From Candidatus Latescibacterota bacterium (GTDB taxonomy: Bacteria; Latescibacterota; UBA2968; UBA8231): DNA of 64,000 bases. The stretch is from NCBI GenBank assembly GCA_965206595.1, contig OZ242214.1:2848001-2912000 (forward strand). The letters are read 5' to 3'. This document shows, one piece after another, positions 1-64,000 of this stretch. The stretch's first letter is position 1. Each line of letters opens with the position of its first letter. The position numbers and the translations under genes were made by a program. The notes under the pieces are model-generated. The model was not told the origin of the DNA and did no database searches. It saw only the letters and a list, made by a program, of their open reading frames with translations.

Positions 1-164
1 ACCCTGTCGTCGGTTATACGGACCGTGTTGGCAGCGGACTGCCAGTGCTCCCAGTGCTCTTTCGAGTCGACGATGACTCTTCCGGGCTGGAGGGTATATC
101 CTTCCTGCCCCCGGGAGGCGTTCGACAGGGCCAGGGCGCACAGGAGCCAGGCGACGGTTTTCAC
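1..164 (-). CDS. N-terminal part of a secreted protein (runs off the window start)
   Basis: GTG at 164, just downstream of the stop of the 169-2127 gene. Translates MKTVAWLLCALALSNASRGQEGYTLQPGRVIVDSKEHWEHW..., a signal peptide; open to position 1. Confidence 0.65.
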   Translation of the reverse strand, partial: MKTVAWLLCALALSNASRGQEGYTLQPGRVIVDSKEHWEHWQSAANTVRITDDR

Positions 165-168
165 AGGC

Positions 169-2127
169 TCAATAGACCACGGAAACGGCGCCGCTGCGGG
201 TCTCCCGGCGCGACTGCACGTCCGCGGAGATTCGATACAGGTACAAACCCGGCGGCACGAGGAGGCCGGCATCGTCGGTTCCGTCCCATACGTGGGAATA
301 CTCCCCGAGCGGATCGTCTCCCGCGTACACTCGCCTCACCGGGCGACCCGCCACGTCGAACACCTCGATGGCAACGGGGACGGCCGCGGTTACCCGCAGG
401 AGCTTGTAGGAAACGCCGACCACGTCGTTGACGCCATCGCCGTTGGGCGTGAACGGGTTCGGCGAAACCCGGGTAAAAGCTACCAGGGACCTGCTCAGGG
501 CGGTGGTGACGGAGAGGCGGTCGCTCTCGATCTCGTCGGCGGCGTTGCCGGGGACGACCCGCTGCCGCACCTCGTGCGGCCTGGAGGTATCGAACACCCT
601 GCCCTCGAACAGGGTCCCTACCTCCCTCAGCACCGGGGCGTTGAAGATCACCTCCACCAGGGCGCCGCTGTCCGCCGGCGTCAGTTTGCGCGGGAGCAGC
701 AGGTCGAACCCCAGGCCGTCTTCGTGCAGCGACCAGCTGAATTCCTCCTGGTTCCTCGTGTCGATGCGCAGGGAATCGACCGAGACGACACCGGAAGGGG
801 TCGATATCTCCAGCCCGTCGAAGCTGCCGTCGTCTGGGCCGATTCCCGGCCTGATGTAATAGGTGTAATGGGCCGACCTGCCGATCTCGGTGACGATCGG
901 GAAAATCTCCCCCACGAGCTCGCTCACCGCCGGGGGGGACGACGCCCTGAATTCGATGTAGTCGATCCTGCCGCCGTCTTCAGTGGTGGACGAGAAATCC
1001 GCTCTTATCTGAAAAAACCGCCGCAGACCCGGCGATACGATATCGGCAACTGCGCCTGTGGTCTCGAACGGGTAGGGACTGGACCAGAAGCTCCAGTTCT
1101 CGGTATCGGGAGTAACCCGGTCCTGCTCGTCCGCCGGTTTGAGCACATCGGACAGCCTGCCGTACCGGCGCCTGTACTCCGCAAGGTCCAGGTCGCCGCC
1201 TCCGCGGAGGAACTTGACGCTGTCCTGCAGCTCGGGGCGGGCTTCCCAGAAGAGAACCGGCTGCGGGTCCATCCCCGAACGGGTGTGGATATCGACCCGG
1301 GCCCCGGGATCGCGCCGTCCGGACGAACGGATCTCCCCCCAGCTGGCGATGTCGTCCAGTGCGATGATGTCCGATTCGTACGACGCCCGGCTGACGAACC
1401 CTCCCCCGTAGAGCTCGAAATCGGCGATGCCGATCTCCTTGGGAGTCTGGCGCAGGACCCGCAGCTGGACCGCTTCCGTCGATACCGGCGAGTCGAGAAC
1501 CACGCGAATCTCGGGTTGGGTGTTCTCCTTCACCTCGGCTATCGCCGGGAAATCCGGGACCCAGTTGCCGGCGTGGAACCCCCTGTCGCTGACCCCTATC
1601 TGAATCCACTCGAGGAAATGCTCGGGGAATTCCGGCGAAGGCCGGAGCCTCACCTCCCTGACGAGGAAGCGGCCGCCCAGATCGAAGGTCACCTGCTCGG
1701 TGTTGCGAACCTCGTTGCTGAACCCGGTCGCCACGTTGAAACTCTCGGGAGCGATGGCAGGCCAGGTGTGGGCGGTGGCCGGATCCTGGTCGACAAGGAC
1801 CTGGCCGAGCAGCCTGTCTACGTTCGCGAAGTTCTTCACCCCCACCCATCCGTCCCTGGTCAACAGGGTCGCGGCGATGTCCTCGTCTTCATCGAAGTAG
1901 TTCGGTTGCAGCGAACCCGCCTTCAGCGAATCGGGTTCGAGTGCCTCCTGAAGCTGCGAGGCCGACCAGGGTATCTCCTCGAAATCGATACCGATGCCTT
2001 CGAGGCTGTCCTTCTCAGCCTCGGAAAACGGGGATCCGATGCGGTAGACGACCACTCCCGGGGCGCTGCTCGGATGGAAAGCGAGGACCGTTGCGAGGAA
2101 GAGCAGGATGTGTGTCCGTCTCGTCAT
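169..2127 (-). CDS. Secreted protein with C-terminal FlgD-like Ig domain
   Basis: Signal peptide; C-terminus SPNPFTPNGDGVND...VFDVAGRPVRR...WDGTDDAGLLVPPGLYLYRI is typical of FlgD_ig / sorting-type domains. Confidence 0.8.
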   Translation of the reverse strand: MTRRTHILLFLATVLAFHPSSAPGVVVYRIGSPFSEAEKDSLEGIGIDFEEIPWSASQLQEALEPDSLKAGSLQPNYFDEDEDIAATLLTRDGWVGVKNFANVDRLLGQVLVDQDPATAHTWPAIAPESFNVATGFSNEVRNTEQVTFDLGGRFLVREVRLRPSPEFPEHFLEWIQIGVSDRGFHAGNWVPDFPAIAEVKENTQPEIRVVLDSPVSTEAVQLRVLRQTPKEIGIADFELYGGGFVSRASYESDIIALDDIASWGEIRSSGRRDPGARVDIHTRSGMDPQPVLFWEARPELQDSVKFLRGGGDLDLAEYRRRYGRLSDVLKPADEQDRVTPDTENWSFWSSPYPFETTGAVADIVSPGLRRFFQIRADFSSTTEDGGRIDYIEFRASSPPAVSELVGEIFPIVTEIGRSAHYTYYIRPGIGPDDGSFDGLEISTPSGVVSVDSLRIDTRNQEEFSWSLHEDGLGFDLLLPRKLTPADSGALVEVIFNAPVLREVGTLFEGRVFDTSRPHEVRQRVVPGNAADEIESDRLSVTTALSRSLVAFTRVSPNPFTPNGDGVNDVVGVSYKLLRVTAAVPVAIEVFDVAGRPVRRVYAGDDPLGEYSHVWDGTDDAGLLVPPGLYLYRISADVQSRRETRSGAVSVVY

Positions 2128-2280
2128 GCGAACCCCCGCGGGAGGCGCTCATGCCCGCCTCCGGGAATCTGTGCCTTTTCAGGTTCCGCGCTGCCCCGGG
2201 GGCGGCCAGGGCCGGCCGCAGCCCAAACCGGCGCCAGCGCGAATCCGGTCTGCCAGTAGCGGTTAACTTAGGGAGTTGCC

Positions 2281-2928
2281 ATGTACGCTGTCATCTTCGA
2301 CGTCGATGGAGTGCTCGTCGACAGCGAGGGGATGAGCTGCGGCGCCTGGCTGCCGGTGTTGCGGCGCCGCGGCATCGCGGTCCGGCTCGCCGACATCGAG
2401 GGTTTCATCGGCCAGAGCGACGGCGCCGTCCTCGATTACTTCCGGGAGCGGCACCCCGAAATCGATCCCGGCGACGGCCTGATCGACGAGAAGGAGCAGG
2501 AGTTCTTCGCCGCAGCCCGCGGCCGCCTGCGGAGCTTTCCCGGACTGAAGCGGGTGCTGCGCCGGCTCGAGGCCGGGGCGGTGCCCATGGCCGTCGCCTC
2601 CTCCGGCCGGCATCGGAAGATCCGCTTCTCCCTGAGGACCGCAGGCCTGGAGGGTTTCTTCGATGTCGTCTGCAGCGCCTCCGACGTCGCCCGCGGCAAG
2701 CCGGCGCCCGACCTGTTCCTGCACGCCGCCGGACTCCTCCGCGCGGAGCCGGGAAATTGCAGCGTCGTGGAGGACTCGGTTCCCGGCATCGCCGCGGCGA
2801 AGGCCGCGGGCATGAAGGCCCTGGGATTCACCTCGTCGCATCCCGCCGCGGTGCTGCTTGACGCCGGGGCGGACGCCGTATTCTCCCACTATGACGAGCT
2901 CCCGGCTCTGCTGCCCGGAGAGAGTTAG
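2281..2928 (+). CDS. HAD-superfamily phosphatase (beta-PGM/CbbY-like)
   Basis: FDVDGVLVDS motif I, ASS motif II, GKPAPD, VVEDSVPGI; GGGAG RBS. Confidence 0.92.
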   Translation: MYAVIFDVDGVLVDSEGMSCGAWLPVLRRRGIAVRLADIEGFIGQSDGAVLDYFRERHPEIDPGDGLIDEKEQEFFAAARGRLRSFPGLKRVLRRLEAGAVPMAVASSGRHRKIRFSLRTAGLEGFFDVVCSASDVARGKPAPDLFLHAAGLLRAEPGNCSVVEDSVPGIAAAKAAGMKALGFTSSHPAAVLLDAGADAVFSHYDELPALLPGES

Positions 2929-2978
2929 TGCCGGCGGTCATCGGCGAACTCTTGGGCTCCGGCCAACCTGCCGGCGCC

Positions 2979-3788
2979 CTAGCGAACCCAGTGGCGGAAC
3001 AGCGGCCTGACCTCCTCGGCCAGCCCCTCGAACACCTCGCGAGGCACCGGGGGAACCAGGTTTTCCTTCAGTCCCCTCTCGTCGGCGAGCCGGCGGCGCT
3101 CGTCGCTTCCCGGCATCAGGCTGTCGAGGTTGAGCCACCAGGGGGCGAAGCGGATCGCCAGCCCGACCCGGGGTTGGTCCGACCCGTTGGGCGCGGCGGC
3201 GTGCCACAGCCGGCTGTCGAGCACGGCCACCGTGCCGGGGTCGCCGGTGAGAGCGGTCTCCCCTTCGAGAACGGACTGCGGATCGACGCCGTTGCCGGCG
3301 CTGGGGTTGTCGGGCTCGCGGTGGCTTCCCGGCGCCACGAGGGTGCCGCCGTTCTCCCTGGTGAACGGGGAGAGCATCCACAGGGTCGTCAGGTGCATGA
3401 CCATGTCCGGGTACGGGGCCTCTATGTGGCCGGCGTTGCGCTGGTTGAAGGGCCAGTCGGCGTGCCAGTCGCCGCGGGCGTTGCCCGGATAGTTGACGAT
3501 CGAGGAGGTGTAGGAGACCCGGTAATGCTCCCCCAGCAGGGCCTGGCAGAGGGCGGCGAGCCGGTCTTCGACGAGGTACGGGGTGAAGGACTGGCAGTAG
3601 CGGATCAGACCGGAGACCGCGCCGATGTTCGCCGGCGCGTCCCTGCGCTCCTGCCGGTGCCTGTCGACGGCGCCCAGGACATCGGCGCGCACCGGGCCGA
3701 CCGCGGCCGCGGGAATCACCCCTTCGAGGAGGCAGAATCCACGCTCTTCCAGCTGTCCCTTGAGGTCGTCAGTGGTTGGGTTCGCCAT
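2979..3788 (-). CDS. Phytanoyl-CoA dioxygenase (PhyH) family Fe(II)/2OG oxygenase
   Basis: WHADW (HxD), GGTLVAPGSH, LWHAAAPN, distal Arg. Confidence 0.9.
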   Translation of the reverse strand: MANPTTDDLKGQLEERGFCLLEGVIPAAAVGPVRADVLGAVDRHRQERRDAPANIGAVSGLIRYCQSFTPYLVEDRLAALCQALLGEHYRVSYTSSIVNYPGNARGDWHADWPFNQRNAGHIEAPYPDMVMHLTTLWMLSPFTRENGGTLVAPGSHREPDNPSAGNGVDPQSVLEGETALTGDPGTVAVLDSRLWHAAAPNGSDQPRVGLAIRFAPWWLNLDSLMPGSDERRRLADERGLKENLVPPVPREVFEGLAEEVRPLFRHWVR

Positions 3789-3853
3789 GTAATCGCCAGC
3801 CGGAGGCTACGGACTCTGCATCAAGACGAACTCATGCGGTTACCCCAGCCCCG

Positions 3854-5119
3854 TCAAGCCGCCTGCGCCGCCGCCGTCTTCAGCTCCTCGTTGCGGGCGG
3901 GGTGGAAGTAGATCGCGAAGAGCACGGTCCCCGCGATGCTGGCGACCGCGGCAATCGCGAACAGGGTCCCGTACCCGGAAGCGGCGATCACCTGCCCGCC
4001 GAAGCTGCCGGTCAGCATGAAGGAGCACCCCATGGCCATCGAGCTCACCGCCGCCATCCCCTGCCGCCAGCGCGGCGGCACGATCTCCTGCTGGAAGACC
4101 GTCAGGGTCGGCAAGCGGACCGCCGCCAGCGACTGCACCAGCAGGAGGGTGCAGGCCGCGGCAGCCCAGCTCCCCGACAGCATGACCGGGAGCAGGGCGG
4201 CCGCCTGCAGCAGCGAGGTGGCGATAATGGTTGCCCGCTGACCCCGCGAGGCGACGATCAGCGGCGTCGACAGGGCCGCCAGCCCGCTCACCAGCATGGC
4301 GGTGGCGGCGACGGCTCCTATCAGCGCCGTCGGCTCTCCGAGGAAGTCGTCCATGTAGACGTTGAAGAAGGTCTGCTGGGTCGCCATGGAGATGGCGCAG
4401 AGGAAGCCGGCCCCCGCCACCGCGGCCATGGGCCCGCGGGGACGCGGCGACTCCGCATCGGGGCCGCCGCCCGCCAGGCTGCCTGCAGCCGGTCTCGTGG
4501 CGGCGACGGCGAGAACTGCCGGTACGATCATCACCGCGGCGAGGAACAGCGGGTACCGGTACGGGGCCGGGCCGTCGAGGGAGGCCTCCATCAGGGCCGC
4601 GAAGATCCCGGGCAGCACCCCTCCGACGAGGTTGCCTGCGAACCCGGCGATCGGCCACATCGCCGCCTGCACCGCGAACACGTGGATGCGCTCGACCCGC
4701 GTCGTGATCGAGAGCAGGAAGGGACCGGCGTTGACAATGGAGAGAGCGAACCCGAAGGCGCGCGGCAGGCGGGTGACTATCAGCCAGTCGGCCTGCCATG
4801 CGCGCGGCACGAACTCGGCGAAGGGCAGCATGGCGTTGCCGACGGCGACGAGCGCGAGGCCGAGGACGATCATCCGGCGCGCCCCCCAGCGTCTGCCCAT
4901 CGCCCCTGCCGGAATGCAGAACAGGGCGTAGGCGGCCGCGCCGGCGGCGTTGACGAAGCCGACGAACTCGATGTCGTGCCCGAGGCGCAGCAGGTAGATG
5001 TTGAGAAGCAGGCTGTAGATGCCGCTGGAGGAGGCGAATCCCACCAGGGCTCCGCTCAGCAGGTAGAGGCGTACGTCGCGGTTGAAGGAGCGGACGATCT
5101 GAAGGTATTCGTGCAGCAA
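3854..5119 (-). CDS. MFS transporter
   Basis: About 12 hydrophobic segments; motif-A-like GAMGRRWGARR. Confidence 0.85.
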   Translation of the reverse strand: MLHEYLQIVRSFNRDVRLYLLSGALVGFASSSGIYSLLLNIYLLRLGHDIEFVGFVNAAGAAAYALFCIPAGAMGRRWGARRMIVLGLALVAVGNAMLPFAEFVPRAWQADWLIVTRLPRAFGFALSIVNAGPFLLSITTRVERIHVFAVQAAMWPIAGFAGNLVGGVLPGIFAALMEASLDGPAPYRYPLFLAAVMIVPAVLAVAATRPAAGSLAGGGPDAESPRPRGPMAAVAGAGFLCAISMATQQTFFNVYMDDFLGEPTALIGAVAATAMLVSGLAALSTPLIVASRGQRATIIATSLLQAAALLPVMLSGSWAAAACTLLLVQSLAAVRLPTLTVFQQEIVPPRWRQGMAAVSSMAMGCSFMLTGSFGGQVIAASGYGTLFAIAAVASIAGTVLFAIYFHPARNEELKTAAAQAA

Positions 5120-5308
5120 TCAGGGCCCCGACTGAGAAGTGGACTGCCGGCACTCCCCCTTGGCGGCCCGTTGAACAAGTCCACCTGGGCTGCGGCCGGT
5201 TCGCCGGGTGCCGGTGGAAGGGATGGATCTGCGGAATTTCCAGGGGTTGGAGCCGGACACCGGAGCGCGGGCGGGCCGCGCTGTTCGGCCTCGCGGCTGT
5301 CGGCCGCC

Positions 5309-6166
5309 CTATCCCCGGAAGGTGGAGCTCTTCAGGACCGTCTGGGTTTCGTAGATCGAACCGGGCCGCAGGGCGGGGGGAAGGGGCATGCGCCAGGGCA
5401 CCTTTTCCATGCGCGGCTCGACAGTGGGCTCGCCGCGCACGTAGGAGGCGCAGTAGAGATCCCAGTCGAGCTGCTGGCAGAGGGGCCACGCGTCGCCGGC
5501 GCAGTACTGAAGCAGCAGCAGGCGCCGGGGGTTCGCCGAGGAGTTCGGCAGCGAAGCGTGCAAGGTGCGCACGTGGTGGAGGGAGATGCCGCCGGCCTCC
5601 ACCACGAGCAGCTCGGCCTTCGAATCGTCGAAGCCGGCCTCGGTGACGGCGCCGGCGAAGCAGCCGTCCTGGTGGTGGTCCCAGATCTTCCCCTTGTGGG
5701 AGCCGGGGATGGCCATCAGGCAGCCGTTCTGCTCGGTCATTTCGTCGATGGCGACGCCGACGGCGAGCAGGTCGTCGTTGGTGTGCGGGTAGAAGGCCCA
5801 GTCCTGGTGCCAGTGGACGGGGCTGCCGAATTCCGCCGACTTCATGTTGAGCTTGTCGCCGTTGGTGCGCATCGCGTCCCCCCCGATCAGCTGGGCGACG
5901 ATGTCGAGGATGCGGTCGTTGCGCAGTGCCGCGGCGTAGGCCGGATGCGCCTTCACCGGGCTCTTGATGCGGCGCAGCTTGGGGAACTCCGGGGTGTGAT
6001 CCGGCTCCAGGTCGAAGACCCCGTCGTGCTCGCTCAGCTCCCGCGACTTCTCGACGAACTCCTCGGTGACCCGGCGCAGCTCGGCGACTTCGGCCGGGGT
6101 CAGGACTCCGTCAACGCTGCAGTATCCCTTTTCGTGGTACGCTTCGATTTCCTGTCGAGACAGCAT
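5309..6166 (-). CDS. PhyH family dioxygenase
   Basis: WHQDW, NGCLMAIPGSH, TLHASLPN..PRR. Confidence 0.92.
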   Translation of the reverse strand: MLSRQEIEAYHEKGYCSVDGVLTPAEVAELRRVTEEFVEKSRELSEHDGVFDLEPDHTPEFPKLRRIKSPVKAHPAYAAALRNDRILDIVAQLIGGDAMRTNGDKLNMKSAEFGSPVHWHQDWAFYPHTNDDLLAVGVAIDEMTEQNGCLMAIPGSHKGKIWDHHQDGCFAGAVTEAGFDDSKAELLVVEAGGISLHHVRTLHASLPNSSANPRRLLLLQYCAGDAWPLCQQLDWDLYCASYVRGEPTVEPRMEKVPWRMPLPPALRPGSIYETQTVLKSSTFRG

Positions 6167-6176
6167 CTCTTCTTTC

Positions 6177-6920
6177 CTATTTGAGCTTGACGATTTCGCG
6201 CTGCGCGGCGCTCAGACGAGCGTCGAGGCCGGCGCTGAAGCGCAGCCCCTGGCCGCCCCAGTCGGGCATGTAACCTGTGCTGTAACAATAATAAAGGGTC
6301 CGTCTCGGACGGCGGGAAGTGTTGACCGTTGAACCGTGCGTGAGGGCTTCGGTGAAAATGATCGCGTCCCCCGCCCTCGCCGGGAGCGGCACCAGGGCCG
6401 GATCCTCCTCCGGGTGCGGGCCCCAGGGCCGCGGGAAGTTCGCCTTGTGGGTGCCCGGCACCACGGCGAAGCAGCCGTCCTCCGGGCCGCTGTCGACGGT
6501 CGGGAACACCGCCTTGGTCAGCGTCGACATCATCTGGCCGTTGTGGCAGCGGTACTGGCACTTCGGATGGATCGGCGTGCCGTGCATGTGCATGTGCGTG
6601 TACCCGCCCCCCCAGCGATAGATCGCGTAGGTGTGGTTGAGGCGCCAGGGCCCGCCGGTGACGGTCTCGACCACGTCGAGGACCTCGGGAAGCTCCATCA
6701 GCGGCTGCATCGCCGCGTCGGCTTCCATGATGTTGGAGAGGTAGAGCTCCTGGTCGGTCTTTTCGGTGCCGAGGACCAGCGGCTCGGGGTACTCCCGCGG
6801 ATCCATCCCCTCGAAGCGGTCGAGCACTTCGTTGGCGGCCGCCACGAAGTCGGGCGGGACCACCTGCTCGAGCAGGATGTAGCCGTTGAGATCGAAAAGG
6901 TAGGTCTGCTCCGCGTTCAT
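6177..6920 (-). CDS. PhyH family dioxygenase (atypical HMH metal motif)
   Basis: YLFDLNGY, GCFAVVPGTHK, AGDAIIFTEALTHGS..PRR. Confidence 0.85.
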   Translation of the reverse strand: MNAEQTYLFDLNGYILLEQVVPPDFVAAANEVLDRFEGMDPREYPEPLVLGTEKTDQELYLSNIMEADAAMQPLMELPEVLDVVETVTGGPWRLNHTYAIYRWGGGYTHMHMHGTPIHPKCQYRCHNGQMMSTLTKAVFPTVDSGPEDGCFAVVPGTHKANFPRPWGPHPEEDPALVPLPARAGDAIIFTEALTHGSTVNTSRRPRRTLYYCYSTGYMPDWGGQGLRFSAGLDARLSAAQREIVKLK

Positions 6921-6951
6921 TGCCGACTCCCGACTATTCTCTGGTGAAACC

Positions 6952-8259
6952 TCATCCCTCGCTCTCCAGCGCCAAGTCCCGCTCCAGGCCCGCGCCCCAT
7001 GCGAGCAGCTCCTCGTCGCCGCCCATGGGGGCGATGAACTGAATCCCCAGTGGCATTCCCGAGGCGGAGGAACTGCCCGCGGGCAGCCCCAGCACCGGCA
7101 TTCCCGCGTGGGTCCAGGGCAGGTTCATGCTCGGGTCCCCGGTGGTCGCCAGTCCTTTCGGAGCCGGGCCGGTGGCTGCCGGACAGGCCCAGAGGTCGAG
7201 TCCCTCCGCAACCATCAGGGCCTCGAGCTCCTGGCGCAACTCGCCGCGGCCGCGGCGGGCCTTCTCGAGCGCCGCCCGCGACACGCCGCGGCCCTGCTCG
7301 ACCAGGGCCGCGGTGCCCTCGTCGTAGAGGCCGGCGTACTCCTCGAACCAGGGCTCGTGGACCCGGGCCATCTCGGCGACCATCATCTGCCGGTGGCGGT
7401 AGTCGATCTCCTCGATGTCCGCGAACGCCGGCGCCTCTACCACCTCGTACCCAGCGCTTCGCAGGGCTTCCAGCTGGTTTTCGAAATCCTCCCGGGCAGC
7501 CGGCTCGGTCTGGTCGAGATAGGGGCCCTCCGGCACCCCGAGGACCGGCCGGCCCGGGGCGGAAACCGCGGCCCGCCATTCGCCGCAGAGCACCGCGGCA
7601 ACTCGTGCAGCCGTGGCGGCGTCGCGGGTGAAGGTGCCGATGGTGTCGACCGAAGGGGAGCAGTGGATGAACCCGGAGATGTCGATGCGGCCGTAGCTTG
7701 GCTTGAAGCCGGTGATCCCGCAGAACGCCGCCGGCCGGACGATCGAGCCGATGGTCTGCGAGCCGAGCGCCAGCGGGCAGTAGCCGGCGGCCACGGCCGC
7801 GGCCGAGCCGCTGCTGGAGCCTCCGGGACTGTGCCCGAGGTGGTGGGGATTGCGCGTCGCCGCCGGCTTGAAGCAGGCGAACTCGGTCGTCACTGACTTT
7901 CCGAGCACCAGGGCACCCGCGGCCCGCAGCGCCCGGATGCATCCGCCCTCGGGCCCGGCGAGCACCTCCGCGGGCAGCTGCGAGCCGGCGCGGGTCTCGA
8001 ACCCGTCTACGTGGATGATGTCCTTGACCGCGACCAGCATGCCGAACAGCGGCAGGTCGGCGGCGGCTTCCGTCTGCAGCCGGCCCGCCTCCTCGAGCAG
8101 ACGGCCGCGGCGGTCTCCCTCGGGCAGCAGCGCCCGGATGTCGCTGTCGAGCGCCTCGAGGCGGCGGCAGGCCTCATCTATCTCTTCCATCAGGCCCGGC
8201 ATTCCGCCCAAACTCGCCCTGTCCGTGCCCGGTTCTACGCGCCCGTTGGAGTATCCCAT
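6952..8259 (-). CDS. Amidase signature family protein
   Basis: VAVKD, PGGSSSGSAAAVAAG, GSQTIGSIVRPAAFCG. Start uncertain (8301, 8295, 8259 or 8202). Confidence 0.9.
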   Translation of the reverse strand: MGYSNGRVEPGTDRASLGGMPGLMEEIDEACRRLEALDSDIRALLPEGDRRGRLLEEAGRLQTEAAADLPLFGMLVAVKDIIHVDGFETRAGSQLPAEVLAGPEGGCIRALRAAGALVLGKSVTTEFACFKPAATRNPHHLGHSPGGSSSGSAAAVAAGYCPLALGSQTIGSIVRPAAFCGITGFKPSYGRIDISGFIHCSPSVDTIGTFTRDAATAARVAAVLCGEWRAAVSAPGRPVLGVPEGPYLDQTEPAAREDFENQLEALRSAGYEVVEAPAFADIEEIDYRHRQMMVAEMARVHEPWFEEYAGLYDEGTAALVEQGRGVSRAALEKARRGRGELRQELEALMVAEGLDLWACPAATGPAPKGLATTGDPSMNLPWTHAGMPVLGLPAGSSSASGMPLGIQFIAPMGGDEELLAWGAGLERDLALESEG

Positions 8260-8584
8260 CCCTCCTGCCTCCCTGTCATTGCCGCGGGTGTCCATGTCCA
8301 AAGGTCAGTGGGTCCATACATAGTCTCAGCCATGCGCTTCGCCCTGCACAGCTCGCAGAGCCAGGAAGCGGTATCGAATCGAAGCCGGTGCCACAATCCA
8401 AGCAGCGTCGAGATAGTTTGCCGCCGCCTTTGTATCAGGATTCCCAGAAATTGAGCAAAACCGATACGGCGCATATGAACACGAACAGTTCCAAAAGCCA
8501 TTCAAAGCCGACACCGCTACCTGCCGTTCAACAGCGATCCTGAAATCCTGGCCTGTTTCCCGCTTTTGCCGCCAGCCCGCCCCA

Positions 8585-9478
8585 TTACTTCCGGGGGCGC
8601 TTCTTCGCCGCTTTTTTCGGCGGCTTCCAATTGGCGAGGTGGCGCTGCCAGCTCTTCTCCAGCTCCCCCCTGATCGCCTTGACGTCGCGGAAGCGGTCGC
8701 CGAACACCGACAGGTGGTAGCCGCCGGGGATCTGCTCCGGGCAGACGAACAGCTCGCGGCCCGGCGCCGCCGCCTTCAGCCACAGCGCCAGCAGCTGGTC
8801 GGCGAACTCCATGCAGTCGAGGAACTCCGGGGTCAGCTTGCCCCCCGGCCCGAGGGCGGGGATCATGGCGTGGTGCCCGTTGAAGGGGCGGAAGTGGATC
8901 TGGTTGGCGAGCTGCACCAGGTCGGGGCGCTCGATCAGGCGCTTGAAGTAGGGGGGCGACAGGTGCTTGACGACGGCCGGGTGGGAGAAATCCCACGTCA
9001 TCTTCAGCGGCCGCTTCTCCTCCTTCTCGAACCCCTCGGCCAGGGCGTAGGCCTTCTCCGGGGTCTCCGTGCAGGTGTCGCGGTGGACCTCGATCGAGAC
9101 ATCCATGTCGAGCTCGCCGGCGACCCGCATGACCTCGCGGGCGCAGGCGACCGCCTCGGCGGTCCCGGTGTCGTGGTCGAGCATCTGCACGTTGACGACG
9201 CGGGCGTTGTACTTCCCAATCCGCTTGAGCTTGCGCTCAGCCTCCTGCGGCCCGCCCATGTCGGTGGTGCAGGCGAAGACGAGGCCGGACTCGGCGACCA
9301 CCTCGGGCGGGAACATGATGACGCGCCCGAGGAAACCGTCGAAGCCGGCGTTCTTTATGCGCTTCAGCTTCTGGGGAAACGTCCACTCCACCCCCTTGGT
9401 GCCGTAGCCGAGCAGAGTGCCGACCGAGCACATGTGGCGCAGAACCGGGGGCTCGGCCTGCTGTTTCGATTTTGCCAT
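8585..9478 (-). CDS. Xylose isomerase-like TIM-barrel protein
   Basis: IEVHRDT, WDFSH, IHFR, CPE metal-type motifs. ATG 9478 is preceded by AAGGAG. Confidence 0.75.
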   Translation of the reverse strand: MAKSKQQAEPPVLRHMCSVGTLLGYGTKGVEWTFPQKLKRIKNAGFDGFLGRVIMFPPEVVAESGLVFACTTDMGGPQEAERKLKRIGKYNARVVNVQMLDHDTGTAEAVACAREVMRVAGELDMDVSIEVHRDTCTETPEKAYALAEGFEKEEKRPLKMTWDFSHPAVVKHLSPPYFKRLIERPDLVQLANQIHFRPFNGHHAMIPALGPGGKLTPEFLDCMEFADQLLALWLKAAAPGRELFVCPEQIPGGYHLSVFGDRFRDVKAIRGELEKSWQRHLANWKPPKKAAKKRPRK

Positions 9479-9612
9479 GAGATCTCCTTCCGTCCGTGAA
9501 GCCGCCGGCGCCGGAAGCTCAAGAAAGGCAGGCGGCCTGGATGGGTGATTGTCCGTTCCGCAGCCGCAACCAGCCGGAGCCGGGAACGGCACTCATGTCA
9601 GGGAAATCTACA

Positions 9613-9700
9613 TCAATGCCGAACGAGCTGATAATCCCGCTCGTACACGAAGTCGTCGTCGCGGTCGGGGTTGTGAAACTCCAAGCAGGTCAGTTCGAAC
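9613..9700 (-). repeat. Degenerate copy of the 3' end of the tetraheme cytochrome gene (11016-11103)
   Basis: Minus strand reads TCLEFHNPDRDDDFVYERDYQLVRH* versus TCLECHNPDHDDDFVYERDYQLVSH* at 11016; DNA nearly identical over about 75 bp. Confidence 0.85.
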
Positions 9701-9889
9701 GAAAGGGAATCCCTTTGTCGAGGCTATACCACTGCAAGAGGGGGGGGGGCCTTCGGCGGGAACCAAGGTGGGGGTACAGACGAGCCGAGGCGGAGTACCT
9801 GGTTACTTTCATTTCACCTACGGTGCCGGGGGCGTCGTCTCTCAATTACTGTTGCCTGAGAAGGTGAATACGTGATCCCTTCCTGGTAG

Positions 9890-10903
9890 TTAATATGGCC
9901 AACGATGGTAAGCCCTAAACAGATAGGAGTAAGGTCCAGCATCGATTCCGCTGCGACTTTCGGAACCGGTCAAGCTACCTATAGTCTTGAAGGCCTCAGC
10001 AACAGGAGAAGCCATAGCAGAAATGACAGCCCCAGCGAGAGATAACGCAAATGATGCTGGTCTCTTCCATGACTTTCGGGCGCACCTACGAAGGTCATTG
10101 GCAAGGTCGTTCAACTCGTTCTGCCGAATCTCGAAAGCAATCTCTCGTTCCTCTTCCTCCATTCGGGATAGTTCAAATGCGAATTTTCGAATAGACAGCA
10201 TATAGCGTTTGTGTGCTTCAAGATTCTGTTCGCGGAAATCCAGTATTTCATCAAAAGGCACCGATCCGAGATCAACAGAAACAGCATTGAGGTCAAATTC
10301 AACAACGTTTCCGGGAGAAGGTGAAGAATCAGTTTTTATGGACAATAACTCCGATAGCGACCTGACCATTTTTTCCAAGTCAGTTGCCGGGCTAAGGTTA
10401 GCGTTGATGGTGCCTCCGTAAGGTCGCAAGATTTGCGAGAGAAGGACAAGAACGAGTGATCGCACCTTTGGATGCATTGGAATAGAAACACTGTCCTCGC
10501 TATCTTTGGCCAGTCCACGCTCCTTTAATTCCTCGAAAATCATCTCGAAAAGTCTCTCATCTCCATAAGCTCCGAGGCGTGACATCGATATTTCATGAAA
10601 TGCAGTATCTTCTTTCGCGAGATCGTCCAAGACTCCAGAAACGATAATGTCCGTCAAAATACCAGCAAGGTTTTCAGTCGCGTCTTTGTCGATGGCTATC
10701 TCTGGTTCGATAATCTCCAGCAATCCCTGCTCTTTCAAGCCCACGACTACGGGAGCGTCAATTTGCTCTGGGCGATCTCTCATATAATTTGGGACAAGTA
10801 AGGCAATGCCGTCGAAAAAAAGCATGAGATTCTTGACCCAATCTCCATATCTCCACATTGGGTTTGGATAATAGAAAGCTATCTCTCTTTTTTCAGTTTC
10901 CAT
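9890..10903 (-). CDS. Hypothetical protein in a low-GC insert (N-terminus resembles DUF6236-like proteins)
   Basis: 337-aa ORF with AGAAGGGA RBS; AFYYPN..WVKNLMLFFDGIALLVP; visibly more AT-rich than its flanks. Confidence 0.75.
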   Translation of the reverse strand: METEKREIAFYYPNPMWRYGDWVKNLMLFFDGIALLVPNYMRDRPEQIDAPVVVGLKEQGLLEIIEPEIAIDKDATENLAGILTDIIVSGVLDDLAKEDTAFHEISMSRLGAYGDERLFEMIFEELKERGLAKDSEDSVSIPMHPKVRSLVLVLLSQILRPYGGTINANLSPATDLEKMVRSLSELLSIKTDSSPSPGNVVEFDLNAVSVDLGSVPFDEILDFREQNLEAHKRYMLSIRKFAFELSRMEEEEREIAFEIRQNELNDLANDLRRCARKSWKRPASFALSLAGAVISAMASPVAEAFKTIGSLTGSESRSGIDAGPYSYLFRAYHRWPY

Positions 10904-11015
10904 CGCTTTCCCTTCTCTTGATTAATTTCTGTTCCGGGATACACTATTCTGACGAAATAGTTTAGCCGGGAATTGTCTGATCCTGGTTGAAACAGCACAG
11001 GCACCCCTCGTTACC

Positions 11016-13756
11016 TCAATGGCTTACGAGCTGATAATCCCGCTCGTACACGAAGTCGTCGTCGTGATCGGGGTTGTGACACTCCAGGCAGGTTCTTTCG
11101 GACGGGAGGCGCCGGACCGTCTCGCTGGAAGGACGCTCGACGTGATTGCTTCCGGGGCCGTGACACAACTCGCACTGCACGTTCGCCAGGCTGCGGTCCG
11201 GTTCGAGAATCGAGAATCCGCTGTCGCGGTTCAGCCCGGCAACGTGGCATTTCACGCACTTGGAAAACTGGTGACGGTGCGCGTCAAGCAGGGTCGTATA
11301 AGCGCCGGCGTGCCGGGTCGTCTGCCACTGCTCCCACTGCGCCGAGTGGCAGGTACGGCACTCCTGCGTCCCCACGTACTTCCTGTCGTCGTGAATGGGA
11401 TCCCACTCGAAGAGCGGCGGGATGTTTCCTTCCAGCAGCTCCTCCTGCTCGGCCACGGACCGGTAGTAGGAATCGAGGTAGGCTTTCATGTCCGGGTCTT
11501 CGCGCATCTGGTACAACGCCAGCAGGTAGTTGCCCTCGAAGGAGGTGAAGCGGCCGGTCTCGTCTATCCCGATGTCGACGGTATGCAGGCCGTACACGTC
11601 GGCGTTCGCGTAGACGACCAGCACGTCGTTAAGAAAGCCGTACATCGATTCAGTCTGCTTCCTTGGATCTACTTGCCCGTCGGCCCCTACCATGTCGAGG
11701 GCGGGAGCGTAGTGCCCCGTAGTGATTATCAGGTCCAGGGCCGGGAACTCCTGCACCAAGTCATGGACGAGGCCGGTATTCAGCTCGCCGATGACCCCGA
11801 CAAAGTCCGCCTCCTCTCTCAATCCGGGCAGGTATGCCCGCACCGCCTTCTTTGGATCGGCGATATGGAGGTCGTGAGTGTTGTCTTCATAACGCGTGGG
11901 TTCGATGATCGCCGTCGGTTGCAGCAGCCCTATGAAACCGATCGTGTACGGCCCCGCCTCGATGGAATACGTCGGCGCCCCTACCAGGGAATCCCCGTGA
12001 TGGACATTGGCGTTTATCAACGGCACGGGACTGTTCCGGGCCTGGATCTGAAGAAACTCGCGGCCGTGGTAGGTCTCGTTTCGCGCGATGACGGAAAAGC
12101 CGTACTCCATCCGCCTCAGCGCCTCCAGGTAAGTCGCCAGTTCGCTTGCCGTCAGGTCATCCATTGCCGGCACGTCCTGTTCGTAGGGAAAGGCGTTGCC
12201 GGCATCGATGACGGCCACGCTCCCGCGCCTCTTTCTGATCTGGTCGATGAGGGTGGCGCGGCGGGTGATGCCGCCCGACATCTCGGACTTGCAGCCGCAT
12301 GCTTCGAGAAAGCTCCTCGTCTTTCCGGTCACGATCAGGGTGATCGTGTCTACCGCGGTTTTCTCGGACCGCGACCATGGCAGTTGTGGCGGTTGATCTC
12401 CGGGGGCAGGACCGTCCGAGTGCCAGAGAGGTTCGGGAGGAACTGACCCAGGGTCGGGGTTGGTGTGCTCGTACAGCGCGGACAGGAGATCGGCGCCGGC
12501 GACCGTCTCTATCGCACTCCCCAGATCGACGCCCTTCCGTTGCCGGTAGGCGAGCTCCAGAACATCCTGCAGATCCTGTTCCCCATCCGTGCTCCTGGAG
12601 ATCTGCCCGTCGAGGTAGTGGGCGAGGGCCAATCCACTGTAACGGACAAGAGACTGATCGCCCTTGCCCTGTGTATAGTAGGTCGTCGGGACAATGCCCT
12701 TGCTGAAGTGGGACAACCGGAATCGGTTGTGATTCCTGTACGCTTCATACAGGTACGGCTCCAGATCGGAAATGATCCCGTGCTCGAGCAGGCCCTGAAG
12801 GCCCAGGTACGTGCTCGCCCCTTCCACGAACCACAAATCGGATGCCTGCGACAGTTCCATGCGGTGGGGGGCGTAGCGCAGCCACCGGTAGGCGATGCGG
12901 GTGGCCACGGAAAGCCATCTCCCCGCGGTGGCCGGCTCCATTTCCATTGCCTGTCCGTGAGACGTGCCCGGCATGTGGATGTTCATGCCATCCGCGGTCT
13001 TGGGGGTCAGAATGACCGTGTACGGTTCCGGGACCGGCGCCTGCATGGTCCTCGTCATGTACTCGTAGAGGCTCCATACCTTGCTGGCCAGCTCCTCCTG
13101 CCGTGGGCTCGCCCACCCGTCGTACAGCACCACCCGCACGGGAGCCTCGCCGATGGTCATCTCACGCGCCGTCAAGGCCCCCATTGCGACCGCGCCGTTG
13201 ATCAGGTCCTCCCTGCCGGTGCCGTACAGGCGCGGCTCGTACGTGCCTGCTTCGCCTTCTACCTCGTTCCAGGTGGTCTCGACCCCCCAACCTTCCGGGG
13301 GCCGGATCGAGACGGTCACGTGCCCGAGCCACCCTTCGGGCACCAGGAACAGGTTGCGACCGGAGACGAGGTGGAAATCCACCCGCTGACCATCGTGGGA
13401 TGGCGGCCGTGCCCGCCGCCGACCGGCCGCCCCGGCTGCACCTTGTACTCGACGCGCAACTCGCTGCCCGGCGCGCTCACGCGGTAGGCCGTGCCCGCGG
13501 GCGAGACCCGTTTCGCATGCGGAACAGGCCTGCCTTTGGAGTCGCTGATTTGCAGCCCGGTCAGGCCGATGAACTGCTCGGGCTCAAATGCCTGCAAGGA
13601 CAGGGATTCAGCATCGATTCCATCGATCCGCAACCCGACTGCTATCGACTCAGTATCAGCGGATTCTACCCGGACATCGTACGCGAGCCGCAGGCCCGGG
13701 TCCGAGCAAGCGGAGAAAAGCAAGGCGGCCATCGGGAAAAGGAGATGCAGTGCCAT
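11016..13756 (-). pseudogene. Lipoprotein fusion: degenerate M61/M1-like peptidase + 5'-nucleotidase-like (CGC motif) + tetraheme cytochrome c554-like; one frameshift near 13385
   Basis: ORF 13316-13756 (lipobox LFSAC) continues in a shifted frame into 11016-13382. Motifs WFVEG, EACGC..GGITRRAT..IDAGN, and four CxxCH (CRTCH, CVKCH, CELCH, CLECH). Confidence 0.75.
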
Positions 13757-13773
13757 GCCGGCTTTCTCCCTGC

Positions 13774-14325
13774 TTACCGGGAAGGTCCGAGAAGAGTTTC
13801 GATCACCGCGGACAGGCTGTCCGCCGCGGTCACCACGCCGCGTTGCTCCAAGTGGACTTCGCCGTTCCCGTCCACGAGAACCGACAGAGGAATCCCTTTG
13901 TCAACCCCATATCGACCTAAAAGGGTGGAGTCGCCGATGGCGGGCATCAGGATCGGGTACGGAACTCCGAGGTTCTCGATCCACAACTCCACTGCGAGAC
14001 GGGTTGACGACACCGCTATCCCCCATACCTCCAACCCCCGTTCGTGATACCGGGTGTAAAGATCGTTGAGGATCGGCTGCTCAATCCTACAGGGACCGCA
14101 CCAGGTACCCCAGAAATTGAGAAGCAAGACCTTTCCCTCATGTGCGGAAAGCATGAGGGAATCGCCGGTGATGGTGGCAAGGGTAAAGTCCGGTGCTTTA
14201 TTTGCGGCTGCGGGTGGTTCGGCACCAGGAACACGGAAATCCTGACAAGATGCGCACACGAGGATTGAGAGTACAGACCGGAAGGGGGTGAAACGAGCCA
14301 TGTTCCATTGGCTTTCTCTTGCCAC
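13774..14325 (-). CDS. TlpA/ResA-family thiol-disulfide oxidoreductase (lipoprotein)
   Basis: APDFTL, LLNFWGTWCGPC, GIP cis-Pro loop, lipobox-like LVCASC. Confidence 0.9.
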   Translation of the reverse strand: MARESQWNMARFTPFRSVLSILVCASCQDFRVPGAEPPAAANKAPDFTLATITGDSLMLSAHEGKVLLLNFWGTWCGPCRIEQPILNDLYTRYHERGLEVWGIAVSSTRLAVELWIENLGVPYPILMPAIGDSTLLGRYGVDKGIPLSVLVDGNGEVHLEQRGVVTAADSLSAVIETLLGPSR

Positions 14326-14375
14326 CTTAAACCTTACGGAACTGGCGAAGAAGGGGGATCAGAAAACCAGGAGGG

Positions 14376-15356
14376 TCAGTCCAGCAAAGAAGCCTTGATC
14401 AAGGCCCAGGAATCCGTTTTCACAACGGAGCCGGGATCGCCTGTAGACTCGTCTCCGATCAGGATGCCGTCCATCCATGCATCCGCATCTCCGGGCGTGT
14501 CGTTAAGGGTCAGGCCCGAATAGTCTCCCAAGATGAACAATTCCGCCGCTTCATAATCCCCGCCGCTCGTATCCTGATCATCGAAGTCCCAAACCTCCAA
14601 CTGAAACCCTATGATTTTTCCAGGAAACAGATCCGAAACCACGCTGTTTTCAGGTTCCTTGCGGATCAGCATATCGAAAGGGGTGGCGTAGAATTCAACG
14701 ACCCAGAACACCGGATTCTCCCCCGAAACCGAGCCGCCGCCGTCCCCGTACGGAGGGTAACTCCACCACGGAGAATCACCCCAAGGTTCTAGTAACGGGA
14801 GTGATACATGATTCCCGTCGGCCGGAATCGAGAAGGCGTGGTACCTTTGCGCATTCATATCAAATATCCCCGAGTCGTCGTCCAAACCCCAGATACGGTT
14901 TCTAGGGTCCCATGAAGGAGCCCCATCATGGTCTCCGTCGACTTTGAGGTACATGTGGTCCTGATGGCCACCTAGTGGCCCGCCACGGTGCTCCGAGTCA
15001 GCAGGGCCTACGAAAACATCGTCGCCGAAGATTCCGGCAACATAGAGGCGCGCCGGGTTGCGGCCCCAGCCCAGCCAGATCCTGAAATCCAGGTTCGAGG
15101 GATCGTAAGTTTTGGTGACGGACTCCGACTGAAGAGATTCGAAGAGCGTAAAATCGAGCGCCGTAAAGGACGACTCCCCAATCAATTCACCCCAGTCATC
15201 CACTACTCCATCCTTGAGGTCGATGCCCGTCTCAGCGCTGACTTCGAAAATGGGGTAGATCCTGTCGCCCTGATGTCCGTGCACCGACAAGGGATCGCCC
15301 AAAGTCAATGCCGTTACCAGAAATCCTGTACTCTCCATTAATTTCATTATTCTCAT
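14376..15356 (-). CDS. Secreted acidic protein (CBM9/DOMON-like) with SWALIK C-terminal motif
   Basis: IDLKDGVVDDW, FRIWLGW..LYVA..DD, C-terminus VKTDSWALIKAS; CAGGAG RBS. Confidence 0.65.
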   Translation of the reverse strand: MRIMKLMESTGFLVTALTLGDPLSVHGHQGDRIYPIFEVSAETGIDLKDGVVDDWGELIGESSFTALDFTLFESLQSESVTKTYDPSNLDFRIWLGWGRNPARLYVAGIFGDDVFVGPADSEHRGGPLGGHQDHMYLKVDGDHDGAPSWDPRNRIWGLDDDSGIFDMNAQRYHAFSIPADGNHVSLPLLEPWGDSPWWSYPPYGDGGGSVSGENPVFWVVEFYATPFDMLIRKEPENSVVSDLFPGKIIGFQLEVWDFDDQDTSGGDYEAAELFILGDYSGLTLNDTPGDADAWMDGILIGDESTGDPGSVVKTDSWALIKASLLD

Positions 15357-15368
15357 CTCCTGTCATAC

Positions 15369-15400
15369 AAAAAAGCAGGGGCAAAACTGCCCCTGCTTTT
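15369..15400 (-). terminator. Rho-independent terminator after the Cys-rich peptide gene
   Basis: Perfect 13-bp inverted repeat AAAAGCAGGGGCA-aaac-TGCCCCTGCTTTT (15371-15400), ending in a T-tract on the minus strand. Confidence 0.8.
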
Positions 15401-15468
15401 CCAAGACACCAGTCAGAGAGAGCCAGCGAGAAATCGCTATCCAACCCTGCAGATAAGCCCGCCTTTCT

Positions 15469-15756
15469 CTAACACGAGAAGGTCCTACATCTCGAGCCCT
15501 CGAAACTGCAAAAGGTGAAGGACCATATTTCCCCTACACATTTATTGCGGTAAGTACAAATCTCCCATTGGCAGTTAGAGTTTGCCACAGGGGTCTCCAG
15601 CATCGAGTCCAGAGCCGCGTACGGCCCGATGTCCGGAGTCTCCGCCTCCGTGAACGAGGTGAAGGAGAACACCCCCAAGACCGCCAAGGTGATGATGAAC
15701 GCCGCCAGCTTGAGCGGCAGGATGAGCCGCGGCAACGGCAAGATGAAATCTTTCAT
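15469..15756 (-). CDS. Small secreted 6-Cys peptide precursor (95 aa)
   Basis: Hydrophobic N-terminus, acidic spacer, C-terminal C-x4-C-x5-C-x9-C-x6-C-x4-C core; followed by a terminator. Confidence 0.65.
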   Translation of the reverse strand: MKDFILPLPRLILPLKLAAFIITLAVLGVFSFTSFTEAETPDIGPYAALDSMLETPVANSNCQWEICTYRNKCVGEIWSFTFCSFEGSRCRTFSC

Positions 15757-15881
15757 GATCTTCCTGCTTTCTCCAAAACTGAGATGGGGTTGCAAGTCTA
15801 TCTACTACTCGATTCAGTGCGCACGGGACAGAAACGAGCGCGTCGCCGTTACCATCTCCTTTCTCCTGCCCAAGTCGGTCA

Positions 15882-15930
15882 TCAATGTCGCACATTCTGA
15901 TAATCCCGCTGGTTCATGAAGTCCAGTTTC
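15882..15930 (-). repeat. Third, more degenerate copy of the cytochrome gene 3' end
   Basis: Minus strand reads LDFMNQRDYQNVRH*; shares CTGATAATCCCGCT with the copies at 9613 and 11016. Confidence 0.6.
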
Positions 15931-16141
15931 CGGGGGGCCGGATCGCCGCAAGTACTGCTTCCTTCGACTCCCCCGCGACCCTGTCTCATTGTCAGGAGTA
16001 AGAAAAAAAAAGCAGTGAGTCAAGAGGTTTTTGCGAGCCGACCCACGCTCCCCATCAAAACAGGATGCCGAGCCTCGATTTTTTTTAGAGCCCCCGCCAT
16101 TGGAGGTCGATCAGCCGCTTCAGGAGCTAGGCATCGCCGCC

Positions 16142-16171
16142 TTGACTTGCGGATTTCGAGACTCGTAACTT
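16142..16171 (+). promoter_or_regulatory. Candidate sigma70 promoter of the mrp operon
   Basis: TTGACT-N18-TAACTT, about 45 bp upstream of mrpE. Confidence 0.35.
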
Positions 16172-16214
16172 ACCGTAAAATCAGGTTCTTAGAGAAAAAT
16201 CCAGGGAGTGGAAA

Positions 16215-16694
16215 ATGGGACGGACGGCCAGTCTTCTGGCGGTGATGATGACGGTGTGGCTGCTGTGGTCGGGACAGTACACCTGGCTGATAGTGGGCTT
16301 CGGACTGCTCTCCTGCCTGCTGGTCGCCATTATCGCCCGCCGCATGCGCATCCTCGATTTCGAAGGCCACCCCGTTCACCTCGCGCGGCGGCTGCCGGCC
16401 TACTGTCTCTGGCTGCTCTGGGCGATCGTCCGCTCCAACCTCGACGTCGCCCGGCGCATCCTCCATCCGCGGTTGCCGGTCAGTCCCCGGATCATCCGGG
16501 TCAAGGCGAGCCAGCGCACCGATCTCGGCAAGGTCGTCTTCGCCAACTCCATCACCCTGACGCCGGGAACCCTGGCGCTCGAGGTCGAAGGGGACGAGAT
16601 CGAGGTGCACGCCCTGACCCGGGAGAGCGCCGCGGACCTCGAGTCCGGGGAAATGGACCGGCGCGTGACCTGGGTCGAGGGGGAGGAATCCTGA
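16215..16694 (+). CDS. mrpE: Na+/H+ antiporter subunit E
   Basis: IVRSNLDVARRIL..P, FANSITLTPGT, VHAL. Confidence 0.92.
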   Translation: MGRTASLLAVMMTVWLLWSGQYTWLIVGFGLLSCLLVAIIARRMRILDFEGHPVHLARRLPAYCLWLLWAIVRSNLDVARRILHPRLPVSPRIIRVKASQRTDLGKVVFANSITLTPGTLALEVEGDEIEVHALTRESAADLESGEMDRRVTWVEGEES

Positions 16695-16972
16695 TGTTCG
16701 TCGCCGTTGCGGCCGCGATCATCTTCACCCTCGTGCTCGCGGTGGCGCGGGCCGTCCTCGGGCCCACGGCCTACGACCGCATCCTCGCCGTCAACATGGC
16801 GGCGACCAAGACCGTGCTCCTGATCGCCGTGGCCGGCTTTCTCACCGGCCGCCCCGACTTCCTCGACCTCGCCCTCGCCTGCGTGCTCCTCAACTTCATC
16901 GCCGCGGTCGCGGTCCTGAAATTCGTCGACCGGGGGGATTTCTCCGTCTCGGGAGAGGCCGACCATGGCTGA
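16694..16972 (+). CDS. mrpF: Na+/H+ antiporter subunit F
   Basis: GPTAYDRILAVN, FLDLAL; TGATG overlap with mrpE. Confidence 0.88.
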   Translation: MFVAVAAAIIFTLVLAVARAVLGPTAYDRILAVNMAATKTVLLIAVAGFLTGRPDFLDLALACVLLNFIAAVAVLKFVDRGDFSVSGEADHG

Positions 16973-17345
16973 GGCGGTCGCCGCCGGCTGCTGGGTCCTG
17001 CTGCTGGCCGGGTCGCTGTTCTGCGCCATCGGCGGCATCGGCCTGCTGCGGCTTCCCGACTTCTTCAGCCGCGCCCACGGCGCCGGGGTCACCGACACCC
17101 TCGGGACCGGGCTGCTGATAGCCGGCATGGCGCTCTACCACGAAGGGGGCCTGCTGCTTCAATACTTCGACGGGGCCATCGCCGCAGGGGAGCTGTTCCG
17201 GGGCTCGCTGGTCACCTTCAAGCTGATCCTCATCCTCCTGATCCTGTGGCTGTCGAGCCCGACCGCCACCCACGCCATCGCCAAGGCGGCGCGCCTGTCC
17301 GGCCACGAACCGCTGCTCGACGGCGCCGGCAGGAAATCCTCGTGA
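16965..17345 (+). CDS. mrpG: Na+/H+ antiporter subunit G
   Basis: GIGLLRLPDFFSRAHG..DTLG, SPTATHAIAKAA. Confidence 0.92.
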   Translation: MAEAVAAGCWVLLLAGSLFCAIGGIGLLRLPDFFSRAHGAGVTDTLGTGLLIAGMALYHEGGLLLQYFDGAIAAGELFRGSLVTFKLILILLILWLSSPTATHAIAKAARLSGHEPLLDGAGRKSS

Positions 17346-17890
17346 CCGAGCTGCTCAACGTCTGCCTGCTCGCCTTCATGGCGGTCGTCGCCCTCGTCGT
17401 CCTGCGCCTGCGCAACCTGTTCGCCGCGGCGATGGTGGCGAGCTTCTTCAGCCTGCTTTCGGCGGGGATGTTCGTGATTCTCGACGCCGTCGACGTCGCC
17501 TTCACCGAGGTCGCCGTCGGCGCCGGGGTGACGACCGTCATCATGCTCGGCACCCTGGTTCTGACCGGAACGGAGGAGAAGGCCGCGGCCTCCTGGTCCC
17601 CCTGGCCCCTGCTCGCGGTGCTGGCGCTGGGCGGGCTGCTGGTCTACGGCACCCTCGACATGCCGCGCTACGGCGATCCCGGCTCCGCGGTGCACACCCA
17701 CGTGGTCGGCCCCCGCTACATCGAGGAGTCCCCCGCCGAGATCGGGGTGCCGAACATGGTGACCTCGGTGCTGGCCAGCTACCGCGGCTACGACACCCTG
17801 GGGGAGACCGCGGTGATCTTCACCGCCGGCATCGGCCTGCTGCTGCTGATAGGGGCAGGTTTCCGCGGGCGCGGGAAGGAGGCCCCGTGA
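17342..17890 (+). CDS. Mrp subunit B-related (DUF4040/MrpA C-terminal-like)
   Basis: LDAVDVAFTEVAVGAG, PNMVTSVLASYRGYDTLGE; GTGA overlap. Confidence 0.85.
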   Translation: MTELLNVCLLAFMAVVALVVLRLRNLFAAAMVASFFSLLSAGMFVILDAVDVAFTEVAVGAGVTTVIMLGTLVLTGTEEKAAASWSPWPLLAVLALGGLLVYGTLDMPRYGDPGSAVHTHVVGPRYIEESPAEIGVPNMVTSVLASYRGYDTLGETAVIFTAGIGLLLLIGAGFRGRGKEAP

Positions 17891-18324
17891 GCGACCACCT
17901 CATCCTGCGCGTCGTCGCCAAGCTGTTCATCCCCTTCATCCTGCTGTTCGCCCTCTACGTGCAGTTCCACGGCGACTTCGGGCCGGGGGGCGGCTTCCAG
18001 GCCGGGGTGATCTTCGCCGCGGCGTTTTCCCTCCACTGCCTGGTGTTCGGCATCGACCGAACCCGGTGCGCCTTTCCGCCGAACCTCGTCGAGTTCTGCG
18101 CCGCCTTCGGCATGCTCCTCTACATCGGCACCGGGGTGGCGGGAATCCTGCTCGGGGGGTCCTTCCTCGACTACAACGTCCTCGGCAGCGACCCGGTGAA
18201 GGGACAGCACCTCGGCATCCTGCTCGTCGAGCTGGGGGTCGGGATCACGGTCGCCGCGGTGATGGTGGCGCTCTTCTTCTGCTTCTGCGGCAGGTCGCCG
18301 GAAGGGAAGGACCGGGAGCAGTGA
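17887..18324 (+). CDS. mrpB: Na+/H+ antiporter subunit B
   Basis: FHGDFGPGGGFQAGVI, VELGVGITV. Confidence 0.9.
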   Translation: MSDHLILRVVAKLFIPFILLFALYVQFHGDFGPGGGFQAGVIFAAAFSLHCLVFGIDRTRCAFPPNLVEFCAAFGMLLYIGTGVAGILLGGSFLDYNVLGSDPVKGQHLGILLVELGVGITVAAVMVALFFCFCGRSPEGKDREQ

Positions 18325-18704
18325 GCGGCTGGTCCGGCCTCTACAACTACTGGGCCGTCATCTTCCTGATGATGACCGGCCTCTACACCGTGATCTCGCG
18401 GCACAACCTCGTCAAGAAGATGATCGGGCTGACGGTTTTTCAGACCTCGGTGTTCCTGCTCTACATCACCATGGGCAAGGTCGCCGGCGGCACGGCGCCG
18501 ATTGTAGGGGCTCCAGGCGCCGCGTACGCCAACCCCCTGCCCCACGCCCTCATCCTGACCGCCATCGTCGTCGGCATCTCCACGACCGCGGTCGGACTCG
18601 CCCTGATCATCCGCATCCACCAGGCCTACGGCACCCTGGAGGAGGACGAGATCGCCGCCCTGGACCATCCCCCGACGGACGGCCGCCCCACGGATAGCAA
18701 TTGA
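18321..18704 (+). CDS. mrpC: Na+/H+ antiporter subunit C
   Basis: NLVKKMIGL, NPLPHALILTAIVVG; GTGA overlap. Confidence 0.9.
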   Translation: MSGWSGLYNYWAVIFLMMTGLYTVISRHNLVKKMIGLTVFQTSVFLLYITMGKVAGGTAPIVGAPGAAYANPLPHALILTAIVVGISTTAVGLALIIRIHQAYGTLEEDEIAALDHPPTDGRPTDSN

Positions 18705-20179
18705 TCGGCGGGCACCTCCCGATCCTGCTGATCGCGCTGCCGCTGGTCTCGGCCCCGCTCTGCGTGCTGCTGCGCAGGCGCGCCCCGGCCTGGGGACTGG
18801 CGGCCGTCGTCAGCTGGCTGACCCTGGGGATGGCCGGCGCCCTGCTCGCCGAGGTGCTCCAGTCCGGTCCGGTCAGCTACGCCCTCGGGAGCTGGAGCGC
18901 CCCCTGGGGAATCGAGTACCGCATCGACGCCGTCAACGCCTTCGTGCTCCTGCTGGTGTCGCTGATCGGCGCCGTGGTCGTCCTCGGGGCGCCGGGCAGC
19001 ATCGCCGGGGAGCTGCCCAAGGCGCGCGGCAACCTCTTCTACGCCGCCTGGCTGCTCTGCCTGACCGGCCAGCTCGGCATGGTGGCCACCGGCGACGCCT
19101 TCAACGTCTTCGTCTTCCTCGAGATCTCCTCCCTGTCGGCCTACGCCCTGGTCGGCATGGGGCCGGACCGCCGCGCCCTGTCCGCCTCGTTCCGCTACCT
19201 CGTCATGGGCACCATCGGGGGGACCTTCTTCGTCACCGGCGTCGGCCTCCTCTACATGATGACGGGGACCCTCAACATGGCCGACATGGCCGAACGCCTG
19301 CCGCCGGTCATGCACACCCGCACCGTGCTGGCCGCCTTCGCCTTTCTCAGCATCGGCCTGAGCCTCAAGCTGGCGCTGTTTCCCATGCACCTCTGGCTGC
19401 CGGACGCGTACGCGTACGCGCCGTCCGCGGTCACCGCCTTTCTCGCGGCCACCGCGACCAAGGTCGCCGTCTACGTCTTCCTGCGCTTCTTCTTCACCAT
19501 CTTCGGCGGCGACTACGCCTTCGGCACCCTCAACCTCGACTACCTGCTGATCCCCCTGGCTCTCGCCGGGGTTTTCGCCGGCTCGCTGGCCGCCCTGTTC
19601 CAGCACAACGTCAAGCGCATGCTCGCCTACTCCAGCGTCGCCCAGGTCGGCTACATGATGCTGGGGATCGGGCTGTTCTCGGTGACCGGGCTCACCGCCA
19701 CCCTCGTGCACCTGTTCAACCACGCCCTGATGAAGGGGGCGCTGTTCCTCGCCATGGGATGCGTCGCCTGGCGCATCGGATCGGTCGAGATCGAGGACCT
19801 GCGGGGCCTCGGCAAACGCATGCCGCTGACCGCGGCCGCCTTCGTCGCCGGGGGGCTGAGCCTGATCGGCGTGCCCCTGACCGCCGGCTTCATCAGCAAG
19901 TGGTACCTGGTGCTGGCGGCCCTGGAGCGCGGCATGTGGCCGGTCGCCGTGCTCGTGCTGGCCGGCTCCCTGATCGCCGTCGCCTACGTCTGGCGGGTGG
20001 TCGAGGCCGCCTATTTCCGGGAACCGGCCGGGGAGGCCGCGGTGGGGGAAGCGCCGCTGTCGATGCAGATCCCGATGTGGATCCTGGTCGCCGCCAACTT
20101 CTACTTCGGCCTGGCGACGGATACGACGGCCGGGGTCGCCGGGCAGGGAGCCCGGCTGCTGATGGGGACCGCCCCGTGA
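18701..20179 (+). CDS. mrpD: Na+/H+ antiporter subunit D
   Basis: GDAFNVFVFLEI, KLALFPMHLWLPDAY, KRMLAYSS, NHALMKG. Confidence 0.92.
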   Translation: MIGGHLPILLIALPLVSAPLCVLLRRRAPAWGLAAVVSWLTLGMAGALLAEVLQSGPVSYALGSWSAPWGIEYRIDAVNAFVLLLVSLIGAVVVLGAPGSIAGELPKARGNLFYAAWLLCLTGQLGMVATGDAFNVFVFLEISSLSAYALVGMGPDRRALSASFRYLVMGTIGGTFFVTGVGLLYMMTGTLNMADMAERLPPVMHTRTVLAAFAFLSIGLSLKLALFPMHLWLPDAYAYAPSAVTAFLAATATKVAVYVFLRFFFTIFGGDYAFGTLNLDYLLIPLALAGVFAGSLAALFQHNVKRMLAYSSVAQVGYMMLGIGLFSVTGLTATLVHLFNHALMKGALFLAMGCVAWRIGSVEIEDLRGLGKRMPLTAAAFVAGGLSLIGVPLTAGFISKWYLVLAALERGMWPVAVLVLAGSLIAVAYVWRVVEAAYFREPAGEAAVGEAPLSMQIPMWILVAANFYFGLATDTTAGVAGQGARLLMGTAP

Positions 20180-20261
20180 GTTCCGCCATGGTTCTGCTCG
20201 GGGTTGCGGTATCGGCCGGCGCCGAGTTCAAGAAGTCCCGGCTGCCGATTGGAGTGGTTCC

Positions 20262-21740
20262 ATGAGCCCTTCCGCCCTCATCGTCGCCGCGGTCTTCCTG
20301 CCGCTGGCCGCCTGCCCCCTGATCGCTCTCACCGGGCGCCGCCCCAACCTGCGCGAGGCGGTGACCCTGGCCGCCGGCGTCGGGACCTTCGGCGCCGTGC
20401 TGCAGCTGCTGCCGCTGGTGACCGCGGGGGAACGGCCCGGGGCAAGTCTCATGCAGGTGCTGCCCGGCATCGATCTCGCCTTCGAGGTCGAGCCGCTCGG
20501 CATGCTCTTCGCCATGGTCGCCTCCGGCCTGTGGATCGTCACCTCCTGCTACTCGATCGGGTACCTGCGCGGCCACCACGAGAGCTCCCAAACCCGCTTC
20601 TTCTTCTTTTTCGCCGTCGCCGTCGGCGCCGCCCTGGCCGTCGCCTTCGCGCGCAACCTGTTCACCCTGTTCCTCGCCTACGAGGTGCTGACGTTCTCGA
20701 CCTACCCGCTGGTGACCCACGCGCGCACCCCGGCGGCCCGGCGCGGCGGCCGCATCTATCTCGGCATCCTGCTCGGCACCTCGTTCTTCTTCCTGCTGCC
20801 GGCCATCCTCTGGACCTGGCACCTGACCGGCACCCTCGAGTTCGCGGAAGGAGGCATCCTGCAGGGGAGCAGCGGCACCGCCGTCGTCGCCCTGCTCCTC
20901 CTCTACGCCTTCGGAACCGGCAAGGCGGCGCTCATCCCCTTTCACCGCTGGCTGCCCGCGGCCATGGTCGCCCCGGCTCCGGTCAGCGCCCTGCTGCACG
21001 CGGTGGCCGTGGTCAAGGCGGGGGTCTTCACGGTGCTGAAGGTCATCCTCTACGTCTTCGGCCTCGACCTGCTGCGGGATACGTCGGCCAGCGTCTGGCT
21101 GATGTACGCGGCCGGCGCCACCGTCCTGATCGCCTCGCTGGTGGCGATGACGAAGGACAACCTCAAGGCGAGGCTCGCTTACTCAACGGTGAGCCAGCTC
21201 TCCTACATCCTGCTCGGCGGCGCCCTTGCCAGCTCCTGGGGGATCGTCGGCGGCGGCATGCACATCGCCATGCACGCCTTCGGCAAGATCACCCTCTTCT
21301 TCTGCGCCGGGGCCATCGACGTCGCCCTGCACAAGACCGAGATCAGCGACATGCGCGGCATCGGCAGGCAGATGCCGGTGACGATGTCCTGCTTCCTGGT
21401 CGGCGCCCTGAGCGTCATCGGCCTGCCCCCGATGGGAGGCTCGTGGAGCAAGTGGTACCTCGCCCTGGGGGCGGTCGAGGCCGGGCAGCTGCTGTTCCTG
21501 GCGGTGCTGATGGTCAGCACCCTGCTCAACATCGCCTACCTGATGCCGATCCCGATCCGGGCCTTCTTCCCGCGAGGAGAGGGCGCCGCGCCGGGAAGCG
21601 GGGCCGAGAACGGCGGCGGGATCCGCGAGGCCCCGGCCTTCATGCTGGCGCCGATCTGCTTCACGGCCCTGGGATGCCTCGTTCTCTTCTTCTGCGCCGG
21701 AGGCCTCTACCGGCTGCTGCTGCCGCTGGCAGGCAAGTGA
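20262..21740 (+). CDS. MrpD-family proton-translocating subunit (second copy)
   Basis: KAALIPFHRWLPAAMVAPAPVSALLHAVAVVKAG, KARLAYSTVSQL. Confidence 0.9.
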   Translation: MSPSALIVAAVFLPLAACPLIALTGRRPNLREAVTLAAGVGTFGAVLQLLPLVTAGERPGASLMQVLPGIDLAFEVEPLGMLFAMVASGLWIVTSCYSIGYLRGHHESSQTRFFFFFAVAVGAALAVAFARNLFTLFLAYEVLTFSTYPLVTHARTPAARRGGRIYLGILLGTSFFFLLPAILWTWHLTGTLEFAEGGILQGSSGTAVVALLLLYAFGTGKAALIPFHRWLPAAMVAPAPVSALLHAVAVVKAGVFTVLKVILYVFGLDLLRDTSASVWLMYAAGATVLIASLVAMTKDNLKARLAYSTVSQLSYILLGGALASSWGIVGGGMHIAMHAFGKITLFFCAGAIDVALHKTEISDMRGIGRQMPVTMSCFLVGALSVIGLPPMGGSWSKWYLALGAVEAGQLLFLAVLMVSTLLNIAYLMPIPIRAFFPRGEGAAPGSGAENGGGIREAPAFMLAPICFTALGCLVLFFCAGGLYRLLLPLAGK

Positions 21741-21762
21741 CGCGGGCAGCGGCGAGGCGACC

Positions 21763-22143
21763 ATGAACCGACCGACCGACAGCCGCCCGGGCTGGATCGA
21801 AAGACCGGGCAGCACCGGCAAGCTCTACCGCCTGCTGCTGGTTTTCTGCGGCCTGCTCCTGGCAGCCGACCTCCTCGATGTCCTCGGGATCTTCCACAAG
21901 CACGTCCATCACGACGCGGAGGGCTGGCTCGGCTTCTACAGCCTTTTCGGGTTCGCCGCCTACGCCTTCATCGTCGGCGCCGGTTGGGTCTGGCGCGCGC
22001 TCGTGGGACGCGGCCCCGACTACTACGACGGGGTTTCCTCCGCAGGAACCGAAGGAGAGGAGGATTCCTCTTCCGATGGGCAATCCAGCGATGCGGACTC
22101 ACTTTGCGAGGACTCGTCTCGCGATGAGGGTTCATCAAGATGA
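21763..22143 (+). CDS. Small membrane protein in the mrp operon
   Basis: Two hydrophobic segments, GFYSLFGF, R..DYYD; acidic tail; ATGA overlap with the next gene. Confidence 0.75.
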   Translation: MNRPTDSRPGWIERPGSTGKLYRLLLVFCGLLLAADLLDVLGIFHKHVHHDAEGWLGFYSLFGFAAYAFIVGAGWVWRALVGRGPDYYDGVSSAGTEGEEDSSSDGQSSDADSLCEDSSRDEGSSR

Positions 22144-23918
22144 GCAGGCCCGTCCGCATCCTCCTGGCGCTGGCCGCCCTGGCGCCGCTGGCGGCGATCC
22201 CCGCTTCCGGCGCGGACCTGACTCCGGGGACGATCATGATCCTCGGGGCGCCCCTGCTCGCGGTGCTGAGGGGACGGTTGCAGCAGCTCTGGCTGATCGC
22301 CCTGCCGGTCCTGAGCTGCGCCCACCTGTTCGCTCTCGACCCGGGCTCCTTCGGGCAGCTCGCCCTCTTCGACTACAGCCTGACCGTCGCCCGGGTAGAC
22401 AAGCTCAGCCTCGCCTTCGGGTACATCTTCAGCATGGCGGCCGTCATCGCGGCGATCTACGCCCTCCACGTCAGGGACAGCCTGCAGCACACCTGCGGCG
22501 CCGTCTACATCGGCGCGGCCATCGGCGCGGTGTTCGCCGGCGACCTGCTCACCCTCTTCGTCTACTGGGAGCTCGCCTCGGTCGCCTCCGTCTTCCTGGT
22601 CTGGGCCGGCGGCAGCGAGCGCGCCTTCCGCGCCGGCATGCGCTACCTCGTCGTCCAGGTAGGCTCCGGGGTGCTGCTGCTTTCCGGCCTGCTCGTCCGC
22701 TACGACGCCACCGGCTCGCTCGCCTTCGACCACCTCGGCGACCCGGGACTCGACAACCTCGGCGGCACCCTGATCTTCCTCGCCTTCGGCATCAAGTGCG
22801 CCTTCCCGTTCCTGCACAACTGGCTGCAGGACGCCTACCCCGAGGCCTCGGTCACCGGCACCGTAATCCTCAGCGCCTTCACCACCAAGCTCGCGGTGTA
22901 CAGCCTCGCCCGCGGCTTCGCCGGCGTGGAGATCCTGGTGCCGATCGGGACCGCGATGACGGTGTTCCCGGTCTTCTTCGCCGTCATCGAGAACGACCTG
23001 CGCCGGGTGCTGGCGTACAGCCTCAACAACCAGCTCGGGTTCATGGTCGTCGGCATCGGCATCGGCACCGAGCTGGCCCTGAACGGGGCGGTCTCCCACG
23101 CCTTCGTCCACATCATCTACAAGGCGCTGCTGTTCATGTCGGTGGGAGCCGTGCTCTACCGGGCGGGCACGGCGAAGGCGTCCGAACTCGGCATGCTCTA
23201 CAAGTCGATGCCCTGGACCGCGTTCTTCTGCCTCATCGGGGCCGCCTCGATCTCGGCCTTTCCCCTGTTCAGCGGATTCGTCACCAAGTCGATGACCCTG
23301 GGCGCCGCGGCACAGGAGGGCTGGACAGTCTGCTGGTTCCTGCTGCTCTTCGCCTCCGCGGGGGTGCTCCACCACTCGGGGATCAAGATCCCCTTCTACG
23401 GCTTCTTCGGCCTCCGCGACTCCGGGATCCGCTGCCGGGAAGCCCCCTTCAACATGCTGCTGGCGATGGGGATCGCCGCCTTTCTGTGCGTCGCCATCGG
23501 CGTCTACCCGCAGCCCCTCTACGACATCCTGCCGCACGACATCGGCGAGTTCCATGCCTACACGACAAGCCACGTGATCACGCAGCTGCAGCTGCTCTTC
23601 TTCGCCATGCTCGCCTTCGCCTTCCTGGCGCGGCGACACCTCGAGACGCCGGAGCTGCCGTCGGTCAACCTCGATTTCGACTGGGTCTACCGGAAGCTGC
23701 TTCCCGGGGCGGTGCGGTCGCTGGCAGGGGTCTTCGTGCCGGTGCGGGACCGCCTACGCGACAACGCCGCGGCCACCGTCCTGGAGCTCGCCGGTTTCCT
23801 TCAGAAGCACCACGGCCCGGCCGGCATCCTCGGCCGCACCTCGCTTACGAGCGTCTCGGTCCTCATCGTCGGGCTGCTGCTGGCGCTGTCGCTGATTCTC
23901 TATTTCGCGGGTTCGTAG
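22140..23918 (+). CDS. MrpD/MrpA-family subunit (third antiporter-like subunit)
   Basis: GDLLTLFVYWE, KCAFPFLHNWLQDAYPEA, ENDLRRVLAYS. Confidence 0.9.
   Translation: MSRPVRILLALAALAPLAAIPASGADLTPGTIMILGAPLLAVLRGRLQQLWLIALPVLSCAHLFALDPGSFGQLALFDYSLTVARVDKLSLAFGYIFSMAAVIAAIYALHVRDSLQHTCGAVYIGAAIGAVFAGDLLTLFVYWELASVASVFLVWAGGSERAFRAGMRYLVVQVGSGVLLLSGLLVRYDATGSLAFDHLGDPGLDNLGGTLIFLAFGIKCAFPFLHNWLQDAYPEASVTGTVILSAFTTKLAVYSLARGFAGVEILVPIGTAMTVFPVFFAVIENDLRRVLAYSLNNQLGFMVVGIGIGTELALNGAVSHAFVHIIYKALLFMSVGAVLYRAGTAKASELGMLYKSMPWTAFFCLIGAASISAFPLFSGFVTKSMTLGAAAQEGWTVCWFLLLFASAGVLHHSGIKIPFYGFFGLRDSGIRCREAPFNMLLAMGIAAFLCVAIGVYPQPLYDILPHDIGEFHAYTTSHVITQLQLLFFAMLAFAFLARRHLETPELPSVNLDFDWVYRKLLPGAVRSLAGVFVPVRDRLRDNAAATVLELAGFLQKHHGPAGILGRTSLTSVSVLIVGLLLALSLILYFAGS
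23874..23915 (+). repeat. 42-bp direct repeat, left copy (3' end of the last mrp gene)
   Basis: CTGCTGCTGGCGCTGTCGCTGATTCTCTATTTCGCGGGTTCG; one mismatch to 32909-32950. Confidence 0.9.
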
Positions 23919-23937
23919 AATGGGTTGCGCCGCAGGT

Positions 23938-26900
23938 TCAGCGCAGCAGGGTGAGCTTGCGCGTCTGGACGCTCTCGTCCGTCACCAGCCGGTATAAATA
24001 CACGCCGCTGGCCAGTTGGCGGCCCCGGTCGTCGCGCCCGTCCCAGTGAAGGCGGTGGACCCCCGCTTTCTTCTGCCCCCGGTGCAACACCGCCACCCGC
24101 TGCCCGGTCAGTGCGAACACCTCCACGCGCGCAGCACCCGGTCTCAGCAGGAACCAGGAAATGACGGTCTCGCTGTTGAAGGGGTTGGGGACGTTCTGCT
24201 GCAGCTGGGGGCCGTCGGGCAGGCCGATCAGCTCCCAGGCCAGCGCCAGCAGCTTGCCCCGTGCGGGATCCCCGAAGTGGTCGGCCAGGAGGAAGAAGTC
24301 GGCGAAGTCGACGCTGCCGCTGCCGTCGAGGTCGAAGCGGGGGTCGCTGCCGCCGAAGGCGTCTGCGAACAGGAAGAAGTCGGAGAAGCCGGTCTCGCCG
24401 TCGCCGTCGAAGTCGGGGGTGGCTTCCGCGGTGGCGGTGAAGGTGACCGGCTCGAGGCCGGCCACGGTTGCCACGGCGGTGTTGGCCCCTGGTCGGCTTC
24501 CCAGGGTCAGGGTGCTGGCGGCGCGGCCGTCGGCATCGGTAGTGGTCGTGGTTGGGGAGAGCGTCCCCTCACCGGCGGTGACCGCGAAGGTGACCGCGGC
24601 CCCGGGAAACGCCGCCCCGTTCTGATCGAGCACGGAAACCACGAAGGGGTTGGCCAGCGAAGCGCCGGGCGCTCCCTGCTGCTCATCGCCGGAGACCTTG
24701 GTCACGCTTTGGGGGATCGCCTGCCCGGTGGCGATGAAGGCCACTGGCTTCAGCTTGGCGACCCTTACCGAGATGGTGTTTGTCCCCGGCTCGCTTCCCA
24801 GGGTAAGGGTACTGGAGGCGCGCCCGTTGGCATCGGTTGTGTCGGTGGTTGCCGAGAGGCTCCCTTCGCCGGCGGTGACCGCAAATTTAACCCGGGCACC
24901 TTCCATTGGATTGTTGTTCTGATCCCGGACCTCGACAACGAACGGCTGGGACAGGGCGGCGCCAGCCGGCCCTTCCTGTTTATCGCCGGCGAGCTTGGCC
25001 AAGGTCCGGGGGATCGCCTGCCCAGTGGCGCTGAAAATCACCGGCTCCAGATCGGCGACCGTTGCCTCTACGGTGTTCGTTCCGGGATTGCGACCCAGGG
25101 TCAGGGTGCTGGAGGCGTGTCCGTTGTCATCGGTGGTTGCCCTGGATTTGGAGAGGGTTCCACCCCCGGCGGTAATCGAAAATTCAACGGTGGCCCCGGG
25201 AATCGGGTCCCCGTACTGATCGAGCACCTCGACCACGAAGGGCTCGGTCAACGCAGCGCCCCCTGGTGCCTGCTGTTCATTGCCGGAAAGCCTGGCCAAA
25301 CTCTCCGGGCGCGGTTGAACCAGCTGCAGATCCCACAGCAGAACCGTGCCGTCATTCGACCCGGAAGCCAAAGTCGTTCCGTCGGGCGAAAAGGCCACCG
25401 AGTAAGTCTCGGCCTTGTGTCCCTTCAAAGTGGCAATCTTCCCCTTTGTCGTCACGTTCCACAGCTTTACCGTGGAATCGTCTGACGTGGAAGCGATGGT
25501 CGTTCCATCGGCCGAGAATGCTACAGTGCGGACTACACCAGTATGGTCGGAGAAGGTGGCGGTATTGGTTTCCGTCGCGACGTCCCACAGCTTTACCGTT
25601 TTATCAAAAGAACCGGATGCCAGCATGGTGCCGTCCGGAGAAAATGCTACCGACCAGACCCAACTTGTATGCCCGGGGAGTGTGGCGGTATTTGTTCCCG
25701 TGGCTACCTCCCACAGTTTGATCTCATTATCCCATGACCCCGAAGCGAGTATGCCTCCATCAGGCGAAAACGCCACAGAGTTGATCGGATCAGTGTGGCC
25801 GTATAGAGTCGCGGCATTTGTTCCTGTAGCAACTTCCCACAGTTTGACCGTATTGTCCGACCCCCCGGAGGCGAGCATCGTTCCATCGGGCGAAAATGCC
25901 ACCGTATAGACCCGATCAGTGTGGCCGTATAGAGTCGCGGCATTTGTTCCTGTAGCAACCTCCCACAGTTTGACCGTATTGTCCGGCCCCCCGCAGGCGA
26001 GTATCGTTCCATCGGAAGAAAACGCCACAGGAATTTCCCCACCTAGATACTTCTCCCCAGGAGTCAGGGGGAACAAATGCCCTTCCAGAATGGCAGTACT
26101 TGTACCCGTCGCCACATCCCATAACTTGATCGTACCATCAGGCCATGCCGCGGAAGCGAGGGTTGTCCCGTCTGGAGAAAATGTCACGAAATAGATCTCA
26201 TCCGTATGCCCGGGAAGGGTAGTGGAGTTCCCCGAGAAAAGATCCCATAGCTTGACAGTACCATCATACCAGGACCCGGAAGCGAGGGTTGTCCCATCGG
26301 ATGAAAAAGTCACCGAAGTGACCGGGTACCAATGCCCCTCCAGGATTGCGGTATTGGCTCCCGTCCCAACGTTCCACAATCTGACCGCAGTATCCTCAAA
26401 CCCCCCGGAAGCTAAGGTGGTCCCATCGGGCGAAAACGCTACGGAAGAGACCGAACTCCTGTGCCCCAAAAGGGAAGCGGTATTGGCTCCCGTTTCGACG
26501 TCCCACAGCTTGGCCGAGTGATCAGATGACCCGGAAGCGAGGGTGGTTCCATCGGGCGAGAAGGCAATCGAAAGGATCGTGCTCCTATGCCCCTCGAGGA
26601 TGGCGGTATTGGCTCCCGTCGCAACATTCCACAGCTTGATGGAATTATCTTCTCCCGCACCAGCGAGGACGGTCCCATCGGGTGAAAATACCGTAGTAGT
26701 GCTCCCGGTCCCGTTTTCCAGAACGGCGGTATAGGCTCCGGTCGCAACGTCCCACAGCTTGATGACGAGACCAGTTCCCAAAGCGACCAGGGTACCGTCG
26801 GGTGAAAGTGCCACAGTAAAGATCCATCCGTGCTCCTCCACGGTGGCGATTTCGGCTCCAGTTGCAACGTCCCACAATTCGACTCCGGGCCCCCCCAAAA

Positions 26901-29470
26901 CGAGGGTCGTCAAATCGGGCGAGTACGCCACGTAGTCCCTCGTGATCAACCCGCTACCAACCCGCCCTTCACCTTTATCAATAGGAATCAGTCCAAGTGG
27001 ACGAAACGTAGATACATCGTGGATCCAAATACCGACCTCGTTTGTCACAGCGAGTCGTTGGCCATCCGAAGAGAAGTAAAGGGACCTGTCGTCCTGACTG
27101 ACGCCTCCCTTTCCCAGCCGAACGGTGGCTCCATATGGCAAGTTCCACGTCCGGAAGTCGTCATCCGGGATTGGCAAGGTAGGCGTTCCTGCTCCCACAG
27201 CATTAAAGGTCACCTCAATCCCGGGTAGCGATATCTCAACGGTGTTGATTCCCGCGTTGATATCAAGGGTGAGGATACTTTGCGCCCTGCCGTTGGCATC
27301 GGTCACCGAGGCCTCACTGTTCGACCTTCCGCCCAATCTCCCATTGCCTTCCGTGACGGTAAACGTGACTCGAGCACCTGGTAAGGGGGAACCGTACTGA
27401 TCTTTCACTTCAACGACCAATGGGTCCGCCAACGCTGTTCCGGGGGTGCCCTCCTGGTTGTCGCCGGAAACCTTAAATAGCGTGTGAGGACGGGGACCGG
27501 TCCATTCAGACACATCCCAAAGTCTGATGGTGCCATCAAAAGATCCCGAAGCGAGGGTACTCCCGTCCGGTAAAAACGACACCGAACTGACCCGAAGCGT
27601 ATGCTCCTTCAGAGAAGCGATCTGGTCCCTCGTCTTAACATCCCACAGAATGACGTTGTTGCCCCAAGCGGAGGCGAGAATTGAGCCATCGGGGGAAAAT
27701 GACACCGAAAAGACCCCATTTCGATGACCTTTGAGAGTATCGATTTTTTCTCGGGTCCCAACATCCCCCAGAATGATGGTGTCATCGGATGAACCGGTAG
27801 CCAGAATGGTTCCGTCGGGTGAAAACGAAACCGAATCGACCCCGTACATATGTCCTTCCAGGGTAGCGATCTGTTCCCGGATCTCTACATCCCACAGAAT
27901 GACCGAGCCATCCAATGAACCAGTAGCAAGGATGGTTCCGTCAGGGGAAAACGATACCGAAATTACCGCATCCGAATGTTCCAGGGCGGCGATTTGTTCC
28001 CCGGTCTTCCAATCCCACAGCATGACCGTGCGCCATGACCCGGAGGCGAGAGTCGTCCCGTCGGATGAAAACGACACTGAATTTGCCCCAAATCTTAGTC
28101 CTTCCAGGGAAACGATTTGTTCCCAGGTGTCCACATTCCACAGCACCACCTTGCGAAATATGCCAACGGCGAGAGTCGTCCCGTCGGGTGAAAACGCCAC
28201 CGAATTGACCACATACGGATGTTCTCCCAGGGTTCCGATCTGTTCCCGGGTCTCTACATCCCACAGCATTATTGTTTTTTCCTCCGCTGAAACGAGCGTG
28301 GTTCCATCGGGCGAGACAGATACCAAGTGGACAGCATCCGTATTTCCGTCCAGGGTAGCGATGTGGTATGGCGAACTTTGTACAAGGTCAAAGGACAGCT
28401 CGCTGACATTTCCGTCAGTACCGACTCCCTGGATGCGGATTGGATGTTCAACAGGATTGAAAAGAGTCGCAAAGGTAGAGGATGGGATAACGCCGTCGTA
28501 ATCGAACTCGACGACGGCCTCTTCTTCACCCCCCAATCCACGACAGGCGATCACTTCCTCTTGATAATATTCCGTAATGGCGAGAAGGAGAACCTGGGGG
28601 AGTCCCCCGGGAGCGCTGAGCTTGATTCGGACAGGGACGCTTGTTGCAGCTTGCGGATATTCAGATGGGGAAAGGAGTTCGATAGTCGCATTCCGGGTGT
28701 CATCCTCAACGTCCCTTTCTGCCAGACTTGCGGAATTGAAGTAGGGACTCACCGACAGGAATTCGGCATTGCATGCAGATAACTGATCAGCAAGTGGGTA
28801 ATAGGACATTATGTACGCATCGTCGTGGAAATCGTGCCACAATCCGAAGGCATGTCCAAGTTCGTGGGCCGCGGTTTTTGGCCAGAAGTCGCCGGGAACC
28901 AATGCCTCTCCACCTATTCCTCTCGACCAGGCGGCTCCGCCTCTACTCCTGTTAATTTTGTTTGTACTATTGTCAATGACGATGAAGTGAACGTTTCGCG
29001 CATTGCCATCGAAGCTTTTGTCCAACCTCCTCCACCACGGTTATAAAGGTGTCGTCCAGATAGTGGTTGTCAGGGTGCTGACCATCCACCCGATGAACCA
29101 TCGGGTCGCCCTGGTCATCGGTTTCAATGGGGAAGGTTTCGGCTCCGTATCCATGCGCTTCCATCTGCTCCGAATAGAATTTCTGGATTTTGAGGATTTC
29201 CTCTTTCATCCTCCGGACCACCTCCTCACGATAGGGACGGTCGTTCGGGAGGAAGTAAATCATGCGAACGGTGAGGGGTTCCCCCACATTCAGATCGGCC
29301 AGCCGCTTTGCCGCGGGGCGGGGGCGTTCCCGCTGCCACTGCTCGAAATCGACGTGCAGGCAGGATTGCAGGCTGTCGGCGGGCGGGGATGAAGCGTGGA
29401 GGGACCCTGTCGGTAGGAAGACAAGACCGATCAAAGCAGACAGGGCGAAACGAGGATTGTTGGTTTTCAT
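23938..29470 (-). pseudogene. Giant secreted protein: metzincin protease + WD40 propellers + Big_1-like Ig repeats + dockerin/EF-hand-like + FlgD-like C-terminus; frameshift near 29026
   Basis: The signal-peptide ORF 28973-29470 shifts frame into 23938-29025. HELGHAFGLWH plus Met-turn YIMSY; about 20 GH..SVAFSPDG..LASGS.D.TVKLWD repeats; VSGD.Q.G..G repeats; DFDGDGETGFSDF; QNVPNPFN. Confidence 0.85.
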
Positions 29471-29740
29471 GAGGTCAATCGCTCTGGGAGTTCGGTATAA
29501 ATCCCTGGATCGCCGGATCGCCCCGCTCGACCGCTGGGAGACAGGCAGATTTTCACGCAGACCGTGGCTTCACCGTTCCCACTGAGCGTGACCCGATGGC
29601 TGCGCTCTCCAGGTCGTCTCCAGCAATCGAAACTTTAGTGGTGGAAAGTGTGTCGCCCCCAGCGTCCCGATTTGACCCGTGGGTCAAGCCAGGTATGATT
29701 CCGCTCCGTGAGAATGGAAGCTGCGGGGAAATGGCCATGG

Positions 29741-32266
29741 CTAAAAGTTGTAACTGACTTTGGAGTACCAGAACGCCCCGTTGAAGCCGAATGGGGTGTA
29801 CTCGCTGTACTTTTCACCCACGGAACCTTTGTTCTCGTTCTCTTCCGGGAAGGTATTGAGCACATTGCGGGAGCCAAGGGTGATGCGCACTTCTGCATTC
29901 AGTTCGATGCTGGTTTCGATATCGAACAACGGCCACACCGCGGGATATTTCTGGTCGTTATCCCTGTCCCACCAGGAATCGTAATAGCTCATGCGCACCA
30001 GGGCATCCCACCTGTCGTGGAAAGACTGCGTCAAGGTCGCGTTGGCGCGGCTTTCGGGAAGTGCCTCCTCCAGTTGCCGCACGCGGGTCTCGCTCAATGT
30101 TGCGGTGAGCCGGGTTACTTCCGTGTCCGTGAGGTTGTAGACAAGGCTGACATCGCCATTGCCCGCCGGTGCGACGAACACGACGTCGACGCCGCGGGTT
30201 CTGGTTTCGAAGTCGTTGATGAAGAAACGGAAGGTCTGGATGTTTCTCGCGCTGGTAATGCCCGAAGCGATCAATTGGTCGCGCTGGGCATCGGTCAGGG
30301 AGTAGTCCGTCGAAATACCCAGGCGGTCCTTCAGGTCGATCTGAAAATAATCGACGGTCAAACTGAAGTTGGCCCTGTCGACGATGAAGCCGGCGGTGAA
30401 GTTGTTCGACTTTTCAGGGTCGAGAGGCTGGCCGCCCACCAGTTCCGAGGCGGCGTGGGTCGATGGAATGGTGCCTATGTTGACCAGGTCGTTCAACGCC
30501 GGATCGAATCGGGTCGATACGTTGAAAGAATTCTGTTGACCGGGTGTGGGGGCTCTGAAACAGGTGCTGAAACTGCCGCGCAATTTCAGCTCTTCCGTGA
30601 TGCCGAAGTGGGTAGCCGCCTTGTAGTTGAGGGTCGAACCGAAGTCGCTGAAGTTTTCATAGCGCAGCGCCAGACCGAGCAGCCAATGGTCCGACGGGGT
30701 CCATTCGGCATCCCCATAAGCCGCATAGTTGGACCGGCTCCAGTCGCCGCCGGCTATTTCGCTGAAGCCGGAAAACCCATTGGACGCGGCACTGAATCCC
30801 TGGGGGGCCAAAGGACCTATTTCATAGGACTCGGGTTGTCCCTGCACAACTTCGTAGTTCTCATTTCTGTATTCGAGACCGGCGGCCAGAAAGACCTGTT
30901 CGCTTGCCGGAAATGTAAAGTCGAGGTTCAAATTGAGGTCTTTCTGGATATAGCCTCCGGGATCGAACTCCGTGGGGGTATCGCGTCCCAAAGAGGCATT
31001 CACCGTGTTCTTGATTGCGAAGTCGGCTTCGTGCCTTCCGTGATAGGCGCTGAGGTCCCATGTCCAGAGCGGGTCGAACCTTGAGCCCTTGACCCCCACG
31101 AGAAGGGACTGATCGGCGGTGGTGCCGCCGAACCGGGGGGTGAAACCGCCGGGAAAGAGTTCGCGGAAGGTGAAATAGTCATCCTTATTGCTCAAAACCT
31201 GCTGCAGCGCGTCCGGGTCGGCCACATTGCCGGTTATTTCGACCGTGGGAGGATCGGGCGCATCCGGGTCCAACTTGCCCACGAGCAAGGTCTCGCCGCC
31301 ATCGGCACTGAAGACGCCCCCGCGCGTATTGGGATTTCTGAAGAAGAATCCGCCTTCCACTTCCTTGCTCGCATGGTTGGCATAGCCGTAGAACCTGGTG
31401 TATTCCGACAGGTTTCCGCCGTAGTTGGCAAAGAATTTGAGGTCGTTCCTGATGATGGGCGAACCCCAGACCTGGGCGGGATCGGCCACGTCGGTATTGC
31501 CGGCGGCAATGAGTGCCTTGGCGTCGTCGCGTTGCGCCGATCGATCGGTATCGTCGGCGTTGCCGTATTCCAGGCTGAGGTTGGCCCACGCATCTTCTCT
31601 GCCCAGACCGATGTTGCCGGCGAAGCTGCGCGTGAACCCATCGCCTGCCTGGTAGATACCGGGCCTGATTTCAATCGAGCCGCCCCGGTGGCGGTCTTTG
31701 AGCTGGAAACTCATCACCCCGGCAATGGCGTCCGAACCGTATTGCGCCGAGGCGCCGTCGCGCAGGACTTCCACCTGTTTCAGGGCAATCGCCGGAATGA
31801 CCGATAGGTCGGCTCCTTGGGCGCCGTCCGCTACGCCGTTGCCGTGCCAGACGACGAGAGAGCTGCGATGGCGGCGCTTGCCGTTGACGAGCACCAGCGT
31901 GTGGTCGGGGGCCAGGCCGCGCAGATTGGCCGGACGGACGAGAGTGGAGGCATCGCTGATGGGTTGGGTGTTGACGTTGAAGGAAGGCACGACCGTTCTC
32001 ACCAGGTTCTGCAGATCGGCTGCGCCTTGCTTGACGATCTCGGCGCCGCTGACCACGTCCACGGGCACGGCCGAATCGACGACGGAACGCGGTTTGGCCC
32101 GGGAACCGATGACCACCAGTTCTTCGAGGACGATCACCTCGTCAAGGACGGATGTCGTATCCGTGCTTTCGGAGTGCGGCGTTTCCTGCGACGCGGCCGG
32201 TCCATGCGCAACGAGCAGGGCGGCGATGCCGAGTACGAGAGAGAAAAAACGATAGTTGTGTTGCAC
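29741..32266 (-). CDS. TonB-dependent receptor
   Basis: EELVVIGSR TonB box, LRGLAPDHTLVLVNGKR, EVLRDGASAQYGSDAIAGV plug, C-terminal YNF; GTG start with AGGAGG RBS. Confidence 0.93.
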   Translation of the reverse strand: MQHNYRFFSLVLGIAALLVAHGPAASQETPHSESTDTTSVLDEVIVLEELVVIGSRAKPRSVVDSAVPVDVVSGAEIVKQGAADLQNLVRTVVPSFNVNTQPISDASTLVRPANLRGLAPDHTLVLVNGKRRHRSSLVVWHGNGVADGAQGADLSVIPAIALKQVEVLRDGASAQYGSDAIAGVMSFQLKDRHRGGSIEIRPGIYQAGDGFTRSFAGNIGLGREDAWANLSLEYGNADDTDRSAQRDDAKALIAAGNTDVADPAQVWGSPIIRNDLKFFANYGGNLSEYTRFYGYANHASKEVEGGFFFRNPNTRGGVFSADGGETLLVGKLDPDAPDPPTVEITGNVADPDALQQVLSNKDDYFTFRELFPGGFTPRFGGTTADQSLLVGVKGSRFDPLWTWDLSAYHGRHEADFAIKNTVNASLGRDTPTEFDPGGYIQKDLNLNLDFTFPASEQVFLAAGLEYRNENYEVVQGQPESYEIGPLAPQGFSAASNGFSGFSEIAGGDWSRSNYAAYGDAEWTPSDHWLLGLALRYENFSDFGSTLNYKAATHFGITEELKLRGSFSTCFRAPTPGQQNSFNVSTRFDPALNDLVNIGTIPSTHAASELVGGQPLDPEKSNNFTAGFIVDRANFSLTVDYFQIDLKDRLGISTDYSLTDAQRDQLIASGITSARNIQTFRFFINDFETRTRGVDVVFVAPAGNGDVSLVYNLTDTEVTRLTATLSETRVRQLEEALPESRANATLTQSFHDRWDALVRMSYYDSWWDRDNDQKYPAVWPLFDIETSIELNAEVRITLGSRNVLNTFPEENENKGSVGEKYSEYTPFGFNGAFWYSKVSYNF

Positions 32267-32369
32267 TGTAGCCTCCTGCGGCAAGGGTGTGAAGGCGGGT
32301 TTCTACACACCTGCCAACAAAGTAATTCAGGTGCGTCGCATATTTTGCCCTTTCAGTCTTTCTGCATAG

Positions 32370-32550
32370 GGCATAGGTATACACAAATTCAGGATCTACA
32401 TCGACACCGTGATCCCACTCAATTGTGTCGAAGGAGACACGGGCACTCTTGAACTTCTCGTAGTCAGCAATTTTTGTGACTGACAGAAACATGGCTGAAT
32501 CCTGAAGGGCTCCTCACCATTCATCACGAGATCCCAATTGGCCATCATGC
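32370..32550 (-). pseudogene. Remnants of a DUF4160/DUF2442 toxin-antitoxin-like pair
   Basis: MMANWDLVMNGEEPFRIQP (DUF4160-like C-terminus) overlaps MFLSVTK..FKSARVSFDTIEWDHGVDVDPEFVY (internally deleted DUF2442-like). Confidence 0.6.
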
Positions 32551-32886
32551 TTCGATGGACGCCCGTTTTGTTGAACAGGAGCACATCGCCAGGCTCGAAA
32601 TCCTCTTCGACCTGGTGATTCTCGAGTATCTCGACCATGGTCGGTGAATTGAGCATCCCCGTACGCATGGAAGTACTCGGGTATGCCCGTCCTGACCCCG
32701 GCTCGCTCCTTGGCCTCCAGTGTCGAGACAACCGCAGGCACTCATTTCGACTTCGACGCGATCAAGCAGCGTGTCGACCACGTTGGCGGTGAAGAACCCT
32801 TCCAGTCCGACGAAGCCGTCGCGCTGGAATTTCTCCTTGTGCTCGCCGTTGACAAGGAACTCGTTGTCGAAGGGATAACTGCTCAT
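32551..32886 (-). pseudogene. PhyH-family fragment
   Basis: KEKFQRDGFVGLEGFF N-terminus and EPGDVLLFNKTGVHRS in another frame; the middle is missing. Confidence 0.55.
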
Positions 32887-32908
32887 AGCTCATTTCTTCG
32901 TCAGCGGC

Positions 32909-32950
32909 CTGCTGCTGGCGCTGTCGCCGATTCTCTATTTCGCGGGTTCG
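32909..32950 (+). repeat. 42-bp direct repeat, right copy
   Basis: Matches 23874-23915 at 41 of 42 positions. Confidence 0.9.
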
Positions 32951-32986
32951 CAGGCTGCGGGGGGTCGCAGCCCGGACCGCTGCAAC

Positions 32987-33556
32987 TCACTTCCCCGGGG
33001 GAAACACCTCCGGGTTGCGCTGCCGGAAAAGCTCCAACCAGTAGAACCCGGCGACGACGAGGGCGTGGTCGATGTCGCCGTTGCGGATCAGGCTTTCGAT
33101 CTCTCCCAGGTCCACCTCCTCGACGGCGATCTCCTCGGCGGCGTCGAGCCGGGGCTCCCGCTGGCGCCGCACGTCCAAGGCGAGGAAGGTGTGCATGTGG
33201 TTGTCCTGGATCGCCGGGTTGGCGGCCACCCTGCCGATGGGGATGAGCTCGGCGGCGGTGTACCCGGTCTCCTCGAGCAGCTCCCGGCGCGCGGTTTCCT
33301 CGTGCGTCTCCCCCGCGTCGACCACGCCGCCCGGGATCTCCAGGCTGATCTCCCCGGTCCCGTGCCGGTACTGCCTGATGACGACCACCTTCCCCTGCGG
33401 GGTGACGGGGATGACGTTCACCCAGTCCGGCATGCCCAGGACGTAGAATTCGTGAAGGGCCCCGGTGCGCGGGGACCGGCGCCGCTCCCGGCGGAGCTTG
33501 AAGACGCGGAAATCCCCGAGGTCCTCGCTGTTGGCCGTCGGCCAGTGCCCGGTCAT
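32987..33556 (-). CDS. NUDIX hydrolase (ADP-ribose pyrophosphatase-like)
   Basis: Nudix box GGVVDAGETHEETARRELLEETG; IRQYRHG. Confidence 0.92.
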   Translation of the reverse strand: MTGHWPTANSEDLGDFRVFKLRRERRRSPRTGALHEFYVLGMPDWVNVIPVTPQGKVVVIRQYRHGTGEISLEIPGGVVDAGETHEETARRELLEETGYTAAELIPIGRVAANPAIQDNHMHTFLALDVRRQREPRLDAAEEIAVEEVDLGEIESLIRNGDIDHALVVAGFYWLELFRQRNPEVFPPGK

Positions 33557-33565
33557 CGGATCGGC

Positions 33566-34984
33566 TCAGATCTCGAGGGCCTCGCGCAGCTGGCGCAGCG
33601 CCGCTTCCGGGGTCGTCGACACGTCGACGGCGATCGCTTCGGCAGGGATCTCGAGGGTCTCGAACTGGCTGCGCAGCAGGTTCCGCGGCATGTAGCGGTG
33701 CACGCGGACCGCCAGGCGGGCGGCGATCACCTCTTCGGCGGCGTGCAAGTGGGCGAAGCGGACTTCGCTGCGGCCCGCGGCGAGGAGGTCGCGGTAGTGC
33801 CGCTTCAGGGCCGAGCAAGCGAGGATGCAGCTCTCGCCGCGGCCGATCCGTTCCCCGAGCATGGCGGCGAGGTGCTCGAGCCAGGGCCGCCGGTCGTCGT
33901 CGTCGAGCGGCACCCCGGAGGCCATCTTGGCGACGTTCGCCTCCGGGTGGAAGTCGTCGCCGTCGAGGAACGGCCACCCGAGCTCGACGGCCAACAGCTC
34001 CCCTATCGTCGTCTTGCCGCTTCCGGTGACTCCCATCAGCACGAGCGCCACCGGGGGCTCCGGCGCCTGCAATACCCTGCGGTAGAACAGCTGCAGTACC
34101 CGCTGTCCGGCGGCCGACACCGCGCACTCCACCGGGAAGCCTGCCCCACTTTCAAGGCCGCAGGCTACCCTGCCTCGCGCCTCCGCGGCCGTGTCGACGT
34201 CGATCCGGTGGACGGCGGTCTCGCAGAGAGAGCTGTCGATGACGAAAGCGACGGCGAGCAGGTCGTGGAGGTGGATGACCGACCTTCCCTGGGTCTGTTC
34301 CATGCGAGCCATGCCGGTGCGCGCCGCCGCCTCGCAGAAAACCGCGGCCGGCGTGGGATCGGCGCTCAGCCGCCGCTGCAGGGCGGCGCGCGACAGCTCG
34401 ATCTGGTGGGTGGCGTCAAGCGGCACCAGGGTCACCTCGGCGCCGGAGCGTACGACCGCTTCCGCCGCCTCCGGGTCGGCGTAGAAGTTGAACTCGGCGC
34501 CGGCGGTGACGTTTCCCGGCTCCGCGAGGGCCCCGCCCATGACGACGATCCTTCCGGCGCGCTTCAGCAGGCCCGGCTCGCGGGCCTCGGCGAGGGCGAG
34601 ATTGGTCAGGGGGGCCACCGCGATCACGGTGATCCCGGGCTCCTCCCGCAGGCGGCGCACCAGGTAGTCTACCGCGTCCCCGGAGGCTTGGCCGGAAGGG
34701 GACGGCAGCTCGGCCTCGCCGAGACCGGTGGCGCCGTGAAAGTGGGTGGCGCGCAGGGGCCGGCGGCGCAGGGGCCGCGCCGCGCCCGCGTACACCGGGA
34801 CGTCGCCGCGGCCGGCGAGCTCGGTGATCCTGAGGGCGTTGGCTACCCCGGTGGAAAGCGGCACGTTGCCGCTGGCCACGGTGATCCCCCTGACCTCGAG
34901 CTCGGGCGAGGCGAGGGCGAGCAGGATGGCCATGGCGTCGTCGACGCCGGGATCGACGTCGAGTATGACTGCTTCGGGTGGCAT
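33566..34984 (-). CDS. Nucleoside hydrolase - gluconokinase fusion
   Basis: DVDPGVDDA, PLTNLA, AEFNFYADPEAA, LHDLLA, then MGVTGSGKTT, DGDDFHPEANVAKM, LACSALKRHYR, LLRSQFETLE, with no stop between. Confidence 0.85.
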   Translation of the reverse strand: MPPEAVILDVDPGVDDAMAILLALASPELEVRGITVASGNVPLSTGVANALRITELAGRGDVPVYAGAARPLRRRPLRATHFHGATGLGEAELPSPSGQASGDAVDYLVRRLREEPGITVIAVAPLTNLALAEAREPGLLKRAGRIVVMGGALAEPGNVTAGAEFNFYADPEAAEAVVRSGAEVTLVPLDATHQIELSRAALQRRLSADPTPAAVFCEAAARTGMARMEQTQGRSVIHLHDLLAVAFVIDSSLCETAVHRIDVDTAAEARGRVACGLESGAGFPVECAVSAAGQRVLQLFYRRVLQAPEPPVALVLMGVTGSGKTTIGELLAVELGWPFLDGDDFHPEANVAKMASGVPLDDDDRRPWLEHLAAMLGERIGRGESCILACSALKRHYRDLLAAGRSEVRFAHLHAAEEVIAARLAVRVHRYMPRNLLRSQFETLEIPAEAIAVDVSTTPEAALRQLREALEI

Positions 34985-35312
34985 TGTGGCGAGGCCTTTA
35001 TGAGCTTGCGGAAACCCTTCGCCGCTGTCCCGGACAGCGGCCCTGAAAGTCGGTTGGTGAAGATCTGCGAAGTACCGGAATCGGGGCGAACCGGAGCGAT
35101 TGGGCCCTCGGCGAGACGCGAAAACCCTCCGCGAGGACGGTCCGTCCGCCCCACCCTGCACATGGATCCGCGTCCGGGGGAATCCTATCCAGCACCCGGG
35201 CGAGGGTCAAGCGCCTTCCCCCTGCCGCGGCGACCTGGCGCCTGCGAGCGCAATTCCGCGTGAATTCGACCCCCGTTGCCTTCGCTCGCCGTACACCCCC
35301 GGTATAGCTCGC

Positions 35313-36560
35313 TCAGGCGCCTTGCGAGCCAGACGCATCGGCGCCCTCGTTCGTTCGCCCGCTAACGGGGGCTGGCACCAGGGTCTCGGGAACCCACACC
35401 AGCAGGATCGCGGCGGCCGCGACCCCGACCCCGGAGACGGCGACCGGGGCCGCGGTCAGACCGAGGAGGTCGGCGACCGGGCCGACGACGAGGGGGCTGC
35501 CGGCGTTGCCGGCGTCGCCGATGAAGCGCCAGACACCGAGGAACTCCGCCCGCGCATCCCCGGGAGCGAGGTCGGAGCCGAGGGTCAGCATGGTACCCGA
35601 GCCGATGCCGTTGCCGAAGCCGATCAGGATCGCCACCGCGGCGAGGCCGGCGAAGCTGCCGGTCAGGGGAATCGCCGCGATGCCCACGGCCTGCACGAGA
35701 AAGCTCGGAACCGAGGCGAACTTGCGGCCGAAGCGGTCCATAAGCAGACCTGCGGGATAGAACATCAGCATGTCGACGCTGTACGACAGGCTGGTGACCA
35801 CGCCGATGTCCGCGGCCCCCAGGCCGAGCTGATCGGCTCCGTACAGGGGGATCAGGACGTTGCGGGCCGAGCGGACCAGCGACACGCAGAGATGGGCGGC
35901 GCAGGCCGGCACGATGGCGTGGTGCTCCCGGATCATGCGCACCAGGACGCCCCTGCGGCGTCCGCCCGCCCCGGGACCGGAGGGCTCCGGCCCGTCTCCG
36001 GGGATCCACCGGGCCGCGGCCAGCAGCGCCAGTAAGGTGAGCCCGGCGCAGGCGAGGAAGGGGACGCGCAGGCCGAAGGCGGCGGCGAGGAACCCCCCCG
36101 CCGCAGGCGTGAAGAAGGAGGTAACCCGGTTGATCCCGCCCATGACGGCGCTGGCGCGCCCGCGGCGGTCGCTGCGGATCGCCTCGGCGAGGAACGAGTG
36201 GCGGGAGATGTTCCACATCGCCGTGCCGATGCCGCCGGCGAACTGCACCGCCACCGCCTCGAAGACCGATTGCACCCACCACAGGCCCAGCAGCGACAGC
36301 GAGACCACGAGGCCGCCGGCGAGCATGACCCGCTTGCGCCCCAGGCGCCGGATCAGCACCCCGACGGGAAGGTCGGCGGCGAGGTTGCCGCCGGCGCCGG
36401 CCGCCAGGATCAGGCCGACGGTGGCGTAGGAATCGGAGAACTCCCCGGCGAACAGCGGCAGGATCGGCAGCAGCAGGCCCCGCGCCAGGCCGTTGATGAC
36501 CGTGGGGGCGTAGAGGGCCAGCAGCAGCGAGCCGCGCGCCGGGGTACGGCTCTCCGTCAT
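35313..36560 (-). CDS. MFS transporter
   Basis: GVLIRRLGRK and GLLMDRFGRK motifs; about 12 hydrophobic segments. Confidence 0.88.
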   Translation of the reverse strand: MTESRTPARGSLLLALYAPTVINGLARGLLLPILPLFAGEFSDSYATVGLILAAGAGGNLAADLPVGVLIRRLGRKRVMLAGGLVVSLSLLGLWWVQSVFEAVAVQFAGGIGTAMWNISRHSFLAEAIRSDRRGRASAVMGGINRVTSFFTPAAGGFLAAAFGLRVPFLACAGLTLLALLAAARWIPGDGPEPSGPGAGGRRRGVLVRMIREHHAIVPACAAHLCVSLVRSARNVLIPLYGADQLGLGAADIGVVTSLSYSVDMLMFYPAGLLMDRFGRKFASVPSFLVQAVGIAAIPLTGSFAGLAAVAILIGFGNGIGSGTMLTLGSDLAPGDARAEFLGVWRFIGDAGNAGSPLVVGPVADLLGLTAAPVAVSGVGVAAAAILLVWVPETLVPAPVSGRTNEGADASGSQGA

Positions 36561-36606
36561 CGATCGCGGATCGCCGCGGGCACGGGTATGCGGCGCCGGC
36601 CCCGGC

Positions 36607-36999
36607 TCAAGCCATCGGCTCGCGGCGTTCGCACAGCTGCAGGGCGAGTCCCCAGGGGTCGCGCAGCATCGCCATGCGGTCCCCGGAGGCGTTCTCCGAG
36701 ACCCCGCCGAGAGCGGTGGCCCCGGCCGCGGTCAGGCGCTCGTGGTCGGCGCGGGCGTCGTCGCTGGCGAAGGCGATGTGCAGCAGCAGCGGGTTCATCG
36801 ACCCGTAGTCGGGGACCTCGTCCGGCAGGGCGCGGTAGATCTCGAGCATCAGGCGGCCGCTGCCGTCGGCGAGGAACCGGGTGTCCGCGGGCGGATCCCC
36901 GGCGCGCACGACCTGCATGCCGAGATGCCGGCAGTACCATTCCGTCATGGCGACGGGATCCTCGACGTTGACGGCGAAGTGCTCGACGTGAAGTGCCAT
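36607..36999 (-). CDS. VOC/glyoxalase family protein
   Basis: EHFAVNV, LHIAF, RDPWG. Confidence 0.88.
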   Translation of the reverse strand: MALHVEHFAVNVEDPVAMTEWYCRHLGMQVVRAGDPPADTRFLADGSGRLMLEIYRALPDEVPDYGSMNPLLLHIAFASDDARADHERLTAAGATALGGVSENASGDRMAMLRDPWGLALQLCERREPMA

Positions 37000-37030
37000 G
37001 GAAAAGCTCCTTTGAAGCGAAACTTTAACT

Positions 37031-37102
37031 GCCCGTTGAAAAGCCCATCTGCTGCGGCCGGCCCCGGCGGTCGGGCCTGCAGGAGCAACTGTATCAACGG
37101 GC
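37031..37102. repeat. Short element with 9-bp terminal inverted repeats (MITE-like)
   Basis: GCCCGTTGA...TCAACGGGC; a similar left end lies at 5166-5199. Confidence 0.4.
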
Positions 37103-37205
37103 TGCTGTGCGTTGTCGGTGGAATGGGCAGGCGCTACGTTCTTTTCGATTGAATTCCGCGCACCCGCAGCGCGACCGAAAATATAGAAAACCCGCCCCCT
37201 GCCTC

Positions 37206-38252
37206 GTGAAGATCGCCCTACTGCTCTCGGGAGGAGTCGACAGCTCCGTCGCCCTGCGCCTGCTCGTGGAGGAGGGGAAGCACGAGTTGCGCGCCTGCTA
37301 CCTGAAGGTCTGGCTCGAGGACGATGCGGCGCTCGCCGGCGACTGCCCCTGGGAGGAGGACGTCCGCTACGCCCGCGCCGTCTGCGAGCAGCTCGGCGTG
37401 CCCCTGGAGATCGTGCCGCTCCAGGCGGAGTACCTCGAGCAGGTGGTCGGCCACGCCCTCGGCGAGCTCAGGGGCGGGCGCACCCCGAGCCCGGACATCC
37501 TCTGCAACCAGCGCATCAAGTTCGGGGCCTTCCTCGAGCGGGTGGGAGATTGCGACGCCGTCGCCTCCGGGCACTACGCGCGCCTCGGGCGGGAGAACGG
37601 CCGCGCCGTTCTGCTGCGCGCCGCCGACCCGGTCAAGGACCAGACCTACTTCCTGTCGAGCCTCGGCCAGCAGCAGCTGCAGCGCCTGCTCTTCCCGATC
37701 GGGCATCTCCTGAAAAAGGAGGTCCGCGATCTCGCCGCCGGTTTCGGACTGCCCACCAGGGACCGCAAGGACAGCCAGGGGATCTGCTTCCTCGGCAAGA
37801 TCGACTACCGCGAATTCATCGCCCGCCGCCTCGGAAAAAGGGAGGGAGCCATCGTCGAGAAGGGGAGCGGCCGCGAGCTCGGCAGGCACCGGGGATACTG
37901 GTTCTACACCATCGGCCAGCGCTTCGGCCTCGGCCTCGGCGGCGGCCCGTGGTACGTGGTCGCCAAGGACCTCGAGCGCAACGTCGTGTACGTCGCCCAC
38001 CGCGACGCCGCCGAAACCCGGCAGCGCCGGCAGTTCCGCGTCGACCGCGTCAACTGGATCTCGGGACCGCCGGAACGGACCGACCTGGAGTGCAAGCTGC
38101 GCCACGGCCCCGGGACGACCGGCTGCCGCATCGATCCGGAGGCCGACCCGGTGGCCGTGACCCTGCAGCGCCCCGACCCGGGTATCGCCAGCGGCCAGCA
38201 CGCCGTGTTCTACGACGGCGAGCGCTGCCTCGGCGGCGGGGTCATCACCTGA
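37206..38252 (+). CDS. mnmA: tRNA 2-thiouridylase MnmA
   Basis: SGGVDSSV, TPSPDILCNQRIKFG, SGHYAR, KDQTYFL, DSQGICF, GQHAVFY. Confidence 0.96.
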   Translation: MKIALLLSGGVDSSVALRLLVEEGKHELRACYLKVWLEDDAALAGDCPWEEDVRYARAVCEQLGVPLEIVPLQAEYLEQVVGHALGELRGGRTPSPDILCNQRIKFGAFLERVGDCDAVASGHYARLGRENGRAVLLRAADPVKDQTYFLSSLGQQQLQRLLFPIGHLLKKEVRDLAAGFGLPTRDRKDSQGICFLGKIDYREFIARRLGKREGAIVEKGSGRELGRHRGYWFYTIGQRFGLGLGGGPWYVVAKDLERNVVYVAHRDAAETRQRRQFRVDRVNWISGPPERTDLECKLRHGPGTTGCRIDPEADPVAVTLQRPDPGIASGQHAVFYDGERCLGGGVIT

Positions 38253-38261
38253 TGAAGACAC

Positions 38262-39044
38262 GTGACTGAGCCCCACCCCAGGCTCCTCGAGCTGCTCGAG
38301 GGGGCCTCCGACATCCTCGTCTTCACCGGCGCCGGGATCTCCACGGCGAGCGGCATCCCGGATTTCCGCGGCCCCCGGGGAATCTGGAAGACGCGCCGGC
38401 CCGTGTACTACCAGGACTTCATGACCTCGGAACGGGCGCGCATCGAGGCCTGGGAATTCAAGCTCGAGGGCTGGGAGCAGTTCCGCGACGCCAGGCCGAC
38501 CCCGACCCACGAGGCGATCGCCGGCCTCGAGCGCGCCGGCAAGCTGTTGATGGTGGTCACCCAGAACATCGACGGCCTCCACGGCAAGGCCGGCACCTCC
38601 CGCGACAAGCTGATCGAGATTCACGGGACCAACGCCGAAATCGAGTGCCAGACCTGCGGCGAGCGCTCCGATCCGGAGCCTCGCTTCGAATGCTTCAGGG
38701 CAACCGGCCGGCCGCCGGCCTGTCACTGCGGCGGCTTCCTGAAGTCGGCGACGATCAGCTTCGGTCAGGACCTGGTCGCAGCCGACCTCGAGCGCGCCGC
38801 GGAGATGGCGGCCAGGACCGACCTGGCAGTGGCCCTCGGATCGACCCTGGAGGTGTACCCGGCCGCTTCCATTCCCCTGATGGCCGCCGAGCGCGGGGCG
38901 CCCTACGTTATCGTCAATCGCGGCGAAACCGGGCACGACGCCCATCCCGGTGTCACCCTCCGGCTCGAGGGCAGCGTCGACGAACTGTTCGCGCCGGCAT
39001 GCCGCGCGGCGTGCATGACCGGCAGCAATTCGGGAAGTGAATGA
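38262..39044 (+). CDS. cobB: Sir2-family NAD-dependent deacylase
   Basis: TGAGISTASGIPDFRG, TQNIDGLH, IHG, CxxC zinc site, GSTLEVYPAA. Confidence 0.92.
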   Translation: MTEPHPRLLELLEGASDILVFTGAGISTASGIPDFRGPRGIWKTRRPVYYQDFMTSERARIEAWEFKLEGWEQFRDARPTPTHEAIAGLERAGKLLMVVTQNIDGLHGKAGTSRDKLIEIHGTNAEIECQTCGERSDPEPRFECFRATGRPPACHCGGFLKSATISFGQDLVAADLERAAEMAARTDLAVALGSTLEVYPAASIPLMAAERGAPYVIVNRGETGHDAHPGVTLRLEGSVDELFAPACRAACMTGSNSGSE

Positions 39045-39810
39045 GATGACGGAAGCAGGCCTCAAGTCGCTGTCGCAGGCCCAACTCGACCAGTTTCGCC
39101 GGAAGGGCTTCGTGGTGGTCGGCCCCCTGCTCGAGGAAGGGGAAGTTGTCGAGCTGAGGGAGGAGTACGACCGCCTGTTCGCCGAGGCCCGCGAGACCGA
39201 GAGGATGCGCAACCTCTCCAGCTCCGACGGGCAGGCGTCCACCGCCGCGGAGGAAGAGATGCTGCAGATCGTGCAGATGTGCGAGCGCAGCATCCTCTAC
39301 CGCCGGCTCCTGTACGACGACCGCCTCCTCGATCTGGCGGAAGACCTGATCGGCCCCAACCTGCAGCTGTTTCACGACCAGGCCCTGTACAAGCCTCCGC
39401 GCCACGGCGGCCCCATCCACTGGCACCAGGACAACGGCTACTGGCAGTGCGCGCCGGCGAACCTCGTCAGCTGCTGGCTGACCCTCGACGACGTCGACGT
39501 CCGCAACGGCGCCATGCACCTGATCCCCGGATCGCACCTGCGGCCGGAACGGCACGAGCCCCAGGAGGGGACGCCGCTGTTCGACCTCGGCGACCGGGTC
39601 GACGCGGAACGGGCCGAAGTGGTCGAGCTGCCCGCGGGAGGAGTGATGTTCCACCACTGCCAGACCCTCCACCACACCCCGCCCAACAACACCGACCGCG
39701 AGCGCCGGGCTTTCGCCATTCACTACATGAACCCGGGAACCCGCTCCCTCAGGGACGGGGAGCACATGCCGGTGAATTTCTCGCGGCCGCTGCTCAGGAT
39801 GCGCATGTAG
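39037..39810 (+). CDS. PhyH family dioxygenase
   Basis: KPP, WHQDNGYW, NGAMHLIPGSH, TLHHTPPN..RR. Confidence 0.92.
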   Translation: MNEMTEAGLKSLSQAQLDQFRRKGFVVVGPLLEEGEVVELREEYDRLFAEARETERMRNLSSSDGQASTAAEEEMLQIVQMCERSILYRRLLYDDRLLDLAEDLIGPNLQLFHDQALYKPPRHGGPIHWHQDNGYWQCAPANLVSCWLTLDDVDVRNGAMHLIPGSHLRPERHEPQEGTPLFDLGDRVDAERAEVVELPAGGVMFHHCQTLHHTPPNNTDRERRAFAIHYMNPGTRSLRDGEHMPVNFSRPLLRMRM

Positions 39811-39820
39811 AAGGGGACGC

Positions 39821-40327
39821 ATGAAACAGTACCACTCCCGCATGGACTTCCTGACCGTGCTCGTCAACCTGCTGGCGGTCTTCGTCATCGACGCCGCGGC
39901 CCTGATCGCCTCGACGAAGGCGCTGGTGCGGGAATCCGGGCTGACTTCGTTCGGCCTCTTCCTCGGGGCGGTCTCGGCCCCGGTCGCCCTGCTGCTCTTC
40001 TTCTTCCCGGTGCGCTACTTCCTCGGGGATTCCCTTCTCGTAGTCCGCAGCGGCATCCTGCGCTGGCGCATCCCGGTCGAGAACATCCACCGCGCCGTGC
40101 GCCTGCGCAGCATCGCCCCTTCCCCGGCGCTCTCCCTGGACCGGATCCGCATCGACTACTCGAAGGGGAGCAGGGTCAAACGGATCTTCCTGTCGCCGGC
40201 CGACCGCACCGGGTTCCTCAACGACCTGGCCATGCTCGACCGCGGGCTCTCCCACGACCAGAACGGCCTCGTGAGGTTGGCGGGCAGGATCATGCCGCTC
40301 CAGGGCCGGCAACCGGGAGTCCGCTGA
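39821..40327 (+). CDS. Bacterial PH-domain membrane protein
   Basis: Two TM segments, LVVRSG..RIP..I, SPALSLDRIRIDY, LSPADR. Confidence 0.75.
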   Translation: MKQYHSRMDFLTVLVNLLAVFVIDAAALIASTKALVRESGLTSFGLFLGAVSAPVALLLFFFPVRYFLGDSLLVVRSGILRWRIPVENIHRAVRLRSIAPSPALSLDRIRIDYSKGSRVKRIFLSPADRTGFLNDLAMLDRGLSHDQNGLVRLAGRIMPLQGRQPGVR

Positions 40328-40387
40328 ACCCGGTTCAACTATCCCCCTGCCCACGGTCCCCTGGCAGAGCCCGTCCGCTTCAGCCGC

Positions 40388-41252
40388 CTACCCGGGCAGC
40401 TGTGCCCAGGCGGTTACATGGGGAGGCAGCAGCAGCGGGCGCTTGGCCGCCACCACTTCCTGACGCACCCGCTCGGCCAGGGTGTCGACGTCGATCTCCT
40501 CCGCGGTGGCGAGCCCGAACTCCACAATGAGGGGCTGCAGGCTGCGAAAGCCGTTGGCGATGTACGGGTACCCGGGCCACGACTCCGGACCGCCGACCGG
40601 AGACTCGAAATGCATGCAGGGCTCGGGCAGGCCCGCATCGACGAAGGTGCGGTAGAGTTCGAAGCCCATGCCGACGTGAGCCCCGGAACGCTCGAAAACC
40701 CCGAGGGCCCAGTCGATCAGCTTGTTGGCCAGGGGGGTATCGGGGCGATGCATCTGCCGGTAGAGGGTGAAGTCGACCTCCTGAAAGGCGACGATCCCCC
40801 CCGGGCGCACGCGGACGGCCAGCTGTTTCAGGGCCTCGGCCGGATCGGCCATGTACATCCGGATCGGCCATGTACATGAGGACGAGGCGGCCGATCAGCG
40901 CGTCGAAGTCGCTTCCGAGATCCAGGGTGCGGGCGTCCCCCGCTATGAACTCGACGTTGGCGAACCCGGCTTCCTGTGCCCTGGACCGCGCCGTGTCGAG
41001 AATCGCCGGGTTGACGTCGACGCCGACGACCGCGCCTTCCGGACCGACCAGTTCGGCGGCGGCCATGGCTACTTCCCCGGTGCCGCTGCCGATGTCGAGC
41101 ACCCTCATGCCGCTGGCCATGCCCGCGTCCCTGAGAAATCGCCGCGTCACCGCGTCGTACAGCTGCGACTGCTGAATCAGACGCTCCTCCTCCTCGCGGG
41201 TGCGTCCCATCGTATATCTCGCATCGCCTCTCGCGCTATTCGATTCCCTCAT
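40388..41252 (-). pseudogene. Class I SAM-dependent methyltransferase frameshifted by a 19-bp tandem duplication
   Basis: VLDIGSGTG; CCGGATCGGCCATGTACAT occurs twice at 40840-40877; the C-terminal half is in ORF 40388-40858. Confidence 0.85.
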
Positions 41253-41479
41253 CCGGCTCGATCCTCCTCTTTTGGGGTTTCAGGGTGTTCATGGGCGGGG
41301 TGCGGCCGCAGGCTGCCGGGCGAAAGGCCCGGCAGTAGTTGGACAACCCCGCAGCTCGTGGGATGTTCCGGTATTCTTACAACCCCCCGGCCCGGAGTCA
41401 ACGCCGCAGCTCCCCCGGAGGTAGGCATGATCCCGCCTCGACCACCTGTTCAACCCGACACCACCCAAGGAGACGATTC

Positions 41480-41989
41480 GTGACCAGCGCAAAGATCGAC
41501 AGCGTGACCGTCCATCTCGAAGACCCGGCATGGCTCAAGTGGGCGGTTCCCCTGTCCCTCCTGTCCTGGGCGGCCATCTCGGTCTACCAGTATGCAACGG
41601 GACAGCACCTGGTGCTGTGGCTGCTCACCACGGCCGTCTCCCTGTTGGGCATACTTCTCGGGGGACTGCGCCGTATGCGGTCGAACCAGGGCTTGTCCGA
41701 TGCCTATCTCCGCGTCGACGCGGAGGGGATCCGGATCAAGCGGCTTCTGTCCCGCGCCCGGCGCATCTCTTGGGAGCAGGTGCAGCGGGTGTGGCTGCGA
41801 GGCGCCGTCGTCGAGGTGGACCTGCGGGGAGGCCGGCGGGAGCGCTGCGCGCTGAACCCCCGGCTGCAGGCGGCCGAGCGCCTGCAGGAGCTGCGCGAAC
41901 TGCTCGGGCGCTACAGGGACCGCCACGAGTTCCTGCTGGCTGTAGATGATGGGGAGGCTGAGAGCGGAAGCGCCCGGCCGATGGGCTGA
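41480..41989 (+). CDS. Hypothetical membrane protein (PH-like)
   Basis: AAGGAG RBS then GTG; two TM segments; LRVDAEGIRI..RISWEQV. Confidence 0.65.
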   Translation: MTSAKIDSVTVHLEDPAWLKWAVPLSLLSWAAISVYQYATGQHLVLWLLTTAVSLLGILLGGLRRMRSNQGLSDAYLRVDAEGIRIKRLLSRARRISWEQVQRVWLRGAVVEVDLRGGRRERCALNPRLQAAERLQELRELLGRYRDRHEFLLAVDDGEAESGSARPMG

Positions 41990-42120
41990 TGGCGACCGGG
42001 CAGGGTTCGCCTATTCAATGAGGCCGGGGCAACGAAGCCCCGGAATAACGCACAATTGTGCTGGGGAAACGGCAACTTCCATCGCTTCAACGAGGTTCCG
42101 AGCAAAGGTGGGGTTGCGCA

Positions 42121-42210
42121 TCGGAAATATATGTTATATATTCTATTTGATGGAAGTTGTTGTTTATATTTATTTTTATTATAGAATAAATAGGCTATTG
42201 TGTCAAATCA
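42121..42210 (+). promoter_or_regulatory. Very AT-rich promoter region of the cas operon
   Basis: About 80 bp of nearly pure A/T in a GC-rich context; inverted repeats AATATAT-gtt-ATATATT (42126-42142) and TATTCTAT/ATAGAATA (42139-42188). Confidence 0.6.
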
Positions 42211-42249
42211 CCGCTGTGGAAAGGCGCAGCCAACAAACGAGGAGAGACC

Positions 42250-43452
42250 ATGACGATTGATATAAAGATCTTGAAAGAAGCGCTCGGCGGAACAGCTGCA
42301 GCACTTCGGTGTGTGACCGACTATCAGCCGGCAGGAGGCCCCGGAGACAAGGTATTTCCGCCGACTTACGAGGGCGGCAAATATGCCACCGAGGAGCGCG
42401 TCGACCCCGGGACCGGCGAGATACGGCAGTGCGTTCTCCTGGATTCGGTGCAGTCGCAAGCCAACCGCATGGAGCTGGCGCTGCTGGAGGCACACCGCAC
42501 CGGAACGGTACAGCTTCCTCTGCTGGTAACGCGCTTCAATCAAGAGGAACTACTCAAGAAGTTCTCGGTGACCAGCTTGGAGGCACCGCATCGCGTCGCG
42601 GATGCGCTGTTCCGCGACAGTCTGTTGAATGGAATGATTTTCCGTAAGTCAGAGAAAGGTCGAATACTCGACACTGCGGAAGTGCGCAACGCCACCGGCC
42701 TGTTTGGCCTGTGCCCGACCGCACTGGTATTCGGGCTGTGGGACTCGACCGGGCCGCGTGGCGGCTTGGGGTGCAAGTTTCAGCGCGCGGTGGTGTCGGA
42801 AATCGTGGGGTATGACGCCAGGGATGGAAAGAAAACGTCCAGCCGCATTGACCCGGCGGAGATCACGCTCGGCGCGGGTCCGCTGTACGAGCGTAAATCT
42901 GAAAGCGACGATACCTCACACTGGACCTTGGATGAGAGGGACGGCAACAAAAAGCTCAAAAAGACTGGAAGGCCATCGGAAGCGAATCATGGAAACGTCA
43001 CGCCAACCATTGCAGAAGGCGGATTTACGTTTTCGAGTGCCCGACAAACGACAACCTTGTCTCTGGCCGTTCTTCGCCGTCTCCGCTTTCCCCTCAACGG
43101 TGCCGCGGACTCCAACCACGATACCGATCTTGCGGCACGTACGGCGCTGGCCGCACTGGGGCTCGCCGCCGGTACTCTGGCGCGAGTTGATACGGATCTT
43201 CGTTCTCGTTGCCAGCTTTTTGCTGAACAAGAACCTGTGTGGGAACTGCTCGACCGCCCTGGAGAATCTCCGCAGAAATTCAAACTTGGTCCCGAAGATG
43301 CGCTGAATTTGTTGGCAGCGGCGATTACTGAGGCGAAAAACGCGGGGCTACCGTGGGATAACGAAATTGAGCTGACCCCATCGCCCGACCTTATTGAACT
43401 GGTTCGGCGCAGCCAGAAATTGGCCAGCACATCGGGAGAAGGGGGAGACTGA
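42250..43452 (+). CDS. cas7g: Type I-G Cas7 (Csb1/GSU0053 family)
   Basis: QPAGGPGDKVFPPTY, LLDSVQSQANRME, TSLEAPHRVADA, PTALVFGLWDS, PSEANHGNV, DLRSRC. Confidence 0.93.
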   Translation: MTIDIKILKEALGGTAAALRCVTDYQPAGGPGDKVFPPTYEGGKYATEERVDPGTGEIRQCVLLDSVQSQANRMELALLEAHRTGTVQLPLLVTRFNQEELLKKFSVTSLEAPHRVADALFRDSLLNGMIFRKSEKGRILDTAEVRNATGLFGLCPTALVFGLWDSTGPRGGLGCKFQRAVVSEIVGYDARDGKKTSSRIDPAEITLGAGPLYERKSESDDTSHWTLDERDGNKKLKKTGRPSEANHGNVTPTIAEGGFTFSSARQTTTLSLAVLRRLRFPLNGAADSNHDTDLAARTALAALGLAAGTLARVDTDLRSRCQLFAEQEPVWELLDRPGESPQKFKLGPEDALNLLAAAITEAKNAGLPWDNEIELTPSPDLIELVRRSQKLASTSGEGGD

Positions 43453-45812
43453 TGTTCTCTCTTGGCATCCATTACCTGAATGGATGGTCAATGGCAGCAG
43501 CGGATGGAGCGCGAAAGGAGCGGGCTGAATGGCCACCGCATCCCGACCGGGTGTTCATGGCGTTGGCTTCAGCATGGTTCGAGACCGGCGAAGACCCTGC
43601 CGAAGGCGAGGCCCTGCGCTGGCTTGAAGCCTTGCCGCCCCCTGCGATTGCCGCTTCGGATCACGACAGTCGCGGCGCTGTTGTCAGCTATGTGCCAGTC
43701 AACGACTCCACCCTCAGTCGCAAAATTCCCACCGGCGGAGACCTGAACAAACTGAAGGATGCCGGGCTGGCCCAGCTTCCCGAGCATCGGTCGCGCCAGC
43801 CCCGTGGTTTCCCGGTTGCCATTCCCCACGACCCGACCGTGCATCTGATCTGGCCAGGGGTCGAGTTGGGTGCGCATCGCCACGCCTTAGAAAGACTGGC
43901 CCCAAAGGTCACACACGTGGGGCATTCCGCTTCCTTTGTACAAGTGTGGGTGGAAGCTGATCCGCCGGAGCACACGTGGATTCCGGCGAACAGTGTCGGG
44001 CTTCAACGACTGCGCGTAACAAGCCCCGGGCGCTTGAAGGTGTTGGAAACGCGCATGGACCGCGCCGCGTGGATCGCTTACCAAGATCTTCAAGGCGAAA
44101 TCAAGCAAGCCGAGGCGGACCTCAAGGAGATGAAGCAACCGCCAAGGGTGGCTTGGAAGGCATTCCCGGATGTGGTGCTACTGGCCAGTGAATCCGAGGT
44201 CAAGCAGCATCCAGACTATCCTGACGCAAAGGCCGGTGGTGATGCCGAGGCTGCGACAAACCTGGTCAGCAGCCTGGTTGACGAGACGGGAATCGCCACG
44301 GTGCCGGCATTGATCGCCGCGGTCAGCGAGAGCGGTTACCCCGTACTGGTCAGCGCCCATGCCTGGGAACGTCACGGAGTCAATGCCATTCCGATTTCTT
44401 TGGCGGAATTCCTGAGCGAGCGACTCGGAATCCCGTTTGAAGATGCCATCGTGCAGACCAATGTCGTCAACCATACCGGGGCCGACGGCTTTGGCCGACT
44501 CGCTCGGCAAGCCACATTTGAAGGCACGATTGAGAAGGACCGCGAATACCTGATGGTGGACGATTTCGTCGGCCAGGGCGGCACCTTGGCGAATCTGCGC
44601 GGCTGGATAGAAAAACAGGGCGGCCATGTCGTCGGGGCCGTGGCCCTGACCGGCAAACCCTATTCTGCCAAACTGAACCCCTCACAGGAGCAATTGCATG
44701 AACTCCGAGAAAAGCACGGATCAGACTTTGAGAAATGGTGGAAAGCCCGCTTCGGCCACGCCTTCGATTGCCTTACTCAGTCGGAGGCTCGGTACCTCGC
44801 CCGCTCCCCGGATGTTGACACCATCCGAAATCGACTTGTTGCGGCAAAGCAAGAAGGAAATGGCACAGGTTGCGCGCGAAGTCCTCGCGAGCAAAGACAG
44901 TACATCAGGGAGTTGAAAGCGCGTTTGAAGGACGGTTTTCCTAACGGCCAACCCGTGAGCCTGCGCCCGGTGCCGGGACGCTGGCAGGGATACGATAGGC
45001 CCCCGAAAGACAAGGCCCCCGAAGCTTCAGGCCCGGTCTTCGACCCTCAGCTCATTATCCTCGGCATCAAAGGCAATCGCGTGTCTCTATCGGCGACGCT
45101 CAAGCTCACGACGGCCCTGCGCGGCTTATTGATGAAAGAGTGTCCAGAACAACCGCCGCCGGAATGGTTCAGCGGTCATCGCCCGGACGGAACGCCCACT
45201 GCCGACCCCCATCTGGCATTGACTCCTCTCCCTTTCGTCGGCGCGGAACATGCAGACGGCCGCATAATGGGTTTGGCTCTGATCCTGCCGGCGGGCTTGG
45301 ATCAGCAGGAGGCCGGGCATTGCCTCGAACCGTTCTTACGCGATCCAGCTACCGGATTGCCGCGTGAACATCCTTTGTTCGATAGCCAGTGGTTCGAGTG
45401 CGCCATTGAGCTGGAAACCCGCGAACGTCCTCCAAATAACCTCGAGCCGGATACCTGGACACGGAAATCGTGCCGTTGGGCGAGTGCGACCCCGGTGGTC
45501 CTGAACAGACATTTCGATGGCAAGGACAAGTGGGAGCGGGCCGCCGAGAGCGTGAAGGATATGTGCGGACACATCGGTCTGCCGCGTCCCCGCGAAGTTC
45601 TGCTGCACCCGGTTTCTCTAGTTGAGGGCGTGCCTCATGCGAGAGAATATCCGCAATTGACTCGCAAGAACGGTGGTGGCCGACGGAGCCACAACCACGC
45701 GGTGATCATCTTCGACGAGCCGGTGCGCGGGCCTGTGCTTGTTGGAGCTGGTCGTTTCCGTGGTTATGGGTTGTGCCGCCCGATGGATGAGCGAGGTGAG
45801 AACCGTGACTGA
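43452..45812 (+). CDS. csb2: Type I-G Csb2 (Cas5-Cas6 fusion) with an inserted phosphoribosyltransferase domain
   Basis: N-terminal EWPPHPDRVFMAL, YVPVND, HVGHSASFV. C-terminal HLALTPLPFVG..HADGRIMG, WASATPVVL, GPVLVGAGRFRGYGLCRP. Central VDDFVGQGGT. Confidence 0.9.
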   Translation: MFSLGIHYLNGWSMAAADGARKERAEWPPHPDRVFMALASAWFETGEDPAEGEALRWLEALPPPAIAASDHDSRGAVVSYVPVNDSTLSRKIPTGGDLNKLKDAGLAQLPEHRSRQPRGFPVAIPHDPTVHLIWPGVELGAHRHALERLAPKVTHVGHSASFVQVWVEADPPEHTWIPANSVGLQRLRVTSPGRLKVLETRMDRAAWIAYQDLQGEIKQAEADLKEMKQPPRVAWKAFPDVVLLASESEVKQHPDYPDAKAGGDAEAATNLVSSLVDETGIATVPALIAAVSESGYPVLVSAHAWERHGVNAIPISLAEFLSERLGIPFEDAIVQTNVVNHTGADGFGRLARQATFEGTIEKDREYLMVDDFVGQGGTLANLRGWIEKQGGHVVGAVALTGKPYSAKLNPSQEQLHELREKHGSDFEKWWKARFGHAFDCLTQSEARYLARSPDVDTIRNRLVAAKQEGNGTGCARSPREQRQYIRELKARLKDGFPNGQPVSLRPVPGRWQGYDRPPKDKAPEASGPVFDPQLIILGIKGNRVSLSATLKLTTALRGLLMKECPEQPPPEWFSGHRPDGTPTADPHLALTPLPFVGAEHADGRIMGLALILPAGLDQQEAGHCLEPFLRDPATGLPREHPLFDSQWFECAIELETRERPPNNLEPDTWTRKSCRWASATPVVLNRHFDGKDKWERAAESVKDMCGHIGLPRPREVLLHPVSLVEGVPHAREYPQLTRKNGGGRRSHNHAVIIFDEPVRGPVLVGAGRFRGYGLCRPMDERGENRD

Positions 45813-47553
45813 GTTGAACGATGGTCCGGCGCGGAAGCACCTGTTGCTGACGGTGCTTGGGAAGGATCCCAAACCTGCTCAATACACCCTTGAAGATCGG
45901 TGTGTAGAAGCCCGGCTTGCGCCCATCGCCCTGTTCAACCTGCTGCCCGAGGAAAAGCGTCCTGATCGAGTGCTGGCGCTGTGCACGCCGGAGGCGAAGC
46001 AGGATAGCTGGCCACTGCTTGAACAGGAGCTGGACGATCGGTGCCAAGTCGCGGCCGTTGAGGTACCCGCTGGCGACACCCAGGAGGACGTCAATGCTTT
46101 TTTGGCCACAGTTACCGGTGCCATTCCAGAGAAAGCCGAACTTATGGTGGACGTGACGCACGGGTATCGGCACTTCTCGTTTCTCACGTACATCGCAGTG
46201 CTCTATCTGGCCGCGCTGCGCGGAGCCGCGATACGCGGCGCGTACTACGGCATGCTGAATCGGGATGCGCCCAGTCCGTTCCTCGATCTGCGCCCGCTCC
46301 TAGAGCTGCCTCGCTGGGTTTATGCGTTGGAGGTTTTGCGCGACACGGGCAGTGCGCTGCCGATGGCCAGGATACTCGACGATGGTCCGGACAGTCAGCC
46401 AGCACGAGACAATTCCCGCGACTTGACCCACCTCTCGGGAGCATACCTCTCGGGCTTGCCATTGGAGTTGGGGTGGCAGGCGTGGAACGCCCGTGAGCAC
46501 CGGCGCAAGCCGTTCACGAGGTTGCTTCGGGACGGCCTTCATCTGCCGCTCGCCGAGAAGTTGGTCGAGCGGCTCGGGGAGATCCTCAAGCCCTTTGCCC
46601 TCGCCGCACCGGCTTCAGGCGAGGGATGGAAGAAGCGCGTTGGGCTGTCCAGGGATGAGTTGCAGCGCCAAGCTCGAATCATCGACGATCTGCGGCGTGA
46701 GAACCTCGTGACGGCGCTCCGCCTGATGCGCGAATGGCTCGTGTCGTGGGCGATCTACCGGCAAGCGTCCGCAGACGATTGGCTTGACCGCGATGTGCGG
46801 CACAAGGCGGAAGGGCTTCTTCATGCAATCAATGCCATTGGCAGCGACAGCAGACTCCGCGACGTCTTGACCGAAGAACAGCGCGCGCTGGGCGGCTTCT
46901 GGGGTAACCTTGCCGAAGCCCGGAACGCCTATGCGCATCACGGAATGCGTGGGCAGCTGCTCGTTGGAAACAAGCAACTCGATAAAAACCTCGACTGTAT
47001 ACAGAGGTTTTGGAAAGATGACCTTCGTTCGTGTCCGGAGATGTCCCTCTCGCTCGGCGAGTCACCCGGCGGTGCAGTCCTAGTGAGCCCCATCGGACTG
47101 CGCCCCGGCGTGCTGTTCAGTGCCGTACAGGCATGTCGGGCGAACGAGGACAGTCGAGACCCGGCGTTGTGCCTCGTCATCTGTTCACCCGAGACAGAAG
47201 AACTGATCGCCGAGGCGTTGAAACATGCCGAGTTCGGGGGCGAGTTCGTGCCGCTCGTCCTTGAAGACGCCTTCGGCGGTGGCCCGGATGAGATCCTGGA
47301 ATTGGTGAGCACCTCGCGAAGGCGCTTCATCGGCGCCGACGAAGTGCTGGTGAACGTGACCGGCGGCACGACGCTCATGGGGCTTGCCGCCGAAAGTCTG
47401 GCAAGCGAGGCACGCTTGCTTGCCTGTCCATCGGTGCGCCGTTTCGGTTTGATCGACCGGCGGCCTCCAAGCGAACAGGAGGACGACCCTTACCAGGCAG
47501 GCGAGCCGTTCTGGTTCGATGACGGAGAGGAGGACTATGCCAACCGACATTGA
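45805..47553 (+). CDS. csx1: Csx1/TM1812-family CARF-HEPN ribonuclease with an extra C-terminal CARF-like domain
   Basis: DVTHGYRH (46150), YYGML, HEPN RNAYAH (46921); C-terminal VSPIGLRPGVL...VNVTGGTT; GTG start overlapping the csb2 stop. Confidence 0.82.
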   Translation: MTELNDGPARKHLLLTVLGKDPKPAQYTLEDRCVEARLAPIALFNLLPEEKRPDRVLALCTPEAKQDSWPLLEQELDDRCQVAAVEVPAGDTQEDVNAFLATVTGAIPEKAELMVDVTHGYRHFSFLTYIAVLYLAALRGAAIRGAYYGMLNRDAPSPFLDLRPLLELPRWVYALEVLRDTGSALPMARILDDGPDSQPARDNSRDLTHLSGAYLSGLPLELGWQAWNAREHRRKPFTRLLRDGLHLPLAEKLVERLGEILKPFALAAPASGEGWKKRVGLSRDELQRQARIIDDLRRENLVTALRLMREWLVSWAIYRQASADDWLDRDVRHKAEGLLHAINAIGSDSRLRDVLTEEQRALGGFWGNLAEARNAYAHHGMRGQLLVGNKQLDKNLDCIQRFWKDDLRSCPEMSLSLGESPGGAVLVSPIGLRPGVLFSAVQACRANEDSRDPALCLVICSPETEELIAEALKHAEFGGEFVPLVLEDAFGGGPDEILELVSTSRRRFIGADEVLVNVTGGTTLMGLAAESLASEARLLACPSVRRFGLIDRRPPSEQEDDPYQAGEPFWFDDGEEDYANRH

Positions 47554-48748
47554 AGCGACTTACGGGGTGGTCACGCCGCTATTTTGCGCTGGGGCCGATC
47601 CAGAGCACGCCGAGCTTCGCCTGCCCAGCTTCAAGGGTGCACTGCGATTCTGGTGGCGGGCGTTGGCATGGTCGCGCTACGGCCCTGACCTTGAAACCAT
47701 ACGGAAACAAGAGGACGCGCTATTTGGAAGCGCGGATGGTGGCCAGTCCCGTGTGTCAATGCACTTGGCTCTATCTTCGGTTCAATCGATAGTTTGCAAA
47801 GACGAAGTTCTCACCGTTTCCCAAACAGACACGCGTGTCGTTGAGGAAGGAGCTCGCTACCTCGGTTACGGCGTGATGGAGGCATTTGGGAGCCAACGGA
47901 AAAACACGAAAAAAGGACAGCTCACGCGGGCATGTCTTCGCGCACCGTTCGATTTCACCGTTCTAATGCGAGGTCGTGAACTGAACGGGATGGAGTTGAC
48001 GTCACTCAAGGATGCCCTGATCGCACTTGGAACTCTCGGCGGAATGGGTGCGAAGAGCCGCAAGGGTTACGGTTCCCTGGCCATTCGGTCTCTTTGTATA
48101 AACAGAGAGGAGCAGAGGAGTGGGCCGCAATCCATGAGCAAACTGCACGGCGCGATCAAAGCGTTTAGAAGCAACGGCGATACAGGGGCGCTGCCCGAAT
48201 TCACGGCGCTGTCGGCGAAGGCTCGCCACATCCTGCTATCGAGCCACAAGAAGGAGCCCCTGGAGTTGTTGGACCTTATCGGTCGCGAACTCGTCAGGTA
48301 CCGAAGCTGGGGGCACAGAGGAAAGATCTTTGGCGGAGAAGACTCGGAGAAAAATTTTGAAGATGACCGCGATTTGATGAAAAGCAATCGGCCCAATGCA
48401 CATCCCCAGCGCATCGCCTTCGGGCTTCCCCACAACTTCGGGCTTCCCCACAACTATGGTAAGCGACCAAACCAGCAAGTTGGCCCAGGTGACAAGGAAC
48501 TGGACCGACGCTCCAGCCCGTTGTTCATCCATATCCACGAGTGCGGCGATACACCGGTCGCTGTCCTGTCGTTCCTCCCCGCGCGATTTCTGCCAAAAGG
48601 CAAATCGGATATCTCCGTTGGGGGGAGCAAAGTCCCTCAGCGTCCAGAGGACGAATTGTACCGCCCAATTCACGACTTCCTCGATCGCCTACTCGATCCC
48701 AAAAAACGCGAGGAACCGTTTACGATTGCCAAGGAGGTGCGGCCGTGA
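47537..48748 (+). CDS. cmr1: Type III-B RAMP Cmr1
   Basis: VVTPLFCAGA, ELRLPSFKGALRFWWRA, LFGS, GGMGAKSRKGYGS, FGLP, RRSSPLFIHI. Confidence 0.92.
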   Translation: MPTDIEATYGVVTPLFCAGADPEHAELRLPSFKGALRFWWRALAWSRYGPDLETIRKQEDALFGSADGGQSRVSMHLALSSVQSIVCKDEVLTVSQTDTRVVEEGARYLGYGVMEAFGSQRKNTKKGQLTRACLRAPFDFTVLMRGRELNGMELTSLKDALIALGTLGGMGAKSRKGYGSLAIRSLCINREEQRSGPQSMSKLHGAIKAFRSNGDTGALPEFTALSAKARHILLSSHKKEPLELLDLIGRELVRYRSWGHRGKIFGGEDSEKNFEDDRDLMKSNRPNAHPQRIAFGLPHNFGLPHNYGKRPNQQVGPGDKELDRRSSPLFIHIHECGDTPVAVLSFLPARFLPKGKSDISVGGSKVPQRPEDELYRPIHDFLDRLLDPKKREEPFTIAKEVRP

Positions 48749-50682
48749 CAACGCGCCTCGACATTTCCATCGGCCCGGTGCAAGGGTTTGTCGCCCAGTC
48801 GCGCCGAACCCGCGACCTGTGGGGCAGCTCCTACCTGCTGGCGTTCCTGTCCGCCCACGCGATGCGCGGCGCAAACGAGGCTGGCGGCAAAATCATTCAG
48901 CCCGTTGTCGACAACGATCGGCTCTATCGGTGGGTCTCTGGCCAGCGAGAGGGAGAGCCGCCCCGAATCGGTTCGGTGCCGAACCACTTCGTGGTGGAAG
49001 TGGGGGGAGATGCCCGGAGTGTCGCCCATGCTGGAGAACGGTCGCTAAACAACGCTTGGGTGCGAGTTTGCAGGGCGGTGTGGGAGCAATTCGTTGAGCA
49101 CGGCTGCCCGGCCGGTGAGGGAACGGAGGACATCTGGAATCGGCAGACCGACGGATTCTGGGAGGTTATGTGGACTGCCGGGCCGTCGAATGCCGGAAGC
49201 GGGTTGCTCGCCCGCCGCAAGCACTGGCGCACCCATCGCCCGCCCGACGAACCCGGCGATAAATGCACGGTCATGCCCGAATTGCAGGAGCTTTCGGGGC
49301 ACCTCCGCGCCGAGGGCCGCGACCGCTTCTGGGAATGGGTACGCAGTCGCTTGGGGCCACTGGATCTGCGTGACAAAGAACGGCTGTGCGCCATCGCGCT
49401 CGTGAAACGGTTGTTCCCAAAGGTCGCTCCCGCGGCCCTGGGCTGGGAGGTGGATACTTCTCACTGGCCGTCGACCGTGTACGTCGGGGCTGTGCCGTGG
49501 ATTCGGCGTGTAAAGTCCGTTGCGCCGGAAGAGGGCCGCAAATACGCCGACGCTGTTCGCGACAATGTGCCCCAAAATGTCCTGGCCGAGCGTCATCCTC
49601 CGTTCGCGGGACTCAACGACTCCGCGGCAGGCGACTTCTCGAAGCTCGACGCTAACTATTTTCTTCGCGATTGGGTGCAGGACAAGCGCCGGTGTCCACT
49701 GGCGGATAGCGCGGCGGATGGGACGCGAGATGAACTGGTTCGACAACTGGAGACTCTGTACGATGCTGAGGATGAGGACGGGCGCCTGGGACCACCTCCC
49801 GCGTTCTACGCGCTGCTGCTCGCCGACGGCGATCGCCTGGGCGAGTTGGTGAGTGTGCTGGACGGACAGCGCGTAGGAGAAGCACTGGCGGCTTTCACCG
49901 GCGAAGTCCGCAGGGTCGTGGAAGACCACTACGGGGTGACCGTCTATGCCGGCGGCGACGATGTGCTCGCCATGCTCCCCGTGCTGAACGCACTGACTTG
50001 CGCGGAAGCTCTTTCCGAGCGCTATAGGAACGCCTTTGCGGATACGGACGCCAGGGGCGATGCGACCCTCTCCGCAGCCGTCGTCTTCCCCCATATGCGA
50101 TTGCCGCTCAACTACGCGCTCGGCGAAGCGCATCGGCTGCTCGACACCGTCGCCAAGGACGACAATGGTCGCAACTCCTTGGCGGCGGCTGTACTGAAAC
50201 CCGGCGGGCCATACTGTCAGTGGGTAACTGCCTGGACTCGTCGCAGCGCTAACCGCAACGCCAGTGCAGTGGCCTTGCTTGGTGGTCTGGTGCAGCAACT
50301 CGGTACGAACGCGGCTGAACCCGGTCTTTCGTCGGCGCTCATCTATCGGTTGCGGGACACGCTCACCCGGCTCTGCGGCTGGGAGCAATGGCAGCCCGGG
50401 AATTGGGGCGACCTTCCAAGAGACCTCGACATTAGCGCATTCCTTCGCGCCGAGATTTGCCACAGCCTGGATGTGAGGATGGATGGTGGTGCGAAAGCTC
50501 GCGCCGACGAACTAACCGCTATCGTCTGGAATCTACTCGGGCAAGCCCGGAATCCGAGTCGCGACGAGGCCAACGTCTTCCGGGATGACACCAGCAATAG
50601 TGAAGTCACGCAGGCTGGCATTGACGCGCTTCTTCTTGCCCGATTCCTGACTGACCCTGAGCAACGGGAGGCCGACAGATGA
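48745..50682 (+). CDS. cas10: Cas10/Cmr2 (no HD domain, intact GGDD)
   Basis: SIGPVQGFVAQSRRTRDLWGSSYLL at the N-terminus, YALLLADGDRLG, VYAGGDDVLA (49951-49962). Confidence 0.94.
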   Translation: MTTRLDISIGPVQGFVAQSRRTRDLWGSSYLLAFLSAHAMRGANEAGGKIIQPVVDNDRLYRWVSGQREGEPPRIGSVPNHFVVEVGGDARSVAHAGERSLNNAWVRVCRAVWEQFVEHGCPAGEGTEDIWNRQTDGFWEVMWTAGPSNAGSGLLARRKHWRTHRPPDEPGDKCTVMPELQELSGHLRAEGRDRFWEWVRSRLGPLDLRDKERLCAIALVKRLFPKVAPAALGWEVDTSHWPSTVYVGAVPWIRRVKSVAPEEGRKYADAVRDNVPQNVLAERHPPFAGLNDSAAGDFSKLDANYFLRDWVQDKRRCPLADSAADGTRDELVRQLETLYDAEDEDGRLGPPPAFYALLLADGDRLGELVSVLDGQRVGEALAAFTGEVRRVVEDHYGVTVYAGGDDVLAMLPVLNALTCAEALSERYRNAFADTDARGDATLSAAVVFPHMRLPLNYALGEAHRLLDTVAKDDNGRNSLAAAVLKPGGPYCQWVTAWTRRSANRNASAVALLGGLVQQLGTNAAEPGLSSALIYRLRDTLTRLCGWEQWQPGNWGDLPRDLDISAFLRAEICHSLDVRMDGGAKARADELTAIVWNLLGQARNPSRDEANVFRDDTSNSEVTQAGIDALLLARFLTDPEQREADR

Positions 50683-51788
50683 TTGGGGTCCAACTCCTAC
50701 CGGTGGACACCTGGTTCTTCCGCGACGGCACTCCGTTCACGGCAGATAGCGCGCCACAGGATAACGTCGGAAGCCTGTTTCCGCCGCATCCGCCGACTGT
50801 AGCCGGCGCGCTCCGTGGGGCGTTGGCGTTAGGCAGAGGTTGGAACGGCCGTGGATGCTGGCCAGAGGGACTCAACACAGTACTCGGCGATGGACCGGAA
50901 GATTTCGGCGCGCTCTCAATGGAGGGTCCCTTCCTCCTCCGTGAGAACGAACCACTCTTCCCCGCGCCTCGGCACCTTCTCGGCTCGGTCGAAAGAGACC
51001 GGTGGATTCCTCGCGTCCTACTCCGCCCGGGTGCCTGCGTGACATGCGACCTGGGCAATGCCGTACGACTTCCGGAAGCGGGCAGCACCACGGCCAAAAT
51101 CGAGGAATGCAAGACTGGCGATGGCTGGTGGCTCACACTCGCAGGCATAGGGAGAGTGCTGCGCGGCGAGCTCCCGGGCGAGGTGGTATCGAGCCGATGT
51201 CTCTGGAGCGAGGAGCCGCGAGTCGGGCTGAAACGCGACCTGAGTAAACGCGCCGCGGAAGAAGGCATGCTCTACAGCACCCGGCATGTACGTCTTAATC
51301 GCGGTGTCTCGATTGGGCTGCGCCTCGGTGGTGTCCCGCCGGATTGGACGTTGCCGACAGACCAGCTCATGCGGCTGGGTGGCGAGAATCGCCTCGCAGT
51401 CTGTCAGGAATGGAACGCCGAGCCAACCCTCCACATGCCGTTGACAGAAATCGAGGATAGTGGACAGGTCACGGTGATTGCCCTGACCCCACTCGACCTC
51501 GACGAAGCCGTGTATCGCGGCCGGCAGCCCCTCGATGCACCTGGCAACATCCGGGTCGTCTCCGCCTGCCTAACCCGCCCGCAACGGATCGGAGGATGGG
51601 ACTCCCTGACCCGCCGGCCCCTGCCACTTCGGCCCGTGCTGCCGCCCGGCAGCGTGCTCTTCTGTGAAATAGACGATCCGGGCCTCCTAGTCGATACAAT
51701 GCATGTGGGCAACAACAACCAACTACCCCGGCTGGGGGCGCGGCAAGCATGGGGCTTTGGTCGCGTGGCGCTCGGCGTCTGGCCTTAA
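50679..51788 (+). CDS. cmr3: Cmr3 (Cas5-group RAMP)
   Basis: PVDTWFFRDGTPF, FPPHPPTVAGALR, LGGENR, GGWD, PPGSV, GFG. Confidence 0.92.
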   Translation: MIGVQLLPVDTWFFRDGTPFTADSAPQDNVGSLFPPHPPTVAGALRGALALGRGWNGRGCWPEGLNTVLGDGPEDFGALSMEGPFLLRENEPLFPAPRHLLGSVERDRWIPRVLLRPGACVTCDLGNAVRLPEAGSTTAKIEECKTGDGWWLTLAGIGRVLRGELPGEVVSSRCLWSEEPRVGLKRDLSKRAAEEGMLYSTRHVRLNRGVSIGLRLGGVPPDWTLPTDQLMRLGGENRLAVCQEWNAEPTLHMPLTEIEDSGQVTVIALTPLDLDEAVYRGRQPLDAPGNIRVVSACLTRPQRIGGWDSLTRRPLPLRPVLPPGSVLFCEIDDPGLLVDTMHVGNNNQLPRLGARQAWGFGRVALGVWP

Positions 51789-51805
51789 CCGATAGGAGGT
51801 AACGT

Positions 51806-52630
51806 ATGAACGCGGCAATGCTCGGCTTGCTGGCCGAAACCCCGATCCATCCCGGCGCAGGACGCAGCATGGGGGTTGTGGATCTACCGGTTGCCCGCGA
51901 GGCGGCTACGGAATACCCGGTGCTCGTGGGTTCGAGCCTGAAAGGCGCGCTGAGGGACAAGATGGAAACGGCGAAGGGAGAGGACGACACGAAAGTCCGT
52001 TTCGGAAAACCGGATCAAGCGGGCGATCTGCTGGTCTCCGATGGACGACTGCTGTTACTGCCCGTGCGCAGCCTGATGACCTCGTACCGCTGGGTGACCT
52101 GCCCCCACATCATTGAGCGCTATTTCCGTGACCTCGCCCGGGCCGGTCTGACTCAACGGCTGCCGGTTCCCGACGTGGAGAAAGACTCCGTCCTGGCGAC
52201 GGGCAATGGCAATTTGTTCCTCGAGGAGCGACAATTCGCCATCAACGGTACGCCGCAAGAAGAACTGATCAACGCCATCGCTCCACTCCTGTTGCACGAG
52301 CAGACCAGGAAACGCCTGCGCTCTCAGAAAATCGCCGTGCTGTGCGACGATGATTTCTCCTGGTTCGTACGCTATGGCCTCCCGGTCCAGGCACGCAACG
52401 TCTTGGAGGACGGCACGAAGAAGAGCAAAAACTTGTGGTACGAGGAGACGCTGCCACCGGATACAGTCATGTACGCCCTCGTCATGGGACGTAGCGACGA
52501 TGCTCTGAGGGCGCTTAACTCGCTCTTCCCCGACAGCGATCCCTACCTGCAAGCCGGCGGTAACGAGACGGTGGGCCATGGATGGTTCGCCGTCAGGGTA
52601 CCTTCCGAGGACACCGAAGGTGCGACGTGA
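51806..52630 (+). CDS. cmr4: Cmr4 (Cas7-group target RNase)
   Basis: ETPIHPGAG, VVDLPVARE (catalytic Asp present), GSSLKGALR, LWYEETLP, QAGGNETVGHG; AGGAGG RBS. Confidence 0.94.
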   Translation: MNAAMLGLLAETPIHPGAGRSMGVVDLPVAREAATEYPVLVGSSLKGALRDKMETAKGEDDTKVRFGKPDQAGDLLVSDGRLLLLPVRSLMTSYRWVTCPHIIERYFRDLARAGLTQRLPVPDVEKDSVLATGNGNLFLEERQFAINGTPQEELINAIAPLLLHEQTRKRLRSQKIAVLCDDDFSWFVRYGLPVQARNVLEDGTKKSKNLWYEETLPPDTVMYALVMGRSDDALRALNSLFPDSDPYLQAGGNETVGHGWFAVRVPSEDTEGAT

Positions 52631-53034
52631 AGACCATTGAGCAAAGACGTGCGGCAAACGCCCTTTTGCGTGTCACCGAGTTGAGCAACCGCTCGAATGA
52701 TTTCAAGGCACGGTACCGTGCCTACGTGGACCGCCTGGGGCCGGCAATCGTCATGAACGGCCTGGGCCAGGCACTGGCAACGGAACGTGCAGCCTCCGAC
52801 TCGCGCAACAGTGATCGCGAAAAGGCGCATCACGAGCTGTACATCGGCCTGCAACGCTGGCTGTGCCGGAAGGACGAGGGCGTGTATCCTTCAAGTCAAG
52901 ACCTTTTGCAGGCCATCATGGAGCACGACCAATTGCTTTACCTGCACGCCCAGGCAGAAGCGCTCGCATGGCTTGAGTGGCACAAGAAATGTTGCCGGGC
53001 TCAGTTCCCGAAGGACGAGGAGGGTGAGGAATGA
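52627..53034 (+). CDS. cmr5: Cmr5 small subunit (Cas11)
   Basis: KTIEQRRA, IVMNGLGQALA, EALAWLEW; GTGA and ATGA overlaps. Confidence 0.9.
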   Translation: MKTIEQRRAANALLRVTELSNRSNDFKARYRAYVDRLGPAIVMNGLGQALATERAASDSRNSDREKAHHELYIGLQRWLCRKDEGVYPSSQDLLQAIMEHDQLLYLHAQAEALAWLEWHKKCCRAQFPKDEEGEE

Positions 53035-54062
53035 CCCTTCCCCTGTACAAAGCGGCTACCCAACCGAGCCGATCTTCCGGGGATCACGCGGGGTTGTGGT
53101 TCGACAAATTCTGCAATCACTGGCATGTCACCTGCGACTCTTGGACGATGTCGGGCGAGCAGAAGCTCATGTGGATCAAAAGCCTCGCGAATGACAGGGT
53201 CGGCGCCACCGATCAGATCGACGAATTTGCGTCTCGGCTTCGGCGGCTAGTCAAAAGGCGTGATGGTCGGTTCGAAGTTTTTACAACGGAATCCCGCTTC
53301 GTCACCGGGCTTGGCCGTAGTCATCCCGTCGAGAACGGCTTTGCTTGGCATCCGACGCTGGGGACGCCTTTCCTGCCGGGAAGCTCAGTCAAGGGGTTGA
53401 TTCGTTCATGGGCGAAGATGGACGCCGAACCCCATCCAAGTTGCAAAACCTTGGATCGACTGCTTGGGCAGTCTGAGGAAACGGGCGGCGTGTGTTTCCT
53501 CGATGCCGTTCCCGATGCTCCTGTACAACTTGAACCCGATGTCATGACACCGCACTATGCCGGCTGGGACGAGAAGAATCCACCTGGCGATTGGCGCTCC
53601 CCCACACCCATCCCCTTCCTCACCACGGCCGCCGGAACGTCGTTTCTGTTCGGTTTCATCCCCTGCCGCGGCGCCACAAAGAAGGAGGATCTTGATACCA
53701 TAGCGGTCTGGCTGCGTTCCGCTCTCGAGTGGGCGGGCGCCGGGGCCAAGACGGCGGTCGGGTATGGTCGCTTTCGTCCGGGCAAGGTCACCACCACTCC
53801 AAGTCTCCAGCAGGCCCCTCAAAGCCCCCACACAAGAAGGGGCGTCGAACCAAAACCCGGGGACCGCGTCCAAGCCGAACTCCTGGAGGAGAAAACTAGG
53901 AGAGGGGGCTGGAAGGCCAAGCATCCGGAAAGCGGGCTGCAAGGCCCGATACAAGACACCGATAACGTTCCTGCCGACGCCAAGCCGGGGCACCAGGTCG
54001 AACTAACGGTCGCCTACGTAAGGGCGAATGAAATCGCATTCAAATGGGGCACACCGTGTTGA
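53031..54062 (+). CDS. cmr6: Cmr6 with a C-terminal extension
   Basis: RFVTGLG, GTPFLPGSSVKG, FLDA, DVMTPHY, PTPIPFL, GAGAKTAVGYG. Confidence 0.92.
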   Translation: MTLPLYKAATQPSRSSGDHAGLWFDKFCNHWHVTCDSWTMSGEQKLMWIKSLANDRVGATDQIDEFASRLRRLVKRRDGRFEVFTTESRFVTGLGRSHPVENGFAWHPTLGTPFLPGSSVKGLIRSWAKMDAEPHPSCKTLDRLLGQSEETGGVCFLDAVPDAPVQLEPDVMTPHYAGWDEKNPPGDWRSPTPIPFLTTAAGTSFLFGFIPCRGATKKEDLDTIAVWLRSALEWAGAGAKTAVGYGRFRPGKVTTTPSLQQAPQSPHTRRGVEPKPGDRVQAELLEEKTRRGGWKAKHPESGLQGPIQDTDNVPADAKPGHQVELTVAYVRANEIAFKWGTPC

Positions 54063-56992
54063 GCAGTACAGATTTTGCCGAGTTCTTCAACAGCCTGTGG
54101 GGCCATCCGCCCTTCGCTTGGCAGCAGGCTTTGGCGACTAGAGTACTCGAGCGAGCAGAGACTCCCTGGCCCGAGGCCATCGCCTTGCCCACGGCGTCCG
54201 GCAAAACCGCGTGCCTGGATATCGCGGTTTTCGCGTTGGCGGCCCAGGCTTCCCGGCTGGACCGGAGGCAGACCATCACCGCGCCACGCCGCATCTTCTT
54301 CGTGGTGGACCGGCGCGTAATCGTTGATGAGGCGTATGAACGCGCCCGCCGATTGGCGAAGAAACTGGAGAATGCCGAGGAAGGCATTCTGAAGACAGTC
54401 GCGGACAATCTCCGGCAGATTGCAAGCGGTGAGATGACCTGCTCCAATGATGTCCGACCGCTATCCGTTCACGTATTGCGCGGCGGCATGTATCGGTCGG
54501 AGGCTTGGATGAATAGCCCGCTTCAACCCATGGTGGTGGCCTCGACTGTCGATCAAATCGGCTCTCGCCTGTTGTTTCGCGGCTATGGACGTGGTCATAG
54601 CACATGGCCGATAGCTGCGGGATTGGTCGCTAACGACAGCCTGATCCTGCTCGACGAGGCGCATTGTGCCCAGCCGTTCCTGCAAACCCTGCAAGCGGTG
54701 CGGCGCTATCAAAAATGGGGGCATACGCCGCTTGGGCGTCCTTTTTACCCGGTGGTGATGTCGGCCACACCGCCTACCGGGATAGAGGATGTATTCGAGG
54801 ATCGTTCCGGCGAAGGCCGCGATCCTTGCCATCCGCTAGGCCGCCGACAATTGGCGCACAAACCGGCGATCTTGAAGAAAGCGGAAAGGGCCAAGGGGAA
54901 GCAGGCCACTAGCGCGATGGCCAAGGCTTTGGTGGAGGCTGCGTTGGAGCTGGTCAACGACGAGCGCCCCGCTATCGTAGTGTTCGTCAACCGCGTTGCC
55001 ACGGCGCGGGAAGCCCATCGGCTGCTATCCGATAGGGAAGACCTCGACGCAGTTCTACTCACTGGCCGCATGCGTCCGGTTGATAAGGACACAATCGTTC
55101 GGCAACGCTTGAACCTCTTGCGATCCGATCTAGCCAATGAGCGTTCTTTGGCAAAACCGGTGATCGTTGTGGCTACCCAAACTCTGGAAGTTGGGGCGGA
55201 TCTCGACTTTGACGGCTTGGCGACCGAGTGCGCGAGTCTCGACGCCCTGCGACAGCGCTTCGGCCGACTGAATCGCATGGGACGACCGATCGCCGCGGGG
55301 GCAGTTATTCTTGTACGCGGCGACCAATCCGATGCCGGGAAAAAGCACGACGATCCTGTTTACGGAGAGGCCCTGACCGATACCTGGACATGGCTCAACG
55401 GATGCAAGAACGAAAACGGTGAGGTGGATTTCGGTATTGCCCATATCGAGGATCAGCTGCCGAAGGGAGACTCCCTTTCCATGCTGAACGCCCCCTCCGT
55501 CGATGCCCCGGTGATGCTTCCGGCCCATGTCGATTGCTGGGCGCAAACAGCGCCGGAACCACAACCTTCACCCGATGTGTCAGTGTTTCTGCACGGACCT
55601 CGCGAAAACCTGGCGGATATACAGGTCTGCTGGCGTGGCGATCTGGACCTGTCGAACGAAGATGCAGGAAAACAGGCAATTGAGTCATTGTCCTTGTGTC
55701 CGCCGAGCAGCAGCGAAACGCTCCCGGTGCCGATCAGCGTTTTCCGGCGTTGGCTGGCTGGAGAAACCTTTGAAGATGACAGTGGGGACGTGGAGGGCAG
55801 CGGGAGTGATACGGACGAAGAAAGCGCTTCCTATAGAGGTCGCGACGTAATTCGGTGGAGGGGAGCAGGAACAGGACCTGAGGACATTACCTCGGATCCC
55901 ACAAAAATTCGGCCCGGGGATGTTATCGCGATCCCGATCAACCATCCCCTTCCACGTCATCAACTTGGCGACCTGCCGCAGGACGCGGAGTTGGACGTGG
56001 GCGATCGCGCCTATTTGCTTGCCCGGGCCAAGCCCATCCTCCGCATTCACCCGAAGTTGGTGGATGCCTGGCCGGATTCCGTTGATGCCACGGAAAACGC
56101 TCGGAAGTTACTGAACGATTTGGAACGCAAGTACGAGGACGATGAGCTTGACGATGCCTTGGACGATCTGCTGACAGAGCTTTCCAATTCGCCCGAACGG
56201 ACTTGGCTGGCGGAAACCGCAAACGTACTCTGCAAGGACCACACCTATCGCATTGTCGGGGGGAACAGCATCACCCTCGTCGGACACCGCATGATACCGA
56301 AACTTGCTCACGCGGCGGACAGCTTCAGCGACGAGGACGATGCGGCAGCCTCCGGCACATCACACCGCAACGGCCACCCAGTCAAACTTCGGGCCCATCT
56401 CCCCGGAGTCGAAAGGTTTGCCCGTTGCCATGCCTCCGGTTGCGGATTGCCTGTAGACTTGGTCGAGGCCATCGCCAAGGCCGGCTTGCTGCACGACCTG
56501 GGCAAGGCCGATCCTCGATTTCAGTCCTTGTTGCAAGGCGGCGCTCGCTGGTTGGGTGGGGAACTTCTCGCCAAGTCTGCTCGAATGCCGATAAATCGGG
56601 CAGCCTATGAGAAGGCTCGGACCGCTTCGGGCTATCCCAAAGGCGGGCGGCACGAACTGCTTTCAGTGTGCTTGGCAGAAAGCGCGTCGGTGCTTTTGCC
56701 GGAAAGGGACGATCTGCGCGACTTGGTTCTGCATTTGATTGCCAGCCATCACGGCCACTGTCGGCCGTTCGCACCGGTGGTGTTTGACGAGCAGAGCGTG
56801 GATGTAGATTTCGAGTTACGCGGCCAAGGGACGCACTGGTCCGGTCCTACCGGCCTTGAAGGTCTCGATTCCGGGGTCGCGGACCGCTACTGGCGGCTGG
56901 TGCAGCGCTATGGATGGTGGGGCCTGGCTTGGCTGGAAGCCCTATTGCGACTCGCCGATTGGCGGCAGAGCGATCTGGAGGAGACACAATGA
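54044..56992 (+). CDS. cas3: Type I-G Cas3 (SF2 helicase with C-terminal HD nuclease)
   Basis: LPTASGKT, VVDRR, STVDQIGSRLLFRGYG, LLDEAH, MSAT, QRFGRLNR; C-terminal LHDLGKAD and SHHG. The start may be 54056 or 54059. Confidence 0.94.
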   Translation: MGHTVLSSTDFAEFFNSLWGHPPFAWQQALATRVLERAETPWPEAIALPTASGKTACLDIAVFALAAQASRLDRRQTITAPRRIFFVVDRRVIVDEAYERARRLAKKLENAEEGILKTVADNLRQIASGEMTCSNDVRPLSVHVLRGGMYRSEAWMNSPLQPMVVASTVDQIGSRLLFRGYGRGHSTWPIAAGLVANDSLILLDEAHCAQPFLQTLQAVRRYQKWGHTPLGRPFYPVVMSATPPTGIEDVFEDRSGEGRDPCHPLGRRQLAHKPAILKKAERAKGKQATSAMAKALVEAALELVNDERPAIVVFVNRVATAREAHRLLSDREDLDAVLLTGRMRPVDKDTIVRQRLNLLRSDLANERSLAKPVIVVATQTLEVGADLDFDGLATECASLDALRQRFGRLNRMGRPIAAGAVILVRGDQSDAGKKHDDPVYGEALTDTWTWLNGCKNENGEVDFGIAHIEDQLPKGDSLSMLNAPSVDAPVMLPAHVDCWAQTAPEPQPSPDVSVFLHGPRENLADIQVCWRGDLDLSNEDAGKQAIESLSLCPPSSSETLPVPISVFRRWLAGETFEDDSGDVEGSGSDTDEESASYRGRDVIRWRGAGTGPEDITSDPTKIRPGDVIAIPINHPLPRHQLGDLPQDAELDVGDRAYLLARAKPILRIHPKLVDAWPDSVDATENARKLLNDLERKYEDDELDDALDDLLTELSNSPERTWLAETANVLCKDHTYRIVGGNSITLVGHRMIPKLAHAADSFSDEDDAAASGTSHRNGHPVKLRAHLPGVERFARCHASGCGLPVDLVEAIAKAGLLHDLGKADPRFQSLLQGGARWLGGELLAKSARMPINRAAYEKARTASGYPKGGRHELLSVCLAESASVLLPERDDLRDLVLHLIASHHGHCRPFAPVVFDEQSVDVDFELRGQGTHWSGPTGLEGLDSGVADRYWRLVQRYGWWGLAWLEALLRLADWRQSDLEETQ

Positions 56993-57921
56993 CGGAAAAT
57001 GAACCAGCTCCAGGTCTTCTGCTGAACGGGCTCGACGGCAGCAATCCGCTCGGATTTCTCGCGGCCGTTGGCGTGCTGCGTGTTGCTACAAAGGCTGACT
57101 CTTACTCGGACTGGCGTGTACGTTGGGAAATGCGAGGGGGGCACTGGTCCCCTGTATTGCTTGGGGACAAAGTGCTTGCAGCGGATGGTTTGATCGAACT
57201 ACTTGTGCCCGCTCTAACGGAAATGAAGGGCGATCATGCGTTTGGGTTTGCCGATGATCTGACGATCAACTGCGAGGAGTTCCGGCAAGTGGCTCAAGCC
57301 GCCTGCAACGCAGCGGATCTCAAAGATCGGCACTACGCCGATTTCATTGCCGCTTTCGGCTGTGATAGCGTCCCCATCTCCGCCAAGAATTCACGGATCC
57401 AGGACACAGCGCTGCGAACCATGAGCGGAGCAGGCCATCAGCACTTCATCGGCTCCATGCGAGAACTGGTTGAAAAAACCAACCCTGGTCATTTGCGCGC
57501 TTCCCTGTTCGAGCAGTGGCAGTACTCAGATTCCAAACCGAGTCTTCGCTGGGATCCTGTTGACGACCGCAGGTACGCCCTGCGTTGGAAGGAACCTTCG
57601 GGCGATCCCGTGCGCACAATGCGCGGCGCCAATCGTCTCGCGGTTGAAGCACTGCCCCTTTTCCCTACCGCACCTGGGGAAAGGAACCTGCATACGACCG
57701 GCTTTACACAGCGGCGAGGCGAAGGCGTGCTGTTTACATGGCCAATCTGGGAAGTGCCCTTGAACATTGACACCGTGCGTTCGCTGCTCAGCTTGGCCGA
57801 GTTACAAGAGCCTCGACCAGACCGGAAGAGTCTTTTTGCGAAAGGCGTTGTTGAGATTTTCAGGAGCCAGCGAATTACAAGGGACAAGTATCGCAATTTC
57901 ACACCTGCCGTACCTGCATGA
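56989..57921 (+). CDS. cas8g: Type I-G short large-subunit protein (Cas8g2/Csb3-like)
   Basis: GLDGSNPLGFLAAVG, SGAGHQHF, LRWDP.DDRRYAL, GANRLAVEALPLFP, FTWPIW; ATGA overlap with cas3. Confidence 0.75.
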   Translation: MTENEPAPGLLLNGLDGSNPLGFLAAVGVLRVATKADSYSDWRVRWEMRGGHWSPVLLGDKVLAADGLIELLVPALTEMKGDHAFGFADDLTINCEEFRQVAQAACNAADLKDRHYADFIAAFGCDSVPISAKNSRIQDTALRTMSGAGHQHFIGSMRELVEKTNPGHLRASLFEQWQYSDSKPSLRWDPVDDRRYALRWKEPSGDPVRTMRGANRLAVEALPLFPTAPGERNLHTTGFTQRRGEGVLFTWPIWEVPLNIDTVRSLLSLAELQEPRPDRKSLFAKGVVEIFRSQRITRDKYRNFTPAVPA

Positions 57922-57954
57922 CCACGGCGCGTAGATAAACGAAAAGAGCCGGCA

Positions 57955-58263
57955 ATGAGAGAACCCGACTTGCCAAGAGTCAAGGATGTCGTCGAAGAGA
58001 CCTTGAAAGAGCGATGCGGCGACGTGTTTGAACTGATTGCGGTAAGGCCGGACTTCGATGAATACGGTGGCGAGATTCTTGTCATCAAAGCTGTCTTCAA
58101 CCAGGACCGCCTCGGTGTCGGGCGAACCTCCGGCCTGACACGTCACCTGCGTGCCAAACTTGCAGAGGTGGGCACGGAAGCGTTTCCGGTTATCTCCTTT
58201 ATCGCCAGATCCGAACTGCGGGACCGCGACCTTGAAGCCCTCCGGTTGAGCGGGCCAAGCTGA
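57955..58263 (+). CDS. Small hypothetical protein
   Basis: 102-aa ORF co-oriented with the operon; DFDEYGGEILVIKAVF, AFPVISFI. Confidence 0.6.
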   Translation: MREPDLPRVKDVVEETLKERCGDVFELIAVRPDFDEYGGEILVIKAVFNQDRLGVGRTSGLTRHLRAKLAEVGTEAFPVISFIARSELRDRDLEALRLSGPS

Positions 58264-58268
58264 CATCC

Positions 58269-59455
58269 ATGCCCCGACGCAGACTCCCCATAGGCATTCA
58301 GACCTTCCGCGAGATCCGCGGGCAGGACTGCTACTACGTCGACAAAACCCCGTACATCCGGCGCCTGGTCGACGGGGCCAAGCACTACTTCCTCTCCCGC
58401 CCCCGGCGCTTCGGCAAGAGCCTGTTCCTCGACACCTGCAAGGAGCTGTTCGAGGGCAACGAACCGCTGTTCGAGGGGCTGGACATCCACGAGCACTGGG
58501 ACTGGTCGGCGCGGCACCCGGTCGTGCGCCTCGACTTCAGCAGCTCCAACATCCGGACACCGGAAGACGTGCGGACGGAAGCGGAGATACCCCCCCGCGA
58601 CGACGACCCGTCCTTCCGTTTCGGGCGCCTGATCGAGGCGCTGCACGAGCGCAGCGGCCGGCGCGTGGCGGTTCTCGTGGACGAATACGAGAAGCCGATC
58701 CTGGACAACCTCGACACCCCCGAAACCGCCCGCGCCATCCGCGACTACCTGTTCGGTTTCTACGCGACGACCAAGTCGAGCGACGCCGACATCCATTTCA
58801 GTCTTTTTACCGGGGTTCACAAGTTTCCCCTGGCCGGACCGTTCTCCGGCCTCAACAACCTGATCGACATCACCCTGGACCCGCGCTATTCCGCCATCTG
58901 CGGCTATACCGATTCGGACCTGGACGCAGTGTTCGCCCCGGAGTTGCCCGGCCTCGACCGGGACGAGATCCGCGACTGGTACAACGGCTACAACTGGCTG
59001 GGCGAGGAGAAGGTGTACCACCCCTTCGACATGCTGATGCTCTTCGACAAGCGGGAGTTCGGCGCCGAGCGGTTCGAGACGGACGCCCCGGCGTTCCTGG
59101 TCGAAACCCTGACCGGTCTCGGGTTCCGCTCCACAGATGCGGACGACATGCTAAGTAGCCAGGACCTGCTGTCCTTGTTAGACGTGGAGGATATGACGAC
59201 GGAAGCGCTGCTGTTTCAGGCCGGCTACATCACGATTACGAAGGATAGGAACCTTGGCGGAAACCTGTTCTGCTACATGGGTTATCCCAACCGGGCGGCG
59301 CGCTTTCGCCTCGACAGGGCACTGCGAGGGCGCAATTGAAGGACAAGCGCTACGCCGACAAGTACCGCGCCCCGGGCCTGCCCATCTACCTGGTCGCCGT
59401 CGAGTTCAGCAGGGAGGCCCGCAACTTGGCGGCCTTCGAGGTCGAGCGGGCTTGA
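58269..59455 (+). pseudogene. AAA-ATPase-like / PD-(D/E)XK_9 paralog 1 (nuclease region deleted and frameshifted)
   Basis: LPIGIQTF, YYVDKT, SRPRRFGKS, VDEYEKP. The ORF stops at 59339; an out-of-frame tail QLKDKRYADKY..ERA* runs to 59455. Confidence 0.8.
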
Positions 59456-59478
59456 AGAGCCAGAACAAGCTGACATCC

Positions 59479-61026
59479 ATGCCCCGACGCAGACTCCCCA
59501 TAGGCATCCAGACCTTCCGCAGGATTCGCGAGGAAAACTGCTACTACGTCGACAAGACCGCGTACATCCGGCGGCTGCTCGACGAGGGCACGCACTACTT
59601 CCTGTCGCGGCCGCGGCGCTTCGGCAAGAGCCTGTTCCTCGACACCTGCAAGGACCTGTTCGAGGGCAACGAGCCCCTGTTCGAGGGGCTGGACATCCAC
59701 GAGCACTGGGACTGGTCGGTTCGCTATCCCGTCGTGCGGCTCGATCTGGGCAGCGGGAATTGCATCGAGCCGGGGCATCTGCACGAGGACGTGATGGCCC
59801 AACTGGAGGACGAGGCGGAAGCAGCCGGCATTGCAACCCGCTACGACACCGCGCCAGCCCGTTTCCGCCACCTGATCCGGGCGCTGCACCGGCAGGTCGG
59901 CCGGCCCGTTGTCGTGCTGGTCGATGAGTATGACAAGCCGATCCTGGACGCGCTGGAAAGGCCCGACGCCGCCCGCGCCAACCGCGACTATCTGCGCGGC
60001 CTCTACGCGACGATCAAGTCCAGCGACGCCCACGTCCGGTTCACCTTTCTCACGGGCGTCAGCAAGTTCTCCAAGGTCAGCCTGTTCTCCGGCCTCAACA
60101 ACCTCAAGGACATCACCCTGGACCCGCGCTATTCCGCCATCTGCGGCTATACCGAGGCCGACCTGGATACCGTGTTCGCCCCGGAGTTGCCCGGACTCGA
60201 CCGGGACGAGATCCGCGACTGGTACAACGGCTACAGTTGGCTCGGAGAGGAGAACGTGTACAACCCCTTCGACATCCTGCTGCTCTTCGACAGCCGCAAG
60301 TTCAAGGCCCACTGGTTCGAGACCGGCACGCCCTCGTTTCTGGTCGAATCCCTGTTCCGGCGCCGGATCGGCTCCTTGTCCCTGGAAGACATGGTGGGCA
60401 CCGACGATCTGCTGTCGAAGTTCGACGTCGACGACATCGCCACCGAGGCGCTTCTGTTCCAGACCGGCTATCTCACGATCACCGGGGAGAGGAACCTGGG
60501 CGGCAAGACCCTGTACCGGCTCGGCTATCCGAACCGCGAGGTGAAGCAGAGCCTGAACGAGCATCTGCTGCGCGCCATGGGGCCTGACCCCTCGCGGCAG
60601 GGATCGCACGACATCCGGCTCTACGACCTGCTGCTCGCCAACGACTTCGCCGGGCTCGAGACCCTGTTCCGCGCCTTCTTCGCCAGTATCCCCTTCGAGT
60701 GGTACACCCGCAACGACATCGCCTCCTACGAGGGCTACTACGCCAGCGTGTTCTACTCGTACTTCGCGGCGCTGGGATTGGACGTCACCGTGGAGGACAG
60801 CAGCAGCCACGGCCGCCTCGACATGGCGGTCCGCTTCAACGGCAGCGTCTACCTCTTCGAGTTCAAGGTCGTCGAGATGGCGCCGGAGGGCGCCGCCATG
60901 GCGCAGTTGAAGGAGAGGCGCTACGCCGACAAGTACCGCGCCCCGGGCCTGCCTGTTTACCTGGTCGCCGTCGAGTTCAGCAGGGAAGCCCGCAATCTGG
61001 CGGCCTTCGACGTCGAGCGGGTCTGA
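59479..61026 (+). CDS. AAA-ATPase-like (PF09820) / PD-(D/E)XK_9 (PF08011) protein, intact paralog 2
   Basis: SRPRRFGKS, VDEYDKP, TGVSKF..FSGLNN, WYNGY, YPNREV, E..S.HGRLDM..FEFK..Q...RRY. Confidence 0.9.
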   Translation: MPRRRLPIGIQTFRRIREENCYYVDKTAYIRRLLDEGTHYFLSRPRRFGKSLFLDTCKDLFEGNEPLFEGLDIHEHWDWSVRYPVVRLDLGSGNCIEPGHLHEDVMAQLEDEAEAAGIATRYDTAPARFRHLIRALHRQVGRPVVVLVDEYDKPILDALERPDAARANRDYLRGLYATIKSSDAHVRFTFLTGVSKFSKVSLFSGLNNLKDITLDPRYSAICGYTEADLDTVFAPELPGLDRDEIRDWYNGYSWLGEENVYNPFDILLLFDSRKFKAHWFETGTPSFLVESLFRRRIGSLSLEDMVGTDDLLSKFDVDDIATEALLFQTGYLTITGERNLGGKTLYRLGYPNREVKQSLNEHLLRAMGPDPSRQGSHDIRLYDLLLANDFAGLETLFRAFFASIPFEWYTRNDIASYEGYYASVFYSYFAALGLDVTVEDSSSHGRLDMAVRFNGSVYLFEFKVVEMAPEGAAMAQLKERRYADKYRAPGLPVYLVAVEFSREARNLAAFDVERV

Positions 61027-61049
61027 GGATCCAGAACAAGGTGATGGCC

Positions 61050-62365
61050 ATGCCCAGACGCAGACTCCCCATCGGCATCCAGACCTTCCGCGAGATCCGC
61101 GAGCAGGACTGCTACTACGTCGACAAGACCGCGTACATCCGGCGGCTGCTCGACGGGGGCAAGCACTACTTCCTGTCGCGGCCCCGGCGCTTCGGCAAGA
61201 GCCTGTTCCTCGACACCTGCAAGGAGCTCTTCGAGGGCAACGAACCCCTGTTCGAGGGGCTGGACATCCACGAGCACTGGGACTGGTCGGCGCGGCACCC
61301 GGTCGTGCGCCTCGACTTCAGCAGCGGCAACTACCAGGCACCTGAAGACGTGCGGACGGAAGTGGCGGCGCAATTGAGCGTCATGGAGGACGAAGCGGAG
61401 GTAACCCCCCGCGACAACGATCCGTCCCTCCGCTTCCGGCACTTGGTCAAGGAGCTCCACGAGCGCACCGGCCGGCGCGTGGCGGTCCTCGTGGACGAGT
61501 ACGACAAGCCGATCCTCGACAGGCTCGACGCGCCCGAGGTCGCCCGCGCCAATCGCGACTTTCTGCGCAGCCTGTATTCGACCGTGAAGTTCTCCGACGC
61601 GCACATCCGTTTCAGCTTCCTTACCGGGGTCCACAAGTTTCCCATGGCCGGACCGTTCTCCGGCCTCAACAACCTGATCGACCTCACCCTCGACCCGGAA
61701 TTCTCGGCCATCTGCGGCTATACCGAGGCCGACCTGGACACGGTGTTCGCGCCTGAGCTCCCGGGCCTCGACCGGGACGAGATCCGCCTCTGGTACAACG
61801 GCTACAGCTGGCTCGGCGAGGATAAGGTCTACAATCCCTTTGCCATCCTGCTGCTGTTTCGCAACCGCCTGTTCGGTGCCTGGTGGTTCGAAACCGGCAC
61901 TCCGGCGTTCCTGGTCGAAACCCTGTTCAAGCGCCGGGTGAGCTCCCTGGCCCTGGACGACATGGTGGGCCAGCAGCGACCTGCCGTCGACCTTCGACGT
62001 CGACGACATGCCGACGGAGGCGCTGTTGTTCCAGACCGGCTATCTCACCCATCGCCCGCCCCGAGCCGCGGGGAGCGGAGATGTTCTACCGGCTGGAGTG
62101 CTTCGCGGCGCTGGGATTGGACGTTACTGTCGAGGACAGCAGCAGCCACGGCCGCCTCGACATGGCGGTCCGCTTCAACGACAACGTCTACCTCTTCGAG
62201 TTCAAGGTGGTCGAGATGACGCCGGAGGGCGCGGCCATGACGCAGTTGAAGGAGAGGCGCTACGCCGGCAAGTACCGCGCCCCGGGCCTGCCCATCTACC
62301 TGGTCGCCGTCGAGTTCAGCAAGGAGGCCCGCAACCTGGCGGCCTTCGAGGTCGAGAGGGCCTGA
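61050..62365 (+). pseudogene. AAA-ATPase-like / PD-(D/E)XK_9 paralog 3 (frameshifts near 61970-62060 and an internal deletion)
   Basis: Collinear with paralog 2 until MVG, then shifts frame; YRL joins directly to FAALG. Confidence 0.8.
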
Positions 62366-62403
62366 GCCTCCGGGACGCCCGCGAAAGGCAGGCAGCCGCC
62401 TGA

Positions 62404-62700
<297 letters not shown>

Positions 62701-62713
62701 CCGAACCCGACCT

Positions 62714-64000
62714 ATGAGCGCCGAGCCGGCACCCGCTTCCGCCTCATCCCGCGCCGCCCTGCCCGACTACCTCTCGGCGCGCATGATCAACGAGTACGTC
62801 TACTGCCCGCGGCTGTTCTACTTCGAGCAGGTCGAGGGGGTGTTCGTGCACAACGAGCACACCGTGGAAGGCGCCGTGCAGCACAAGCGCGTCGACAAGG
62901 AGGGCAAGTCCGCCCCCGGGCCCGAGGAAGAAACGGACGAGCCGGTCGTGGTGCGCTCGATGACCCTGTCCTCCGAGAAGCACCGGGTCATCGCCAAGCT
63001 CGACCTGGCGGAGTTCGCCGACGGCCGCGCCACGCCCGTCGACTACAAGCACGGCGGACCCATGTCCGACGACGAAGGCGTGCAGGCCTGGCCGACCGAC
63101 CGCGTTCAGCTCGCCGTTCAAGCGCTCGTGCTGCGCGCCAACGGCTATCGCTGTGAGGAGGGCTTCGTTTTCTACCAGAAGACGCGGCAGAGAGTGCGGG
63201 TCGCCTTCGACGAGGAGGCGGTCGCCGAGGCGGAGCAGGCCATCGCCGGCGCCTGGGACACCGCGGCCGCACAAGAGATGCCGCCGCCGCTCATCGACTC
63301 GCCTAAATGTCCCGGCTGCTCCCTGGTCGGCATCTGCCTGCCGGACGAGACCTGGAGCCTGTGGTCGCGCGACGACGGCGAGGCCGACCAGCTCGACCTG
63401 TTCCAGACCCGCCCGGGAAAACGCCCAAAGCCGCGGGCCGGGGGACCCCGGTTGCTCGTAACCCCGCGCGACGACCTTCGGCCCCTTTACCTCAACACCC
63501 AGAGGCTGCGCGTCGGAAAGACCGGCGGAGTCCTCCGCATCAAGGAGCGCGACAAGGTCGTCCAGGAGGCGCGCATCAACGAGATCTGCCAGGTCAACCT
63601 GATGGGCGCCGTCCAGATCAGCACCCAGGCCGTGCAGGAGCTGTGCCGCGCCGAAAAGCCGATCTGCTATTTCTCCCAGGGCGGATGGTTCTACGGCGTC
63701 ACCACCGGGCTCAGCACCAAGAACGTCTTTCTGAGAAGGACGCAGTTCCACTTGGCCGAAGAGGCCCGATTCTGCCTGCGGATCGCCAGAAAGCTGGTCG
63801 CGGGCAAGATCCGCAATCAGCGAACCATGCTGCTGCGCAACCATGTAGAGCCGCCGAAACCGGAGCTGCAGGAATTGAAGTGGCTCGTAGCCCGCGCCGA
63901 AACTGCGGAATCCCCCGAAGAGCTTCTCGGTTTCGAAGGCTGGGCAGCGCGTATCTACTTCGGGCTCTTCGCCGGCATGTTGAAGCGCGACCGCTCAGAA
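62714..64000 (+). CDS. cas4-cas1: Cas4-Cas1 fusion (truncated by the window end; absent from the ORF track)
   Basis: ATG 62714 opens a frame with RMINEYVYCPRLFY, KLDLAE, PVDYKHG, QLAVQAL, SPKCPGCSLVGICLPDE (Cas4), then PLYLNTQ..VQISTQA..GKIRNQR..LLGFEG (Cas1). Confidence 0.92.
   Translation, partial: MSAEPAPASASSRAALPDYLSARMINEYVYCPRLFYFEQVEGVFVHNEHTVEGAVQHKRVDKEGKSAPGPEEETDEPVVVRSMTLSSEKHRVIAKLDLAEFADGRATPVDYKHGGPMSDDEGVQAWPTDRVQLAVQALVLRANGYRCEEGFVFYQKTRQRVRVAFDEEAVAEAEQAIAGAWDTAAAQEMPPPLIDSPKCPGCSLVGICLPDETWSLWSRDDGEADQLDLFQTRPGKRPKPRAGGPRLLVTPRDDLRPLYLNTQRLRVGKTGGVLRIKERDKVVQEARINEICQVNLMGAVQISTQAVQELCRAEKPICYFSQGGWFYGVTTGLSTKNVFLRRTQFHLAEEARFCLRIARKLVAGKIRNQRTMLLRNHVEPPKPELQELKWLVARAETAESPEELLGFEGWAARIYFGLFAGMLKRDRSE

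What the first reader, a model, noticed from the sequence alone, without database searches (positions are those of the whole stretch)
42250..57921. Complete type III-B module nested inside a type I-G operon as one coupled unit
Seen: order cas7g-csb2-[csx1-cmr1-cas10-cmr3-cmr4-cmr5-cmr6]-cas3-cas8g. Every junction overlaps except cmr3/cmr4 (17 bp with AGGAGG), including both I-G/III-B borders. Key motifs are intact: Cas10 GGDD, Cmr4 Asp, Cas3 DEAH and HD, Csx1 RxxxxH. There is no stand-alone cas6 and Cas10 has no HD domain. Established: Csb2 processes crRNA in type I-G, type III systems often borrow a Cas6, and HD-less Cas10 acts through cOA. Inference: an integrated hybrid in which one crRNA pool drives DNA destruction by Cas3 and RNA sensing with cOA-activated RNase. 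Adjacent I/III loci are known; interleaving with Csb2 as the shared maturase is not something I recognise as described.
Basis: partly seen in the sequence, partly recalled or inferred. Interest (0 to 1): 0.85.

Follow-up and report, generated by a model that had tools for sequence, protein, structure and literature searches.

The report
Type III-B cassette inside I-G operon

Summary
On the + strand, 42250-57921 reads cas7g-csb2-csx1-cmr1-cas10-cmr3-cmr4-cmr5-cmr6-cas3g-short cas8g. All junctions overlap or abut except a 17-nt cmr3/cmr4 gap, and the named motifs are intact.

Downstream lie cas2, cas4/cas1 and a 99-repeat array that starts 672 bp past the window. The 7.05 Mb single-contig genome gives no match over cut-off to five Cas6 families. 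It holds no other type III module, and its two other CRISPR loci are type I-C.

In this I-G lineage the default order is cas7g-csb2-cas3g-cas8g, so the III-B set is a true insertion. Of 78 related loci, 3 carry the same insertion. Five more carry a compact III-A-like module or a fragment of one, and one carries csx1 alone. A tree and an AU test point to several origins.

Stand-alone relatives of the Cmr module use the same repeat design, and two (L108, L114) carry a Cas6 homologous to Csb2's C-terminal domain.

Sharing of crRNA is inferred, not shown. A preprint already expressed Csb2 together with a Cmr complex as its pre-crRNA processor. Verdict: new variant of a known kind, moderate interest.

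The parts
42250..43452 (+). cas7g / csb1 (type I-G backbone subunit), 400 aa
   Evidence: PF09617 at 1e-52 and TIGR02570 at 2e-21. ATG with GAGGAGAG upstream.
43452..45812 (+). csb2 (Cas5-Cas6 fusion, the presumed crRNA maturase), 786 aa. It has a 250-aa PRTase-fold insert at aa 226-475 (nt 44127-44876).
   Evidence: TIGR02165 at 2e-85, split over residues 1-288 and the C-terminus. PADLOC Cas56g at 4e-123. Single copy in the genome. Insert. C-terminal His576/587/687/749 and the G-rich loop are conserved.
45805..47553 (+). csx1-type effector (CARF-HEPN-CARF), about 582 aa
   Evidence: PADLOC PDLC01840 at 3.4e-137 over the whole length. TIGR02549 DxTHG at 26.2 bits (cut-off 21). TIGR02221 at 69 bits, under its cut-off of 76.25. 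HEPN motif RNAYAH.
47537..48748 (+). cmr1
   Evidence: TIGR01894 at 5.5e-14, over cut-off. RAMPs PF03787.
48745..50682 (+). cas10 / cmr2, 645 aa, no HD domain, GGDD present
   Evidence: TIGR02577 at 3.5e-42, PF22335 palm2 at 1.3e-29, and PF12469 Cmr2_N at the very N-terminus. GGDD at 403-406.
50679..51788 (+). cmr3
   Evidence: PF09700 at 1.4e-65 over the whole profile. TIGR01888 at 96.2 bits, just under its cut-off of 100.4.
51806..52630 (+). cmr4 (backbone RNase subunit)
   Evidence: TIGR02580 at 7.8e-51. Asp26 in GVVDLPVARE. AGGAGG lies 17 nt after the cmr3 stop.
52627..53034 (+). cmr5 (small subunit)
   Evidence: PF09701 at 2.3e-27 and TIGR01881 at 5.8e-11.
53031..54062 (+). cmr6
   Evidence: TIGR01898 at 2.3e-36.
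54044..56992 (+). cas3g (helicase with C-terminal HD nuclease), 982 aa
   Evidence: TIGR02621 at 1.5e-220. GKT, DEAH at 204, HD at 817.
56989..57921 (+). short cas8g (large-subunit variant; NCBIfam 'Cas3-extension family'), 310 aa
   Evidence: PADLOC PDLC01514 Cas8g at 3.6e-95 and NF049934 at 4.2e-85. It follows cas3g in most related loci.
57955..58263 (+). 102-aa ORF of unknown function
   Evidence: No family hit. Homologue at 77% identity in L009 and at 36-40% in L059.
58269..62219 (+). Three tandem AAA-ATPase-like ORFs (PF09820). The middle one also has PDDEXK_9.
   Evidence: Homologues at 74-77% identity lie upstream of cas7g in several related I-G loci.
62410..62700 (+). cas2
   Evidence: PF09827 at 2.4e-17 and PADLOC Cas2g at 3.6e-27.
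62714..64000 (+). cas4/cas1 fusion. It runs past the window end to about 64468. A leader of about 200 nt and the 99-repeat array (36-nt repeat CTTTCCGCGATCTGTTGATCGCGGCCTCATTGAAGC) follow from window-equivalent 64672.
   Evidence: NF049935 at 4.1e-136. Cas1 match at genome 2911485-2912468. Array.

Best explanation
This is a composite CRISPR-Cas locus. A complete cas6-less, HD-less type III-B effector cassette (cmr1-6) with a Csx1-type CARF-HEPN RNase has been inserted at the csb2|cas3g junction of a horizontally mobile type I-G operon. The whole is arranged as one translationally coupled gene string, with one adaptation module and one array.

Likely mechanism:
1. The array is transcribed from its leader next to cas4/cas1.
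2. The Cas6-like C-terminal domain of Csb2 cuts each repeat 4 nt after the hairpin. This leaves crRNAs with the 8-nt 5' handle AUUGAAGC.
3. One share of these crRNAs assembles with Cas7g, Csb2, short Cas8g and Cas3g. That complex recognises PAM-flanked DNA and degrades it.
4. Another share is bound through the same 8-nt handle by Cmr3/Cas10 and the Cmr4/5/6/1 backbone, and its 3' end is trimmed.
5. That complex senses target transcripts. Cmr4 (Asp26) cuts the RNA, and the Cas10 palm (GGDD) makes cyclic oligoadenylate, most likely cA4.
6. The signal switches on the Csx1 HEPN RNase.

The type III arm would catch invaders that escape the PAM- and seed-dependent type I arm.

Shown here: gene content, order, junctions, motifs, lack of any other Cas6 or type III module, the repeat design, and recurrence in other genomes. 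Inferred: co-transcription, the crRNA hand-over, the signalling molecule and the benefit.
For: Identity, order and motifs.

True insertion: of 78 Csb2-anchored loci, 51 read csb2|cas3g directly and 15 read cas3g-cas8g-cas7g-csb2. Contigs of two other studies join 45793 to 54077 and 45820 to 54096, which is the cassette-free form.

Only one possible maturase of the Cas6 kind:
- TIGR01877, PF01881, PF10040 and PF09618 gave 0 matches. PF08798 gave one 15.5-bit sub-threshold match.
- Csb2 is single copy.
- RAMP matches occur only in this locus.
- The two other arrays sit beside full I-C operons.

Repeat: hairpin, then CCTC, then ATTGAAGC. This fits the published I-G rule that the cut lies 4 nt 3' of the stem and leaves an 8-nt handle (PMC9638904, passages). 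It also fits the 36-bp 'G-type' repeat with a TTGAAGC tail (PMC11237760, passages).

Compatibility:
- Stand-alone relatives of this Cmr module (L097, L101, L108, L114) carry arrays of the same design, ending in ATTGAAAC or GTTGAAGC (L114's extracted consensus stops at ATTGAA).
- L108 and L114 carry a roughly 277-296-aa Cas6 that is homologous to Csb2 residues 515-782. It keeps four conserved His and the G-rich loop.

Precedent: H. ochraceum cmr1-6 + csb2 + a mini-array gave target-RNA-dependent cA3 signalling in E. coli (preprint 10.1101/2023.06.23.546230, passages and section 6).

Recurrence, which argues for selection:
- The same III-B insertion is in L013, L020 and L037, and cmr6 is followed by cas3g in L088 and L116.
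- A different, III-A-like module sits at the same junction in L016 and L018, and after cas8g in L004 and L022.
- The embedded Cmr modules form 3 separate groups in a Cmr4+5+6 tree.
- One clade is rejected by the AU test (lnL difference 137.8, p 3e-37).
- Junctions stay tight in the other composite loci.
Against: - There are no expression data. No RNA holder was listed, and no + strand promoter was found upstream of cas7g by the simple scan.
- Nothing here shows that Csb2 releases crRNA to Cmr. In the studied I-G system Csb2 stays bound to the 3' hairpin (PMC9638904).
- The preprint text I read reports no control without csb2, so necessity is not shown even there.
- The two I-C arrays have repeats ending in ATTGAAAC, so Cmr could in principle also use, or prefer, other crRNAs.
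- In L020 (and G023) the embedded cas10 looks broken: the ORF is only 272 aa from the hit start, with stops inside the match. Embedded modules can therefore decay.
- The embedded layout is a minority: 3 of 78 loci with III-B, and 9 of 78 with any type III gene.
- 15 of the 17 evaluable Cmr4-anchored metagenome loci are not followed by cas3g.
- The AU-tested group was named after the tree had been seen.
Confidence: 0.65

Rival explanations
1. The two systems are nested physically but independent functionally. The Cmr cassette landed in a permissive junction and draws its crRNAs from elsewhere (for example the two I-C arrays, processed by Cas5c or host RNases), or it works without using this array.
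For: Two further arrays exist whose repeats end in ATTGAAAC. No crRNA or expression data are available. Most relatives of the Cmr module are not next to cas3g: 15 of 17 evaluable loci.
Against: - Cas5c leaves an 11-nt handle in studied I-C systems (recalled, not tested here), whereas type III complexes read an 8-nt tag.
- Stand-alone relatives of this Cmr module use I-G-type repeats, and two of them (L108, L114) carry a Csb2-like Cas6.
- Insertion inside I-G operons happened repeatedly, and with two different type III subtypes. That is hard to explain without a functional link.
Confidence: 0.15
2. The crRNA is shared, but Csb2 is not the (only) maturase for the Cmr arm. Cas7g/Csb1 or a host RNase generates the Cmr-bound species.
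For: A preprint reports that Bifidobacterium animalis Csb1 also cleaves pre-crRNA, redundantly with Csb2 (10.1101/2022.08.19.504415, abstract only). In the studied I-G system Csb2 stays on the cleaved hairpin, which would hinder hand-over.
Against: T. sulfidiphilus Cas7 did not cut the repeat in vitro; only Csb2 did (PMC9638904). Stand-alone Cmr relatives carry a Csb2-C-terminal-type Cas6 (L108, L114). Csb2 was the processing gene supplied in the H. ochraceum reconstitution.
Confidence: 0.1
3. The cassette is a recent hitch-hiking insertion with little or no function, on its way to decay.
For: The island has lower GC than its flanks. It is not found in the two same-genus genomes searched. The embedded cas10 of L020/G023 appears disrupted.
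Against: In the window all nine cassette ORFs are intact, with catalytic motifs and tight coupling. Homologues in L013 and L037 are 46-74% identical (54-74% in L013), and 13 of those 14 tblastn matches cover at least 0.97 of the query (both cmr6 less) with open frames of expected length, which implies purifying selection.
Confidence: 0.07

Closest known systems
Haliangium ochraceum type III-B (Cmr1-6) reconstituted with csb2 (Steens et al., preprint 10.1101/2023.06.23.546230; passages and section 6 read)
   Same: A Cmr complex is supplied with crRNA by Csb2 from a G-type array. Signalling is by cyclic oligoadenylate.
   Different: The effectors there are SAVED-CHAT/PCaspase and the signal is cA3. 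The position of csb2 relative to the cmr operon is not given in the text I could read. No interleaving with cas3g is described.
Thioalkalivibrio sulfidiphilus type I-G (Shangguan et al. 2022, PMC9638904; passages read)
   Same: Csb2 (Cas5-Cas6 fusion) cuts a 36-nt repeat 4 nt after the stem and gives an 8-nt handle. The effector is Cas7g, Cas8g and Cas3g. That genome also has a III-B locus.
   Different: The large subunit there is the long Cas8g1/Csx17. Csb2 is described as two domains joined by a linker, with no PRTase insert mentioned. The III-B locus is separate.
Marinomonas mediterranea I-F / III-B crRNA sharing (Silas et al. 2017, PMC5576922; search-listing abstract, and description in PMC7145637)
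   Same: A type III-B system uses crRNAs of a type I system as a second line against escape mutants.
   Different: The loci are separate, the maturase is Cas6f, and the type I subtype is different.
Pyrococcus furiosus Cst-Cmr locus (PMC4666368; search-listing abstract only)
   Same: [quoted passage not shown]
   Different: It is archaeal. The module called 'I-G' in that paper is Cst, not the Csb1/Csb2 system. It has a stand-alone Cas6 (recalled). The modules are adjacent rather than one inside the other's effector operon.
'Hybrid' or complex loci in surveys (Bernheim et al. 2020, PMC7145637; CRISPRCasTyper preprint; Hoikkala et al. 2024, PMC11229360; myxobacterial survey PMC11237760; passages read)
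   Same: One locus holds several effector modules with a single adaptation module and similar repeats. III-B clusters often lack cas6.
   Different: Those surveys single out I-B with III-B and say most other type I subtypes rarely share a locus. The seven myxobacterial 'hybridized systems' are described only in supplements that I could not open.

Membership tests
Type I-G (Csb / former I-U) CRISPR-Cas | Csb2, a Cas5-Cas6 fusion (the signature gene) | tested here: met
   TIGR02165 at 287.8 bits (cut-off 45). PADLOC Cas56g at 4e-123. It carries an extra 250-aa insert.
Type I-G (Csb / former I-U) CRISPR-Cas | Csb1/Cas7g backbone subunit | tested here: met
   PF09617 at 178.9 bits and TIGR02570 at 76.7 bits (cut-off 38).
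Type I-G (Csb / former I-U) CRISPR-Cas | Cas3g with an N-terminal helicase and a C-terminal HD | tested here: met
   TIGR02621 at 735 bits (cut-off 400). DEAH at 204 and HD at 817.
Type I-G (Csb / former I-U) CRISPR-Cas | Large subunit Cas8g | tested here: met
   Short variant only: PADLOC Cas8g at 3.6e-95; NCBIfam names it Cas3-extension family. The order csb1-csb2-cas3-cas8u1 is a published I-G arrangement (PMC11237760). I did not search the genome for Csx17.
Type I-G (Csb / former I-U) CRISPR-Cas | Cas4-Cas1 fusion, Cas2 and a 36-nt hairpin repeat ending in TTGAAGC | tested here: met
   NF049935 at 4.1e-136 (454.6 bits; the ORF is cut by the window end, so it falls under the full-length cut-off of 560). 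Cas2g at 3.6e-27. Repeat.
Type I-G (Csb / former I-U) CRISPR-Cas | PAM-dependent DNA interference | not testable with these tools
   Needs an interference assay.
Type III-B (Cmr) | Cas10/Cmr2 with a cyclase palm | tested here: met
   TIGR02577 at 144.9 bits (cut-off 79.4). PF22335. GGDD at 403-406.
Type III-B (Cmr) | Cmr1, Cmr3, Cmr4, Cmr5 and Cmr6 all present | tested here: met
   All five are matched. Cmr3 is under the NCBIfam cut-off (96.2 against 100.4) but far over the Pfam cut-off (222.6 against 21).
Type III-B (Cmr) | Cas10 HD nuclease domain (common in the family, not defining) | tested here: not met
   The protein starts at Cmr2_N, with no HD match or motif at the N-terminus. HD is present in only 39% of type III loci in a survey (PMC11229360).
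Type III-B (Cmr) | Target-RNA-activated RNA cleavage and cOA synthesis | not testable with these tools
   Needs biochemistry. Asp26 of Cmr4 and GGDD are present. The role of these residues is recalled from the literature.
Csx1 (CARF-HEPN ancillary RNase) | CARF sensor plus a HEPN Rx4-6H nuclease | tested here: met
   PADLOC CARF2 CARF_HEPN_CARF at 3.4e-137 over the whole length. DxTHG domain over cut-off. TIGR02221 under cut-off (69 against 76.25). RNAYAH motif.
Shared-crRNA type I / type III pair | The type III module lacks its own cas6, cas1/2 and array, and lies with a type I system whose repeats give an 8-nt tag | tested here: met
Shared-crRNA type I / type III pair | The same crRNAs are found in both effector complexes | not testable with these tools
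   Needs crRNA sequencing from purified complexes.

The most novel reading that the evidence does not exclude
The effector operon of one horizontally mobile I-G lineage acts as a docking slot for interchangeable cas6-less, HD-less type III modules. The slot is chiefly the csb2|cas3g junction. The modules are either Cmr + Csx1 or a compact Csm-like set + CARF effectors. They have been captured and swapped several times. The result is single-operon, dual DNA/RNA-targeting systems in which a PRTase-bearing Csb2 feeds both complexes. The PRTase insert may add a nucleotide-linked control layer.
Probability: 0.35. Interest if true: 0.65.

Novelty: new variant of a known kind. Interest (0 to 1): 0.45.

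Why it matters
If the two arms share crRNAs, this is a compact natural design: one maturase, one array and one adaptation module drive both Cas3-mediated DNA destruction and cOA-triggered RNase defence, encoded as one gene string.

Type III modules were captured repeatedly and independently inside I-G operons, including two different subtypes at the same junction. This is comparative evidence that type I/type III pairing is selected, not accidental.

It also raises a testable mechanistic question. Csb2 is a fused Cas5-Cas6 that normally stays on its crRNA. How does it hand guides to a second complex?

The locus offers a defined set of genes for reconstitution.

Tried and rejected
- No RNA holder was listed for 45001-55000, so co-transcription could not be examined.
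- Promoter and terminator scan of 41000-60000: counts were at shuffle level. No + strand promoter was found upstream of cas7g, and no terminator stood out at the borders. Uninformative.
- A separate cas6: five Cas6 family models over the whole genome gave nothing over cut-off. Rejected.
- A second type III module or a second csb2 in the genome: not found.
- That the two other arrays belong to the Cmr module: they sit beside complete I-C operons. Cross-use is not excluded.
- Mapping the published catalytic His503 of T. sulfidiphilus Csb2 onto this protein: no Csb2 chain is in the PDB sequence set. I could only note conserved His residues.
- Layout of the H. ochraceum locus: not stated in the preprint text.
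- The 'seven hybridized systems' of the myxobacterial survey are in supplements, which were closed.
- No complex prediction was run: the claim is about a shared RNA, not a protein-protein contact.
- A careful (bootstrap) tree was not run. One search is a quick IQ-TREE and a FastTree.
Full report
OBSERVATION

The + strand of 42250-57921 carries eleven genes. Four profile libraries identify them:
- cas7g/csb1
- csb2
- a CARF-HEPN-CARF csx1
- cmr1, cas10/cmr2, cmr3, cmr4, cmr5, cmr6
- cas3g
- a 310-aa protein that PADLOC calls Cas8g and NCBIfam calls a 'type I-G Cas3-extension family' protein

I chose the start codons that fit the profile matches and have purine-rich stretches upstream. With those starts, every junction overlaps by 1-19 nt or abuts. 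The exception is cmr3/cmr4, which has a 17-nt gap with AGGAGG.

- Cas10: GGDD at 403-406
- Cmr4: Asp26
- Csx1: RNAYAH
- Cas3g: GKT, DEAH and a C-terminal HD

Cas10 is 645 aa and begins at the Cmr2_N/palm region, so it has no HD domain.

Contigs built from public short reads bridge both I-G/III-B borders:
- Two contigs of run X1 (0 differences) cover 45512-50793 and 50765-54500.
- A contig from another study (X6) bridges csb2/csx1.
- A roughly 90% identical contig (X4) bridges cmr6/cas3g.

X1 may be the sample the genome was assembled from, so only X4 and X6 are independent.

SURROUNDINGS

Downstream lie a 102-aa ORF, three AAA-ATPase-like ORFs (one with a PDDEXK_9 nuclease domain), cas2 and a cas4/cas1 fusion. 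A leader of about 200 nt follows. Then comes an array of 99 copies of a 36-nt repeat, starting 672 bp beyond the window.

Upstream of 41.3 kb are ordinary housekeeping genes. GC is 58-63% over the cas genes against 68-71% just upstream.

The genome is one contig of 7.05 Mb. It contains:
- three Cas1 genes and three arrays
- two complete type I-C operons beside the other two arrays
- RAMP matches only in this locus
- a single csb2
- no match over cut-off to five Cas6 families

That test is not met.

WHAT THE LAYOUT MEANS

A search with Csb2 found 78 loci in named species genomes from many phyla. I mapped the window's proteins onto them with tblastn and classified them:
- 51 read csb2 directly followed by cas3g-cas8g.
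- 15 read cas3g-cas8g-cas7g-csb2.
- 3 are cut off after csb2.
- 2 are unclear.
- 3 (L013, L020, L037) carry csx1-cmr1-6 between csb2 and cas3g, exactly as here.
- 1 (L041) has csx1 alone after csb2.

The csb1-csb2-cas3-cas8u1 order is a published I-G arrangement (PMC11237760). So the cassette is an insertion at one junction of a normal operon.

Contigs from two other studies join 45793 to 54077 and 45820 to 54096, with 30-38 other letters between. That is the cassette-free form.

A second, unrelated type III module also turns up. It consists of an HD-less Cas10 of about 500 aa, Csm2, Csm3 and Csm4, plus a CARF-HEPN or CARF-RelE/DUF2103 protein. Its positions:
- the same csb2|cas3g junction in L016 and L018
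- after cas8g in L004 and L022
- as a fragment after csb2 in L024

In all, 9 of 78 loci carry type III genes inside the I-G operon.

HOW OFTEN IT AROSE

A search with Cmr4 in metagenome contigs gave 45 loci. Their classification:
- In 2 (L088, L116) cas3g follows cmr6.
- 15 have at least 2 kb after cmr6 without cas3g.
- 28 are too short to tell.

I built a quick IQ-TREE of Cmr4+Cmr5+Cmr6 with 23 rows. One duplicate contig and the rows with poor coverage were left out. The six embedded modules fall in three groups separated by well-supported branches. Holding them as one clade against the ten stand-alone rows costs 137.8 log-likelihood units, with AU p 3e-37. The group was defined by gene context, but it was tested after the tree had been seen.

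I also built a FastTree of Cas7g+Csb2 with 71 rows. Eight loci were dropped by my coverage filter, L004 among them. Results:
- The seven rows with a type III module lie in one 18-row group together with eleven rows without one.
- Within a four-row Binatia group, III-B and III-A-like carriers alternate.
- L041 and L024, which hold only a csx1 or a cas10 fragment, lie elsewhere.

Together these point to repeated capture or exchange of type III modules, not one inherited oddity. Junctions in the other composite loci are also tight.

The two same-genus genomes searched lack this Csb2 and this Cas10. The I-G tree does not follow host phyla. Both observations fit horizontal transfer. The host is probably a member of Latescibacterota. 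This is inferred only from a same-family genome (G023) that mirrors L020, and it is not otherwise tested.

IS THE crRNA SHARED?

This is not shown here. The indirect case is as follows.

(a) The repeat is a hairpin (CCGCGATC/GATCGCGG), then CCTC, then ATTGAAGC. In T. sulfidiphilus, Csb2 cuts 4 nt after the stem and leaves an 8-nt handle (PMC9638904). An 8-nt tag is what type III complexes bind (established knowledge, recalled).

(b) Stand-alone relatives of this Cmr module carry arrays of the same design, ending in ATTGAAAC or GTTGAAGC (L097, L101, L108, L114). L108 and L114 encode a free-standing Cas6 next to the module. It aligns with Csb2 residues 515-782 at 33-37% identity. It keeps four conserved histidines and the C-terminal glycine-rich loop. 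This Cmr lineage is therefore used to Csb2-type processing.

(c) A preprint expressed H. ochraceum cmr1-6 with csb2 and a mini-array in E. coli and saw target-RNA-dependent signalling. The text I read has no control without csb2.

Against sharing:
- Studied Csb2 stays bound to the cleaved hairpin.
- Another preprint reports that Csb1 also cuts pre-crRNA (abstract).
- The I-C arrays offer other crRNAs.
- In L020/G023 the embedded cas10 looks broken.

COMPARISON WITH WHAT IS KNOWN

Already in print:
- type III systems that borrow crRNAs from a type I neighbour
- loci with several effector modules and one adaptation module
- III-B clusters without cas6

These appear in the listing abstracts of PMC5576922 and PMC4666368 and in passages of PMC7145637, PMC11229360, PMC11237760 and the CRISPRCasTyper preprint.

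One survey states that most type I subtypes other than I-B, and less so I-A, rarely share a locus with another system.

I found no description of a type III cassette inside the I-G effector operon in searches for:
- Csb2 + type I-G + type III
- Csb2 + Cmr
- I-G + III-B + hybrid + CRISPR
- Haliangium ochraceum + type III-B + Cas6
- type I-U + type III-B + 'same locus'

Subscription journals and supplements were not searchable. The myxobacterial 'hybridized systems' (Data Set S2, Fig. S4) could include such loci.

I therefore rate it a new variant of a known kind.

SIDE FINDING

Csb2 here is 786 aa because a 250-aa domain (aa 226-475) is inserted between its Cas5-like and Cas6-like parts. Short-form Csb2 of 524-565 aa in other loci lacks it.

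Evidence that the insert is a type I phosphoribosyltransferase fold:
- Its PRPP-loop motif (VDDF.GQGGT) is invariant in 32 sequences.
- PDB sequence search hits adenine PRTases at that loop, E 0.016.
- The AlphaFold model has pLDDT of about 84-94 over most of the insert. The whole protein has mean pLDDT 70.8 and pTM 0.41.
- The best Foldseek PDB hits are all PRTases or PRTase-fold proteins: OPRT, ComF, APRT, XPRT, PurR and ShosT, with E from 6e-5 to 2e-3.
- A language-model search gave PRTase clusters at 0.89, which is a lead only.

The long form is common. The best 120 of 1333 database hits are 677-814 aa and 67-95% identical. Most loci that have it lack type III genes, so the insert belongs to the I-G lineage and not to the hybrid.

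I found no paper linking Csb2 or type I-G with a PRTase domain. Its role is unknown.

VERDICT

The functional reading is plausible and backed by comparative evidence, but it is untested. The concept is not new. The architecture and its recurrence are modestly new.

Noticed in passing
window 44127-44876 (Csb2 aa 226-475): Csb2 of this I-G lineage carries a 250-aa inserted domain with a type I phosphoribosyltransferase fold and an invariant PRPP-loop motif. Short-form Csb2 proteins lack it. I found no paper linking Csb2 or type I-G with a PRTase domain.
   Followed up: yes
L016:12322-17313, L018, L004:16420-21112, L022:17323-22027: A compact III-A-like module sits inside related I-G operons. It has an HD-less Cas10 of about 500 aa, Csm2, Csm3 and Csm4, plus a CARF-HEPN or CARF-RelE/DUF2103 effector. 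No csm5 or cas6 was detected. It lies either at the same csb2|cas3g junction or after cas8g.
   Followed up: partly
L108:4971-5804 and L114 (minus strand, about 259-1092): Free-standing Cas6-like ORFs lie next to stand-alone Cmr modules. They are homologous to the C-terminal domain of Csb2 (33-37% identity) and share four histidines and the G-rich loop.
   Followed up: partly
window 58269-62219: Three tandem AAA-ATPase-like (PF09820) ORFs, the middle one with PDDEXK_9, lie between cas8g and cas2. Homologues at 74-77% identity lie upstream of cas7g in several related I-G loci (L004, L006, L011, L012, L013, L018, L019, L022). Summed contig depth at 57951-58500 is 2000-4300 in the four runs, which points to a large multi-copy family.
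   Followed up: partly
window-equivalent 64672-65260 (L003:2673-3260): The first eight or so array units next to the leader have unusually short or odd spacers (about 20-42 nt, against the usual 35-39) and two broken repeats. A lone repeat lies 389 nt beyond the array's end.
   Followed up: no
window 42178-42206, minus strand: A perfect sigma-70 consensus (TTGACA, 17 nt, TATAAT) lies just upstream of cas7g and points away from the operon. No + strand promoter was found by the same scan.
   Followed up: no
L020:15099-16663 and G023:C4:25592-27038: In one related composite locus the embedded cas10 appears disrupted: there are stops inside the match and only a 272-aa open frame from the hit start. 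This could be decay or assembly error.
   Followed up: no
window 25685-28268: Three tandem-repeat arrays with periods of 123-126 bp (2.4-2.9 copies each) lie in a lower-GC stretch. They look like protein-coding repeats and were not examined.
   Followed up: no
genome 2114574-2115665 and 6771779-6775893 (outside the window): Two further CRISPR arrays, each beside a complete type I-C operon. One of the Cas3c proteins has an N-terminal extension of about 390 aa: it is 1132 aa and the profile match starts at residue 390.
   Followed up: partly

Follow-up and report, generated by a model that had tools for sequence, protein, structure and literature searches.

Type I Cascade complexes are not known to act other than by recruiting Cas3, apart from rare variants with a fused HNH nuclease. 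In a canonical type I-G system such as that of Thioalkalivibrio sulfidiphilus, the subunit Csb2 is described as having two independently folding domains, joined by a linker at R260, and as remaining on the 3′ hairpin of the crRNA (PMC9638904). The closest counterparts of the phosphoribosyltransferase (PRTase)-type domain that we report here are found in proteins of mobile elements. KfrC of the IncP-1alpha (RK2/RP4) and IncU (RA3) plasmids is a stand-alone protein with an N-terminal PRT domain, and it binds KfrA and KorB; overproduction of KfrC(RA3) is reported to slow growth and condense nucleoids, a toxicity that a DDT-to-AAA substitution abolishes. The interactions of KfrC(RA3) with KorB, VirD4 and itself map to the C-terminal 112 residues, and the split PRT part loses strong KfrA binding (PMC8124265). 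The kfrABC genes are reported to lie in the leading region and to be zygotically induced (PMC7314908). In phages, 'PRTases from invasive elements' that are fused to MuF or placed in polyvalent proteins were described by Iyer et al. in 2017, with a catalytic-type DD motif and a conserved arginine after the second strand; the part of that paper drawn on here does not mention a Cas fusion (PMC5512222). More remotely related is ComFC (PDB 7p0h), which has a PRT core with three PRPP-binding loops, keeps the PRT motifs, binds PRPP, AMP and single-stranded DNA (ssDNA) through or beside the PRT domain and works in ssDNA handling with a helicase, with no catalysis known for it; in PurR and PyrR, the PRT fold regulates nucleic-acid binding, according to the same source (PMC9005727). 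Finally, ShosT of the ShosTA phage-defence system has a PRTase-type domain and is described as requiring PRPP binding for toxicity and as connected with the detection of ssDNA from invaders (PMC12961424).

The window that we analysed is a stretch of 64,000 nucleotides of DNA that holds all but the far end of a complete type I-G locus, in which all of the genes named below are on the plus strand. It consists of csb1 (Cas7g; 42250..43452; PF09617 1e-52, TIGR02570 2e-21), csb2 (43452..45812), cas3g encoding a helicase and a C-terminal HD nuclease with conserved HD residues (54044..56992; TIGR02621 1.5e-220), cas8g (56914..57921; NF049934 4.2e-85, PADLOC Cas8g 3.6e-95), cas2 (62410..62700, equal to L079:5410-5700; PF09827 2.4e-17), a cas4-cas1 fusion (62714..64000, continuing past the window to 64489; PF01867 3.8e-85, PF01930 3.6e-17) and an array of 98 repeats that starts at window-equivalent position 64672. 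The locus shares with the canonical system the operon partners Csb1/Cas7g, Cas3g, Cas8g, Cas4-Cas1 and Cas2 and a 36-nt repeat ending ATTGAAGC, but its large subunit is a short, 335-residue form of the 'Cas3-extension' family. An orphan repeat of the same repeat family, recognized from its sequence, lies upstream of csb1 at the border of a low-GC island (42014..42049, minus strand); the window has a single copy of its motif, CGGCCTCATTGAA, which is similar to the repeats in related loci. At 58269..62365, profile matches identified three genes or gene fragments of the AAA-ATPase_like family (PF09820) that end in PDDEXK_9. With the sole exception of a patchy AAA-ATPase_like neighbour, no partner gene was found to set PRTase-bearing loci apart.

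Between csb2 and cas3g the locus contains a nested type III-B block, which begins with a csx1-like CARF-HEPN-CARF gene whose start codon is uncertain (45739..47553; PADLOC PDLC01840 3.4e-137) and continues with cmr1, cas10/cmr2, cmr3, cmr4, cmr5 and cmr6 (47519..54062; profile matches), with a GGDD motif in the cas10/cmr2 translation. The original prediction had raised, as one of several options, a link of the PRTase to the cyclic-oligoadenylate (cOA) pathway of this block; the other options, depletion of PRPP and production of a signal, are speculative. In favour of such coupling, csx1 and cmr1-6 directly follow csb2, and since the window shows neither a cas6 nor an array belonging to the block, crRNAs processed by Csb2 may serve it as well. 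However, only 3 of the 57 other PRTase-bearing loci carry the block (L010, L017 and L034), a weak Cas10-like match stands alone at its position in two (L013 and L015), and most PRTase-bearing loci are plain csb1-csb2-cas3g-cas8g operons. This rarity implies that the insert evolved and persists without cmr and leaves the cOA link unsupported; we consider it extremely improbable. A role as a replacement effector is also unsupported, as the Cas3g HD motifs are intact in every locus with full-length Cas3g, whether PRTase-bearing (44/44) or not (19/19). The core of the original prediction, a PRTase-type domain inserted in frame in Csb2, is borne out by the evidence that follows.

The csb2 gene is a single unbroken open reading frame in the ORF list of the window and encodes a Cas5-like/Cas6 fusion of 786 residues. 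The protein matches TIGR02165, the type I-G Csb2 family to which the canonical protein also belongs, with 287.8 bits (2e-85; curated cut-off 45) and PF09609 with 66.3 bits (cut-off 21). PADLOC Cas56g (PDLC01777) matches at 4.3e-123 in two stretches, and the second aligns aa 477-781 with positions 154-430 of the 431 in the profile, indicating that a foreign segment interrupts the profile. As in canonical Csb2, both halves are present, and they align with insert-less Csb2 on either side of the insert: an N-terminal Cas5-like half (aa 1-205; 43452..44066; PF09609 at aa 17-203) and a C-terminal Cas6-like half (aa 506-786; 44967..45812; second Cas56g stretch) with the glycine-rich C-terminal motif GAGRFRGYG. 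In the Csb2 alignment, H749 and G765-G773 of the C-terminal half are invariant; H749 may correspond to H503, the catalytic histidine for pre-crRNA cleavage in T. sulfidiphilus Csb2. No Csb2 sequence was present in the PDB sequence set that we searched.

In the linker between the two halves sits the PRTase-type domain, 255 additional residues compared with canonical Csb2 (aa 229-483; 44136..44900). Its limits were set by comparison with insert-less orthologues such as L056, in which ...KATK runs straight into YIKDL..., and it is absent from L056 and 17 other Csb2 proteins. An insert of about 300 residues had been claimed; the insert is real but smaller, as aa 206-228 (44067..44135), which is predicted to be helical, and aa 484-505 (44901..44966) are native Csb2 linker also present in insert-less orthologues. 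The landmarks given for it were all recovered, with GRLKVLE at aa 193-199, M227-KQPPRV at the start of the insert region, V369-D370-D371 from nucleotide 44556 and RPVPGRWQGY at aa 505-514, and alignments and conservation agree that a whole PRTase-type domain, its DD/PRPP loop intact, is inserted in frame between two intact halves.

The PRPP loop of the insert (aa 366-380, YLMVDDFVGQGGTLA; 44547..44591) was aligned to that of APRT in PDB 6fsp/5zgo. It is intact (VDDFVGQGGT), and YLMVDDFVGQGGT matches the APRT loop residue for residue, with a hydrophobic strand, two acidic residues and a G-x-T turn. From its place in the PRT fold, aa 303-314 (HAWERHGVNAIP; 44358..44393) is a candidate PPi loop, and its residues E306 and N311 are kept in 117/117 family domains and in 153/153 Csb2 inserts. 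A candidate flexible loop (aa 341-353, HTGADGFGRLARQ; 44472..44510) contains R349, which is kept in 99% of family domains and all 153 inserts and is probably the counterpart of the arginine that PMC5512222 reports behind the second strand. Across the 153 unique Csb2 inserts, K260, E306, N311, Q335, R349, F356, T378 and E445 are invariant, and the PRPP loop residues D370 and D371 are retained in 151 and 152, respectively. The insert retains 32 of the 32 positions that are conserved in at least 90% of the 117 family domains, including K260, E306, N311, R349, F356, T442 and E445.

These residues may point to an enzyme, but a PRT fold can also serve as a ligand-gated regulator without turnover. 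As a sensor of PRPP, NMP or dNMP like PurR, PyrR and possibly ComFC, the insert might tune hairpin binding by Csb2, crRNA processing, handling of the displaced strand or hand-over to Cas3g. It adjoins the Cas6 half, which binds the RNA hairpin, and a search with the family profile also matches PurR and Helicobacter pylori ComF. Furthermore, ComFC has the same motifs and no known catalysis, so motif conservation is no proof of enzymatic turnover. On the other hand, the DD pair and K260, Q335, F356, T442 and E445 are absolutely or nearly absolutely conserved across phage, plasmid and Csb2 domains, and such conservation beyond the PRPP loop is easier to reconcile with a defined second substrate than with binding alone. 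The toxicity of KfrC hinges on its DDT motif, and the N-terminal four-cysteine zinc finger of ComFC is missing from the insert: the segment spanning aa 201-509 (P0121) has only two cysteines and no CxxC pair. ComFC, in turn, is without the N- and C-terminal helical extensions specific to the insert's family. A purely regulatory role is possible, but we would not expect it.

On its sequence, the insert is a member of the mobile-element PRTase family that comprises the KfrC N-terminal domain, MuF payloads and modules of polyvalent proteins. Over its full length it belongs to phrog_22413 (E 7e-63; 12-238 of the 242 profile positions), the family of the MuF-fusion and polyvalent PRTases, and it is 40% identical over about 245 residues to the N-terminal domain of RP4 KfrC (aa 9-250; E 1e-50), with which it shares the family signature and a DD-x-x-x-x-GGT loop. 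The match to the general PRTase profile PF00156 falls under the gathering cut-off of 26.3 (20.7 bits, E 2.8e-4); this profile is matched by 20/33 family members at E ≤ 0.01 and by the relative P0123 with 29.8 bits. A search of the PDB with the family profile returned 37 sequences at E ≤ 1, of which 35 were PRT-superfamily proteins, with APRT the best (6.2e-7) and H. pylori ComF weak (E 0.07). An hhalign comparison with a single HPRT-like protein encoded in the same genome yielded an E value of 0.0012 with a probability of only 19%. No PADLOC model of ShosT or ShosA matched Csb2 at E ≤ 0.01, and the annotated locus showed no DprA-like gene; ShosT itself differs in architecture and partners, having an N-terminal PPase-fold domain and the DprA-like antitoxin ShosA.

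The family counts 2157 representatives at E ≤ 0.001 and, Csb2 aside, hardly occurs beyond plasmids and phages, where it is in proteins that enter with or assemble on element DNA. We know of no enzymatic product for any member of the KfrC/MuF family. Relatives are present in 169 plasmid records and encoded in 131 of the 142 matched IMG/VR stretches; they are fused to phage MuF head proteins or lie within polyvalent proteins, and a Pfam scan found MuF or LPD partners (MuF, LPD1, LPD37 or LPD39) in 9 of 15 longer relatives. The suspected link to mobile-element conflict proteins was therefore sound, as both the profile searches and the descriptions in PMC5512222 place relatives there. Unlike these phage, plasmid and conjugative-element proteins, which in the case of the MuF and polyvalent PRTases are delivered or expressed by the invader, the insert is encoded inside a chromosomal cas gene and embedded in a host defence subunit. 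No plasmid or phage record had 60% identity or more to the insert, nor did any of the 80 virus-contig loci listed. In the tree, the Csb2 inserts group in a single clade (SH-aLRT 98) that branches from within the solo and polyvalent PRTases, which speaks for one capture of the domain into Csb2.

With this origin, Cascade might display a mobile-element establishment domain as a decoy or adaptor. The domain would bind partners such as KfrA/KorB-like segrosome proteins or the host targets of injected PRTases, and Cascade would be recruited to entering elements or act as a rival of the invader's own PRTase. The near confinement of the family to plasmids and phages, the leading-region position and zygotic induction of kfrABC, and the binding of KfrC to KfrA and KorB are all in keeping with this. 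KfrC partners KfrA at the segrosome, and the Csb2 insert is part of a CRISPR complex. However, the C-terminal dimerization and KorB/VirD4-binding domain of KfrC is missing from Csb2, and the PRT part of KfrC(RA3), once split off, did not keep strong KfrA binding. Catalytic-type residues, which binding alone would not need, are intact in 151-153 of the 153 inserts. We regard a decoy as unlikely.

Searching for other Csb2-PRTase fusions showed that the gene is not a singleton: of 78 related loci, 57 carry the fusion, and they come from several phyla. These 57 other loci have the same junctions, and public-run contigs (three coded studies) cross the 5′ junction (X5 record 25, 43794-44739) and the 3′ junction (X4 record 19, 44869-44998; X1 and X3 records, 44809-45321, although X1/X3 may be the source sample), so the fusion is not an assembly artefact. 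One might still suppose that the insert is a functionless passenger or a mere spacer, which the linker tolerates and which has spread as the locus was transferred horizontally. Linker length does vary (insert-less Csb2 proteins are 453 to 565 aa), the locus is patchy (the full fusion gene was found in 1 of 60 related genomes searched) and the insert has undergone several in-frame deletions. By contrast, 50 of 58 fused genes are intact at identities down to 54%, and the family signature is fully kept. Purifying selection on the insert is evident: its median dN/dS of 0.177 (aa 227-470; 464 of 1225 pairs, with 0.1 < dS < 1.5) is like those of the Cas5-like (0.166) and Cas6-like (0.150) halves, whereas the native linker is less constrained (0.22 for aa 206-228 and 0.32 for aa 471-505). 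A passenger is thus highly improbable.

The PRTase core has been lost by in-frame deletion at least three times (L054, L055 and L058), leaving Csb2 intact; in L054, 205/205 and 274/281 residues of the Cas halves are identical to those of L020. This repeated loss shows that Csb2 can be kept without the domain and suggests that the domain is accessory and costly, but it could alternatively reflect usefulness that is merely conditional.

We favour, with about as much belief as doubt, an accessory module that binds PRPP or a nucleotide and is probably catalytic, tethered to Cascade via Csb2 and derived from the mobile-element PRTase family. According to this model, csb2 of a complete type I-G locus acquired a whole PRTase-type domain in its inter-half linker from the family of KfrC N-terminal domains, C-terminal MuF payloads and polyvalent modules. 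The insert would fold on its own and loop out of Csb2 at the end of Cascade that holds the crRNA 3′ hairpin, its PRPP loop would bind PRPP or a nucleoside 5′-phosphate, and most likely it would be catalytically active. Cas3-dependent interference would then be complemented by an accessory activity that is costly and dispensable and that works locally, either on nucleotides or on nucleic acid bound to Cascade. A more specific version, which we put forward only tentatively, is that Cascade places an active PRPP-dependent enzyme at the target, where on recognition of an invader it phosphoribosylates, chemically marks or consumes either a nucleotide or base or else the nucleic acid that is bound. 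If so, type I CRISPR would have a second, non-nuclease effector chemistry captured from the establishment toolkit of invaders, and the activity of KfrC and of the MuF and polyvalent PRTases would be revealed as well.

A Cascade subunit with a built-in nucleotide-chemistry domain is under selection in dozens of species of several phyla, and the insert's family is one used by plasmids and phages when their DNA enters and becomes established. The CRISPR context is genetically tractable and offers a direct route to the function of the KfrC, MuF and polyvalent PRTases, and the fusion allows one to test whether a host has converted an invader's tool into a defence accessory. The original prediction had missed both the specific family (KfrC, MuF payload, polyvalent) and the repeated loss of the insert. 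We found no account of a Csb2-PRTase fusion in the literature, and it is apparently a widespread, undescribed Csb2 variant. Even if the domain is dispensable and inert, a common, unannotated architecture is documented here: in the database entries that show a source name, the fusion is labelled plain 'Csb2' or 'Cas5/Cas6'.

The csb2 gene of this type I-G locus is a single open reading frame of 786 aa at 43452..45812 on the forward strand. Its product scored 287.8 bits against TIGR02165 (cut-off of 45) and also matched PF09609, and the PADLOC Cas56g profile PDLC01777 matched it at 4.3e-123 in two stretches, the second of which spans aa 477-781 of the protein (positions 154-430 of the 431-position profile). 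To set the borders of the insert, we aligned 72 Csb2 proteins of related loci, among which insert-less forms have a short linker. In one such form, from locus L056, ...SEIKQAKTDRKATK runs straight into YIKDLQARLKDRF..., and aa 229-483 of the window protein fill this junction, giving an insert of 255 aa (nt 44136-44900). The original prediction of an in-frame insertion thus held, but its size of 300 aa did not: because L056 joins the two sequences directly, about 45 of those residues are native linker. In Csb2 of T. sulfidiphilus, the two halves are reported to fold independently, with a linker at R260 between them; the Cas6 half is described as cutting the repeat and remaining on the 3' hairpin, and assembly of the complex as requiring the N-terminal half (PMC9638904). 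As these halves fold independently around a linker, insertion of a domain into the Csb2 linker would, by analogy, be structurally plausible, and the linker flanks of the insert may form a helical hairpin. An assembly artefact was ruled out: both junctions, for which the original prediction had named a lack of read support as one possible refutation, were bridged by contigs from runs of three studies, and the same insert is present in other loci.

The insert alone scored 20.7 bits against PF00156, under the Pfam cut-off of 26.3; in the PDB it matched APRTs, at an E value of only 0.02, and a single hhalign run against one HPRT-like protein gave a weak match (19% probability). A profile of 33 family members matched 37 PDB sequences at E <= 1 (best 6.2e-7), 35 of which belong to the PRT superfamily, and the PRT proteins matched were APRT, PRPP synthetase, HPRT, PurR, ComF and OPRT. 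PF00156 was found at E <= 0.01 in 20 of the 33 members. By sequence profile and published assignment, on which our statements about the fold rest, the insert is assigned to the PRT superfamily. Searching 1.84 billion representatives, we found 2157 relatives at E <= 0.001. These fall into three size groups: stand-alone proteins (about 240-250 aa), longer ones of 350-880 aa, most of which have the domain at the C-terminal end, and giants of 1000-4700 aa. Among 15 longer relatives searched with Pfam, seven contained MuF, two had domains of large polyvalent proteins (LPD1, LPD37, LPD39) and one had DUF7146 with Toprim_3, and the relatives P0139, P0144, P0148 and P0225 likewise matched head-morphogenesis or DNA-pilot families of PHROGs. 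Another relative (P0123, 817 aa) has two tandem mobile-element PRTase domains and no other recognised domain. The insert is a full-length match to phrog_22413 (E 7e-63), and 131 of 142 matched IMG/VR stretches encode a relative of it, with 38-53% identity to the insert among the 80 IMG/VR matches listed. The insert also matched 169 plasmid records; those listed are annotated as kfrC, 'stable inheritance protein' or phosphoribosyltransferase, or carry no annotation. The insert aligned to aa 9-250 of RP4 KfrC with 40% identity (E 1e-50). In Iyer et al. 2017 (PMC5512222) the family corresponds to the group named 'PRTase of invasive elements', and it is likewise the PRT domain that Mitura et al. 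2021 assigned to KfrC of RA3 and RK2 (PMC8124265).

Among the 117 family domains compared, 32 positions are conserved in 90% or more, and the insert keeps all 32 of them, including K260, E306, N311, Q335, R349, F356, D370, D371, G376, G377, T378, T442 and E445. Across 153 unique Csb2-embedded domains, K260, E306, N311, Q335, R349, F356, T378 and E445 are each invariant (153/153), D370 is present in 151 and D371 in 152. For codon analysis we compared 50 intact fused genes, of whose 1225 pairs the 464 in the range 0.1 < dS < 1.5 were used. Median dN/dS was 0.177 in the domain, against 0.166 and 0.150 in the N- and C-terminal halves, respectively; the two stretches of native linker gave 0.22 and 0.32. 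Purifying selection on the PRTase domain, as anticipated, is therefore borne out, and the constraint on the insert equals that on the Cas parts. A relic free of selection is ruled out by the same comparison, and we consider it unlikely that the insert is a passenger. In metagenome contigs of four runs, the most conserved part of the domain (44716-44873; FEKWW...LTQSEARYL...IRNRL) had a summed depth 10-60 times that of its neighbours and was carried by 9-20 different contigs per run; many variants of the domain coexist in the samples. No RNA data set was among the sequencing runs listed for the sequence.

A protein search in which 8000 candidates were scored found 1333 relatives. The proteins of the best 120 clusters are 677-814 aa long and 67-95% identical; their source names, where shown, are Csb2 or Cas5/Cas6, and only one cluster carries a precomputed PF00156 label. 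When a single genome was taken for each species, a relative was encoded in 105 stretches, from which 78 distinct loci were retained. The insert occupies the same position in 57 of these 78, with 49 intact reading frames (767-803 aa), five interrupted and three cut by contig ends, so the fusion is not a singleton and the proposed search for further Csb2-PRTase fusions was fruitful. Record titles place the loci in Latescibacterota, Binatia, Nitrospirota, Acidobacteriota, Alpha- and Gammaproteobacteria, Entotheonella and Dehalococcoidia, to which names from the protein search add Gemmatimonadota and 'Deltaproteobacteria', all of these being bin labels in which errors are possible. Only one of 60 relatives of the window's genome has the full gene (same family, another genus, 78% identity), and the two genomes of the same genus have only a distant insert-less Csb2; given this patchy presence, the I-G locus moves horizontally. 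That the whole fused gene originated on a virus or plasmid was rejected, as phage, plasmid and IMG/VR collections held no close match. In two related genomes (G020:C1:432115-432366 and G012:C2:2628611-2628853), all that matched were short fragments corresponding to aa 404-492, where the PRTase domain ends; they contain two to three stop codons and are likely remnants.

On a tree of the Cas halves, from which the insert was excluded (71 rows; L053, with a frameshifted gene, left out), the state of the insert requires at least six changes, and insert-less or remnant forms nest within insert-bearing clades. Thus L054, which has no PRTase domain core, is sister to L020, with Cas halves identical at 205/205 and 274/281 positions; L055, in which 47 insert residues remain, is sister to L014, L058 to L038 and L056 to L049. 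All four of these forms are in frame. When 117 family domains were placed in one tree, the Csb2 inserts grouped as a single clade (SH-aLRT 98), which also holds two short proteins of unknown context and has solo PRTases and a polyvalent protein as neighbours. On the simplest history, the domain was captured once from a mobile element, travelled with the locus as this spread, and was lost in frame repeatedly. In a Vicinamibacterales record (L074:1035-11215), a divergent I-G operon encodes a Cas3g-Cas8g fusion of 1131 aa and an extra reading frame matching only the C-terminal half of Csb2. Its stand-alone PRTase gene is 71-73% identical to the Csb2 inserts and, because part of the Csb2 linker is retained, looks to derive from a fusion. 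Being a single case, it was not accepted as evidence for action in trans.

The original prediction had also raised a tie to the nested cOA pathway and co-occurrence with cmr genes. A csx1-cmr block between csb2 and cas3g was found only in the window, L010, L017 and L034, that is, in just three of 57 other insert-bearing loci; L013 and L015 have a weak Cas10-like match at that position, and every other locus is a plain I-G operon with its genes in either of two orders. Coupling was therefore rejected on distribution, the insert showing no tie to the cOA pathway. We also rejected the idea that the domain replaces the Cas3 nuclease, as the Cas3g HD residues H785, H817-D818, H870 and H902-H903 are kept in 43-44 of 44 insert-bearing loci with full-length Cas3g and in 19/19 other such loci; judged from these residues, the PRTase domain is an addition and no substitute nuclease. 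A gene-content comparison of PRTase-bearing with other loci, which are interrelated, found an AAA-ATPase_like (PF09820)/PDDEXK_9 cluster in 20/58 insert-bearing loci versus 0/21 others, and no other candidate partner genes. In the window, three tandem copies or fragments of the AAA-ATPase_like gene with PDDEXK_9 ends lie at 58269-62365; such genes lie upstream of csb1 in L001, L003, L006, L008-L010, L015, L016, L019, L021, L057 and L065. We did not accept this cluster as a partner of the PRTase because several of its members are noise from overlapping frames, with about 14 looking real, and because the loci are relatives of one another.

Sequence comparison identifies the insert as a complete, constrained PRTase-type domain of mobile-element origin, and the subunit that bears it, Csb2, stays in Cascade. 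Overproduction of KfrC of RA3 is reported to slow growth and condense nucleoids, and a DDT-to-AAA change to remove the toxicity; dimerisation and the binding of KorB and VirD4 were mapped to a C-terminal domain of KfrC (PMC8124265) that is absent from the Csb2 insert. The kfrABC genes of RP4 lie in the leading region and are described as zygotically induced (PMC7314908), the toxicity of ShosT as requiring PRPP binding (PMC12961424), and Iyer et al. proposed that a nucleotide is made or sensed at DNA entry (PMC5512222). We suggest that the insert is an accessory module that would bind PRPP or a nucleoside 5'-phosphate and act at the PAM-distal end of Cascade, alongside Cas3-dependent interference, and that it would be costly enough to be lost if not needed. 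The main rival reading has the insert as a ligand-gated regulator similar to ComFC or PyrR; ComFC is described as binding PRPP, AMP and ssDNA, with no known catalysis (PMC9005727). We favour a domain that is probably catalytic, because many residues outside the PRPP loop are invariant, and regard a role as decoy or adaptor as less likely. Literature searches on Csb2, type I-G CRISPR/Cascade, KfrC and PRTases, in one case covering the 10 best of 166 papers, gave no description of a Csb2-PRTase fusion. 'Cas5' is absent from the text of Iyer et al. (PMC5512222), and no Cas fusion is mentioned in 12 of 14 passages of it considered; the supplementary PRTase alignment of that paper, or the supplementary figures on Csb2 in Shangguan et al., might show one. 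Any activity of Csb2-PRTase would be directly testable.

In the window, csb1/cas7g (42250-43452) precedes csb2, which is followed by a csx1-like CARF-HEPN-CARF gene, cmr1-6, cas3g and a short cas8g of the 'Cas3-extension' family. Further downstream, partly as read from the whole genome, are the three AAA-ATPase_like/PDDEXK_9 genes, cas2, a cas4-cas1 fusion and a CRISPR array that begins 671 nt past the window end (G000:C1:2912671-2919854; L079:7672 onward), with 98 copies of a 36-nt repeat ending ATTGAAGC. From this gene content, array and repeat, the locus is a complete and apparently working adaptive system. Arrays of the ATTGAAGC type, with up to 52 repeats, were found within the flanking sequence covered at 23 of the 57 loci, which, with the 98 repeats here, argues that the Cas6 half probably still processes crRNA. 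The nested type III-B module at 45739-54062, between csb2 and cas3g, is complete, and its Cas10 retains GGDD; no cas6 or array belonging to it was found within the window, and it may use crRNAs that Csb2 processes from a common array. In GC content, the locus stands out as a low island (0.56-0.64 versus 0.67-0.72 upstream), at the left edge of which a single orphan repeat of the same family lies on the reverse strand (42014-42049), upstream of an AT-rich stretch and csb1. Start-to-start spacing in the 98-repeat array is irregular (56-113 nt) at the cas-proximal end and about 71-78 nt deeper in, and the genome has two further arrays with other repeats, at 2114573 (16 repeats) and 6771834 (48 repeats). 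Elsewhere in the window, a reverse-strand open reading frame of 1695 aa (23938-29025) includes tandem repeats of 123-126 nt in three arrays (TRF rows at 25685, 26273 and 27979).
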